Source of the DNA: Candidatus Nomurabacteria bacterium | Lineage (GTDB): Bacteria; Patescibacteriota; Minisyncoccia; Phycocordibacterales; UBA5272 | Reading direction: 5' to 3' | NCBI GenBank assembly: GCA_037134695.1 | Contig: JBAXLU010000003.1 | Span: 1 to 46,779 of the forward strand | DNA length: 46,779 nt | Shown: piece by piece, positions 1-46,779 of the stretch | Numbering within the stretch: the first letter of the stretch is position 1 | Layout of the letters: each line of letters starts with the position of its first letter | Position numbers and translations under genes: made by a program | The notes under the pieces: model-generated | Databases searched by the model: none | The model's input: only the letters and a program-made list of their open reading frames with translations | What the model was told of the DNA's origin: nothing

Positions 1-1359
1 TCACTTTGTAAGCGTCGTGGTTTTATTTTCCCATCATCAGAAATTTATGGTGGTTTTTCAGGGGTTTATGATTATGGTCATTATGGAACTCTGCTTTTAA
101 ATAATGTAAAAAATGCATGGCAGAAAAATATGGCCCAAGAAAGAATGGATGTTGTCTTGCTAGACAGTGCTATTTTTATGCACCCCATGGCATGGAAAGC
201 ATCAGGTCATGTGGACGGATTTAATGATCCACAGATTGATTGTCGTAAATGTAAAAGTCGTTTCAGAGCTGATCATGTACTTGAAGGTTTTGGTGTACAA
301 GCCGATAAGCAAACTTTGGAATTTATAAATCAAGAACTTGATAAACTCCGTGCTGAAAAGAAATTGGTTTGTTCTAGTTGCGGTAGTGCTGATTTAACAT
401 CCGCAAAAGTTTTTTCACTTATGGTTAAATCCAATCTTGGTTCTCCGACAGACGCTTTGACTGATGAAAATGTTGTTTACTTAAGACCAGAAACTTGTGG
501 AGGTATTTATTTGGAATATAAAAATACTATCGACTCTCTTCATCCAAAACTTCCATTTGGTATTGCTCAAATTGGTAAGGCCTTTAGAAATGAAATTGTC
601 GCAAAGCAATTTGTTTTTAGAACTCGTGAATTTGAACAAGCTGAAATGCAATATTTCCACCACCCATCACAAACAAAAGAAATTTTTGAAGAGTGGCACA
701 AAAATAGATGGGCTTTTTATTTGAATTACGGTATTCCAGAAGAAAAATTACATTGGTATAAACATGAAAAATTAGCTCATTATGCAAGTGATGCTTATGA
801 TATTGAATATAATTATGCGATGTTGGGAGGTTTTAAAGAAATGGAAGGAATACACGCACGAGGGGATTGGGATTTGACTCAACATTCAAAATTTTCAGGT
901 CAAGATCTTTCATATTTCGATGAAGATAAAAAAGAAAGATTTACTCCACACATTGTAGAGACTTCAGCTGGAGTTGCTCGTATGACACTTGCTTTTATAG
1001 ACAATGCTTATGTTGAAGAGGTAGTTAATGGTGAGACACGTGTTGTTTTAAAGTTTGATAAACGCTTAGCCCCAGTAAAAGTTGCAGTTTTACCACTATC
1101 TAAAAAAGAAGAATTATCAAATCCTGCAAAAGAAATTTGGAAGACACTTTCAAAAAAGTTTTTCGTAGAATATGACGATACTCAATCTATTGGTAAAAGA
1201 TATCGCAGACAGGACGAAATTGGCACGCCATACTGTGTGACAGTGGATTTCGATACTTTGACTGATAAAGCGGTAACTGTGCGTGATAGAGACACAATGC
1301 TACAAGAGAGGGTTAAAATAGTTGATTTAGAGAAATATTTACTTGAGAAATTAAGTTAG
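1..1359 (+). CDS. glyS: Glycine--tRNA ligase, alpha2 (homodimeric) type; 5'-partial, starts before the window
   Basis: Frame 1 is open from base 1 (SLCKRRGFIFPSSEIYGG). Contains class II motifs YLRPET, GKAFRNEI and FRTREFEQAE, plus the anticodon-binding domain SIGKRYRRQDEIGTP. Confidence 0.96.
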   Translation, partial: SLCKRRGFIFPSSEIYGGFSGVYDYGHYGTLLLNNVKNAWQKNMAQERMDVVLLDSAIFMHPMAWKASGHVDGFNDPQIDCRKCKSRFRADHVLEGFGVQADKQTLEFINQELDKLRAEKKLVCSSCGSADLTSAKVFSLMVKSNLGSPTDALTDENVVYLRPETCGGIYLEYKNTIDSLHPKLPFGIAQIGKAFRNEIVAKQFVFRTREFEQAEMQYFHHPSQTKEIFEEWHKNRWAFYLNYGIPEEKLHWYKHEKLAHYASDAYDIEYNYAMLGGFKEMEGIHARGDWDLTQHSKFSGQDLSYFDEDKKERFTPHIVETSAGVARMTLAFIDNAYVEEVVNGETRVVLKFDKRLAPVKVAVLPLSKKEELSNPAKEIWKTLSKKFFVEYDDTQSIGKRYRRQDEIGTPYCVTVDFDTLTDKAVTVRDRDTMLQERVKIVDLEKYLLEKLS

Positions 1360-1380
1360 GGTATTGGTATTTTAGTTAGT

Positions 1381-1460
1381 AAAGTTATAAAGTTTATCAA
1401 GTTATAAAGTGGATTTAATCTGAGTTACTTTCAACTTTATGAACTTTATGGACTTTTAAC
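1381..1460. repeat. Inverted pair of 8-9-mer tandem arrays (AAAGTT(T)AT / ACTTTAT)
   Basis: aaagttataaagtttatcaagttataaagt ... actttcaactttatgaactttatggactttta. The same architecture recurs at ~5975 and ~44988. Confidence 0.75.
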
Positions 1461-1470
1461 TGATTAGCTA

Positions 1471-1499
1471 TTTGTACATTTTGTACAAAATGATATAAT
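1471..1499 (+). promoter_or_regulatory. TA operator (two TGTACA palindromes) and extended -10 box
   Basis: tttgtacattttgtacaaaatg includes the perfect palindrome CATTTTGTACAAAATG (1477-1492). TGaTATAAT lies at 1491-1499, 6 nt before the ATG. Confidence 0.7.
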
Positions 1500-1505
1500 C
1501 TTAAT

Positions 1506-1748
1506 ATGAATACAATATCAACAACACATGCACGAGAGCATTTGGGGGAATATCTTGATGAATTGGCCAGGGGTGAGTCCCAAGCTTTTGTTTTTGGGCG
1601 TAGAAATGAACCAGAGGCTGTCCTTATAAAATTTCCGACTTTTTATAATAAGAAAGTTTCTGATATCACAAATGTTAATTCTTACTCAGAAAGTTTTGAT
1701 TTTTTGAATGATGAGCCGGAACTTTATTCTACAAAAGATTTAATATAA
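1506..1748 (+). CDS. Phd/YefM-like antitoxin
   Basis: 80 aa with a Phd/YefM-like N-terminus (TISTTHAREHLGEYLDE...FVFGRRNEPEAVLI), an acidic tail, and a position directly upstream of a toxin gene. Confidence 0.7.
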   Translation: MNTISTTHAREHLGEYLDELARGESQAFVFGRRNEPEAVLIKFPTFYNKKVSDITNVNSYSESFDFLNDEPELYSTKDLI

Positions 1749-1752
1749 ATTT

Positions 1753-2085
1753 ATGACTGTAAAAAAGTCTTTTGAAAGAGGGGGTATTGTTTTAGTACCT
1801 TTTCCTTTTAGTGATTTATCTAAAAACAAAGTAAGACCAGTAGTGGTATTAGCTTCCGATAAAGAAGACTATATTTTTGTTTTTATTACTACAATTAAAC
1901 CAAAAGGTGACTTATATTTAGATATAATACCAAGCAAACATAATAATTTAAAAGTATTGTCATATATAAGATATACAAAATTTGCCAGTTTAGATAGTTC
2001 TATTGTTCTTGGTAAAATAGGCGCACTGTCAACCGCTGAATTTAAGATATTAAAGAAAAGCATAAAAGATTACTTACATTTGTAA
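1753..2085 (+). CDS. PemK/MazF-family toxin
   Basis: ERGGIVLVPFPFSDLSKNKVRPVVVL is a PemK/MazF N-terminal signature; 110 aa. Confidence 0.88.
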   Translation: MTVKKSFERGGIVLVPFPFSDLSKNKVRPVVVLASDKEDYIFVFITTIKPKGDLYLDIIPSKHNNLKVLSYIRYTKFASLDSSIVLGKIGALSTAEFKILKKSIKDYLHL

Positions 2086-2102
2086 GCTTTTTGTTTAAAA
2101 TC

Positions 2103-2131
2103 TTGCAATTTAGGCGAAAAAAGCGTATAAT
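2103..2131 (+). promoter_or_regulatory. sigma70 promoter of rpmG
   Basis: TTGCAA-17 nt-TATAAT, 9 nt upstream of the ATG at 2141. Confidence 0.7.
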
Positions 2132-2140
2132 CCTGTAACT

Positions 2141-2302
2141 ATGTCAAAAGCTCAAGACCGTCTTATTATATTAAAGAACAAGGAAACAGGGGAAGTCTAT
2201 TGGACTGCCAAGAATAAAAAGCTTGTTACTCGTAAAATTGAACTCAAGAAGTATTCAAAGAAACTTCGTAAACATGTGATGTTTAAGGAATCTAAAAAGT
2301 AG
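2141..2302 (+). CDS. rpmG: 50S ribosomal protein L33, Cys-free form (not in the ORF track)
   Basis: Hand translation gives MSKAQDRLIILKNKETGEVYWTAKNKKLVTRKIELKKYSKKLRKHVMFKESKK* (53 aa), with L33 motifs (Y.T.KN, IELKKY, RKHV.FKE). It sits in the canonical position next to tRNA-Trp. Confidence 0.93.
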   Translation: MSKAQDRLIILKNKETGEVYWTAKNKKLVTRKIELKKYSKKLRKHVMFKESKK

Positions 2303-2428
2303 CTAAATCTACAAAATCATTTCATCTACTTTGTCACTACGGAATTTTTCTCAGTCAACGTACTATCTTGTACGTCTCCCTCAAAAAATTCCTAGGCTCC
2401 TTGTATCTGAAACAATTTTCTAGATTTA
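2303..2428. repeat. Stop-adjacent structured repeat, copy 1 (after rpmG)
   Basis: ttcatctactttgtc...ggaattttt...gtcaacgtac-tatctt-gtacgtc...aaaaattcc...ccttgtatctgaa. Confidence 0.85.
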
Positions 2429-2430
2429 TC

Positions 2431-2461
2431 AAAAAATCACTATCCAAAATAGTGATTTTTT
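2431..2461. terminator. Putative intrinsic terminator
   Basis: aaaaatcactat-ccaaa-atagtgattttt hairpin ending in a T tract. Confidence 0.55.
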
Positions 2462-2469
2462 GTTATTAT
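2461..2469 (+). promoter_or_regulatory. Putative extended -10 promoter for the L1-stalk RNA/tRNA-Trp transcript
   Basis: TGtTATTAT. The predicted +1 (~2476) coincides with the first base of the RNA's closing stem. Confidence 0.55.
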
Positions 2470-2475
2470 GTCAAA

Positions 2476-2577
2476 GCGTTCATCAGTTCATGCGTAGGAT
2501 AGGCGGGAGGCTTTGAAGCGATGTTTCCGGATGTCGTGGAGCCAATCTTGAAATACCAGCCCTTGGGTGATGAACGT
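2476..2577 (+). ncRNA. Stand-alone 23S rRNA L1-stalk-like RNA (H76/H77/H78)
   Basis: GTAGGATAGGCGGGAGGCTTTGAAG-[CGATGTT tccg GATGTCG]-TGGAGCCAATCTTGAAATACCAGCCCTT matches the conserved L1-stalk sequence of bacterial 23S rRNA. It is closed by the stem GCGTTCATCA/TGATGAACGT and is not flanked by other rRNA sequence. Confidence 0.8.
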
Positions 2578-2584
2578 ACCCTTT

Positions 2585-2655
2585 GGGCCTATAGTTTAAT
2601 GGTAGAACTTCGGTTTCCAAAACCGCCGGTCGGGGTCCGATTCCTCGTGGGCCCG
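2585..2655 (+). tRNA. tRNA-Trp (CCA)
   Basis: Acceptor stem GGGCCTA/TGGGCCC; D-arm with AATGGTA; anticodon CCA at 2617-2619; T-arm CGGGG-TCCGATT-CCTCG. No encoded CCA end. Confidence 0.92.
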
Positions 2656-2657
2656 CA

Positions 2658-2698
2658 AAATTTAAAACACATAATTTGTAATTATGTGTTTTAAATTT
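2658..2698. terminator. AT-rich hairpin after tRNA-Trp
   Basis: aaatttaaaacacataat-ttgta-attatgtgttttaaattt, a perfect 18-bp inverted repeat. Confidence 0.5.
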
Positions 2699-2745
2699 AA
2701 TTATCAACTACCAACTATTAACTACTGACTATATACTGTTTGTAT

Positions 2746-3828
2746 ATGGATAAAAAACTTCGCGTGGGGATAAATGGTTTCGGGCGTATTGGTCGTGCCT
2801 TTTTTAAAGTCGCTGCAATGCGTGATGATATGGAAGTTGTTGCAGTGAATGATTTAGGAGACATACATAATCTGGCGTATCTACTACAGTACGATACTGT
2901 TTATAAAGTTGCACCTTATGATGTGACGGCAGAAATACACCCCACTTCGCCTGAGGGCTCCGTGGGGCAAGTGCAAGAACAATATTTACTTACCAGTGGA
3001 GCTTTCGAATCAAAAGTCAGAGTCTTCCAAGAAAAAGATCCAAGTGCTATTCCTTGGGGATCACTAAAGGTAGACGTTGTTGTAGAATCAACAGGGCTAT
3101 TTACTACTTATGATAAAGCTATTTTACATTTAAAAGGTGGAGCAAAGCGTGTAGTCATTTCTGCTCCAGCAAAGGAAGGGGAGGATACAAGTGTAAAAGG
3201 GGAGACAATATTACTTGGAGTTAATGAGGAAAAGTTTGGTACATGTGAAGTTACTTCTAATGCTTCTTGTACTACAAATGCATCATCTCCCATTATTGCT
3301 ATCTTAGATGAAGCAATAGGAATAGAAAAAGCCATATTAAATACAGTGCATTCCTATACTGCTTCACAGGGCATTGTAGATGGTCCTAATAAGAAAGATT
3401 TTAGGGAAGGAAGGGCCGCTGCACAGAATATAGTACCTTCATCTACCGGTGCCGCAATTGCTGTTACAAAGGCATTTCCGAGCCTTACAGGGCTTTTTGA
3501 CGGTGTGTCTATTCGCGTCCCTACACCCGCAGGATCGATTGCAGACATCACTTTTATTGCAAAGAGAAATACCACAGCTGAGGAGGTAAACGATATTTTA
3601 AGAAAAGCAGGTGAAGATGTTAGATGGTCAAGTATTTTCCAAGCAACAGATGAAGAATTAGTATCGAGTGATATCATCGGACTTCCTTATGCTTCTATTG
3701 CTGATTTGAAAATGACTCGTGTAGTTGGTGGAAATCTAGTAAAAATTTTAGCTTGGTATGATAATGAGATGGGATATACTAACACCCTCGTAGAACACGT
3801 GTATAGAGTAGGAAAAACTATTATTTAA
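2746..3828 (+). CDS. gap: Glyceraldehyde-3-phosphate dehydrogenase, type I
   Basis: Motifs GINGFGRIGR, SNASCTTN and WYDNE. Start placed at ATG 2746, 8 nt after TATACT. Confidence 0.97.
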   Translation: MDKKLRVGINGFGRIGRAFFKVAAMRDDMEVVAVNDLGDIHNLAYLLQYDTVYKVAPYDVTAEIHPTSPEGSVGQVQEQYLLTSGAFESKVRVFQEKDPSAIPWGSLKVDVVVESTGLFTTYDKAILHLKGGAKRVVISAPAKEGEDTSVKGETILLGVNEEKFGTCEVTSNASCTTNASSPIIAILDEAIGIEKAILNTVHSYTASQGIVDGPNKKDFREGRAAAQNIVPSSTGAAIAVTKAFPSLTGLFDGVSIRVPTPAGSIADITFIAKRNTTAEEVNDILRKAGEDVRWSSIFQATDEELVSSDIIGLPYASIADLKMTRVVGGNLVKILAWYDNEMGYTNTLVEHVYRVGKTII

Positions 3829-3935
3829 TCACCTTTTTGAAGAAATTGTTTATAGGAATTTTTAATTTTTAATTTCTAATTTTTATTGAAATACAGAGAA
3901 TAAGATGATTAAAATTATCTGTTATACTATTAACT

Positions 3936-4400
3936 ATGACAACAATATATTTAGCAACAGATCATGCGGGTTTTGAATTAAAAGAAGAGATTAAAACTTT
4001 TCTTGAAGAGAAGGTAGATTATGAAGTCTATGATTGTGGAGCAATAACTTTGGAGGACGGGGATGATTATCCAGAATATATGGCAAGAGCTGCGGAGAAA
4101 GTTCAGGCGGATGCAATGCACGACCCAGCCGTTGCTGTTATTTTTGGTAAGACCGGAGTAGGTGAGGCAATAGTTGCGAACAGATTTGCCCATGTTCGTG
4201 CCGTTGTTTATGCTGGTGGACCACTTGATGTTATAAAATTATCACGAGAACACAATGATACAAACGTGATCTCAATTGGTGCAAGTTTTGTTTCTGTAAG
4301 TGAAGCTAAGCAAGCAATTGATTTATTTTTGAATACACATTTTTCGCATGATGAACGTCATGTGGATCGTATTCTTCAAATTGAAGAACTAACCAGATAA
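3936..4400 (+). CDS. rpiB: Ribose-5-phosphate isomerase B (RpiB/LacA/LacB family)
   Basis: Motifs ATDHAGFELKE, DDYP, SREHNDTNV and RHVDRI. Confidence 0.92.
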   Translation: MTTIYLATDHAGFELKEEIKTFLEEKVDYEVYDCGAITLEDGDDYPEYMARAAEKVQADAMHDPAVAVIFGKTGVGEAIVANRFAHVRAVVYAGGPLDVIKLSREHNDTNVISIGASFVSVSEAKQAIDLFLNTHFSHDERHVDRILQIEELTR

Positions 4401-4519
4401 GTAAAATTACTTCATCTGCTTTGTTATGAAAGGTTTTTACTCCTGCAACGTACTACTTGTACGTTTTAGTTGTAAAAACCTTTCATGCCTCACATCTAAA
4501 GCAATTTTACTTATCTGGT
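4392..4519. repeat. Stop-adjacent structured repeat, copy 2 (after rpiB)
   Basis: Outer stem accagataagtaaaatt/aattttacttatctggt includes the TAA stop; middle stem atgaaaggtttttac/gtaaaaacctttcat; core acgtac-tactt-gtacgt. Confidence 0.88.
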
Positions 4520-4626
4520 GCCGTGTATTGTATTTGTATTTGACTTGTATTTTCTCCTAACTCCTAACCTGTGAGTTTGTTCTTTTCTTGATATACTAAA
4601 AAGACAGACTAATTTAATTTAAATTT

Positions 4627-5184
4627 ATGAAAAAAATAATAATAACATCCGTTTTAATTGCGGGAACAATTTTTGCAAATGCTCAAAGTGAAGGACGTGG
4701 ACAAAAACAGGAACAGGAACAGAAACAACAACCTCGCGCAAATATGATGAGACGTACCGTACCAGCACAAGTTGTAGCTTCAACTACACGTGCTATGCCT
4801 CCACAAGGAGAGGGACGACCTGAAATAATGCCACCAGTTATAAAAACAGGGGATGATGTAACTGATGCAAAGATAAAAGCATTAACTGTTGAAATGGAAA
4901 CAAAAATAAAAGCCATTCGTGATGAATATCAAGTTAAACTTAAAGAAGTTATTGGTAATAGAAAAATAATTAGTACAATCCCATCTGCACCAGAAATGCC
5001 AGTTTATAAGGAAGTGAGTGACCGAGAAAATGGAAGTAGTACAGAGGGAAAAGCTCCACAACCAGCACCTAGAAGATTATTGGGACAAGTAGAAGGTGTA
5101 AGTACAGAGGGTGTTGGCCAGGCAGTTTCTCAAGATGTTGGTTCACGTATGAGAAATTTCTTTGGAGGGTTATTTGGTAGATAG
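4627..5184 (+). CDS. Hypothetical secreted protein
   Basis: Signal-peptide-like N-terminus (MKKIIITSVLIAGTIFANA), low-complexity Q/P/E segments and a coiled coil. Confidence 0.7.
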   Translation: MKKIIITSVLIAGTIFANAQSEGRGQKQEQEQKQQPRANMMRRTVPAQVVASTTRAMPPQGEGRPEIMPPVIKTGDDVTDAKIKALTVEMETKIKAIRDEYQVKLKEVIGNRKIISTIPSAPEMPVYKEVSDRENGSSTEGKAPQPAPRRLLGQVEGVSTEGVGQAVSQDVGSRMRNFFGGLFGR

Positions 5185-5221
5185 TAATTATGGTATATAG
5201 AGTGTAGAGCGTAGGGGAAGA

Positions 5222-5254
5222 AAATGAGTGGTGACCTTCGGTCACCACTCATTT
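5222..5254. terminator. Hairpin between convergent genes
   Basis: aaatgagtggtgacc-ttc-ggtcaccactcattt, a perfect 15-bp stem flanked by inverted heptamer-like arrays. Confidence 0.65.
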
Positions 5255-5330
5255 GCATTTATGGAAACTTGGAACTGGAAATTACTCTTGTGTTTTCTGT
5301 TCCATACACCATATACCATAAAAACCGTTT

Positions 5331-5969
5331 CTAATGTGCTATTGTAAATGCTATTACATTTTTTGCACCATTTTTTATTAAAACATTTCGTGCCTCTGTA
5401 ATTGTGGCTCCTGTTGTCGTCACATCATCAATTAAAATTATATTTAAATTTAAAATATTTTCCACAACTTTAAAACTATTATGTTGATTTTTTAAACGCT
5501 CACCTCTGTTTGTGGTTTTTACTTGGCGTTTAGGATTTCTTGTACGAAATAATATTTGAGTATTTATTGGAATAGATAATTTTTCAGATATTTCTTTTGC
5601 AATTAATTCTGACTGATTATATCCACGCATATACTTTCTGATAGTCGGCATTGGAATAGGAACGAGGACCCAGTTGATAGTTGTTGGTAGATGGTTGAGA
5701 GTTTTTTGCAATTCATCAGCCACAACAATAGCTAAAGGTTTTATTAAATCCTTTCTATGATAATATTTTATTGCATGGATTATATTTTTAATTTCTTTAT
5801 ATTTAAAACTAAAAATACTATTTACATATAATGCTTGAGTATCTATATTTTTAGGAAAGCTATTTATACAATTGTCACATATAGTTTTTCCATCTTTTTT
5901 ACAAATATAACAACGTGAAGGAAATATAAAATTGATTATTCTTAAAATATAAAGTTTAGTCTTCCACAT
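5331..5969 (-). CDS. comF: ComF-family phosphoribosyltransferase-like competence protein
   Basis: N-terminal CxxC...CxxC zinc ribbon, RGYNQSE, and PRT motif LIDDVTTTGAT. Confidence 0.9.
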   Translation of the reverse strand: MWKTKLYILRIINFIFPSRCYICKKDGKTICDNCINSFPKNIDTQALYVNSIFSFKYKEIKNIIHAIKYYHRKDLIKPLAIVVADELQKTLNHLPTTINWVLVPIPMPTIRKYMRGYNQSELIAKEISEKLSIPINTQILFRTRNPKRQVKTTNRGERLKNQHNSFKVVENILNLNIILIDDVTTTGATITEARNVLIKNGAKNVIAFTIAH

Positions 5970-5974
5970 AGACT

Positions 5975-6087
5975 AAGTTTAGTTCATAAAGCTGGTTAGT
6001 CAAAAGTCCTTAAAGTCGAAAGTCCATAAAGTAGACACGAATTCGGGCCCACTTTCAACTTTACAAACTTTACAAACTTTTTACTTT
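5975..6087. repeat. Inverted pair of 8-9-mer tandem arrays
   Basis: aaagtccttaaagtcgaaagtccataaagt ... actttcaactttacaaactttacaaacttt. Confidence 0.75.
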
Positions 6088-6112
6088 GCACAAGCAGTGT
6101 ATACTTATGTAT

Positions 6113-7183
6113 ATGTCTTTCTTTTCTTCTAAAAATGAAATATTAGAATCAGTCGGACTCGATATTGGATCATCTTTTATTAAAGTTGTTCAACTTAAAC
6201 GTGAAAAAGATAGAATAATTCTAGAAACTTATGGTGAAATTGCTCTTGCCCCTTATGCAGAAATGGTTTCTGGGCAAGCTGTTCATTTAGGAGAAGAGAA
6301 AACCATTGAGGCTTTAAAAGATTTATTTAGAGAAGCAAAAATTACAGCAAAAGATACAACTGTTGCTATTGATCCAGCAGCAGCATATGTTTCTCTAGTA
6401 AAGGTTCCAAAGGTTGACGATGATGAACTTCGTACCATGATGCCAATTGAGGCTCGTAAGTATATTCCGATTCCTTTAACTGACGTACAAATGGATTGGT
6501 GGCACATACCAACTAATATAAATATTGGAGTAGAAGAAAGAATGGTAAATGTGGTTCTCGCTGCTGTAAATAATGAGACGCTTACTAATTATGATCGAAT
6601 AGTACAAAAATTAGATCTAAAAAATGTTGAATATGAAATAAATGGATACAGTTTGATTAGAGGGTCTACTCCACTAGCTAAAGGTATGGTCTTATATGTT
6701 GATATTGGTGCCCAAATCACGACCCTCTCCTTAACTTTTCAGTCTATTGTTTTAGATATGCATGTTATAAGTAGAGGATCTCAAGATAGCACATCTCAAC
6801 TTTCTAAGGCACTTGCTATACCACTTGATGTTGCAGAAGAGACAAAACAAACTTTTGGTTATTTGGGAGATAAATCTAATCCTTACATTAAAGATGTCAT
6901 GGAACTTTCCAGTTATCCACTGTTTGGTGAGGTTGCGCGTCTATCTCTTATGTACGAAAGAAAGTATAATCAGAATATAGAGGGAATTATTCTCTCCGGT
7001 GGTGGAGCACGTGTTCCTGGTTTGATTGATGTATATAATCAAACCGTACATATTGCTGGGCGCGTAGTGACACCATTTGAGCAGATAGAGGTGCCTTCAT
7101 TTTTAGCTGAAATGATAGCAAAAGTTGGTCCATCTTATGCAATAGCTATAGGATGTGCTCTAAAAAAATTAACCCCACAATAA
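6113..7183 (+). CDS. pilM: Type IV pilus assembly protein PilM
   Basis: Actin-like motifs VGLDIGSSFIKVVQL, EARKYIP, VDIGA and ILSGGGA. Start placed after TATACT (6100-6105). Confidence 0.9.
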   Translation: MSFFSSKNEILESVGLDIGSSFIKVVQLKREKDRIILETYGEIALAPYAEMVSGQAVHLGEEKTIEALKDLFREAKITAKDTTVAIDPAAAYVSLVKVPKVDDDELRTMMPIEARKYIPIPLTDVQMDWWHIPTNINIGVEERMVNVVLAAVNNETLTNYDRIVQKLDLKNVEYEINGYSLIRGSTPLAKGMVLYVDIGAQITTLSLTFQSIVLDMHVISRGSQDSTSQLSKALAIPLDVAEETKQTFGYLGDKSNPYIKDVMELSSYPLFGEVARLSLMYERKYNQNIEGIILSGGGARVPGLIDVYNQTVHIAGRVVTPFEQIEVPSFLAEMIAKVGPSYAIAIGCALKKLTPQ

Positions 7184-7190
7184 ATAGTCA

Positions 7191-7970
7191 ATGCCGTTTT
7201 CATTTAAACCAATACAAACAGGAGAAGTTACATCAACAAATAATAATGTTGTTCCTTCGATTTCTTCACCAAGTTTAAATACACAGACACCTACCCCGAT
7301 TGGGGGGATGCCACTTAATGACAGAGTGGAAGAATCACATAAAATTGGCCCACTTCAGATTATTTTGTATGTAATTTTCGGTATAACTGTACTTATTACA
7401 GCGGTTCTTTTTGGCTATAGACAATATTTATTATCACAGATTGATTATAAAAAAGCAGCACTCATTGATCAAGATAAAGATATTAAGACAATTAATTTAA
7501 CAGATATGAGGTATTTATCTAATAGAATAAAAATAGTAAGTCAGGTTTTAAATGAGCATACTTCTGTTCGTACAGCTTTTTTAATTTTGGAAAAAAGTAT
7601 AGAAAATCCTGTAACTTATAGAAGTTTTGATTTAAAAAGAAATCTTTTAAATAAGAATTATGATCTAAAAGTAAAAGCTGTAGCCGCTTCTTATAAAGCA
7701 GTCGCTCAGCAGATAGACACTCTTAGAAGTTCTGAATTTAGTAAAGATTTTATTACTAAAGTTAGTTATGATGGTTTAAATCTTGATTCTAATGGTAATG
7801 TTGATTTTAACTTAAATATGTCTGTCCTTATTTTAGGAAAATTACCAGAATCAGTAGAGTCTATATTAACTAATTCAAAAGGTAATGATAATACACCAAT
7901 GACAGTAAAAGATACTCCGTTTGTGCCTACTTCACCTAAATCAATAAGTGCTAGTACAACACAAAATTAA
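7191..7970 (+). CDS. PilN-like bitopic membrane protein
   Basis: Single TM helix followed by a coiled coil; directly follows pilM. Confidence 0.6.
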   Translation: MPFSFKPIQTGEVTSTNNNVVPSISSPSLNTQTPTPIGGMPLNDRVEESHKIGPLQIILYVIFGITVLITAVLFGYRQYLLSQIDYKKAALIDQDKDIKTINLTDMRYLSNRIKIVSQVLNEHTSVRTAFLILEKSIENPVTYRSFDLKRNLLNKNYDLKVKAVAASYKAVAQQIDTLRSSEFSKDFITKVSYDGLNLDSNGNVDFNLNMSVLILGKLPESVESILTNSKGNDNTPMTVKDTPFVPTSPKSISASTTQN

Positions 7971-7974
7971 ACTT

Positions 7975-8529
7975 ATGTCACCGAAACTTATTAACATATT
8001 ATTACTAGTGTCATCGTTTGCCATATATTACATATTAATGGCTCCTATTTGGACTGGGCAGGGTTCTATTTGGGTTCCTGAAATGGGTGGTATAAACTCT
8101 TTAAGAAACATAGAAGCCCAGTACAGTGATACCTTCTTAAAGGCTAAAGAATTATCTAAACAAGGTAATGAACTAAGTTCTCAATATAAATTAATTAATG
8201 AAGAGACCAGAAGAAAGATGTTATTAATGGTTCCTTTAGGAATAGATAAAATTCGTCTTTTGAGTGAAGTTTATAATATAGCAAATCAGTCTGATGTTGC
8301 GTTGTCTGATGTTTCCGTAAATGAAACCACATCTCCTGACAAACTTAAAGGTTCATATGATGTTTCCTTTAGTGTTAAAACTACATATACAAATTTTAAA
8401 AAGTTTATGATTAACTATGAAAATAGTTTAAGACTATTTACTTTGGAGTCTGTTAATTTCTCTGCACCAGAGAAAATTGATGAGCCTGTTAATTTTAGAG
8501 TATCATTAAAGACTTATTATTTAAAATAA
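7975..8529 (+). CDS. PilO-like protein
   Basis: N-terminal TM, coiled coil, and YTNFKKFMINYENSLRLFTL resembling PilO. Start likely ATG 7975. Confidence 0.7.
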   Translation: MSPKLINILLLVSSFAIYYILMAPIWTGQGSIWVPEMGGINSLRNIEAQYSDTFLKAKELSKQGNELSSQYKLINEETRRKMLLMVPLGIDKIRLLSEVYNIANQSDVALSDVSVNETTSPDKLKGSYDVSFSVKTTYTNFKKFMINYENSLRLFTLESVNFSAPEKIDEPVNFRVSLKTYYLK

Positions 8530-8533
8530 AAAT

Positions 8534-8851
8534 ATGAAAGTACAAAATATTTTAACAGAAAAAAAAAGTATTCTCATAGAAGTTCTTGTGCTGTGTATTT
8601 TTCTTGGTGCTATGTATTATGTATATACAATAATGAGTGAAAAACCACCAACAACAACCGCTTCCACAAAAAAATTATTACTTGGCCCAAATTTAACACT
8701 TTTAATGAAAGCTGTTAATGAAGAACATCTTATTTTAAATGATACATCTTTTATGAACGGAGAGGTTGTTCGTCAGTTGCAGGACTTTTCCGAAATAATT
8801 TTACCTAATCCGACTCACGGTCGAGATGATCCTTTTTTTCCGTATAGATAA
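8534..8851 (+). CDS. Small membrane protein in pilus cluster (PilP-like position)
   Basis: One TM helix and a C-terminal GRDDPF (RDPF-like) motif. Confidence 0.55.
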   Translation: MKVQNILTEKKSILIEVLVLCIFLGAMYYVYTIMSEKPPTTTASTKKLLLGPNLTLLMKAVNEEHLILNDTSFMNGEVVRQLQDFSEIILPNPTHGRDDPFFPYR

Positions 8852-8861
8852 TTAAGTTGTC

Positions 8862-10601
8862 ATGCTTCTACTTGATCTTTTTGTTAGTCAAAATAAATTA
8901 ACTGAACTTGAAGCAAAAGATATTGAATCTGATCTTTCTTTGCGTGATGATATTCTTGTTGATGATATTTTAGCTAAAAAAAATATAAAAGGAGAAGATA
9001 TAACTGAAGTAAGAAGTATCCTTTACGGATTACCTATATATAAAGAAGAAATTCCAGAAGGAAAAGAGCTTACTAAATATATTAGTGTCACACAGTCAAA
9101 ACAGTTGTTGTCTGTTCCACTTGAATTAAAAGAAGGAGTATTGCTGGTTGGTGTGGTAGACCCAGAACATTCAAATGTATTAGATAGTTTACAATTTTTA
9201 TTTGGGACTGATCATCAGGCTTATAAAGTTTATTTGATTTCTTATGAAGATTTTAAAAAACATTTAGGGTTAACTTCTTCTGATATTTTAGATAAAGCAA
9301 CACTGTCTTCAAAAATAGATAATGAAGTTCTGTCTTATGTTTCAAAAGATGATGAACAAAAAGGACAATCAGATGATGATATAGATTTAACTGATATTGA
9401 GGGTGGTATTGATGGAGACTTAGCAAAATTACCAGTGCCAGATATTTTTAGTGTGATACTGCGTTATGCTATTGATAATGCTGCGAGTGATATTCACATT
9501 GAACATACTGGAACAGCTCTTCGTGCTCGTGTTCGATTAGACGGACAATTGGAGACTGCTACCTCACTACCGCCAAGAATTCACCCAATGCTTATTGCTC
9601 GTGTAAAAATTCTTTGTCAAATGAAACTTGATGAAAAAAGAAAACCACAAGATGGTCGTTTTAGTACAAAATTTGGAGATCATAATATAGATTATCGTGT
9701 GTCTACTTTTCCTGGATATTACGGAGAGAAAGTTGTTATTCGTATTTTGGATAGTTATAAAGGTGTACGCCCAATTGATAAACTCGGTTTTTCAGAACAA
9801 ATGATGAGGGAAATTCGAGCAGCACTAGACAGGCCTTATGGGATGATACTAATTTGCGGGCCTACAGGATCAGGAAAAACAACCACTTTATACTCTATGT
9901 TAAATGAGGTTGATCGTGAACATTTAAATGTAGTTTCTCTAGAAGATCCGATTGAATATAACGTTGGAAGTATGAATCAGTCTCAAGTCTTTCCAGAAAT
10001 TGGTTACACTTTTGCATCAGGTCTTCGTTCTATTTTACGTCAAGATCCGGATGTAATTATGGTGGGAGAAATTCGTGATGCAGAAACTGCACAGCTTGCT
10101 ATTCAAGCAGCTTTGACTGGTCACTTAGTATTTTCTACGATACACACCAACACAGCTATTGGTGTCGTTACTCGTTTACTAGATATGGGTGTTGAGCCAT
10201 ATCTTATTGCGCCGACTTTAATAGCGACAATTGGTCAAAGACTTTCTCGTCAGATCGCTGAAGGTTGTGGAAGTAAAATGGAAATGAATACAGGATTAAC
10301 AGAGCTTGTTCAAAGATCATTTAAAGATTTACCAGATGAATTTAAAACAAAAATGGGTCTTGATAGACCGCTTTATGAAGCAAAAGCAAATTCAACATAT
10401 GCTAATGGAACAAAGGGTCGTGTTCCAGTTTTTGAGGTATTAACCTTTACATCAGAGATTCAAGAGGCTGTACTTCATTCGAAAGGGGAAGAAGAAATCT
10501 GGAAAATGGCTCGTGCACAAGGAATGATTACAATGAAAGAGGACGCTATTACTAAGTGTTTGGCGGGTATCATTCCATTTGTAGAAATAAACGAGTTATA
10601 A
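8862..10601 (+). CDS. pilB: Type IV pilus extension ATPase (PilB/GspE family)
   Basis: Motifs ASDIHIE, PQDGR, Walker A GPTGSGKTT, LRQDPD and TGHLVFSTIHTN. Confidence 0.92.
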   Translation: MLLLDLFVSQNKLTELEAKDIESDLSLRDDILVDDILAKKNIKGEDITEVRSILYGLPIYKEEIPEGKELTKYISVTQSKQLLSVPLELKEGVLLVGVVDPEHSNVLDSLQFLFGTDHQAYKVYLISYEDFKKHLGLTSSDILDKATLSSKIDNEVLSYVSKDDEQKGQSDDDIDLTDIEGGIDGDLAKLPVPDIFSVILRYAIDNAASDIHIEHTGTALRARVRLDGQLETATSLPPRIHPMLIARVKILCQMKLDEKRKPQDGRFSTKFGDHNIDYRVSTFPGYYGEKVVIRILDSYKGVRPIDKLGFSEQMMREIRAALDRPYGMILICGPTGSGKTTTLYSMLNEVDREHLNVVSLEDPIEYNVGSMNQSQVFPEIGYTFASGLRSILRQDPDVIMVGEIRDAETAQLAIQAALTGHLVFSTIHTNTAIGVVTRLLDMGVEPYLIAPTLIATIGQRLSRQIAEGCGSKMEMNTGLTELVQRSFKDLPDEFKTKMGLDRPLYEAKANSTYANGTKGRVPVFEVLTFTSEIQEAVLHSKGEEEIWKMARAQGMITMKEDAITKCLAGIIPFVEINEL

Positions 10602-10723
10602 GCGCAATAAAATAATTCATCTACTTTGTTGTGATTTCGTTTTTATAAGTCAACGTACTATTAAGTACGTCTTCTTCTAAAAACTCATCACGCCTCGTAT
10701 CTGAATCATTTTCTTGCGCTTAT
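10598..10723. repeat. Stop-adjacent structured repeat, copy 3 (after pilB)
   Basis: Outer stem ataagcgcaa/ttgcgcttat includes the TAA stop; core gtcaacgtac-tattaa-gtacgtc; gcctcgtatctgaa. Confidence 0.88.
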
Positions 10724-10979
10724 TAAACCAGAAAAATTGAGAGCCTCGCATTCATTTCAATTTATTTAGTTTAAAGGAGGTTACCTTATTTCCACCCTTG
10801 TATGTAAGATGTAAGAATTTTGTATTACTCTTTCCTCTTAACTTCCAACTCTTTCCTATCTCTTTGTGAGTTATACAATTGTATCCAGTCATATACTTGA
10901 TATACTTTATATGTAAAGTAAATTGCTTATGGGAATTAAACCCCTAGCTTCTAACACCTAACCTCTAACAATTATTCTT

Positions 10980-12038
10980 ATGAATTACGAATCAGAACTT
11001 GATGACTTAATAATGACTTTAGTTAAAGAAACAGGGTCAGACCTTCATTTAACTGTTGGTTCTTTTCCTACCGTTCGTATTAATCGTGATTTAATTCCAT
11101 TGACTAGAAAAACAGAATTAACAGCAGAAGATACTGTTGGTTTTTTGCGTCAAATGGTGGGAGAAAAAACACTTACTAATTTTGTTATTACTCAGGAATT
11201 AGATTTTTCTTATGAACACAGAAAAGAATACAGATTAAGAGGCAATGCATCATTTCAGCATGGTTTTATTTCAATAGCACTTAGGTTAATACCTAAAGTA
11301 AAAGGAATTTCTGAACTTAGTTTACCAGATCAAATAGTACAGATTACGCGGGAGAAACAAGGATTTTTTCTAGTTGTTGGACCGGTTGGACAAGGTAAAT
11401 CTACAACCTTAGCTTCAATGATATCTTTAATTAATAGTGAATCTAAGAGACATATTGTAACAATAGAAGACCCAATAGAGTTTAGATTTGATCAAGATAA
11501 ATCCTTAATTGAACAACGTGAAGTTGGTGTTGATACAAAAGGTTTTAATGACGCTTTAGTGCACGTATTTAGACAGGATGCAGATGTTATTATGATAGGT
11601 GAGATGAGAGATAAAGATACAATTGCAACAGCTGTAACTGCTGCTGAGACAGGGCATTTAGTATTATCGACACTTCATACAAATTCTGCTGCTCAAACAA
11701 TTGATCGTATTATTGATAGTTTTCCTGGGGATCAGCAAGATCAGATTCGATTACAATTAGCGTCTTCTTTAATTGGTATTCTTTCTCAACGCTTAGTACC
11801 AAGAATTTCAGGAGGTCTTATTCCTGCTGTTGAACTTCTGCTTAATACTCCAGCTGTAGCGAATCTTATTCGCGAAAAAAGAACTCATGAGATAGATGTT
11901 TTAATTGAGACTGGGTCTCAAGAAGGCATGATAGATTTAGATAGATATTTAGCTAATTTGGTTAGAACTGGAGAAGTTGCAAAAGATGTTGCTTATGCTT
12001 TTGCAAGACGACAAAGTATATTTGAAAGGCTAATTTAA
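10980..12038 (+). CDS. pilT: Type IV pilus retraction ATPase PilT
   Basis: Motifs SDLHL, GPVGQGKSTT, AAETGHLVLSTLHTN and AVANLIRE (AIRNLIRE-like). Confidence 0.92.
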   Translation: MNYESELDDLIMTLVKETGSDLHLTVGSFPTVRINRDLIPLTRKTELTAEDTVGFLRQMVGEKTLTNFVITQELDFSYEHRKEYRLRGNASFQHGFISIALRLIPKVKGISELSLPDQIVQITREKQGFFLVVGPVGQGKSTTLASMISLINSESKRHIVTIEDPIEFRFDQDKSLIEQREVGVDTKGFNDALVHVFRQDADVIMIGEMRDKDTIATAVTAAETGHLVLSTLHTNSAAQTIDRIIDSFPGDQQDQIRLQLASSLIGILSQRLVPRISGGLIPAVELLLNTPAVANLIREKRTHEIDVLIETGSQEGMIDLDRYLANLVRTGEVAKDVAYAFARRQSIFERLI

Positions 12039-12045
12039 ATTATTT

Positions 12046-13260
12046 ATGATTTTTCATTACACAGCAATTAGTCAAGACGGAACAAAGACAGAAGCTGAAA
12101 TAAATGCTACGACACTTGATAATGCCATTTTTTTGCTTCAAAAAAAAGGATTAAGCGTTGTTGATATAAAGGAAAAACTTGAAAGCTCAGATTTTGATTT
12201 TTCTAATTTTCATTTTTTTAAACCTAAAATACGTCAAAAAGATATTGTTATTTTCTCACGTCAAATCGCTACTCTTTTTGAGGCTGGAGTCTCTGCGCTT
12301 AAAGCTTTTAGATTACTTGCTGCTGAAAATGAAAATTTGGCTCTGCAAGAGCAATTACTTGGTGTAGCTGATGATATAGAAGGGGGAGTCTCACTTTCTG
12401 ATGCTTTATTAAAAAGGCCACTTCTTTTTTCTACTTTTTATGTGAGTATGGTAAAAGCAGGGGAGGAAAGTGGAAAATTGAATGAGTCATTTTTATATTT
12501 AGCAGATTATATGGATAGAGATTACGAACTTAGACAAAAGATAAAAAAAGCATTAACTTACCCATCTTTTGTTATTGGAACTTTTATTATCATTATGGTT
12601 GCCATGTTTACTTTTGTTATACCAAAAATGACTGTGCTATTTACAGAACAGGGAACAGAATTACCTATGGTTACTAAAATAGTACTCGCTATTTCAAATG
12701 TCTTTGTTAATTATTGGATGATAGCAACCCCTATAGCGGTTGTTGGAGGTTGGTTTTTCTTTAGATGGTCACGTACACCTGGAGGAAAGGCTATTATTGA
12801 TGGGATCTCTATAAAAATACCAGTAATCAAAACTTTGATACAGAGAATATTTTTGCAGAGATTAGCAGACAATATGAATACAATGCTTTCAAGTGGTGTG
12901 CCTATCGTCAGATCTATTGATATTACCGCAGAAGTTGTCGACAATACTGTATACAAAGAACTTCTTGGACGTATATCTCAAAAAGTGCAGTCCGGCACAG
13001 CTTTTTCTAAGGCCTTATATGAAGAACCTCTTGTACCAAATATTTTAGTTCAAATGGTGCACATTGGTGAAGAAACAGGGGAATTGGGCTATATTTTGAA
13101 AAATTTGGCTAATTTTTACAGAAGAGAATTGGATACTTCTATAGATACAGTTATTGGATTGATAGAACCAGCAATGATTGTAGGACTTGGATTAGGTGTA
13201 GGGGTGTTAGTGGCTGCTGTACTTTTGCCTATGTATTCGTTAGCGTCCGCTATTGGTTAA
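12046..13260 (+). CDS. pilC: Type IV pilus platform protein PilC (T2SS F family)
   Basis: Two T2SSF repeats (AGEESGKL, GEETGEL), ALTYP, IEP and LLPMY. Confidence 0.93.
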   Translation: MIFHYTAISQDGTKTEAEINATTLDNAIFLLQKKGLSVVDIKEKLESSDFDFSNFHFFKPKIRQKDIVIFSRQIATLFEAGVSALKAFRLLAAENENLALQEQLLGVADDIEGGVSLSDALLKRPLLFSTFYVSMVKAGEESGKLNESFLYLADYMDRDYELRQKIKKALTYPSFVIGTFIIIMVAMFTFVIPKMTVLFTEQGTELPMVTKIVLAISNVFVNYWMIATPIAVVGGWFFFRWSRTPGGKAIIDGISIKIPVIKTLIQRIFLQRLADNMNTMLSSGVPIVRSIDITAEVVDNTVYKELLGRISQKVQSGTAFSKALYEEPLVPNILVQMVHIGEETGELGYILKNLANFYRRELDTSIDTVIGLIEPAMIVGLGLGVGVLVAAVLLPMYSLASAIG

Positions 13261-13317
13261 AATAGGAGAGAGAACATAAAGGAAAGAGGTAAGAGTAATA
13301 CAGATATATAAATACTA

Positions 13318-13348
13318 GAAATAACGGCGCCTACGGCGCCGTTATTTC
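13318..13348. terminator. GC-rich hairpin downstream of pilC
   Basis: gaaataacggcgcc-tac-ggcgccgttatttc, a perfect 14-bp stem. Confidence 0.6.
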
Positions 13349-13462
13349 CACTCTTTCCTCTAAACTCTTTACTCTTTACTATTTCCCTTTATCCCCAGTT
13401 CCCCTTGTGCTTTTCCTGTACAGTACTATACTTATACTTATCTACTAAAGATAGAAAAAATT

Positions 13463-14110
13463 ATGTCAAACAAATTTATGAAAAAAAGTTTACGTGGATT
13501 TACGCTTATTGAACTGATGGTGGTTATTGCTATTATTGGAGTTTTGGCGACAATTATCTCAGCACCGATTCAAACATATTTGAAGAAGAGTCGTGATGCT
13601 AAGAAAGTTGCCGATATGAATGAAATTAAAAATGCATTGGGGCAGTATTCTGTAGACCACAATGGTTATTTCCCAACTGATGTAAGTAAAGTCGTTCCTG
13701 CTTATATTAAGTCTCTTCCTTTAAATGTAGCTTCTACTACAGCCAATAAGGATAAGTATATGTATGTTATTTATCAAGATGGAGCTTCGAACGTAGTTTC
13801 TTATCACTTAGGTGTTGCTCTTGAATTCCAAAATACAGCTATACAAGGACTAGATGCTGATTGTACTGGTTATACCGCTGGTACTTTGTCATCTGGAGTT
13901 TGTGCTGTTTCTTCTTCTTCTAATTTTACAAACCTAGGCACCGTACCATCTGGGGCGACATGGAAAGCTACTGGCGGAGGCACTACTAATATTCTTACAG
14001 GTGCTGCAGATTTCGATGGTACAGATGAAGGTAGTGCTGCTCTCGATGCCGCTGTTTGTTATCCAATGAGTGATATGGGTTCAAACTGTGTTTACGATAT
14101 AGTTCCGTAA
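13463..14110 (+). CDS. Type IV pilin, probable major pilin
   Basis: Class III signal G|FTLIELMVVIAIIG, SRDAKK motif, and paired Cys residues in the C-terminal domain. Confidence 0.88.
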   Translation: MSNKFMKKSLRGFTLIELMVVIAIIGVLATIISAPIQTYLKKSRDAKKVADMNEIKNALGQYSVDHNGYFPTDVSKVVPAYIKSLPLNVASTTANKDKYMYVIYQDGASNVVSYHLGVALEFQNTAIQGLDADCTGYTAGTLSSGVCAVSSSSNFTNLGTVPSGATWKATGGGTTNILTGAADFDGTDEGSAALDAAVCYPMSDMGSNCVYDIVP

Positions 14111-14124
14111 TATAAAAATCTTTC

Positions 14125-14907
14125 GTGATTATTTTGGGTTCAATATTATTTTTCTTCTTTGGTGCATCAATTGGAAGCTTTGTGCAAGTCGTCTCTACTC
14201 GACTTTACATTGCTCCTATAATGAACGCTCGTAGTAAGTGCCTCTCCTGCGGAGAGGCACTTCGTGTGTATGATTTATTCCCTGTCCTGTCTTATTTATT
14301 TCTCGGTGGTAAATGTAGATATTGTAAAAGTTATTATGGAATCTCTGCTCTAATTATAGAATTGATTTATGGATCAGTATTTGTGTTATTGGCCCATTTA
14401 TTTTTACTTGGACAGACTTCTGTAATTGCTGCTTTTGTTTGGTTTGTTTATTACACTTTACTTTTTATTACTTTAGGGGTAATAGCCTTGTATGATAAAG
14501 AACATTCTTGTATACCAACAGGGTATCTTATTGGTTATATATTATTGACTATGGCTATGTTTGTTAAGAATTATATAAATGATCCTAGTCTTGTCACTCT
14601 TACTACACCACTTATAATTTCTTTACCATTTTTGATTCTTTGGGTTATTTCAAGAAAAAATCTTGGTTTTGGCGATATTGTTATGTTTTTTGGAGTTGGA
14701 GCCTTTTTTGGTCTAGCTCAAAGTATTGCGGTATTTCTTATATCAATTTGGACTGGGGCCATATTTGGCATTATTGTATATTTCTTAACCCCTAAGAATG
14801 AGAGAAAAAATATGACTATACCCTTTGTTCCTTTTATTGTTTTTGCTTTCTTTTTTGTATTGTTCACAGACATAAACATCTTTTCCATCGCTTCTTTATT
14901 TGCTTAG
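14125..14907 (+). CDS. pilD: Prepilin peptidase
   Basis: Motifs GSF, RSKCLSC, GKCRYC, GFGD and IPFVPF; multiple TM helices. Confidence 0.9.
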   Translation: MIILGSILFFFFGASIGSFVQVVSTRLYIAPIMNARSKCLSCGEALRVYDLFPVLSYLFLGGKCRYCKSYYGISALIIELIYGSVFVLLAHLFLLGQTSVIAAFVWFVYYTLLFITLGVIALYDKEHSCIPTGYLIGYILLTMAMFVKNYINDPSLVTLTTPLIISLPFLILWVISRKNLGFGDIVMFFGVGAFFGLAQSIAVFLISIWTGAIFGIIVYFLTPKNERKNMTIPFVPFIVFAFFFVLFTDINIFSIASLFA

Positions 14908-14922
14908 TGTTAACATTGAATA

Positions 14923-15579
14923 ATGAAGATGAAATCTCTCTTTAAAAGACGTATTTCTGGATTTACTATGGTAGAGCTTATTATTAGTATTTCTATTATG
15001 ATGACAATGACAGTATTGTTACTTTCTAAATATCCAGAATCTGCAATTAAAATGAATTTAATAAATAGTGCTCAAGTTATATCATTACTTATAAGAGAGG
15101 CTCAAATTAGAGGTAGTGCTGTCGACTCAATTAATTCAACCTTAGGTGGTTATGGTGTTTATGTAAAAATAGCAGATGACAACAGTCTAAGCACTATAAA
15201 ACTTTTTGGAGACACCGTTGATGGATCTTTTAATACAACTGGCCTTCCTATTGGAAATGGTATATTTGAGTTGAGTCCTACAGATGAAACAGAAAGTGTA
15301 ACTTCTTTACCTTTTGGTTACAGAATTACTAAAGTTTGTGGTGGTGAAAAACCAGCAACTTGCTATTCTGACGTTGATAAAACTTTGACTATTTCTTTTA
15401 CGCGACCAAGTCCAAACCCAGATATTTATCTTAATGCCACTAAGGATTCTAAGGGTGTCAATTACTCTAGGGCTTGTATTGAAATTCAAGCACCAGACCC
15501 ATTGCTTTTTAATCATATTCGCTCAGTAAATATTTTTAATTCTGGAATGATTAATACTTCGACATCTACTTGTAGTTAA
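14923..15579 (+). CDS. Minor pilin (prepilin N-terminal cleavage/methylation domain)
   Basis: G|FTMVELIISISI. Confidence 0.82.
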   Translation: MKMKSLFKRRISGFTMVELIISISIMMTMTVLLLSKYPESAIKMNLINSAQVISLLIREAQIRGSAVDSINSTLGGYGVYVKIADDNSLSTIKLFGDTVDGSFNTTGLPIGNGIFELSPTDETESVTSLPFGYRITKVCGGEKPATCYSDVDKTLTISFTRPSPNPDIYLNATKDSKGVNYSRACIEIQAPDPLLFNHIRSVNIFNSGMINTSTSTCS

Positions 15580-15581
15580 AT

Positions 15582-16205
15582 ATGAAATATTTTTTCAAAT
15601 TCAAATTAAGAAAAGAAGTAAAAGGTTTTACATTAATAGAATTGATGGTTGTTATCGCACTTTTTACGACGATCATGACTGTTACTATTGGAGCACTGTA
15701 TTCAGCCCAGGCAATAAATACTAAGTTACAACAAACTCAAATAATTTTAGATGGAGTTAATCTTGTTACAGAAGAAATAATACGTGATATTCGTTATGGG
15801 TCAGTATTTTTTTGTACAGACACAGTTCCAGTATCTTCTCCAGACAGGAGAGAATGTAGTTACCCTAATGGTAATTCTGTCTTAGCTTTTAAACCTGGAA
15901 ACGCTCTAACATTATCTAAATCTTCAAGTGATAGAATAGTTTATTATGTTTCTAATGGAGCTATTTTTAAAGAGGAATTTCCAGAAGGGGCACCAAAAGC
16001 ACCAATCCAGGTTACCTCCTCAGATATTCTAGTGGATAAACTTACCTTCTATGTAAAAGGGTCTGGTACTGCACTATCTGGTGATTATATACAACCACTA
16101 ATAACATTATCTATTACTGGCACAACAAAACCATCAAATTCAAAAGTTGCACCAGTTACTTTTTCTATTCAAACCTCCTCATCAGCTAGAGTTATGGATC
16201 AATAA
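15582..16205 (+). CDS. Minor pilin (PilW-like)
   Basis: G|FTLIELMVVIAL and IIRDIR. Confidence 0.82.
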   Translation: MKYFFKFKLRKEVKGFTLIELMVVIALFTTIMTVTIGALYSAQAINTKLQQTQIILDGVNLVTEEIIRDIRYGSVFFCTDTVPVSSPDRRECSYPNGNSVLAFKPGNALTLSKSSSDRIVYYVSNGAIFKEEFPEGAPKAPIQVTSSDILVDKLTFYVKGSGTALSGDYIQPLITLSITGTTKPSNSKVAPVTFSIQTSSSARVMDQ

Positions 16206-16207
16206 TT

Positions 16208-16912
16208 ATGATAAATCTTTTAAAAAAAAATTACTTTAGTAAAAAACAAGCAGAAATAAAAAATGTGAAAGCTTTTACTCTGGTTGAAACATTAACAGCT
16301 ATGTTTATTATATCAACTATTGTTTTGGGGCCACTTACAGTTGCTATGAATGCAGCAGCATACGCTAGACAGACAAAAGATGTAATGATTGCGACTTATT
16401 TAGCACAAGAATCTACTGAATTAATTCACCATTTACAAGACACCTTATACCTTAAATGTGTTGGTGATGTTTCGGGTGTATCTTGCCCAGCTTCCGACCC
16501 AAATGGTGATGGAGTTTTTGATGAACCAGGTGAATCATCATGGCTTCTTCTAAAGAATTATTTAACTTCAGGTAATTCTTGTTTTTCTAGTGATGGATGT
16601 GCTTATGATTTTATAGATATGACAATTGATGGAAATACTGCCCCAACTAAATATTCACTAAATAGCGGCCTGTGTAATACTCTATCTTTAACTTCTAATT
16701 ATTTATATGTTTGTTCAGGTGCCCATGGGGGTATAGGTGATACAAATACATCTTTTTCAAGAATAGTTAAGGTCGATAATATCGACGTACCAACTGGCGG
16801 TGATTCTGCTTACAATGATGGATTGAGAGTTACAGCTACTGTGTCATTTAGAAGATCTAATGGTTATATTCGTACAGTCAAATTGGTAGATTTCTTACAT
16901 GCCCATAAATAA
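16208..16912 (+). CDS. Minor pilin (PilV-like)
   Basis: A|FTLVETLTAM and ATYLAQESTE. Confidence 0.8.
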   Translation: MINLLKKNYFSKKQAEIKNVKAFTLVETLTAMFIISTIVLGPLTVAMNAAAYARQTKDVMIATYLAQESTELIHHLQDTLYLKCVGDVSGVSCPASDPNGDGVFDEPGESSWLLLKNYLTSGNSCFSSDGCAYDFIDMTIDGNTAPTKYSLNSGLCNTLSLTSNYLYVCSGAHGGIGDTNTSFSRIVKVDNIDVPTGGDSAYNDGLRVTATVSFRRSNGYIRTVKLVDFLHAHK

Positions 16913-17555
16913 TATGATAAATTTAAAACTATTTAAAATAAAAGGAAAAATTAAAAGTTCACATGGATTTGTAATACCTTTTACCTTATTAGTTTGTGCT
17001 ATTATTTTGTCTGTATCGACTGGTATCTCTCTTATCCTAGCCAAGGAACTTTATTTTTCTAAACTTTCTCGCGATAGTCAAGATGCTTATTATGCAGCGG
17101 ACAATGGACTTATGTGTGCTATTGCAATAGATGATGCTTATATTGATCCAGATACTGGCTCAGGTATTTTCCAGTACAGTAATCTTAATGATGCCTCTGC
17201 TGTGCTTAATAAAGTAAATGAAGAAAGAGCTTTAAAATCATTTAATGCTTTAAATCTTTATGGTGGAAATAGTATTAAATGTGCTACATCTGAAATCTTT
17301 GATCCGATAACAAATAGTTTTAAGGTTGATCCTTATCAACGTGAGAATACTTCGCATGTCACTGAGTATGGTAAGAGTTCTAGTTTTATGTTGCATATGA
17401 ATTTAGGGGATGGAACAACAAGGTGTGCAAAAGTGATAGTTAATAAAACAGGTATGTATCGTCAAATTATTTCACAGGGTTACGCAGAATGTCTGGACAC
17501 ACGTTCTAAATACCCAGTTGAACGTGCTGTAGTCAGCGAAACTGAAGTCAAGTAA
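16899..17555 (+). CDS. PilX-like minor pilin
   Basis: G|FVIPFTL lacks Glu5; SQDAYYAADNG motif. Confidence 0.75.
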   Translation: MPINNMINLKLFKIKGKIKSSHGFVIPFTLLVCAIILSVSTGISLILAKELYFSKLSRDSQDAYYAADNGLMCAIAIDDAYIDPDTGSGIFQYSNLNDASAVLNKVNEERALKSFNALNLYGGNSIKCATSEIFDPITNSFKVDPYQRENTSHVTEYGKSSSFMLHMNLGDGTTRCAKVIVNKTGMYRQIISQGYAECLDTRSKYPVERAVVSETEVK

Positions 17556-17725
17556 TTTTCATAATAAAATGACGCACTATTTCTTGTCCTTCGCTTGCTG
17601 GCTACGGACATCTTCGTAGCCAAGCTACTCGAGCTACAGAATTTTTCTTCGTCAATGTAGTATTAACTACATCTCCTTGAAAAATTCCTAGACGCCTCGT
17701 ACTGCATATAATTTCTGGTGAAGAT
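17556..17725. repeat. Stop-adjacent structured repeat, copy 4 (variant with an extra hairpin)
   Basis: Core gtcaatgtag-tattaa-ctacatc; middle stem gaatttttc/gaaaaattc; gcctcgta. Inserted hairpin tggctacg...cgtagcca. Confidence 0.75.
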
Positions 17726-17842
17726 AACACAGTTCAGTTATTTAGTGTGCTTTATCCATTTTCTTTCGAAAATGGATAGCAGATTTTTATAAATATTATC
17801 TATATTTACCAAGCCTTTTTAAGGGTTTTGTGTTATAATTAA

Positions 17843-19891
<2,049 letters not shown>

Positions 19892-19898
19892 TCTCCCT

Positions 19899-20183
19899 AT
19901 GTCATTAACAGAACAAGATTTAGATAATTTATCAAATTTGGCACGTATAACTATAGCACCTGAAGAAAAGCAGAAAATGCTTTTAGATTTGCAGTCTATT
20001 TTGGGTTATGTTTCAGAAATTAATTCTGTTGAAGGAACTATTACACGTGGAGAGGAAGATGTTTTTAATGTTGTAAGAGAAGATATTATTACTAGAGAAA
20101 CTGGTTCAAATACTGATGCAATACTTGCAAATGCTCCGAAAGTAAAAAATGGATTTGTGGAAGTAGAACAAGTTCTTAAGTAG
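19899..20183 (+). CDS. gatC: Asp/Glu-tRNA amidotransferase subunit C
   Basis: Motifs LSNLARI, ILGYVSEI, NVVRED and LANAP; directly upstream of gatA. Confidence 0.9.
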   Translation: MSLTEQDLDNLSNLARITIAPEEKQKMLLDLQSILGYVSEINSVEGTITRGEEDVFNVVREDIITRETGSNTDAILANAPKVKNGFVEVEQVLK

Positions 20184-20228
20184 AAAATCCGTAAAGCCCG
20201 TAAAGTTAAAAATCAGAAATACAAATAC

Positions 20229-21665
20229 ATGAATAAAACGCTAAAACAATTGCATGAAGAATTAAAATCTGGAAGTCTTACAGTCGAGGCATTGGTAGAA
20301 AGTTGTAGAAAAACTATTGATGAGAAAGACGGAGAGATCCATGCTTTACTTGGAGTCTACTCTGAGGGTCTTATCAATGCAGAAATTTTTCGTGCAAAAG
20401 AAATGTTTGCTAATGGAACATCAACAAAACTTACAGGTATTCCAATTGTTTTAAAAGATAATATTTTAGTAAAAGGTGAGCGTGCAACTGGTGGTTCAAA
20501 GATTTTAGAAAATTATATTGCGACATATAATGCAACTGTTGTAGAAAAATTACGTGATGCAGGTGCTATATTATTTGGACGAGCTAACATGGATGAATTT
20601 GCTATGGGTGGTTCTACAGAAAATTCTGCCTATGGCGTTACAAAAAACCCCACAGATACAACTAGAGTAGCAGGAGGCTCGTCAGGGGGTTCTGCGGCTG
20701 TTGTAGCTTACGGTGGAGTGCCTGTAGCACTTGGATCAGATACTGGTGGCTCTATTCGTGAACCAGCATCATTTTGTGGAATAGTCGGACTTAAGACAAC
20801 TTATGGTAGAGTTTCTCGTTATGGAGTTATGGCACTTGGTTCTTCACTTGATCAAATTGGTCCATTTGGAAAAACAATTAACGATGTAGAGGAAGTTTAT
20901 AAAGTAATCTCTGGTTATGACAAAAATGATAGTACATCACTTGGGCAGGCATTAGACAGTAGACATGAGACATTAGATGATACTGTAAATACAGATACAA
21001 TGCGGAAGGTTATTGGAGTACCGAGAGTTTTTATTGAAAGAGAAGGAGTAGATAAAGAAGTGCTTAAAAATTTTAATGAATCAATAGAGAAGTTGAAAAA
21101 TTTTGGTTATGAAATTAAAGATATAAATATTGAACATTTAGAAAAAGCATTAGCTATTTATTATATTATTGTTCCTGCAGAAGTATCAAGTAATCTTGCT
21201 CGCTACGACGGTATTCGTTATGGTCTTTCTCATCCAGGTGAGACAAGTATACAAAGTTATTTTGAAAGTCGTACTGCGGGTTTTGGGCCTGAAGTTCGTC
21301 GTAGGATTTTAATTGGTACTTATGTACTTTCTTCTGGCTATTATGATTCTTATTACAATAAAGCTCTTCTTGTTCAAGGAATGTTGAAGAAAGAGTTTGC
21401 TCGTGTATTTAAAGATGTTGATATTGTTGCAACACCCACTTCTCCTTTTCCTGCTTTTAAAATAGGGGAAAAGTCACAGGATCCAATTGCTATGTATTTA
21501 GCTGATATATTTACTGTACCGGTTAACATTGTTGGAGTTCCAGCTATTTCTATCCCATCAGGTAAAACAGAAAATGGTTTGCCTCTCGGTATTCAGTTTA
21601 TAGCACCACATATGCGTGAGGATATGTTGTTTACTATTGGGTATGACTTCGAAAAGCTTGGCTAG
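20229..21665 (+). CDS. gatA: Asp/Glu-tRNA amidotransferase subunit A
   Basis: Amidase signature GGSSGGS and GSDTGGSIR; SSNLARYDG; FGPEVRRRILIG. Confidence 0.96.
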   Translation: MNKTLKQLHEELKSGSLTVEALVESCRKTIDEKDGEIHALLGVYSEGLINAEIFRAKEMFANGTSTKLTGIPIVLKDNILVKGERATGGSKILENYIATYNATVVEKLRDAGAILFGRANMDEFAMGGSTENSAYGVTKNPTDTTRVAGGSSGGSAAVVAYGGVPVALGSDTGGSIREPASFCGIVGLKTTYGRVSRYGVMALGSSLDQIGPFGKTINDVEEVYKVISGYDKNDSTSLGQALDSRHETLDDTVNTDTMRKVIGVPRVFIEREGVDKEVLKNFNESIEKLKNFGYEIKDINIEHLEKALAIYYIIVPAEVSSNLARYDGIRYGLSHPGETSIQSYFESRTAGFGPEVRRRILIGTYVLSSGYYDSYYNKALLVQGMLKKEFARVFKDVDIVATPTSPFPAFKIGEKSQDPIAMYLADIFTVPVNIVGVPAISIPSGKTENGLPLGIQFIAPHMREDMLFTIGYDFEKLG

Positions 21666-21756
21666 TTAATATCTGTTAGTTGGTGATCTTTTCTTTAATA
21701 CACAAAAAGACACAGTCTTTTTGTGTTATTATTAAATAGTAACCAATAACTGACCC

Positions 21757-23124
21757 ATGTCGTCTTATTCTTTAGACTATCTTTTCAATCGAGTTTATGA
21801 TTTTTTGCTTTGGATAAAATATACATGGCTTTTTGGAGTTCTTCGTACTAGACCAGAAGACTATCTAGCTTTGCAAGAAAATAGAAATTGGGATGGTCTG
21901 CGCGACAGAGGATGGTTTGACAGTTATTTTGCTATGCAAGGTGAAGCTGTTCCAATAAATGGGATTAATGCTTCTTTGTGGCAGAGAATGGCAGAAAAAC
22001 TTGGGTATAATTTAAAAGACTCTGACGGTGATGGTATACCAGATATTTCTGATCCGGCGCCTAATGATCCAAGTAATTTAACTAACGCACAATTGAAGGA
22101 GCGTTTTCAACCTGACTATACTTTCTCTGATCATGTTAGGGAAGTTTTTGGTATGTCACCAAAAGATACTGATGGAGATGGTGTGCCTGACAGTTATGAA
22201 ATTGCTCATAGTTTGAATCCAAATGATTCTGACAGTGACCACGATGGTCTTTTAGACGGTCAAGAATTAGTTTTAGGAACGGATCCATTAAATAATGACA
22301 GTGATCATGATGGTGTAATTGATGGACGCGATGAGGTACCACTCGATCCACATATTTCTTCTATTGGAATAGATTCTGATGGTGATGGTGTAAGTGATAA
22401 AATAGAAACTCATTTGGGAACCAATCCACATTTAAAAGACTCTGATGGTGATGGGATACCTGACAATATGGATACATACCCACTTGACCCACATAATATT
22501 GGTCAAATTACTACTCTTGATTTTTCTAAACAAACTGAATCGTTACAACTTCATATACAAAGTCCGTTACTTGCTTTCGTGGCACAAATATTTTCTATAC
22601 TTGCAATTGTCGGTTTAGTATTTTTTATACTTTTCTTTTTATGGTTCCTTTACGAATATTGGTCTTCGCTTATTCATTATGAACATCATTTTAATGATAG
22701 TCATGGTCATGGTTCACATAAAGGCGGTGAAGGGCACGGACATTCGCCAGCTGGAATAGAAGGTCTAGCTGTTGGAGAATATGTTGCACCACACACACCA
22801 ACACATGAAGAATTCGAAGCTCATCCACGCTGGGCTATTATAGAAGGGTATATGGCTAGCTCAACTAGTGCTTTGTGGAGAATAGGAATATTAGAAGCAG
22901 ATACAATGCTTGCTGAAGTTTTAAGAGAGAAGGGGTATAAGGGGGCGGACGTTGGTGAAATGTTAGGGTCTGCTAGTTTCAAAACTGTACAACTCGCATG
23001 GGATGCTCATAAGATTAGAAATAAAATTGCACATGAGGGTTCGAGCTTTTCTTTGGAAGAAAGAGAGGCAAAGAGGGCTTATGCCTTGTACGAAGCCGTA
23101 TTCAAGGAACTGAAAGCCATTTAA
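21757..23124 (+). CDS. Membrane protein with thrombospondin type-3-like Ca-binding repeats and a HEPN-like C-terminus
   Basis: Several DxDxDGxxD repeats, a TM helix (~aa 272-302), a His-rich linker and a C-terminal RNKIAH motif. Confidence 0.7.
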   Translation: MSSYSLDYLFNRVYDFLLWIKYTWLFGVLRTRPEDYLALQENRNWDGLRDRGWFDSYFAMQGEAVPINGINASLWQRMAEKLGYNLKDSDGDGIPDISDPAPNDPSNLTNAQLKERFQPDYTFSDHVREVFGMSPKDTDGDGVPDSYEIAHSLNPNDSDSDHDGLLDGQELVLGTDPLNNDSDHDGVIDGRDEVPLDPHISSIGIDSDGDGVSDKIETHLGTNPHLKDSDGDGIPDNMDTYPLDPHNIGQITTLDFSKQTESLQLHIQSPLLAFVAQIFSILAIVGLVFFILFFLWFLYEYWSSLIHYEHHFNDSHGHGSHKGGEGHGHSPAGIEGLAVGEYVAPHTPTHEEFEAHPRWAIIEGYMASSTSALWRIGILEADTMLAEVLREKGYKGADVGEMLGSASFKTVQLAWDAHKIRNKIAHEGSSFSLEEREAKRAYALYEAVFKELKAI

Positions 23125-23267
23125 CATAAATTACTTCATCTACTTTTTGTCCACGACATGAATCTGTTGATTCAGCTACGTAATTTTTCTTCGTCAATGT
23201 AGCATTAGCTACATATTCTTGAAAAATTCCTATGCTTCGCGTATCTAAAGCAATTTCTGTTAAATGG
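23117..23267. repeat. Stop-adjacent structured repeat, copy 5
   Basis: Outer stem ccatttaaca/tgttaaatgg includes the TAA stop; core gtcaatgtag-cattag-ctacat; extra hairpin tgaatc...gattca. Confidence 0.82.
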
Positions 23268-23355
23268 TAACCTTAGTGTGTCTTGCGATAGTAACATAAA
23301 TGTGGTAGTATATTATGACTCTAAAAGAGTGTTTTGTTTAATGAAAATAAAATAT

Positions 23356-23426
23356 AGCGGAGTAGAGTAGAGGTAACTCACGAGGCTCATAACCTCGGGA
23401 CACCAGTTCGATTCTGGTCTCCGCAA
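23356..23426 (+). tRNA. tRNA-Met (CAT), probable initiator
   Basis: 1:72 mismatch (A:A), A11:U24, anticodon arm CGAGG-CTCATAA-CCTCG, T-loop TTCGATT. Confidence 0.85.
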
Positions 23427-23450
23427 CAAGTAAAACTACGTGACAAAGGT

Positions 23451-23493
23451 TTCATTCTAAGGGCCGCCACGTAGTGGCGGCCCTTAGAATGAA
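23451..23493. repeat. Perfect 20-bp hairpin between tRNAs
   Basis: ttcattctaagggccgccac-gta-gtggcggcccttagaatgaa. Confidence 0.7.
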
Positions 23494-23514
23494 TTTGTGT
23501 TAATATTAGAATAT

Positions 23515-23588
23515 GTCGGCGTAGCTCAGTTGGTAGTAGCGCAGGACTCATAAGCCTGAGGTCGGTGGATCGTTCCCACCCGCCGACA
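23515..23588 (+). tRNA. tRNA with CAT anticodon (elongator Met or Ile2)
   Basis: Acceptor stem GTCGGCG/CGCCGAC, anticodon loop CTCATAA, T-arm GGTGG-ATCGTTC-CCACC. Confidence 0.85.
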
Positions 23589-23638
23589 CAAGAAATATTG
23601 AATCTTCTACTAAATATGTTAGTATATGTATGTTCAAT

Positions 23639-23710
23639 GCGGCTGTAGCTCAACGGTAGAGCGCTGCCCTGTCACGGCAGAGGTCGTGGGATCAACACCC
23701 ATCAGCCGCG
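23639..23710 (+). tRNA. tRNA-Asp (GTC)
   Basis: Acceptor stem GCGGCTG/CAGCCGC, anticodon arm CTGCC-CTGTCAC-GGCAG, T-arm GTGGG-ATCAACA-CCCAT. Confidence 0.9.
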
Positions 23711-23918
23711 CAAAATATAAAATCCTGAAGTTTCAAACTTCAGGATTTTATATTTTGGGTAGCTGAAGAAAGTGATCTGCATCACTTTCGTTGAGTGTTG
23801 ATGGACGGAGCGTTATGAGGCTAGTAAGCCGAATCGCGAGTGGCGGACTGCGAAAAAGTTTTTTGACGAAAAAACTTTATTTGTAGTCAACACCCATCAG
23901 CCGCGCAAAATATAAAAT
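23692..23918. mobile_element. Small non-coding element bounded by a 32-bp direct repeat of the tRNA-Asp 3' end
   Basis: tcaacacccatcagccgcgcaaaatataaaat at 23692-23723 and 23887-23918. The interior is several hairpins with no ORF. Confidence 0.6.
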
Positions 23919-23981
23919 ACCAAATCGAAAGATTTGGGATTTTATGTGGCTCTATAGTAAGTGATTTACATCACTTATATT

Positions 23982-25262
23982 CTACTTTTCTTTAGCCACC
24001 TTCCACCCTTCATATACTCCTGCATTTTTTAATATTGATTTTGCATATCTTTCATATTCAAAAAGTGGGCATAGTGAAGCTCGTCCGGAAGATAGGGAGC
24101 AATTAATGTTCACACTTCTATCTTCTTTTTCTTTATTGTGAAATATAAAACCAATACCAATATTTACTATTTCAAAAGTGCTGTATAGGTCAATAAGGTT
24201 TAAATCGTCTAATGTCTCTTTTAGTGCGGAGAGGTTCATGTGTTCGTTTGTTCCAGGTAAGGTTAGGCGAAGTTTTTTCTTACCCTCAGCATAAGAAAGA
24301 GTTATTGACTTTACCACAGCTTTTATAAACATTTTTTCTTTATTATATTGTCCAAAATCAAAAGTAAGTTTTTTAAATAAAGTTAAATCATAGCTTTCTA
24401 TTTTTTCCTCATAACCACCATCGCAGACGACTCTAAGGAATGTATCCATAAAAATAAGCTTCTGCTGTTTTGAAACATTTCCAGCGATAAGCATAACTTC
24501 TTCATTTGGAATATATGCGATACGGACAGATTCTATTTTACGTACAACATGCTTATTGTTTATTTCACCAGTTTCATTATCTATTTTACTTTGCACATCA
24601 TAGGAGCCTTGGAATTTTGATTCCAAATATAAAATGTCATCCAAGAATAGATATTCCATTTCTTGCTCAGTAGCATTATCTTCTTTATTTGCTAGGCGAG
24701 TAAATTCACGAGATAATCCAGTTAACTTACTTTCGATCAACATTTTCAGTTCTGAGTTATTAGAATTTTTAGTATTTGTCTGTATTTTTTCTGCGTCAGT
24801 CTGCGTCAGTTCTGCGTCAGTCTGCGATTTCGGTGGAACCGAAATATTAGCCTCATAAGAGAGATAACTTTTTGATGAATAGAAAGGATATAGAAATGCA
24901 ATTTTATCTCCAATATCTTTATGTTGTAAATATAAATAAAGAACTGTATCAGAGTCGCTGTTACATTTTATTTCTGGTTCAAAACTTGCTCCAGTTTGTT
25001 CTTTGTATAATTTTTTTCCAAGCGATGCGGTGTGGGAGCTCGTTATCGATGAAATATAAGAAAATTCTTTTATTATTTCTAAACGCACCTCTGGATCTAA
25101 TGCTTTTATCGAATCTTCCATTAAAGAGACCGCTAATTTTCTAGGAGTTTGGTCATTTATTTCAAACATCAATTGTACACCATGCTTTGTCGCTATTTTT
25201 TCTATTAATTGATGGGCTGATATTTTTGAAAGGTATTTTTTAATTGAAAATGATTGAGCCAT
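23982..25262 (-). CDS. Hypothetical protein
   Basis: 426-aa ORF with no recognised motif; contains a repeat-derived insert (SQTDAELTQTDAEK). Confidence 0.75.
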   Translation of the reverse strand: MAQSFSIKKYLSKISAHQLIEKIATKHGVQLMFEINDQTPRKLAVSLMEDSIKALDPEVRLEIIKEFSYISSITSSHTASLGKKLYKEQTGASFEPEIKCNSDSDTVLYLYLQHKDIGDKIAFLYPFYSSKSYLSYEANISVPPKSQTDAELTQTDAEKIQTNTKNSNNSELKMLIESKLTGLSREFTRLANKEDNATEQEMEYLFLDDILYLESKFQGSYDVQSKIDNETGEINNKHVVRKIESVRIAYIPNEEVMLIAGNVSKQQKLIFMDTFLRVVCDGGYEEKIESYDLTLFKKLTFDFGQYNKEKMFIKAVVKSITLSYAEGKKKLRLTLPGTNEHMNLSALKETLDDLNLIDLYSTFEIVNIGIGFIFHNKEKEDRSVNINCSLSSGRASLCPLFEYERYAKSILKNAGVYEGWKVAKEK

Positions 25263-25375
25263 AATTAGAGAGTAGATAATAGAATGTAGTGGATGAAGAT
25301 TAGTTTAACATATAGATATTAAATAGATTAAAATATTTACGTACCTAATTTAATGTGTTAGTGTAATTAATTATA

Positions 25376-25681
25376 ATGTTACAAATAATCTTTAAAGAAA
25401 CATTCCGTACGTTTGAGCTTATGCAACAGGGATTTCTTTTTGTCTGGATTGGTTTTACTTCATTTTTGGATTGGCTCAACAGTATTTCACATCCAGTGTT
25501 AAAGGCTAATACTTTTTGGGCCCAATTGGGTTTTTTCATTGCAAGTCTACTTTTCCTTCCATTTCCTTGGTGGGTTTCTTTTATTTTTATATTTTTACCA
25601 CCGTTGTTTTCTTTGCCTTTGATTATATTATTTTATTTAATGTTTATCGCTTCCTTTGCTTTTGAAATTGTATTTCTCTAA
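25376..25681 (+). CDS. Small hydrophobic membrane protein; start uncertain
   Basis: Phe/Leu-rich ORF with ~3 TM segments, filling the gap before prmC. Confidence 0.45.
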   Translation: MLQIIFKETFRTFELMQQGFLFVWIGFTSFLDWLNSISHPVLKANTFWAQLGFFIASLLFLPFPWWVSFIFIFLPPLFSLPLIILFYLMFIASFAFEIVFL

Positions 25682-25699
25682 ATCCTGTATACTAACCTT

Positions 25700-26446
25700 A
25701 TGAGATTCGAAGAAAAAGTTGAAATACTTAGAATAAAAAAACACAAAGGTAAAGAAACCAAAGAATTTTTGGAAGATATAAAATCCTTGGCTAATGGTGA
25801 GGCTTATGAGTATTTACTTGGAGAAGTTTTGTTTTGTGATACAAAAGTTGATCTTTCACTTTGTCCAATGATTCCACGACCTGAAACAGAATTTTGGGTT
25901 AAGCAGGCAATAGAAAATATTAGAGGAGGTGAAAGTTTTTTTGCAATTAGAATTCTTGATCTTTTTTCTGGATCTGGAAATGTAGGTCTTGCAATTTTAA
26001 AGAATATTCCAGAGTCATCAGTAGATATGATTGAGTTTGATCCAAAGCTTAAAGATCAAATAGAAATATCTATATTAAAAAATAATATTAAAAAAACTCG
26101 GACACGTATCTTAACAGGGGATACTTGGGAAGGTGCTGTTGGAAATTATGGTATCATTTTTGCTGTTCCACCATATGTACCGCCACAAATGAAAGATGAA
26201 GTAATGGAAGAGTTGCACGCCGAAGACTCACTTTCATTTTTCGATAAAGAAGATGGATACTATTATCACAAACAGGTTTTAGAAAATGGAAAATCTTTTT
26301 TGAAAGAGGGAGGAACTTTATATTTAGAATTTGATATTACTCAACGCATGAAAATAGAAGAATTAGCAAAAGAATTTGGTTGGATAAGTTACTCTTTCCT
26401 AAAAGATCCATACGGTCATGAATTTGTAATTAAGCTTAAGAAGTAA
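25700..26446 (+). CDS. prmC: HemK/PrmC-family methyltransferase
   Basis: Motifs GEAYEYLLG, MIPRPETE and LDLFSGSG. The NPPY position reads VPPY. Confidence 0.8.
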   Translation: MRFEEKVEILRIKKHKGKETKEFLEDIKSLANGEAYEYLLGEVLFCDTKVDLSLCPMIPRPETEFWVKQAIENIRGGESFFAIRILDLFSGSGNVGLAILKNIPESSVDMIEFDPKLKDQIEISILKNNIKKTRTRILTGDTWEGAVGNYGIIFAVPPYVPPQMKDEVMEELHAEDSLSFFDKEDGYYYHKQVLENGKSFLKEGGTLYLEFDITQRMKIEELAKEFGWISYSFLKDPYGHEFVIKLKK

Positions 26447-26478
26447 AAATAAATTATCTATCTTATCTCTTTGCTGCA

Positions 26479-26508
26479 TAAAAAAACGCGGAGAGTGTTT
26501 ACTCCGCG
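26479..26508 (-). terminator. Intrinsic terminator of the minus-strand orphan gene
   Basis: cgcggag...ctccgcg stem preceded on + by an A7 tract (a T tract on -). Confidence 0.6.
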
Positions 26509-26532
26509 AATTTCGTGTGTTGGCCAATTATC

Positions 26533-27000
26533 TTAAAAGGCAAAACTGACACCAACATTTCTGTTGTGTATGACCGACAACATTTTTATAGCTGTAATAG
26601 TTCCAAGCCATATTTTCCTGTTATCGCTAGATAACATAACAGATACAGCTGTTACCCCGGCGAGTCCTAAGACAAAATGAGTGTTCACTTCACCAATACT
26701 CGGATTTTTCCCAAGAAGGAAGTTTGTTTCGTCATATTTGTTTGGGTTTCTAGCGATGTTCCTTGTTTGTCGCCAGTCTGAAAATGATGAGGCCACGAAG
26801 CTACCCAAGAGAACATAATCCAGGTTGTCCCAAGCCTTTTGGTCTTTCAGATTGAAGTTGATGGGCTCATTAGTCGCCGAAGTTTGGCGTGTTGTTACCC
26901 CTTCCTGATTTGTTGTCACTGTTTGTGCATTTGTCATTGTGGACATAAGTCCGATTAAAACAAACAGTAAAACAGAAAACATTTTTTTAAAATTCTTCAC
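26533..27000 (-). CDS. Orphan secreted/membrane protein, SD-led
   Basis: GTG start after AAGGAG; signal peptide; DWRQT...ETNFLLG motif; C-terminal Phe. Confidence 0.7.
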   Translation of the reverse strand: MKNFKKMFSVLLFVLIGLMSTMTNAQTVTTNQEGVTTRQTSATNEPINFNLKDQKAWDNLDYVLLGSFVASSFSDWRQTRNIARNPNKYDETNFLLGKNPSIGEVNTHFVLGLAGVTAVSVMLSSDNRKIWLGTITAIKMLSVIHNRNVGVSFAF

Positions 27001-27252
27001 TTTAAACTCCTTGAGTTTTTGGCTTTAATCAGGTGCCAATATTACCTTAACTTTCTATACAAACCTACAATATAGAGTAGTTTCTGTCAAATCCTTAATT
27101 AATATTGACATTTTTATTTAATGTGATAGATTAAAATTCTACTGGATATATACAAAGTAATATGGGATTACTTAGTTGTGTATTTGGAGTTGTTTTTGAG
27201 ATTATTTAATTTCAAAAACAATTGTACCTTTAACTATCACATGGGAGATAAA

Positions 27253-27618
27253 ATGCAATTGAATCACTATATAGCAAGTGAGAAGAAATTCTCAGTCGGT
27301 AACCTCGCTTTTGAGGTGATGAAGATTTATGGCGAAAGCCAATTTCCTTCCGACAGAATGGTGTGTTACAGCACCAGAGAGTCAGATGCCAATGGGAAAA
27401 ATGGAGTCAGGATTCCTTACGGCGAGAGCAACGTCCTTCCAGGTTTTCGTGCTTTCTTGTTTGAAGAGGACATTTTGAATATTGGTAAAGCTTTGGCTGA
27501 AGAGTCGAGGGTCAACAATATTAAATTTGTTTTGGATGACGAGATGACTACGACCGAAGGGCTCCGTGCCCTACGTTTTTACAAAATGAGCGTTCTTCGG
27601 TCAGAAGTCGTGACCTGA
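27253..27618 (+). CDS. Orphan protein, SD-led
   Basis: ATG 27253 is preceded by GGGAG; TTGACA at 27105; followed by a terminator. Confidence 0.6.
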   Translation: MQLNHYIASEKKFSVGNLAFEVMKIYGESQFPSDRMVCYSTRESDANGKNGVRIPYGESNVLPGFRAFLFEEDILNIGKALAEESRVNNIKFVLDDEMTTTEGLRALRFYKMSVLRSEVVT

Positions 27619-27639
27619 GCTCTCATGGACTAGTCCAAT

Positions 27640-27667
27640 CCGCAGTCGCAAGGCTGCGGGTTTTTTT
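27640..27667 (+). terminator. Intrinsic terminator
   Basis: ccgcagtc-gcaa-ggctgcgg followed by a T7 tract. Confidence 0.75.
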
Positions 27668-28120
27668 GTATTTAAACCAAACCCAACTTTTCCATTTTTA
27701 GGAATTAACGGAGGCGGGTAGATGGATTGAAATAATTTTTCGTATTTAGACAAACCCCTCCTTTCTTTTTAAAAAGCGCATCGGAGGCGGGTAGCCGAGT
27801 TTAAGTGCATTTTGTAGCAACAAAATGACATGTGTCCTAAAAATGAAAAAGTAAAAAAGAAAAAGAAATTTAAAAATACAGACACTGGATTCCCGCCTCC
27901 GCGGGAATGACAAATACATAACAATAATTGGGAACTTCTTGTATTTAAACAAACCCCTCCTTTCTACTTTTGAGGATTATCGGAGGCGGGTAGCCGAGAT
28001 GAAAGGATTTTTCTAGCAAGAAAAATACCTGTGCCTCAAAAGTAGAAAGGAAAAAATAAAAATAACTTTAAAAATACAGACACTGGACCTGCCTCGCCGG
28101 CGGGCGGGTTCCAGATCAAG
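27668..28120. repeat. Tandem ~200-bp structured units with CGGAGGCGGGTAG core and dRS3-like palindromes
   Basis: Units start gtattta(a/g)ac at 27668, 27742 and 27941; cores at 27709, 27782 and 27981; ctggattcccgcctccgcgggaatgac at 27885-27911. Confidence 0.75.
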
Positions 28121-28226
28121 TTTGTAATAACAAATTTAAGTATAAGTATTTGTATTTTTTGAAAATTAGAAATTGAAAATTGAAAATTAAGCTAAGTTAG
28201 TCAGAGAATAAAAAACACAGCAAAGA

Positions 28227-28255
28227 TTGACAATAAAGGAATAGTTTGCTATACT
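28227..28255 (+). promoter_or_regulatory. sigma70 promoter of the DEAD-box helicase gene
   Basis: TTGACA-17 nt-TATACT. Confidence 0.75.
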
Positions 28256-28455
28256 AATTATATTATTTCCTTATGGATATCCATGTGTAGTCAGGTTTTA
28301 TTTGACGCGTTGTGGCTAACCATAGAGCTATCAGTTCTAGATAGACGAGCATTCTTCACAAAAAAGAATCAGAGCGCAAATAATTTAAAACCTAATTAGG
28401 GTTTACGTAACTGGATAAATTTTCTGGTTCAGTGATTCCTACAACTAATATTACT

Positions 28456-29835
28456 ATGTATACCATAACAACAGGTGGTTCTGGCTCTTCAACTGAGTCA
28501 GACTCACGTACTCGTTCATCAGGCCCTCGCGGCCGTTCTTATTCACCATCATCTTCACCGCGTGAAGGTGGTTATTCACACCCTCGTTCATCTCAGGGTG
28601 GATATTCACGCGATGGTGGTTCTTCTCGTGGAGGTTATCAATCACGCGCACCCTCTCGCGGAGGATTTTCTCGTGGAAGAGCTGCAGCACCTCGCGCGTT
28701 TAATGCAAAGCGTGGTTTTAGAAAGGATTATATTGATGAAAAACTTTTTATTAATAAAGAAGCTGGAGTTACAGAAACAGATCACTACAATCCAAAACAT
28801 AAGTTTACTGATTTTAATATCGCAGAACTTTTGTCAGCTAACTTAACAGCAAAGGGACTTATCAGCCCATCACCAATTCAAGATCAGGCTATTCCTGAGG
28901 TTTTATTTGGAAAAGATGTTATCGGTATTGCTTCTACTGGTACAGGAAAAACAGCAGCATTTCTTATTCCTTTAATTAATAAGCTTGTTGCTAACAATGA
29001 TCATAAAATGATGGTCCTTTGTCCAACGCGTGAACTTGCACAACAAGTGGAGGCTGAATTCGTAGCTTTTACTCGTGGTATGAAACTTTTTTCTGTCTCA
29101 TGTGTGGGAGGTGCACCAATTATGCGTCAAATAAAAGAACTAGAGCTTGGAGTCAATGCGGTTATTGGTACACCAGGACGTGTTAAGGATCTTATTGAAC
29201 GTGGAAAAATTAAAATGTCATATTTTGATAGTATTGTTCTTGATGAAGCTGACCGTATGTTAGATATGGGATTCATTGACGACATGCGTTCTATTTTAGG
29301 GGCAATGCCAAAGACAAAGCAAGGACTTTTCTTCTCTGCAACATTTTCTCCAGACATTAAGCGTTTATGTACTGATTTCTTAAATAATCCAATTACTATT
29401 TCTGTTAAAACTCGTGATACAGCAGCTTCTGTTATGCAAGATGTTGTAAGGGTAAACGGAGATAATGAAAAGGTGGAGGCTTTACATGAAATACTTAACA
29501 AGCCAGAATATTCTAAAGTTCTTATATTTAGAGAAATGAAAAGACATGTGGATGGATTGGCGGCAGAACTTACAAAGAGAGGTTTCAAAGCCCTTGCCCT
29601 TCATGGTGATATGCATAATCGTGAACGTGAACGAGCTGTTAAAGCACTTGAAGCTGGAAAGGTACAAGTTGTTATTGCAACTGACGTAGCAGCACGAGGA
29701 CTTGATATTTCAGACATATCACTTGTCGTTAATTATGATATTCCAAATAATTACGAAACTTATATTCATAGAATTGGAAGAACAGGAAGAGCTAAGAAGT
29801 TAGGTGCTGCTATCACTTTTGTCCCAAAAAGATAA
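28456..29835 (+). CDS. DEAD-box RNA helicase with N-terminal RGG/SR-rich extension
   Basis: Q motif, GTGKT, PTRELA, DEAD, SAT, ARGLD and HRIGRTGR. ATG 28456 is preferred over GTG 28432. Confidence 0.95.
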   Translation: MYTITTGGSGSSTESDSRTRSSGPRGRSYSPSSSPREGGYSHPRSSQGGYSRDGGSSRGGYQSRAPSRGGFSRGRAAAPRAFNAKRGFRKDYIDEKLFINKEAGVTETDHYNPKHKFTDFNIAELLSANLTAKGLISPSPIQDQAIPEVLFGKDVIGIASTGTGKTAAFLIPLINKLVANNDHKMMVLCPTRELAQQVEAEFVAFTRGMKLFSVSCVGGAPIMRQIKELELGVNAVIGTPGRVKDLIERGKIKMSYFDSIVLDEADRMLDMGFIDDMRSILGAMPKTKQGLFFSATFSPDIKRLCTDFLNNPITISVKTRDTAASVMQDVVRVNGDNEKVEALHEILNKPEYSKVLIFREMKRHVDGLAAELTKRGFKALALHGDMHNRERERAVKALEAGKVQVVIATDVAARGLDISDISLVVNYDIPNNYETYIHRIGRTGRAKKLGAAITFVPKR

Positions 29836-29959
29836 ACATTAGTAATTTTAGCGAACTACTGCGTTAGAAGAAAATTTTTCTCCATGCGCCGTACTATGTG
29901 TACGTCTTAGTCAAAAAATTTTCTTCTGCCTTGTATTTCATCTAAAATAACTAATGTTT
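29834..29959. repeat. Stop-adjacent structured repeat, copy 6
   Basis: Stems aaacattag/ctaatgttt and agaagaaaattttt/aaaaattttcttct; core cgtac-tatgt-gtacg. Confidence 0.82.
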
Positions 29960-29961
29960 TA

Positions 29962-30073
29962 AAATATTTTAGCGATCTGCTTTGTTACAAAACATTTTTT
30001 CTCCACGCAATGTACTATTCGTACATCTTGGTCGAAAAAATGTTCTGTGCCTCGCATATCATCTAAAATATTT
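29962..30073. repeat. Structured repeat, copy 7 (tandem to copy 6)
   Basis: Stems aaatattttag/ctaaaatattt and aacatttttt/aaaaaatgtt; core atgtac-tattc-gtacat. Confidence 0.82.
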
Positions 30074-30114
30074 ATCTTTTGAGACATCTGACGTTTAAAT
30101 TAAAAATATTTTAA

Positions 30115-30152
30115 AAACACTAAAGCGCGCCGTAAGGCGCGCTTTAGTGTTT
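30115..30152. terminator. GC-rich hairpin
   Basis: aaacactaaagcgcgcc-gtaa-ggcgcgctttagtgttt. Confidence 0.6.
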
Positions 30153-30256
30153 GTATTTTTGAAAAACAAAATTGAAAATTATGGCCATAATTAATTATGG
30201 CCACCTTGTTCATAACTTTTGATATTAAATATTTTTATACGGTATACTGAATACAT

Positions 30257-30796
30257 ATGAAAATAATTCCATTTATAAAAAATTTTGAAAAGAAGCATTT
30301 TAATGAAACTTTAATTATCGGTGTTATTAGTGGTATAGGTCTTGGTATGTTTTTATTTTCTACGATTGTTCCTGATCCATCAAGAATTACAAGAGCATAT
30401 CCTATGAAAGCTTATCAAGAGTTTAATAGCGGCCGTGGGGAAATTATTACAGTTAGAAGAGGTAGTGGAGATTCAATGATGATACAAAGTAGCAATCTTT
30501 CTCCCACAATGATGAGAGTTGACTCAGCTGATGGTGTTACATATTCGGCGAGGGCAGTTCCAGCAACTATTTTGGATGAAAAACAATTCTTAAATGAAAT
30601 TATTTCTCAATATGAATCAAATATTCGTTTAGCTCATCAAGCTCTTGCTGTTGAAGGTATAAGTACTGAGGTGGCAAGTTTAGCTCAAAATATTATAGAT
30701 ACCAAAACTGCTGAAGTTTCTGCTATGAAAGATTTACTTACTCCAAAAACTACAACAGTGACTGGTAAGACAACAACGAAAACAACTAAAAAGTAG
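30257..30796 (+). CDS. Membrane-anchored protein with DUF305-like helical domain
   Basis: N-terminal TM; the segment FLNEII...LAQNIIDTKTAEVSAMKDLL resembles DUF305 but lacks the usual HH pair. Confidence 0.5.
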   Translation: MKIIPFIKNFEKKHFNETLIIGVISGIGLGMFLFSTIVPDPSRITRAYPMKAYQEFNSGRGEIITVRRGSGDSMMIQSSNLSPTMMRVDSADGVTYSARAVPATILDEKQFLNEIISQYESNIRLAHQALAVEGISTEVASLAQNIIDTKTAEVSAMKDLLTPKTTTVTGKTTTKTTKK

Positions 30797-30915
30797 TTAG
30801 ACATTAGAGGTTAGGAGTTTAAATACAAAAGCACGGTCTACAGACCGTGTTTTAGTGTTTGTATTAAACTCTTAACACATATTTTATTTCATAGTATATT
30901 TGTTATAATTATTTA

Positions 30916-31518
30916 ATGAAACAACAAGTCTTTGTTATACACGGAGGGGACGCTTTTAATACATATGAGGAGTATTTTTCTGCTTTAGAAAAAGTTGAGG
31001 TTAATCTTGAGAAATTACAGAAAAAAAGTTGGAAAGAATCTCTGCCTGAAAGTTTGGGAAGTGATTATAGTGTTTATCTTGTTAAAATGCCAAGTGCTTT
31101 TAATGCGAAATATAATGAGTGGAAATTATGGTTTGAAAAATATTTGCCATTATTCAATGATGATTTAATTTTAATTGGCCACTCACTCGGTGCTGTATTT
31201 TTGGCTAAATATCTTTCTGAAGAAAATATTTTAAGAAAAATAAAAGCAACATTTCTTGTAGCTGCACCATATGAATATGACGATGATAGAAAATTGCCAG
31301 AGTTTGCAATTGAAAAACCACTTTTAAAATTAGTAGAGCAAGCAGGGGAATTATATATGTATCATAGTAAAGATGATCCAGTCGTTCCTTATTTTGAATT
31401 TGAAAAGTATCGTGGGCAATTACCGAATGCTCATATGAAGTCTTTTGAAGATAAACAACATTTTAATCAGGAAACTTTTCCAGAATTAATAGAAGATATC
31501 AAAATAATTAATAGCTAA
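30916..31518 (+). CDS. Alpha/beta hydrolase, RBBP9/YdeN family
   Basis: Motifs VIHGG, nucleophile GHSLG, HSKDDPVVP and QHFN. Confidence 0.85.
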   Translation: MKQQVFVIHGGDAFNTYEEYFSALEKVEVNLEKLQKKSWKESLPESLGSDYSVYLVKMPSAFNAKYNEWKLWFEKYLPLFNDDLILIGHSLGAVFLAKYLSEENILRKIKATFLVAAPYEYDDDRKLPEFAIEKPLLKLVEQAGELYMYHSKDDPVVPYFEFEKYRGQLPNAHMKSFEDKQHFNQETFPELIEDIKIINS

Positions 31519-31628
31519 TTTGCATAGGTGAAACCTATGTAAATTTGTATTTTCTGTATTCAAGCTAATAACCAATAACGAATAACTAATAACCGGGCCC
31601 ATTATCCCCATAATCCCCAGTTTAGCTC

Positions 31629-31812
31629 TTGCTATTTTTAAAAAAGCCTGTTATAATCCACCCACTATTGACCACTGATTTAGTTACGAGCGAGGACAAT
31701 ATAGGTAGTATAAAAGAGTAAAAAAGGGCGAATCAGTGCGCTATTATCCAGTTTCTCATTTATATAATTAAAAGCCAAAGCAAAGAGGGTTTGCTTTGGC
31801 ACCATTGTCGTT
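31629..31812 (+). promoter_or_regulatory. rpoB promoter and structured 5' leader
   Basis: TTGCTA-17 nt-TATAAT (31629-31657); leader stems cactgatt/aatcagtg and gccaaagcaaa/tttgctttggc. Confidence 0.55.
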
Positions 31813-34800
31813 ATGCCAAAAACACATCGTAAAGAGCTTCCTGTGAAAACATTCTCTAAATATAGAGAACCACTTACTAAATTACCTAACCTCGTCGAAA
31901 ATCAGCTTATCTCATACAAAGACCTCACTGAACGTGGCATCGCGGAAATTTTCCGTGAATTCTCACCGCTTCATGACTATTCAGAGAAAAAGTTTGACCT
32001 TGAATTTATTTCATTTGAACTTTCACCAGCAAAGTATGATGAAGTTTATGCAAAGGAAAACAAACTTACATACGAAGCACCACTTCGCGCTCGTGTAAAA
32101 CTTTCAAACAAAATTCTAAATACAGTTAAGGAACAGGAAATATTCATGGCAGATTTTCCTTTGATGACTATTCACGGAACATTCATTATTAACGGTGTTG
32201 AACGTGTAGTTGTTCCTCAGCTCGCTCGTTCATTCGGTGTATTCTTCGATTCAGAAGAATCAAAAGGCAAAAAATACTTCGGTGCAAAAATAATTCCTTC
32301 ACGTGGTGTTTGGATTGAACTTGGAACTGAATCAGATGGTGGTATATATGTGCGTATTGATAAAAAGCGTAAATTCTCTGTAATTGCGCTTCTTCGTGTT
32401 ATGGGTCTTGCAACAGATGATCAAATCAAGAAAGCTTTTGAAGGGCGTGATTTTGCATTGCAGGCAATCTCATCATTGCTAGAACGTGATGAAGTAAAGA
32501 CAATACATGATTCATATATTGAAATCTATAAGCGTCTTCGTGATGGTGATCTAGCTACTCCTGAAAATGCTAAGGAATATGTAGACTCAATTCTTTCACC
32601 TGAACGTTATGATCTTTCACCAGTTGGACGTTTCCGTTTCAATAAGCGCTTCGGCAAGCCAATTGATCCAAAGACAGATAAGGACGCTGCACGTCGTACT
32701 CTTTCAAAAGAAGATATGGTTGAAATCATTAACTATTTCGTTGAATTAAATAATAATCCAAATGCAGAGGAAGACGATATCGACCACTTAGGTTCACGTC
32801 GTGTTCGTTATGTTGGAGAAATGATGGCCGGTAAAATCCGTACAGGTATGATGCAGATGAAGAGAAATATTCAGGATAAAATGTCTGTTATCGATACAGA
32901 TACAACTCTTCCTATTGCGATAATCAATCAGCGTCCACTACAGGCTCGTATTAAAGAGTTCTTTACCACAAACCAGCTTTCACAGTTCATGAATCAGGAA
33001 AACTTGCTTGCGGAAGTTGAACACTTGCGTACATTATCTGCCCTTGGTCCCGGAGGTTTGACCCGTGAGCGTGCTGGTTTTGAAGTTCGTGATGTTCACA
33101 CTTCTCACTATGGTCGCGTTTGTCCGATTCACACTCCAGAAGGTCCAAACATTGGTCTTATTTTGCGTTTATCTAACTATGCTCGTATAAATGATTTCGG
33201 TATTATTGAAACTCCTTATGTAAAAGTAACAAAAGGAAAGATCACAAAAGAAATTATTTATATGAATGCTCTTGAAGAAGAACGTTACATTATCGCTCAT
33301 GCTGGAAACGTGGTTGATAAAGATGGAATGTTAACTAATCCACAAACAGAAGTTCGTAAAGATAGTCAGCCTGCTCTTGTACCACGTGAAGATGTTGATT
33401 TCATCGACGTAGCAACAAACCAAGCTTTCTCTGTTGCGACTTCTATGATCCCATTCCTAGAACACAACGATGCGACTCGCTCACTGATGGGTAGTAATAT
33501 GCAGAAACAAGCAGTGCCACTTATGTGTCCTGAGGCACCACTAGTAGCAACTGGTATGGAAAGAGAAGCTGCAAAGAATATCGGAAGACTTGTTTTGGCT
33601 GATGAAGCAGGGGATGTTAAGTATGTAGACGCAAAGAAAATTATCATTAAGGCAGACAAGAAAGAATACACTTACGATTTGATTAACTTTGCTCGTACAA
33701 ACGCTTTCAACCTTTTCCACCAGAGACCTATAGTTTCAATTGGTGAAAAAGTTAAGAAGGGACAAGTTTTGGCTGACGCTGCGACATCAGATAATGGTCA
33801 GATCGCTCTTGGTCACAATGTTCGTGTAGCTTTCCTATCATGGAATGGTGCGAACTATGAAGATGCCATCATCCTTTCGGAAAGATTGGTTAAGGATAGT
33901 AAATTCTCATCAATTCACATTGAAGAATTCGTATGTAATGTTCGTGATACAAAATTAGGAGCAGAAATCACAACACATGATATTCCAAATGTTGGTGAAA
34001 GTAAGTTAAAGAATCTAGATGAAGATGGAATCATTCGTATCGGCGCTGAAGTACGTCCAGGGGATATTTTGGTTGGTAAGATTACACCAAAGGGTGAAAC
34101 TGAACTTACTCCAGAAGAAAGATTATTGCGTTCTATTTTCGGTGAAAAAGTTCGTGATGTAAAAGATTCATCATTAAGATTGGATCATGGAAAGCGTGGA
34201 CGTATTATTGGTGTAAAAGTTTTCTCACGTGAGAGAGGGGATAATCTAGAAAGTGGAATCATCAAGCGTGTTCACATTGAAGTTGCGCAAGTCCGTAACA
34301 TTTCAGTTGGAGACAAGCTAGCTGGACGCCATGGAAACAAGGGAGTTATTTCAACAATTCTTCCAGTAGAAGAAATGCCTTTCGCAGCAGACGGAACACC
34401 GATTGATATTTTGTTAACACCGCTTGGTGTGCCATCTCGTATGAACCTAGGACAAATTCTTGAAATGCATTTAGGATTGGCTGCTGAATCACTTGGTTAC
34501 CAAGCCGTTGTGCCTTCATTCCAAGGAGCATCTGATGCAGAAATTAAAGAAGAATTAGTTAAGGCTGGATTTAAGGAATCAGGAACAATGCAATTATATG
34601 ATGGACGAACAGGCGAGGCTTTCAATCAGGAAACTGCCGTCGGAGTTATGTATATTATGAAACTTCACCATATGGTTGAAGATAAGATTCACATGCGTTC
34701 CATCGGTCCTTACTCTCTTATCACTCAGCAACCACTTGGAGGAAAGGCTCAAGGTGGAGGTCAAAGATTCGGGGAAATGGAAGTATGGGCACTTGAAGGT

Positions 34801-35028
34801 TACGGGGCATCACACATTTTGCGTGAAATGTTGACTGTAAAATCTGACGATATCGTCGGACGTTCAGCAGCATTTGATAGCATTATTAAAGGTGAAGATA
34901 TCAAAGAACCAAACACACCAGCGTCATTTACAGTTATGTTGAACACTCTTCGTGGATTGTCACTCGACGTTACACCTAGAAAGTTAGATGGATATGAAGA
35001 GCCATTAATAGGTGAATCATCTCTATAA
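31813..35028 (+). CDS. rpoB: RNA polymerase beta subunit
   Basis: Motifs GTFIINGVERV, TPEGPNIGL, GDKLAGRHGNKG and GGQRFGEME. Confidence 0.98.
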   Translation: MPKTHRKELPVKTFSKYREPLTKLPNLVENQLISYKDLTERGIAEIFREFSPLHDYSEKKFDLEFISFELSPAKYDEVYAKENKLTYEAPLRARVKLSNKILNTVKEQEIFMADFPLMTIHGTFIINGVERVVVPQLARSFGVFFDSEESKGKKYFGAKIIPSRGVWIELGTESDGGIYVRIDKKRKFSVIALLRVMGLATDDQIKKAFEGRDFALQAISSLLERDEVKTIHDSYIEIYKRLRDGDLATPENAKEYVDSILSPERYDLSPVGRFRFNKRFGKPIDPKTDKDAARRTLSKEDMVEIINYFVELNNNPNAEEDDIDHLGSRRVRYVGEMMAGKIRTGMMQMKRNIQDKMSVIDTDTTLPIAIINQRPLQARIKEFFTTNQLSQFMNQENLLAEVEHLRTLSALGPGGLTRERAGFEVRDVHTSHYGRVCPIHTPEGPNIGLILRLSNYARINDFGIIETPYVKVTKGKITKEIIYMNALEEERYIIAHAGNVVDKDGMLTNPQTEVRKDSQPALVPREDVDFIDVATNQAFSVATSMIPFLEHNDATRSLMGSNMQKQAVPLMCPEAPLVATGMEREAAKNIGRLVLADEAGDVKYVDAKKIIIKADKKEYTYDLINFARTNAFNLFHQRPIVSIGEKVKKGQVLADAATSDNGQIALGHNVRVAFLSWNGANYEDAIILSERLVKDSKFSSIHIEEFVCNVRDTKLGAEITTHDIPNVGESKLKNLDEDGIIRIGAEVRPGDILVGKITPKGETELTPEERLLRSIFGEKVRDVKDSSLRLDHGKRGRIIGVKVFSRERGDNLESGIIKRVHIEVAQVRNISVGDKLAGRHGNKGVISTILPVEEMPFAADGTPIDILLTPLGVPSRMNLGQILEMHLGLAAESLGYQAVVPSFQGASDAEIKEELVKAGFKESGTMQLYDGRTGEAFNQETAVGVMYIMKLHHMVEDKIHMRSIGPYSLITQQPLGGKAQGGGQRFGEMEVWALEGYGASHILREMLTVKSDDIVGRSAAFDSIIKGEDIKEPNTPASFTVMLNTLRGLSLDVTPRKLDGYEEPLIGESSL

Positions 35029-35090
35029 TTAAGCAAAATTAAGGAGAAAAACGACTATAATTTTCTTACCCAGCCACACATCACAAATAT

Positions 35091-35192
35091 ATGAAAACAA
35101 TATTAAATAACAAAAGTATAATAGTGAAAAATAACTACATCGCTAATGCGGTGTGGCTGGGTGGAATTTTTTATAATCGCTTCGCTCATTAA
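35091..35192 (+). CDS. Possible 33-aa leader ORF upstream of rpoC
   Basis: MKTILNNKSIIVKNNYIANAVWLGGIFYNRFAH*. Starts in the loop of a long hairpin; no homology evidence. Confidence 0.25.
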   Translation: MKTILNNKSIIVKNNYIANAVWLGGIFYNRFAH

Positions 35193-35203
35193 AAAATAAC
35201 CAT

Positions 35204-38200
35204 ATGAAAACAATTGATACAACAAATTTCGACGGTCTTGCGATTAAAGTCGCATCACCTGAGGCAATCAGAAGCTGGTCCTTTGGTGAGGTAACAAAAC
35301 CAGAGACCATTAACTATAGAACAGGACGCAGTGAGCGTTATGGACTTTTCGATGAAAGAATTTTCGGTCCAGAAAAAGATTATGAATGTTATTGTGGAAA
35401 ATATCGTCGTATTCGTTATAAAGATATAGTTTGTGAGAAGTGTGGAGTTGAAGTAACAAAGTCTATTGTTCGTCGTGAACGAATGGGACATATTGAGCTT
35501 GCAAGTCCTGTTGCTCATATTTGGTTTTTACGTACAGTGCCTTCACGTATTTCACTTATTCTCTCTCAGCCAGTTGGTGATGTAGAAAAAGTTGTTTACT
35601 TTGCTGGATACATTATTAAATCAGTTAATTTAGAAGCTAAGGCAGAAATTTTAGCTAATCTTGATAGTGAATTTAAGGCAAAAGTAAAATCAGCAACAGA
35701 TGAAAAGACACAAGATAAACTTCGTGAGCTTTTAACTGCAACAAAGAAAGAAATTGAAGAAATCAAACCATGGAAAATCTTTGATGAATTAACATATCAC
35801 AGATATGCAATGAAGTATGGAACATGTTTTGAGGCTGGTATCGGAGCTGAAGCTATTTTTGAAATCTTTAAGACTATTGATTTATCAGAACTTGAAGCAA
35901 AAATCGTTGTTTTACTTGAAAAGATTGGTTCACTTGAACGTGATAAAGCTGAGAAGCGTCTTTCTCTTGTGAGAGCTTTCAAAAATGCTGGCATTCGTCC
36001 TGAATGGATGTTTATGACAGTTATTCCAGTTATACCACCAGGAATACGCCCTATGGTTGCTCTTGAAGGTGGACGTTATGCAGCGTCTGATGTGAATGAT
36101 CTTTATCGTCGTGTAATCAATCGTAATAATCGTTTAAAGAAATTAATGGAAATTGGTGCACCGGATGTTATTTTAAGAAATGAAAAAAGAATTCTACAGG
36201 AAGCAGTAGATGCATTAATTGATAACTCTGCTCGCCATGGTCAAGATGCTGTTATGAGTCAGTCACAGAAGCGTCAGCTAAAGTCACTGTCAGATAACCT
36301 AAAAGGAAAGCAGGGACTACTTCGTGGAAACCTTCTTGGAAAGCGTGTGGACTATTCTGCTCGTTCTGTTATTGTGGTTGGTCCATCACTTGCACTTAAT
36401 GAGTGTGGTCTTCCAAAGCATATGGCACTTGAACTTTTCAAGCCATTCGTTATTTCAAAATTACTCGAAAGAGAATTAGCTTTCAACATTCGTGGAGCTA
36501 ATAAATTAATAGAAGAAAGTATTCCAGAAGTATGGGCAATTCTAGAAGAATGTATCGAAGGAAAGTATGTACTTCTAAACCGTGCTCCTACACTTCACAG
36601 ATTAGGTATTCAAGCTTTCAATCCAAAGTTGATTGAAGGTAATGCTATATCTCTTCACCCACTCGTTTGTTCTGCTTTTAACGCTGACTTCGACGGTGAC
36701 CAAATGGCTGTTCACTTACCATTATCAGAGGCTGCTCAAGAAGAAGCTCGTACACTTATGGCTGCTAATAGAAACCTATTAAAGCCTGGGTCAGGAGATT
36801 CTATTGTTAGTCCTCGTATGGATATGGTGCTCGGTGCTTATTGGATGACAAAAGTTATTGAAGGTGAAAAAGGTGAAGGAAAAATATTCCCAACCCCAAA
36901 TGAAGCTATTACTGCTTATGACTTTGGTATTGTTTCTTTCCGCGCAAAAATTACAGTTATGCCAAGTGATAAAGCAAAGTATGCTATGTTTGGAGGTAAG
37001 CCATTTGAGACAACAATCGGAAGACTTTTGTTTAACTCTGTTTTCCCATCAGATTTCCCTTATATAAATGAGGAAGTTACAGTTAAGAAAATTAACACAA
37101 TTGTTGATGAAGTTATTTTGGCTTATGGAGCTGAAGTTGCACCAACAGTAATCGATAAAATTAAGACTTTCGGTTACAAATATGCAACAGTTTCAGGAAC
37201 AACTTGGAATATCGATGCAGTGAAAGTTCCTAAAGAAAAAACAGAATTAGTTGCAGAAGGGTGGGAACAAGCAGGTCGTGTGGACGAATCTTTCGCAGAA
37301 GGTCTTCTTTCTGATGAAGAGCGTTATGAAAAGACAATTGAAGTATGGCAAGGTGTTAGAAGTAAGATTGAAAAACTTATTCCTGCCTCACTTGAAAAGC
37401 ATGGTTCAGTTTATGACTTGATTAATTCAGGGGCCAGAGGTTCTATTGCTCAGGTTATTCAGATGGCCGGAATGAAGGGTATTATTGTGAACAACTCAGG
37501 ACGTAACTTGGACTTCCCAGTTATTTCTTCTTACAAAGAAGGACTAACACCACTTGAATATTTCATTACAACTTATGGTGCTCGTAAAGGAAACTCAGAT
37601 ACAGCTCTAAAGACTGCTCAAGCTGGATACCTTACACGTCGTCTAGTTGATGTGGCACAGGATGCTATCATTACAGAAATTGATTGTGGTACAAAAGAAA
37701 GTAAAGTTGTTCGTAAAGAAAATGCTCTTGGTATTGAAGTTCCAATTTCAAAAAATATTCGCGGACGTATCATTGCTGAAGATATTGTTGTTGATGGAAA
37801 AGTTCTATTCAAGAAGAATCATCTAATTAACAAGGACGATTCAGTTATAGTAGAAAACGCCGGTGTACAAGAGGCGAAAGTATTTTCTCCACTTATGTGT
37901 CAGTCATTACATGGTATTTGTCAGAAATGTTATGGACTAGATATGGGACGTAACAAGAAGGTGGACTTAGGTGAAGCAGTTGGAATCGTCGCGGCGCAAG
38001 CCATCGGTGAACCAGGAACACAGCTTACTATGCGTACTTTCCACTCTGGAGGAGTTTCTGGAGTCGATATTACACAAGGTCTTCCTCGTGTTGAAGAAAT
38101 CTTTGAAAGAAGAATGCCAAAGAATCCTGCAATCATAGCTCATGAAGCAGGTGAAGTTATGGGTATTCGTGATGAAGGAAAAGAAAAAATCATTACTATC

Positions 38201-38800
38201 ATTATGGATGATGATGGAGCAAAGGGAAATAAGAGTGGTAAGCAAGTTGAATACACAGTACCATTCCGTCGTCAGCCAATTGTAAAAGTTGGAGATATGA
38301 TTAAGAAGGGTCAAATGTTAACTGATGGATCTTGTGATATTGATGAACTATTCCAAAATGCTGGAAAGGAAGTTACAGAAGAATATATCGTAAGTGAAAT
38401 TAACAAAGTTTATGAATTACAAGGTGCAGCTATTTCTCGTAAGCACGTTGAAGTTATTATCAAGCAAATGCTTGGACGTGTGAAAATTACAAACCCAGGC
38501 GAAACTCGCTTTACACAAAGTGATGTCGTTGAAGTTTCAAATTTCCGCTCAGAAAATATGCGTACAAAGGCTCGTGGTGGAGTAGAGGCAAAGGGGCGTT
38601 ATTTGGTACTTGGTATCACAGATGTTGCTTTATCTACTGATTCCTGGCTATCGAGTGCATCATTCCAAAATACAACACGTGTGCTTATAACAGCATCAAC
38701 GAGAGGTCAGATGGATGAGCTACGTGGGCTAAAGGAAAACGTAATAATCGGCCGCTTGATTCCCGCTGGCACCGGCCTCCGCGGAAAGAAACAGTCATAA
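35204..38800 (+). CDS. rpoC: RNA polymerase beta' subunit
   Basis: Zinc finger, LLGKRVDYS, NADFDGD, GEPGTQLTMRTFH and GLKENVIIGRLIPAGTG. Confidence 0.98.
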   Translation: MKTIDTTNFDGLAIKVASPEAIRSWSFGEVTKPETINYRTGRSERYGLFDERIFGPEKDYECYCGKYRRIRYKDIVCEKCGVEVTKSIVRRERMGHIELASPVAHIWFLRTVPSRISLILSQPVGDVEKVVYFAGYIIKSVNLEAKAEILANLDSEFKAKVKSATDEKTQDKLRELLTATKKEIEEIKPWKIFDELTYHRYAMKYGTCFEAGIGAEAIFEIFKTIDLSELEAKIVVLLEKIGSLERDKAEKRLSLVRAFKNAGIRPEWMFMTVIPVIPPGIRPMVALEGGRYAASDVNDLYRRVINRNNRLKKLMEIGAPDVILRNEKRILQEAVDALIDNSARHGQDAVMSQSQKRQLKSLSDNLKGKQGLLRGNLLGKRVDYSARSVIVVGPSLALNECGLPKHMALELFKPFVISKLLERELAFNIRGANKLIEESIPEVWAILEECIEGKYVLLNRAPTLHRLGIQAFNPKLIEGNAISLHPLVCSAFNADFDGDQMAVHLPLSEAAQEEARTLMAANRNLLKPGSGDSIVSPRMDMVLGAYWMTKVIEGEKGEGKIFPTPNEAITAYDFGIVSFRAKITVMPSDKAKYAMFGGKPFETTIGRLLFNSVFPSDFPYINEEVTVKKINTIVDEVILAYGAEVAPTVIDKIKTFGYKYATVSGTTWNIDAVKVPKEKTELVAEGWEQAGRVDESFAEGLLSDEERYEKTIEVWQGVRSKIEKLIPASLEKHGSVYDLINSGARGSIAQVIQMAGMKGIIVNNSGRNLDFPVISSYKEGLTPLEYFITTYGARKGNSDTALKTAQAGYLTRRLVDVAQDAIITEIDCGTKESKVVRKENALGIEVPISKNIRGRIIAEDIVVDGKVLFKKNHLINKDDSVIVENAGVQEAKVFSPLMCQSLHGICQKCYGLDMGRNKKVDLGEAVGIVAAQAIGEPGTQLTMRTFHSGGVSGVDITQGLPRVEEIFERRMPKNPAIIAHEAGEVMGIRDEGKEKIITIIMDDDGAKGNKSGKQVEYTVPFRRQPIVKVGDMIKKGQMLTDGSCDIDELFQNAGKEVTEEYIVSEINKVYELQGAAISRKHVEVIIKQMLGRVKITNPGETRFTQSDVVEVSNFRSENMRTKARGGVEAKGRYLVLGITDVALSTDSWLSSASFQNTTRVLITASTRGQMDELRGLKENVIIGRLIPAGTGLRGKKQS

Positions 38801-38915
38801 ATTGCGAAGCTACTTTGTCGTTACGAAATTTTTCTTAGTCAACGTAGTCCTACCTACGTCTCCTTCGAAAAATTCCTAGACTCCTCGTAGCTTCATCAAT
38901 TTCTGACGTTTCTTT
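38785..38915. repeat. Stop-adjacent structured repeat, copy 8 (after rpoC)
   Basis: Outer stem aaagaaac.gtca/tgacgtttcttt pairs with the rpoC 3' end; gaagctac/gtagcttc; core acgtag-tcctac-ctacgt. Confidence 0.85.
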
Positions 38916-38975
38916 GTGCCTTCGATTAACATTTAATTTTGAAACCGGCTGACGTAATATATAGGAATAAGTTTC

Positions 38976-39061
38976 AGCAAAAGCGCGACCTTTACAAGAC
39001 TGCGATTTCAAAAGATTGATTACAATCTAAGAAATCGGGAGCCTTCGGTCGCGCTTTTGCT
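38976..39061. repeat. Inverted-repeat element, left of the TA pair
   Basis: agcaaaagcgcgacc ... ggtcgcgcttttgct with an internal hairpin. Confidence 0.7.
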
Positions 39062-39093
39062 ATTTCTAATTAAGTTCTCCGAATTGAATTTGT

Positions 39094-39158
39094 GTCATTC
39101 CAGACTTGATATGGAATCCAGGTTCTGGACACTGGATTCCTGCCTTCGCAGGAATGAC
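39094..39158. repeat. Pair of dRS3-like palindromes (GTCATTCC...GGAATCCAG family)
   Basis: gtcattccagacttgatatggaatccag and ctggattcctgccttcgcaggaatgac in inverted orientation. Confidence 0.75.
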
Positions 39159-39212
39159 AACACTTGGGTAGTTACACGGAAACTATATTATAAGGGTTTT
39201 TTTGGATTTGCG

Positions 39213-39240
39213 TATGATAATATAATATGATATTATCATA
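39213..39240 (+). promoter_or_regulatory. Putative TA operator inverted repeat
   Basis: tatgataatat-N6-atattatcata, upstream of the antitoxin gene. Confidence 0.55.
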
Positions 39241-39268
39241 TTATATTAATAAACTAATTTCAAAATTT

Positions 39269-39478
39269 ATGAGCACAATATCCGTACCACTTTCTCCACT
39301 CTTAGAAGAACAATTAAATCATTTAGTAAAATCTGGTTATGGTTCAAACAAAGCTGATGTTCTTCGTCGTGCATTAACTCGTGTCTCTGAAGACCAAGCT
39401 GTAGAAGATGTTTTACGTGCTTCAAAAGAAATAGGTTTATATGGAGACTTGAGGGAATTAGCTAAAAAGTTTAAGTAA
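39269..39478 (+). CDS. Ribbon-helix-helix antitoxin (CopG/Arc/MetJ, ParD-like)
   Basis: MSTISVPL...LVKSGYGSNKADVLRRAL; start placed at ATG 39269. Confidence 0.78.
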   Translation: MSTISVPLSPLLEEQLNHLVKSGYGSNKADVLRRALTRVSEDQAVEDVLRASKEIGLYGDLRELAKKFK

Positions 39479-39485
39479 CTTTTGT

Positions 39486-39743
39486 ATGAAAATAGGTTAT
39501 AAACCATTTTTTATTAGGCAATTTAATAAATTAGAAAAAATCTTACAAGAAGAAGTTTTAGAAAAAATTGAATTATTAAAAGATATTTCAAGTCATCAGT
39601 ATTTAAAAGTTCATAAATTGCATGGTAAATTAAATAATCAATATAGTTTTTCTGTAAATTATAATTATAGAATTGTTTTTGAATATATTACAAAATCTGA
39701 TATACAGCTTGTAGTTATTGGTGATCATAATATTTATAAATAG
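39486..39743 (+). CDS. RelE/YafQ-family toxin
   Basis: Motifs HKLHGKL, SFSVNYNYRIVF and IGDHNIY. Confidence 0.85.
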   Translation: MKIGYKPFFIRQFNKLEKILQEEVLEKIELLKDISSHQYLKVHKLHGKLNNQYSFSVNYNYRIVFEYITKSDIQLVVIGDHNIYK

Positions 39744-39784
39744 ATTCAAGGTAGTTAAGAGCAAATAAAGTAAAGAGAAAAAAT

Positions 39785-39845
39785 AGCAAAAGAGCGACCA
39801 GCTTGCCACGTGAAGCATATTTGTGGAGTGGGGGTCGCGCTTTTG
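39785..39845. repeat. Inverted-repeat element, right of the TA pair
   Basis: agcaaaagagcgacc ... ggtcgcgcttttg, nearly the same arms as 38976-39061. Confidence 0.7.
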
Positions 39846-39855
39846 TTTGTGTTTG

Positions 39856-39944
39856 TTTATCTAGGCCGGACCTAGATAAAACCTTTATTCTTTCCAAGGT
39901 CTTGCCTTGGAAAATACATTCCCCCGAGGTCAGACCTCGGGGAA
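39856..39944. repeat. Cluster of three AGG-N5-CCT REP-like hairpins
   Basis: tttatctaggccggacctagataaa; ttccaaggtcttgccttggaa; ccccgaggtcagacctcgggg. Confidence 0.75.
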
Positions 39945-40017
39945 GGGTTTTTCTGCGAGGTCTGCGTTCGTTCTGCGTAAGTCCGCGCTACTATTCTAAC
40001 TATGTTAGAATAGTAGA

Positions 40018-41670
40018 ATGAACCCCAAAGACCAAGTAAAAGAAAGTCTCTCCATAACTGATGTCGTCTCTACTTATATTCGTCTAGAAAAGTCGGGTGC
40101 TCAATTCCGCGCTCGTTGCCCATTTCATAATGAGCGCACACCGTCATTTTATGTTTCACCTGAGCGAAAATCATTTCACTGCTTCGGTTGCCAACAGCAC
40201 GGTGATATTTTTACTTTTGTAGAAAAAATTGAGAACATTCCATTTTTTGAAGCATTAAAAATTTTAGCAGACCGCGCTGGTGTCACATTAACTAATTCAC
40301 AAAAAAATAAAGAAGATACCAGACTCATAACTTTATTAAAAGATTCAACTGATCACTTTGAAAAAACTTTAAAGAAATCACCAGAAGGGTTGCATTATTT
40401 ACTTGAGCGTGGATTAACAGAAGAAACAATAAATACTTTTCATATTGGTTATGCGAAAAATGAATGGCGCGATTTATTTATAACACTTGCCGCACTTGGT
40501 TATCAACCAGAAGAAATTGAAGATTCTGGTCTTGCGATAAAGGCGACAGATGATAGTGGAAAAACAAAAGGTTGGTACGATCGTTTTCGTGGACGCATTA
40601 TGTTTCCAATTCGAAATGTTTCTGGTGCGACAGTTGGATATTCTGGACGTATTTTGCCGTCTCTTGTTGACCCATCAGTTGCACAGGGGAAATATGTAAA
40701 CACTCCAGAGACAGCCCTTTATCATAAATCAAAAATACTTTTTGGTTATGACACTGCAAAAAAGAAAATGGCTGAGGTTAAATCTGTTGTTGTGGTAGAA
40801 GGACAAATGGATTTGTGTATGTCATATCAAGCCGGCGTACATAATACAGTCGCAGTTTCAGGAACTGCTTTTACAGATGAACATATTCATATTATTAAAC
40901 GCTTTTGTGACACTGTGATACTTTCATTCGACACTGATTCAGCTGGACAAAATGCACTTAAAAAAACTGCGTTACTTTGTTTATTAGGTGGACTCGATGT
41001 TTATGTAGTGGATGACTTTCCTTCAACCGCTGGCTCTGTGGGCACCAAAGACCCAGCAGATTTAATTAAAGAAAGTCCCAAGGCTTGGCTTGATGCCGTA
41101 GAGAAAAAACGTCACGTTGTAGAAGTTATGCTTTCACACATAATAAGAGACGAAACAGATGACAGAAAGCGTGGACAAAGAATTGTTGCTGAAGTTTTAC
41201 CATTTATTAGAGCAATTCAGTCCCCAATAGATAGAGCCCATTTTATAAAAGTTATTTCTGGCAAGACTCATATTCCTGAGAGTACTTTAACTGAAGAATT
41301 AAATCGCGGAGTAGTTGCAACTATTGAGGAAACAAAAACAGAAATTATTAATTTGCCGAGCAAGGAGCGTCTTACTCGCGAGATAATTGCATTTTCTACT
41401 TTATCTAATAAATTAACAGATGAAAGTTTAAAATCATTGTCATTAGATTTAAATCAATTTCCAGAGGCGATACTTCAAGAAGAAATGTTTAAATTAGAAG
41501 AAAAAGTAATAGGGGATAAAGATAAATATTTTAATGATTTGATTGCTACTTATAAAAAGTTGATACATAAAGAGGAAATGATGACATTGCAGAAAAAATT
41601 AAATGAAGAAGGTGCTGACCATGAAGCGGTAATGAAAGAAATAAATGATCACGCTAGGAAAGGATTCTAG
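40018..41670 (+). CDS. dnaG: DNA primase
   Basis: CHC2 zinc finger CPFH...CFGC, DRFRGRIMFPI, KYVNTPET, and TOPRIM motifs VEGQMD and FDTDSAG. Confidence 0.96.
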   Translation: MNPKDQVKESLSITDVVSTYIRLEKSGAQFRARCPFHNERTPSFYVSPERKSFHCFGCQQHGDIFTFVEKIENIPFFEALKILADRAGVTLTNSQKNKEDTRLITLLKDSTDHFEKTLKKSPEGLHYLLERGLTEETINTFHIGYAKNEWRDLFITLAALGYQPEEIEDSGLAIKATDDSGKTKGWYDRFRGRIMFPIRNVSGATVGYSGRILPSLVDPSVAQGKYVNTPETALYHKSKILFGYDTAKKKMAEVKSVVVVEGQMDLCMSYQAGVHNTVAVSGTAFTDEHIHIIKRFCDTVILSFDTDSAGQNALKKTALLCLLGGLDVYVVDDFPSTAGSVGTKDPADLIKESPKAWLDAVEKKRHVVEVMLSHIIRDETDDRKRGQRIVAEVLPFIRAIQSPIDRAHFIKVISGKTHIPESTLTEELNRGVVATIEETKTEIINLPSKERLTREIIAFSTLSNKLTDESLKSLSLDLNQFPEAILQEEMFKLEEKVIGDKDKYFNDLIATYKKLIHKEEMMTLQKKLNEEGADHEAVMKEINDHARKGF

Positions 41671-41673
41671 ATA

Positions 41674-41702
41674 TTGACATACAAGTTATTTATATGTAGA
41701 AT
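41674..41702 (+). promoter_or_regulatory. sigma70 promoter of the orphan gene
   Basis: TTGACA-17 nt-TAGAAT. Confidence 0.7.
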
Positions 41703-41762
41703 AAAGACAGATAAAGGCTGTTTAAGGGGTAATTCTACTCTACAGTTCTTGAAGAGGATTTT

Positions 41763-42014
41763 ATGGACGGTAAACTAGCTTGGTTGGTGCACTGCACTTA
41801 CCTAAATGCAGTCGGTCGCCATTGTTCTTTGGCGACAGTCATCCCGGCGGACTCTAAGGAAGAAGCTACTTATGCTTTTAAAAAAGATTTTCTGTTGGCA
41901 TCTCCCAAATCCCATATTCTGGAAATGGCTAAACCCTCTCAGATTCCCGGAGTTCAGATGACGATAGAGGCGCTTGACCAAGAACAGTTCTGTGTGTCCA
42001 ACATCGTTGGTTAA
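41763..42014 (+). CDS. Orphan protein, SD-led, between dnaG and rpoD
   Basis: GAGGA before the ATG; has its own promoter and terminator. Confidence 0.6.
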   Translation: MDGKLAWLVHCTYLNAVGRHCSLATVIPADSKEEATYAFKKDFLLASPKSHILEMAKPSQIPGVQMTIEALDQEQFCVSNIVG

Positions 42015-42039
42015 TGTGCTTACATCACTTAACCTCAAA

Positions 42040-42067
42040 CCCCCGGCATTTGTCGGGGCCTTTTTTT
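42040..42067 (+). terminator. Intrinsic terminator
   Basis: ccccggca-tt-tgtcgggg followed by a T tract. Confidence 0.7.
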
Positions 42068-42130
42068 ATTATGTGGAAAAAGTCTATAGACTTTTCTCTG
42101 TTTGTATAGTATAATCCGCCTTACGTTACT

Positions 42131-43600
42131 ATGGTGAAAAAAGTATCTTCAAAAAAGAAAAGTGTACAGAAAAAAACTGCGGTAAAACCAGCAGCAAAAA
42201 AAGCTCAAGCAAAAAAGGTTGCCAACAAGTCGAGTTTACGTCCAAGACGTGAACTTGCTAGTTCACCCGTCAAAAAGACTTCTGTAAAGAATAAATTAAA
42301 GAAGAATTCAAAAAAGACCATCTCTAAAAAGCCGGTTAAAAAAATAACAAAGGCTGTTCCTAATAAAAAAGTTTCCAAGAAAGCAATAAAAAAAGTTGTG
42401 GCAAAAAAAGCACCTAAAGTTGTTGCTAAAAAATCTCAAAAGAAAGCAGTTGTAAAAACAGAGACAAAGCCAAAATATAAACCAAAGGCATTTACAATAA
42501 AAACTGGACCATCAAAACCAAAGATAGAGGTTAAAACAAAAAAAGTTTTGACACGTGATCAGAATGAAGAAGAACTTTTAACAAAAGGAAAAGAAAGAGG
42601 ATTCATTACCTATGATGAAATTATTCGTTATTTCCCTACGATTGAAACAGATATTTTATATCTAGAAGAGTTGTATGAAAAAATGTCAGCAGTAGGAATC
42701 GATGTACTAGAAGGAGGGAATCTTCTTGATATGGATGAGGGATTAAAATTAGCAGGAAGTGAAAATACTCATGACAGTATTCAAATGTATCTTCGTGAAA
42801 TTGGTCAATATCCTCTAATTGCAGGAGATGAAGAAAGATCTTTAGCTCAGCGCATAGAAAAAGGTGATTTAGAAGCGGCATCATTACTTGCAAAGGCAAA
42901 CCTTCGTCTTGTTGTTTCTATTGCTAAAAAGTATGTTGGAAGATCATCTGATTTAACATTGCTTGATCTTATTCAAGAAGGAAATCTTGGTTTGTTTAAG
43001 GCTGTAGAAAAATTTGATTGGAATAAAGGATTCAAGTTTTCAACTTATGCGACATGGTGGATTCGTCAGGCTATTACTCGTGCGCTAGCTGATCAGTCTC
43101 GTACAATTCGTATTCCTGTGCACATGGTGGAAACAATTGCAAAATATAAACAAGTTGTACGTCGTCTATCTCAGGACTTGGGACGTGATCCATTAGCTGA
43201 GGAAATTGCTGTTGAAATGGGAGTAGATGTTGAGAAAATTCACATAATTGAAAATATAAATCAAGATACTGTTTCTCTTGAAAAGCCGATTGGAGATGAT
43301 GATGACAAATCAACTCTCGGTGAGTTTATTGCTGATGATAAAATTTTATCCCCAGACGCTGAGGCGTCACACAGAATTCTTTCAGATCAGATTAATGAAA
43401 TATTAAATGACCTTTCACCAAAAGAAAGAAAGATTGTAGAAATGCGAAATGGGTTAGGGGAATTTGATGGTGTAATGCATACCCTTGAAGAAGTAGGAGC
43501 AGAGTTCGGAGTTACTCGCGAACGTATTAGACAAATTGAAGCGAAAGTTCATGAAAAGATAAGAAGTCATGAGAAGTCTGAACGTTTACGTAATTACTAG
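42131..43600 (+). CDS. rpoD: Primary sigma factor with a Lys-rich N-terminal extension
   Basis: Motifs MYLREIG, ANLRLVVSIAKKY, DLIQEGNLGL, FSTYATWWIRQAITRA and VTRERIRQIE; downstream of dnaG. Confidence 0.96.
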   Translation: MVKKVSSKKKSVQKKTAVKPAAKKAQAKKVANKSSLRPRRELASSPVKKTSVKNKLKKNSKKTISKKPVKKITKAVPNKKVSKKAIKKVVAKKAPKVVAKKSQKKAVVKTETKPKYKPKAFTIKTGPSKPKIEVKTKKVLTRDQNEEELLTKGKERGFITYDEIIRYFPTIETDILYLEELYEKMSAVGIDVLEGGNLLDMDEGLKLAGSENTHDSIQMYLREIGQYPLIAGDEERSLAQRIEKGDLEAASLLAKANLRLVVSIAKKYVGRSSDLTLLDLIQEGNLGLFKAVEKFDWNKGFKFSTYATWWIRQAITRALADQSRTIRIPVHMVETIAKYKQVVRRLSQDLGRDPLAEEIAVEMGVDVEKIHIIENINQDTVSLEKPIGDDDDKSTLGEFIADDKILSPDAEASHRILSDQINEILNDLSPKERKIVEMRNGLGEFDGVMHTLEEVGAEFGVTRERIRQIEAKVHEKIRSHEKSERLRNY

Positions 43601-43727
43601 AACAGAATCAATTATCTAACCCCATCTACTTTGTTACGGAGCCTCTCTCGCTCGTCTACGTACTACCTCGTACGTCTCCTCGCTCGCTTCTCCGTGCCTC
43701 GTATCTGGGGCCATATAATTGATTGTT
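43601..43727. repeat. Stop-adjacent structured repeat, copy 9 (after rpoD)
   Basis: aatcaattat/ataattgatt; catctactttgtt; acggag/ctccgt; core acgtac-tacctc-gtacgt; gcctcgtatctg. Confidence 0.85.
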
Positions 43728-43860
43728 ATGCGTTTGAGTTTTTGTTTTTACGAAGGTCTTGCCTTCGTAAAAACTTTGTCTCATGCTCGGCTCGCCAGCC
43801 TGCGCAAGTCACTTCTCACGAAGTTTGAATTATTCATTTTCATGAGGAGTGGGAGGAGTG

Positions 43861-43907
43861 GAAAATACAAAAGAGTGGCCGCTTCGCGGCCACTCTTTTG
43901 TATTTTC
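43861..43907. terminator. Hairpin between convergent genes
   Basis: gaaaatacaaaagagtggccgc-ttc-gcggccactcttttgtattttc, a perfect 22-bp stem. Confidence 0.7.
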
Positions 43908-43924
43908 TTGAAATTCGAAACTAT

Positions 43925-44506
43925 CTAGTACCCATAGTTATATCCATAATTATTATTGTAACTGTTTCCATAATTATAGTTATAGCCATTATTATAATTA
44001 TTTCCGTAATTATAATTATATCCATTATTATAACTTCCATAATTAGAACCATTACTTGTCCAAGTATTTGTTGGATACCATAGTCCATTATTATATGAGT
44101 AAGTATAATATTGTGATGTTGGCTGTGTGTTATATCCTGTTTGATAATTATATGAATATGTACTTGGTGCTACATAAGAATAATTATTCGCTGGATAAGT
44201 GTAAGAATAATTATTGCTTGGATATGTATAGGAATAATTATTAGTTGGTTGTGTATATGAATAATTTGTACTTGGATAATTATAAGAATAATTATTATTT
44301 GTCGTACAAGTTGATCCAATCAAAGAAGTTATTTGTGTATATGCATCATATTGGTATGTGTAACATCCTTGTGTATATGTATAAGAATTTGATCTTGGAG
44401 CGTTTTGATAAGTATTGTAATAAGGTGTGTAATAAGCAGAAGCAAACAATGAACCACTTATGAATAAACTACTTACAAATGCAATTGTTGTTAATGTCTT
44501 TTTCAT
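43925..44506 (-). CDS. Secreted Tyr/Asn/Ser/Thr-rich repeat protein
   Basis: Signal peptide; NNYSYTYP-type repeats; NNGYNYNYG repeats. Confidence 0.75.
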   Translation of the reverse strand: MKKTLTTIAFVSSLFISGSLFASAYYTPYYNTYQNAPRSNSYTYTQGCYTYQYDAYTQITSLIGSTCTTNNNYSYNYPSTNYSYTQPTNNYSYTYPSNNYSYTYPANNYSYVAPSTYSYNYQTGYNTQPTSQYYTYSYNNGLWYPTNTWTSNGSNYGSYNNGYNYNYGNNYNNGYNYNYGNSYNNNYGYNYGY

Positions 44507-44748
44507 ATATTAATTATATTCTCCCTACAGAACTTCGCAAATAGACAAAATAAATTTTCGTGTCAATATTTTTGGGAGTTTACAGCTTACAGTTTACAGA
44601 AAATACGAAATACGGGTGTTAGAAGTTATGAGTTGAAATACATAATTGGCAAGGCAAGGCCTTGCCAAAACCTTATTAAAATAAAAAATTACCCGCCTCA
44701 GACTAATGAAAGTCCGAAGCGGGCAGGGATTGTGGCTGGCGCACCAGC

Positions 44749-44892
44749 TTAAAAGCTGACGATTGCAATTGTCAGCAATCTATTGGCCGAAGCAAGAATG
44801 CTAAGGCTGAGTGCGCTGGCGACCAAGATTCGCCAGCCTAAAAGGGCTGGGTCATTGAGATCCTTGCGGACCTCTGCGAGGTAGTTCTTCAT
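44749..44892 (-). CDS. 47-aa hydrophobic orphan peptide (not in the ORF track)
   Basis: MKNYLAEVRKDLNDPALLGWRILVASALSLSILASANRLLTIAIVSF*. Has an AAGGAG SD, a consensus promoter, and a hairpin with a T-rich tail downstream (~44683-44723). Confidence 0.65.
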   Translation of the reverse strand: MKNYLAEVRKDLNDPALLGWRILVASALSLSILASANRLLTIAIVSF

Positions 44893-44918
44893 TTTCAGAT
44901 CTCCTTGTACAAAGTTAT

Positions 44919-44947
44919 ATTATATAATTTATTATTACTTATGTCAA
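44919..44947 (-). promoter_or_regulatory. Consensus sigma70 promoter of the small orphan
   Basis: TTGACA-17 nt-TATAAT on the minus strand. Confidence 0.75.
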
Positions 44948-44954
44948 TAGTAAC

Positions 44955-44983
44955 TTGCAAAAGTCCTTTAAATATGGTATTAT
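44955..44983 (+). promoter_or_regulatory. obg promoter
   Basis: TTGCAA-17 nt-TATTAT, with an extended TG. Confidence 0.6.
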
Positions 44984-44987
44984 TTTA

Positions 44988-45075
44988 GTTCATAAAGTTA
45001 CAAGTTCATAAAGTTTATAAAGTAGATACAAATACATTTACTTTCAACTTTATTAACTTTACAAACTTTTAACTA
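44988..45075. repeat. Inverted pair of 8-9-mer arrays in the obg leader
   Basis: gttcataaagttacaagttcataaagtttataaagt-agatacaaatacattt-actttcaactttattaactttacaaacttt. Confidence 0.75.
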
Positions 45076-45081
45076 ACTATC

Positions 45082-46056
45082 ATGTTAATCGACAATGTAA
45101 CCCTAAAAGTAAAAGCTGGAGCTGGTGGAACTGGCGTTGTTCGTTGGCGCCGTGAAAAAGGTATTCCTTACGGAGGACCAGCTGGTGGAGATGGAGGAAA
45201 AGGTGGAGATGTTTATTTCCGCGTTATTCGTGATATCCAAGCACTCTCTGTTTATAAACATAAAAAAGAATGGGACGCGAAAGAAGGAGAAGCCGGACAG
45301 AAGCGTAGTATGCACGGAGGAAATGCCGAGGACTTGTACTTGCAAGTTCCACTTGGTGCTGTTATTTATAATCGTGAATATGACAAAACTTATGAATGTT
45401 TAGAAGAAGGTGACTTTGTTGTTCTTCGTGGTGGAAAAGGCGGACTTGGAAATGAACAATTTAAAACTGCGACAAATCGCGCACCAGAAGAATTTACAAA
45501 AGGAGAACGTGGAGAATTTGCTACTTTTGATATTGAATTAAAATTAATCGCTGATGTCGGTCTTATTGGTTTACCTAATGCAGGGAAGTCATCTCTTTTA
45601 AATGCATTAACTAGAGCAGGTGCTAAAATCGGTGACTATCCTTTCACAACTCTTGAGCCAAACTTGGGAGCATATTTTAGTTATGTGCTTGCAGATATTC
45701 CAGGACTTATTGAAGGAGCGAGTGAAGGAAAAGGATTGGGACATAAATTCCTTCGTCACATTACACGTACAAGAGTACTCGTACATTTAGTTTCTGCAGA
45801 AAATGAAGAAGTTGGAAAAGTTTATAAAACTATTCGTGAGGAACTTGGAAAATATGATGCAGAACTTTTAAAGCGTGAAGAAATTATTGTGCTTTCAAAA
45901 ATAGATACAGTAGATGAAAAAGAAATAAAAGCAAAAGTAAAAGAATTAGAAAAAGCTTCAAAAAATAAAAATATAGTTACATTATCTCTTTATGAAGACA
46001 AGACAGTGAAGGAGTTTGGGGACGGGTTAGTACAGCTCTTAGCTGGTAGCCTGTAG
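45082..46056 (+). CDS. obgE: GTPase ObgE/CgtA (no long C-terminal domain)
   Basis: Gly-rich Obg fold (GGPAGGDGGKGG), GLPNAGKSS, YPFTTL and DIPGLIEGA. Confidence 0.96.
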   Translation: MLIDNVTLKVKAGAGGTGVVRWRREKGIPYGGPAGGDGGKGGDVYFRVIRDIQALSVYKHKKEWDAKEGEAGQKRSMHGGNAEDLYLQVPLGAVIYNREYDKTYECLEEGDFVVLRGGKGGLGNEQFKTATNRAPEEFTKGERGEFATFDIELKLIADVGLIGLPNAGKSSLLNALTRAGAKIGDYPFTTLEPNLGAYFSYVLADIPGLIEGASEGKGLGHKFLRHITRTRVLVHLVSAENEEVGKVYKTIREELGKYDAELLKREEIIVLSKIDTVDEKEIKAKVKELEKASKNKNIVTLSLYEDKTVKEFGDGLVQLLAGSL

Positions 46057-46077
46057 TCTGTAGCTTTAATACAAATA

Positions 46078-46110
46078 CTAAATGACGGCCACAAAGTGGC
46101 CGTCATTTAG
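46078..46110. terminator. Hairpin between convergent genes
   Basis: ctaaatgacggccac-aaa-gtggccgtcatttag. Confidence 0.65.
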
Positions 46111-46194
46111 CTACATTCTACAAGCTAAAGGCTACAAGCTTTATCTATTTTGTTTAAAAAATAAAAATATTCCCTCTAACTCTCGTCTAATTTA

Positions 46195-46779
46195 TTATTT
46201 TAATAATAAATTTACTCCATTTCCTGGTGTAAATAACCCTAAATGTTTTATGCTTAAACCCATACAAAGGGAAAGGGTATAGGCAACAGAATTTGAATTT
46301 TCAGTATCACCACTCATATTTACTCCAAATGGTGGATAAGGTATATTTTTTGAGTTTATAGGATCCTTACAAGAAACTGCCTTTTTCCAAAGTTCAATAA
46401 TTCCATCTTGTTGTCCTTCATTTAAAATAATTCCAGGGAAACTTTTTTCCGCTAAATAATAAGTTGGTTTATTAAATTCCCAAACTTTTAATTTATCATT
46501 TGGGTTATTTCCAATGTATTTCCATTGTCCGGTTGTCGTGTCAGTTGCTAGGCCGTGTAATTCTGAAATCACATTTCCTTTTGCGTCTCTTAACACTAAA
46601 TAGTTATGACCAGCTAGCCCTAGAAGTAATGGGTGTTGCATTAATTGTATGCTCCAATTTAACGGCTGTGGTTTAGGTATTGGATGAGTAATTGGATTAT
46701 TTACTAAGAAATAAAGTATTGTAATAAATACAATACTTAATATTAAATCTTTTATGAATCGCGGAGTGAAGAGTTTCAT
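46195..46779 (-). CDS. Hypothetical membrane-anchored protein; start is at the window edge
   Basis: 194-aa ORF with an N-terminal TM helix and GHNYLV and NSNS motifs; family not recognised. Confidence 0.65.
   Translation of the reverse strand: MKLFTPRFIKDLILSIVFITILYFLVNNPITHPIPKPQPLNWSIQLMQHPLLLGLAGHNYLVLRDAKGNVISELHGLATDTTTGQWKYIGNNPNDKLKVWEFNKPTYYLAEKSFPGIILNEGQQDGIIELWKKAVSCKDPINSKNIPYPPFGVNMSGDTENSNSVAYTLSLCMGLSIKHLGLFTPGNGVNLLLK

Follow-up and report, generated by a model that had tools for sequence, protein, structure and literature searches.

A family of palindromic repeats located at the 3′ ends of genes in a Candidatus Nomurabacteria genome

Nine imperfect palindromes, each located at the 3′ end of a gene, are present in a 46,779-nucleotide stretch of DNA (the window) of Candidatus Nomurabacteria, a candidate phyla radiation bacterium with a tiny genome (0.72 Mb, 96% complete). 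They are members of a family of elements of about 105-135 bp, of which this genome contains 55 non-redundant copies; in the window the full hairpins span 112-175 nt and the core about 108 nt. An earlier note, made from the sequence alone, had described a multicopy covarying hairpin element, and this description is borne out by the genome-wide matches to a covariance model and by compensated pairing. The reading that we favour, and hold with about even confidence, is that the hairpins are one family of non-autonomous DNA repeats of the REP/REPIN/ERIC class, residing in 3′ UTRs, whose mobilizing factor was not found. It is the family that is new; the class of bacterial palindromic repeats is already known, and this is not a new kind of system.

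The nine copies in the window

All nine copies previously noted are present, have a uniform polarity and are located directly 3′ of plus-strand ORFs (Table 1). According to Pfam, the upstream genes encode L33, RpiB, a PilB-type ATPase, a DEAD-box helicase (followed by two tandem copies), RpoC and RpoD. This agrees with most of the gene names given before, except that the gene called HEPN-like contains only bacterial TSP3 repeats, and the one called pilX-like has no Pfam match. Copy 4 is a degenerate member, whose gene-proximal arm has an extra insert of ~60 nt with a small hairpin of its own; an extra small hairpin of ~25 nt is also present within the gene-proximal arm of copy 5. The distal arm of copy 7, the second of the tandem pair, pairs with the sequence at the helicase stop, which is located upstream of copy 6. 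As had been observed, none of the 43 ORFs scanned in the window encodes a transposase or nuclease.

Table 1. Positions of the nine elements and of two neighbouring palindromes in the window.
Feature	Position	Strand	Score (bits)	Context
Copy 1	2304..2428	(-)	108.3	Begins 1-2 nt past the TAG stop of the L33 gene (2141-2302)
Terminator-like hairpin	2430-2462			Follows copy 1
Copy 2	4392..4519	(-)	111.5	Outer stem includes the rpiB TAA stop (4398-4400) and last codons
Copy 3	10598..10723	(-)	102.8	TAA stop of the PilB-type ATPase gene within outer stem
Copy 4	about 17556..17730	(-)	46	Core 17616-17709; after ORF 16899-17555; limits approximate
Copy 5	23117..23267	(-)	31.3	Stop of the TSP3-repeat gene (21757-23124) under outer stem
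Copy 6	29834..29959	(-)	90.8	First in tandem pair; begins at the DEAD-box helicase TAA stop
Copy 7	29962..30073	(-)	98	Second in tandem pair
Copy 8	38785..38915	(-)	95.9	Outer stem spans the last rpoC codons; rpoC TAA stop (38798-38800) within the conserved terminus
Copy 9	43601..43727	(-)	85.9	GC-richer subfamily; begins directly past the rpoD TAG stop
Short GC-rich palindrome	about 43745-43775			Follows copy 9

Conserved structure and covariation

The copied unit is a core of ~108 bp that runs from AAAAT to ATTTT, with ends reading (T)AAAAT…ATTTT(A). On the antisense strand, the core contains conserved purine-rich internal loops, including a 5′-GA/5′-GA tandem mismatch with Watson-Crick pairs on either side, and the sequences of the stems vary freely yet remain paired. 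When 48 copies of this genome were aligned, 89.2% of the cells were paired and two-sided changes were found at 32 of the 38 pairs. None of 500 shuffles reached these values, and controls with slid positions gave 39-46%. For 74 distinct copies from at least 14 genomes, the corresponding figures were 92.9% and 34 of 38 compensated pairs. The mean pairwise identity among the copies is 0.54, yet 89% of the cells pair. The shared scaffold and covarying apical stem described in the earlier note are real, and the pairing is both strongly conserved and compensated.

Each copy has in addition a locus-specific outer stem, the distal arm of which is complementary to native sequence, often the stop codon and last codons of the upstream gene. 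These outer stems have a median length of 7-8 bp, versus 0 when flanks from different copies are paired. A similar extension is seen in ordinary terminator-like hairpins of this genome, which form perfect palindromes that reach across stop codons and measure up to 32 bp; over 578 genes, stop codons had 17 stems that were 12 bp or longer, and control positions had 0.

Copy number and distribution

A genome-wide scan with a covariance model built from seven of the nine window copies resulted in 59 matches in this genome. Removal of four opposite-strand duplicates left 55 copies in 0.72 Mb, corresponding to ~1% of the DNA. None of the 17 atypical copies is located near any of the 31 tRNA/tmRNA genes. 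Among 36 congeners, the same type of search gave between 0 and 58 matches per genome and detected the family in 35. The family was also detected in 5 of 24 other families of the same order and, leaving aside one congener that had been drawn, in 8 of 149 additional genomes from the class. G016, a close relative with the same genes, has a single copy in its whole genome. So far, the family is confined to a clade of Paceibacteria.

No Rfam family matches any copy at gathering thresholds, and the sole match at lenient E-values was a chance miRNA (28 bits, against a threshold of 90). Searches by blastn of phage and plasmid collections gave no match. A 39.7-bit pattern search of viral contigs also gave 0 matches, with a pattern that recovers 9 of the 55 copies of this genome and gives 17 matches in 40 loci of relatives. 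Full-text literature searches found no description of a palindromic repeat family in candidate-phyla-radiation bacteria.

Position and orientation relative to genes

The stop codon of the upstream gene is located within ~12 nt of the core edge, or inside the core, and two copies supply this stop codon within their own terminus. For 35 of the 55 copies, the opposite strand has an ORF, 60 aa or longer, that ends between -27 and +9 nt from the core edge (34 of these 35 within -12 to +9), while only the reverse arrangement was found for 3 of the 55. The same gene-relative arrangement applies to 12 of 15 copies in relatives. The earlier note was right in placing the copies at gene ends, but such a location, which it treated as odd, is known for REP families: REPs are located <20 bp from the ends of upstream ORFs and are able to supply stop codons (PMC3733652), and E. 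coli REPs located <16 nt from a stop lower translation and stall ribosomes (PMC12306157).

Contigs C10, C19 and C31 each contain copies in both orientations, every copy following its own gene. Because single contigs carry both orientations, replication direction is ruled out as the cause of the polarity; orientation follows the neighbouring gene and not the contig.

At least 12 of 30 elements whose flanks were read by eye are followed by a GC-rich terminator-like hairpin; a strict terminator finder, which undercounts, gives 3 of 30 versus 71 of 326. The element itself does not have the features of an intrinsic terminator, as the stem beside its run of four Ts is AT-rich. It is located between stop codon and terminator and would therefore be transcribed with the gene.

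The antisense strand folds better

The minus strand had been proposed to be the better-folding one, and this holds for all nine window copies. Across the genome, RNA parameters give the antisense strand the better fold in 48 of 48 copies (mean -38.3 versus -27.6 kcal/mol), and DNA parameters do so in 46 of 48. Both strands fold far better than shuffled sequences (z from -7 to -15 for the minus and -3.6 to -11.5 for the plus strand; seven copies). Much of the energy gap between the strands stems from a few inherited features, namely the purine loops and wobbles at four positions. On the minus strand, purines make up 81% of the unpaired columns (loop composition A 50%, G 30%), and the loops of the sense strand are 81% pyrimidine.

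Isolated transition mismatches in the outer stems, read on the antisense strand, are G-T in 18 cases and A-C in 1 (p = 8e-5), in a symmetric count. Two of the covarying pairs have wobble as their most frequent state. Counts per pair favour the antisense strand at only 17 of the 38 pairs, against 6 for the sense strand. Together with the 48 folds, the mismatch count bears out the earlier suggestion that pairing is better preserved on the antisense strand, and we infer that this template strand is the one on which pairing has been maintained.

Filled and empty sites in relatives

The L33 site is filled only in the present genome (G000), and is empty in G016, G012 and G034. At rpiB, G000 and G034 have the element; G028 does not, and retains a 9-bp hairpin there that may be either a footprint or a pre-existing target. 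At the PilB-type ATPase site, relatives have one to three elements of other subfamilies, or none. In the orthologues of copy 4 (G034, G028 and G012), the outer stems are perfect over 15-17 bp and differ from species to species, and the outer stem of copy 6 is the same in G012 and G063. At the TSP3-gene site (copy 5), G034 and G028 have an ordinary terminator-like hairpin instead of the element, and at the helicase tandem site G034 has copy 7 only. G028 carries a different subfamily just past the rpoC stop, where G012, G016 and G063 are without an element. Of 78 species, 5 have an element at the rpoD site; it always lies on the antisense strand, and at least three subfamilies are represented.

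These filled and empty sites, the tandem copies that occur in the family and the differing subfamilies at one gene end show repeated insertion. Together with the range of 0-58 matches among congeners, they give the element the behaviour of a mobile palindromic repeat. Insertion into the loop of a pre-existing terminator was rejected as a general rule at copies 1 and 9, where a terminator-like hairpin is intact downstream; it is possible at other sites.

Orthologous copies persist across species at about 20-25% protein divergence, their stems changing by compensated substitutions. Identity between paralogues (up to 0.91) sometimes exceeds the identity, estimated by eye, of the G000 and G034 orthologues at rpiB. 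The highest identity to a nearest paralogue is 0.91 in G000, 0.87 in G034 and G028 (among the best-scoring 22-23 copies sampled in these two) and 0.80 in G033 (seven copies). This absence of near-identical copies is unlike active MITE or REPIN populations, and fits long-term selection on each copy, and hence a host function, at least as well.

Search for a mobilizing factor

The hairpin had been suggested to be a substrate of a nuclease or transposase, but no partner enzyme was found. Y1/RAYT genes have no match in this genome. Y1/RAYT-like genes are present in 20 of 41 congeners; in 14 Y1-gene regions from 10 congeners there were two element matches, one ~1 kb from the gene and the other weak (22 bits), and four congener RAYT-like genes are flanked by other short GC-rich palindromes and not by the element. 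Y1/RAYT was therefore rejected as the mobilizer in this genome. No reverse transcriptase was found in G000 or G034, and no TnpB in the five genomes searched, which include this one. In five genomes searched for the integron integrase (TIGR02249), no score exceeded 75.8 bits, far below the cut-off of 265, and integron-free control genomes behave alike. One IS110-type gene is present in G000, alone on a 1.6-kb contig without an element nearby, and four other high-copy genomes yielded no member of the IS110 family. Tyrosine recombinases number one to three in each genome tested.

Discussion

We propose that the element entered the few bases between stop codon and terminator repeatedly and slowly, with a uniform gene-relative polarity, and that after entry it would have persisted for long with its pairing kept. 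The outer stems may have arisen once the element was in place, through a general process that extends palindromes, probably intrastrand template switching, in which the non-coding arm alone would be free to change. Because no sign of antisense transcription was found, we infer that the antisense strand is handled as folded ssDNA during copying or maintenance, as in REP/RAYT, IS200/IS605 and integron attC systems. Within the 3′ UTR of the mRNA the element would be transcribed in its weaker-folding polarity. A hairpin touching the stop would be expected to affect translation termination or 3′-end stability, as is reported for E. coli REPs within 15 nt of a stop, and the orientation could be fixed solely by selection against mRNAs that carry the stronger-folding polarity. 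The gene-tied orientation points to a constraint at the RNA level, yet the preserved strand is not the transcribed one; handling as ssDNA combined with selection on the mRNA may reconcile the two.

An unlikely alternative is that the element is a cis-acting RNA of the host, functioning in the sense mRNA, which spread because it is useful and of which each copy is kept by selection. It might modulate translation termination, protect the 3′ end of the mRNA, or couple the termination of translation and transcription, and E. coli REPs near stop codons act in such a way (PMC12306157). Cotranscription of the element between stop codon and terminator, orientation and stop-codon distance tied to the gene, and persistence of orthologous copies with compensated stems over about 20-25% protein divergence would all be expected of such an RNA. 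The same applies to the lack of near-identical copies in the three high-copy genomes sampled (maximum 0.87-0.91), the replacement of the relatives' terminator-like hairpin at the TSP3-gene site, and the folding of the sense strand far beyond that of shuffled sequences. However, it is the other strand on which pairing is better preserved, with G-T mismatches outnumbering A-C 18 to 1 and wobble as the commonest state at covarying pairs. Moreover, the loops of the sense strand are 81% pyrimidine, and pyrimidine-rich loops are unusual for structured RNAs. Finally, copy number varies from 0 to 58 matches among congeners, and G016 manages the same genes with one copy genome-wide.

The first option of the earlier note, a structured antisense RNA, is in our opinion rather improbable; every copy would give rise to such an RNA from the strand opposite to the gene, and its conserved purine-rich loops would bind a protein or RNA partner. 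The antisense strand folds better in all 48 copies and is the only one on which wobble pairs are tolerated, and its A- and G-rich loops and the tandem G-A mismatch look typical of a structured RNA. However, transcription of such an RNA is unsupported: the flanks are unique, with no conserved motif beyond ~7 nt and no conserved or positioned antisense promoter, -10-like hexamers are about equally frequent on the two strands (84 and 74 of 111), and promoter-like sites are not enriched (36 found versus 37.2 expected). Fifty-five independent promoters would be required, and in many copies a terminator-like hairpin stands in the path of an incoming antisense transcript; at copy 1, such a hairpin separates the element from anything downstream. 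In addition to the absence of an Rfam match, an L7Ae-family protein (PF01248), the type of protein that binds K-turns, is encoded in 0 of 41 genomes. This, together with the Watson-Crick pairs that bound the tandem G-A on both sides, where a K-turn has a three-base bulge ahead of its tandem G-A, led us to reject the idea of an L7Ae-bound K-turn.

We regard as similarly improbable that the element is more than a passenger repeat, namely a gene-end module specific to these reduced-genome bacteria, of which the template strand would be read, as folded ssDNA or cis-antisense RNA, by a dedicated putative factor. Such a module would parallel attC without an integron integrase, at housekeeping genes, and would be maintained by self-templating growth of palindromes across stops.

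A site acting at the DNA level, either an attC-like substrate of a tyrosine recombinase or a binding site, where transcription units end, for a nucleoid, gyrase or DNA-uptake protein, is very doubtful: the element resembles attC in size (~110-130 nt), in its location at the 3′ ends of genes, in its uniform polarity and in that the non-coding strand folds better, each genome tested has tyrosine recombinases, and G-T and tandem G-A are tolerated in DNA hairpins (46 of 48 copies fold better on the antisense strand with DNA parameters), but the integron integrase is absent, with scores as far below the family cut-off as in controls, the neighbours are housekeeping genes in conserved order and not cassettes, no R″/R′ consensus boxes were seen at the ends, and a site read as duplex would not favour the wobble pairs of one strand.

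Under the preferred reading, a non-autonomous repeat of the REP/REPIN/ERIC class, one family accounts for ~1% of the DNA in a genome of 0.72 Mb and marks where core genes end, rpoC and rpoD among them, with a polarity that is almost fixed and a structure that has outlasted most of the sequence. Such repeat families have been studied mostly in Proteobacteria. With hundreds of copies and many filled and empty orthologous sites, the family provides a comparative system for studying the choice of gene ends by palindromic repeats, the question of which strand functions, and the ways in which small genomes put up with such repeats or exploit them. The elements probably also give rise to contig breaks and to errors in gene-end annotation in metagenome-assembled genomes of this kind.

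Comparison with known palindromic elements

One account of REP sequences (PMC3733652) reveals several parallels with the element. REP/BIME and REPIN sequences, which occur in E. coli, Pseudomonas and other bacteria, are high-copy intergenic palindromes; the upstream ORF ends no more than ~20 bp away and the distance to the next gene varies, as for the element (55 copies, 34 of them within -12 to +9). Like the element, REPs in some cases supply a stop codon, and they form part of transcribed 3′ UTRs; dimers of REPs can form one large hairpin of ~100 nt, and some REP families are without a dedicated transposase (PMC3733652). However, the element is a single hairpin of 105-135 nt and not two short palindromes of 20-40 nt, and its gene-relative polarity is strict. 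GTAG is conserved on its folded strand (…AAAGTAGAT…), 3′ of the inner hairpin and partly paired (GUA-UAC, with GA in the tandem G-A), and CGTC adjoins the apical stem on the sense strand. REPs have an unpaired 5′ tag, GTAG or CGTC, at one end of the palindrome, to which the GTAG of the element, on the 3′ side of the folded strand and within the tandem G-A, may correspond at most in part. The element also differs from REPIN-RAYT systems in that it flanks no RAYT gene, this genome being without one, and in that its copies are highly diverged (identity up to 0.91) and not a near-identical population around a master sequence.

ERIC/IRU of enterobacteria and Correia/NEMIS of Neisseria are imperfect palindromes of ~100-155 bp that lie between genes and are transcribed. 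The resulting long RNA hairpins can alter mRNA stability in an orientation-dependent manner; both orientations of these elements occur, and their conserved terminal inverted repeats are accompanied by a TA duplication. In contrast, the termini of the element grade into locus-specific stems and one polarity dominates; no similarity to the element was found in phage and plasmid collections.

Integron attC sites, including the ~120-nt Vibrio repeats, are imperfect hairpins of 57-141 nt located directly after ORFs in one polarity. Their structure is better conserved than their sequence, and it is the complement of the coding strand that folds and is used. The element differs from attC by the lack of an integron integrase and of a cassette array, its flanks being rpoC, rpoD, the L33 gene and others in conserved synteny. 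The attC boxes have the consensus R″/R′ = RYYYAAC … GTTRRRY, and no such boxes were seen when the ends of the element were read by eye against this consensus.

Finally, the miniature elements derived from IS200/IS605, known as palindrome-associated transposable elements, are, like the element, strand-specific imperfect hairpins; they are processed as ssDNA by Y1 HUH enzymes and insert in a polar manner without target duplication. The genome analyzed here has no Y1 or TnpB gene, and the element is one large hairpin and not separate left and right subterminal hairpins. Moreover, the polarity of IS200/IS605 elements is set by replication direction, whereas that of the element follows the gene.

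The hairpin element in the window and in its host genome

The host genome (G000) comprises 718,655 bases in 82 contigs at 35% G+C, and the window is its contig C3; its close relatives are deposited under Candidatus Nomurabacteria or Paceibacterota. All nine copies of the hairpin element described in an earlier note, with their single shared polarity, were found in the window sequence, and each folds into a hairpin 112-175 nt long. Read on the minus strand from the outside inwards, the window copies share an outer stem specific to the locus, a semi-conserved stem AAAAU…/…AUUUU, a 2x2 loop in which two 5'-GA-3' dinucleotides lie face to face, a 3-bp helix UAC/GUA, a single G-C pair within a small purine loop, a variable stem of 10-15 bp followed by a further purine loop, and a conserved apical stem GACGUAC … GUACGUUG. 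The copied unit of about 108 bp, from AAAAT to ATTTT, is called the core. Pfam matches of the genes 5' of the copies are listed in the table. The gene previously named HEPN-like matches a TSP3-repeat protein and not HEPN, and the ORF upstream of copy 4, previously called pilX-like, is without a Pfam match. A sub-group of copies carries an extra small hairpin (e.g. TGAATC-NNNN-GATTCA) inside the gene-proximal arm.

Positions of element copies and other features (window coordinates unless a contig of G000 is named)
Feature	Position	Remark
Copy 1	2304 (start)	L33
Copy 2	4392 (start)	RpiB
Copy 3	10598 (start)	PilB-type ATPase
Copy 4	~17556 (start)	
Copy 5	23117 (start)	TSP3-repeat protein
Copy 6	29834 (start)	DEAD-box helicase, tandem with copy 7
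Copy 7	29962 (start)	DEAD-box helicase, tandem with copy 6
Copy 8	38785 (start)	RpoC
Copy 9	43601 (start)	RpoD
Copy outside the window	C1:54162	stop codon in conserved terminus
Extra small hairpin	17575-17635; 23145-23170; C10:11437; C1:60586; C7:24651	
Palindrome downstream of copy 9	~43745-43775	TACGAAGG…CCTTCGTA
Tandem-repeat ORF	43925-44506	minus strand
23S rRNA-like stretch	2476-2577	102 nt
MazF/PemK-like toxin domain	1753-2085	type II
HigB-like toxin domain	39486-39743	type II
Dispersed repeat ACTTTCAACTTTA…AACTTT…	1427-1461; 6051-6085; 45040-45074	upstream of genes
Long gene-end palindrome	C9:12786-14057	32-bp stem
Long gene-end palindrome	C2:58651-59163	30-bp stem
Long gene-end palindrome	C2:54974-56347	24-bp stem

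Seven window copies were used to build a covariance model, which gave 59 matches in G000, or 55 once four opposite-strand duplicates were removed, which corresponds to about one copy per 13 kb. In 48 G000 copies, standard pairs filled 89.2% of the cells, against 66% in shuffled alignments and 39-46% when the partners were slid; two-sided changes occurred at 32 of the 38 pairs, and none of 500 shuffles matched any observed measure. For 74 distinct copies from at least 14 genomes, 92.9% of the cells were paired and 34 of the 38 pairs were compensated. The alignments were fitted to the covariance model, which favours the structure. Because of the effect size and the slid controls, chance or model fitting is nevertheless unlikely to explain the pairing fully, and the common scaffold and the covariation of the apical stem given in the earlier note are confirmed.

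Position and polarity at gene ends

For 35 of the 55 copies, an opposite-strand ORF of at least 60 aa has its stop ending between -27 and +9 nt from the core edge, and in 34 of these between -12 and +9 nt. The L33 gene upstream of copy 1 encodes 53 aa. Another four copies stand second in a tandem pair; three G000 copies show the reverse arrangement only and about ten are ambiguous. Contigs C10, C19 and C31 contain copies in both orientations, each after its own gene, and polarity is therefore tied to the gene and not to replication. The same arrangement was found for 12 of 15 copies in eleven other genomes.

At least eight copies have the stop codon inside the core hit; in the rpoC copy and one on contig C1, it lies within the element's conserved terminus itself. 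A GC-rich terminator-like hairpin is present 3' of the element in at least 12 of 30 flanks read by eye, which places the element in the transcribed 3' UTR and means that it is not itself the terminator.

Several other features adjoin genes in the window. Downstream of rpoD lies an ORF of 12/24/27-nt AT-rich tandem repeats without a Pfam match, and similar low-complexity sequence is present 3' of rpoD in relatives. A solitary stretch in the interval from the L33 gene to a tRNA gene scores 55.2 bits, above the gathering score, against positions 2120-2221 of the model for bacterial 23S rRNA. This stretch, which has a similar counterpart in the relative G016, may be a fragment of rRNA or a mimic of the L1 stalk. 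The HigB-like pair, located between rpoC and dnaG, is absent in G016, where only ~80 nt separate the matched blocks. The dispersed repeat also has matches in the relatives G028 and G034, and G028 has TTAGGAG-like tandem motifs 3' of genes.

The better-folding strand

The minus strand, which the earlier note had regarded as the folded one, is the better folder for all nine window copies. Genome-wide, the strand antisense to the gene folds better in all 48 G000 copies when RNA parameters are used, and in 46 of the 48 under DNA parameters; in the seven copies compared with shuffles, both strands fold better than these by a wide margin. Part of this difference, namely four wobble positions and the purine-rich loops, is inherited from the family ancestor. 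Counted pair by pair, 17 of the 38 pairs favour the antisense strand and 6 the opposite one.

The outer stems provide an independent test, because a master copy cannot pass down locus-specific stems. Counted by a rule symmetric for both strands, their isolated transition mismatches on the antisense strand are G-T in 18 cases and A-C in one (p = 8e-5; 118 copies). From the deamination bias usually seen on the non-template strand, the reverse pattern would be expected, and it therefore seems that antisense-strand pairing is what is preserved.

Origin of the outer stems

The flanks adjoining the core are paired over a median of 7-8 bp, whereas combining the flanks of one copy with those of another gives 0. 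In the proximal arm the sequence belongs to the gene itself, as at rpiB, where species free of the element conserve the RpiB C-terminus; it must therefore be the distal arm that was adapted to fit. At the site of copy 4, perfect outer stems of 15-17 bp differ in each of three species.

Ordinary terminator-like hairpins of G000 form perfect palindromes of up to 32 bp, which extend across the stop codon and up to ~13 nt into the coding sequence. In 578 G000 genes, stems of at least 12 bp were found 17 times at stops and never at control positions. These stop-spanning palindromes suggest that palindromes in these genomes grow by a general templated process. We infer that such a process, independent of the element and probably acting by intrastrand template switching, would also make the outer stems. 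A long stop-spanning palindrome is also present at the L33 gene end of G034.

Distribution and turnover

The model matched 35 of 36 congeners (0-58 matches per genome), 5 of 24 other families of the order and, with weaker scores, 8 of 149 other genomes of the class (one congener in the draw was excluded). Occupancy of orthologous sites varies by species. The rpiB site holds a copy in G000 and G034 and none in G028, and at the L33 site G000 is the only filled genome among those compared. Directly after the L33 gene of G028 (locus L045, contig C27), at the site of copy 1, ~130 N are flanked by a 14-nt inverted repeat; this run may be a masked or unassembled hairpin element. At the rpoD site, 5 of 78 species carry the element, antisense every time and drawn from at least three subfamilies; the rpoC sites of G000 and G028 hold different subfamilies, and relatives have a terminator-like hairpin in place of the element at the TSP3-gene site.

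Nearest paralogues share at most 0.91 identity in G000 and, among the best-scoring copies of G034 and of G028, at most 0.87; the all-pairs mean in G000 is 0.54. In orthologous copies, the stems are rewritten and pairing is retained. Judged by their sequences, the copies are old.

Search for a partner factor

As the earlier note had stated, the window encodes no candidate enzyme: none of the 43 scanned ORFs matches a transposase or nuclease family. Y1/RAYT genes are absent from G000 and present in 20 of 41 congeners, where short GC-rich palindromes of their own, and not the element, lie on either side of them. The palindrome downstream of copy 9, also short and GC-rich, is of the same type as those flanking RAYT-like Y1 genes in G028 and G034 (loci L107-L110); accordingly, the genus seems to harbour a classical REP-RAYT system alongside, and distinct from, the long element.

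Reverse transcriptase was found in neither G000 nor G034 and is present in 19 of 41 congeners; TnpB and integron integrase were found in neither G000 nor four other high-copy genomes, and L7Ae was absent from G000 and from all 41 genomes. G000 has one IS110-family transposase gene (372-aa frame), alone on contig C63 (1,636 bases), and a search of four other congeners did not find this family. By eye, C63 is apparently GC-richer than the genome, and its gene may have arrived recently or stem from contamination during binning. G000 also has generic tyrosine recombinases, like all bacteria tested. The element's flanks showed neither a conserved motif nor a strand-biased promoter signal.

The interpretation in the earlier note, an antisense structured RNA or a hairpin substrate of an enzyme, is partly supported: the antisense strand folds better, but no partner enzyme or strand-biased promoter signal was found. 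Most likely, the element is a palindromic repeat that resides in 3' UTRs, is non-autonomous and moves slowly. Live rivals to this reading are function as a sense-strand 3'-UTR element, as an antisense RNA and as a DNA site.

Comparison with known repeats

No copy matched Rfam, and the element had no match in phage, plasmid and viral-contig collections. It does not pass the defining tests for REPIN-RAYT systems, attC sites, intrinsic terminators and K-turns, and at its length it does not pass as a REP either. One account of REP families (PMC3733652) places them <20 bp from upstream ORF ends and at variable distance to the next gene, and describes REPs as transcribed, as occasionally supplying the stop codon, as folding into large hairpins when dimeric and, in some families, as lacking a transposase; the behaviour of the element agrees with this description. 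REPs <16 nt from a stop are described in another source as reducing translation and stalling ribosomes (PMC12306157). We file the element as a new family in the broad class of palindromic intergenic repeats. It is unusual among them for its age, for a polarity tied strictly to the gene and for pairing that is biased towards the antisense strand.
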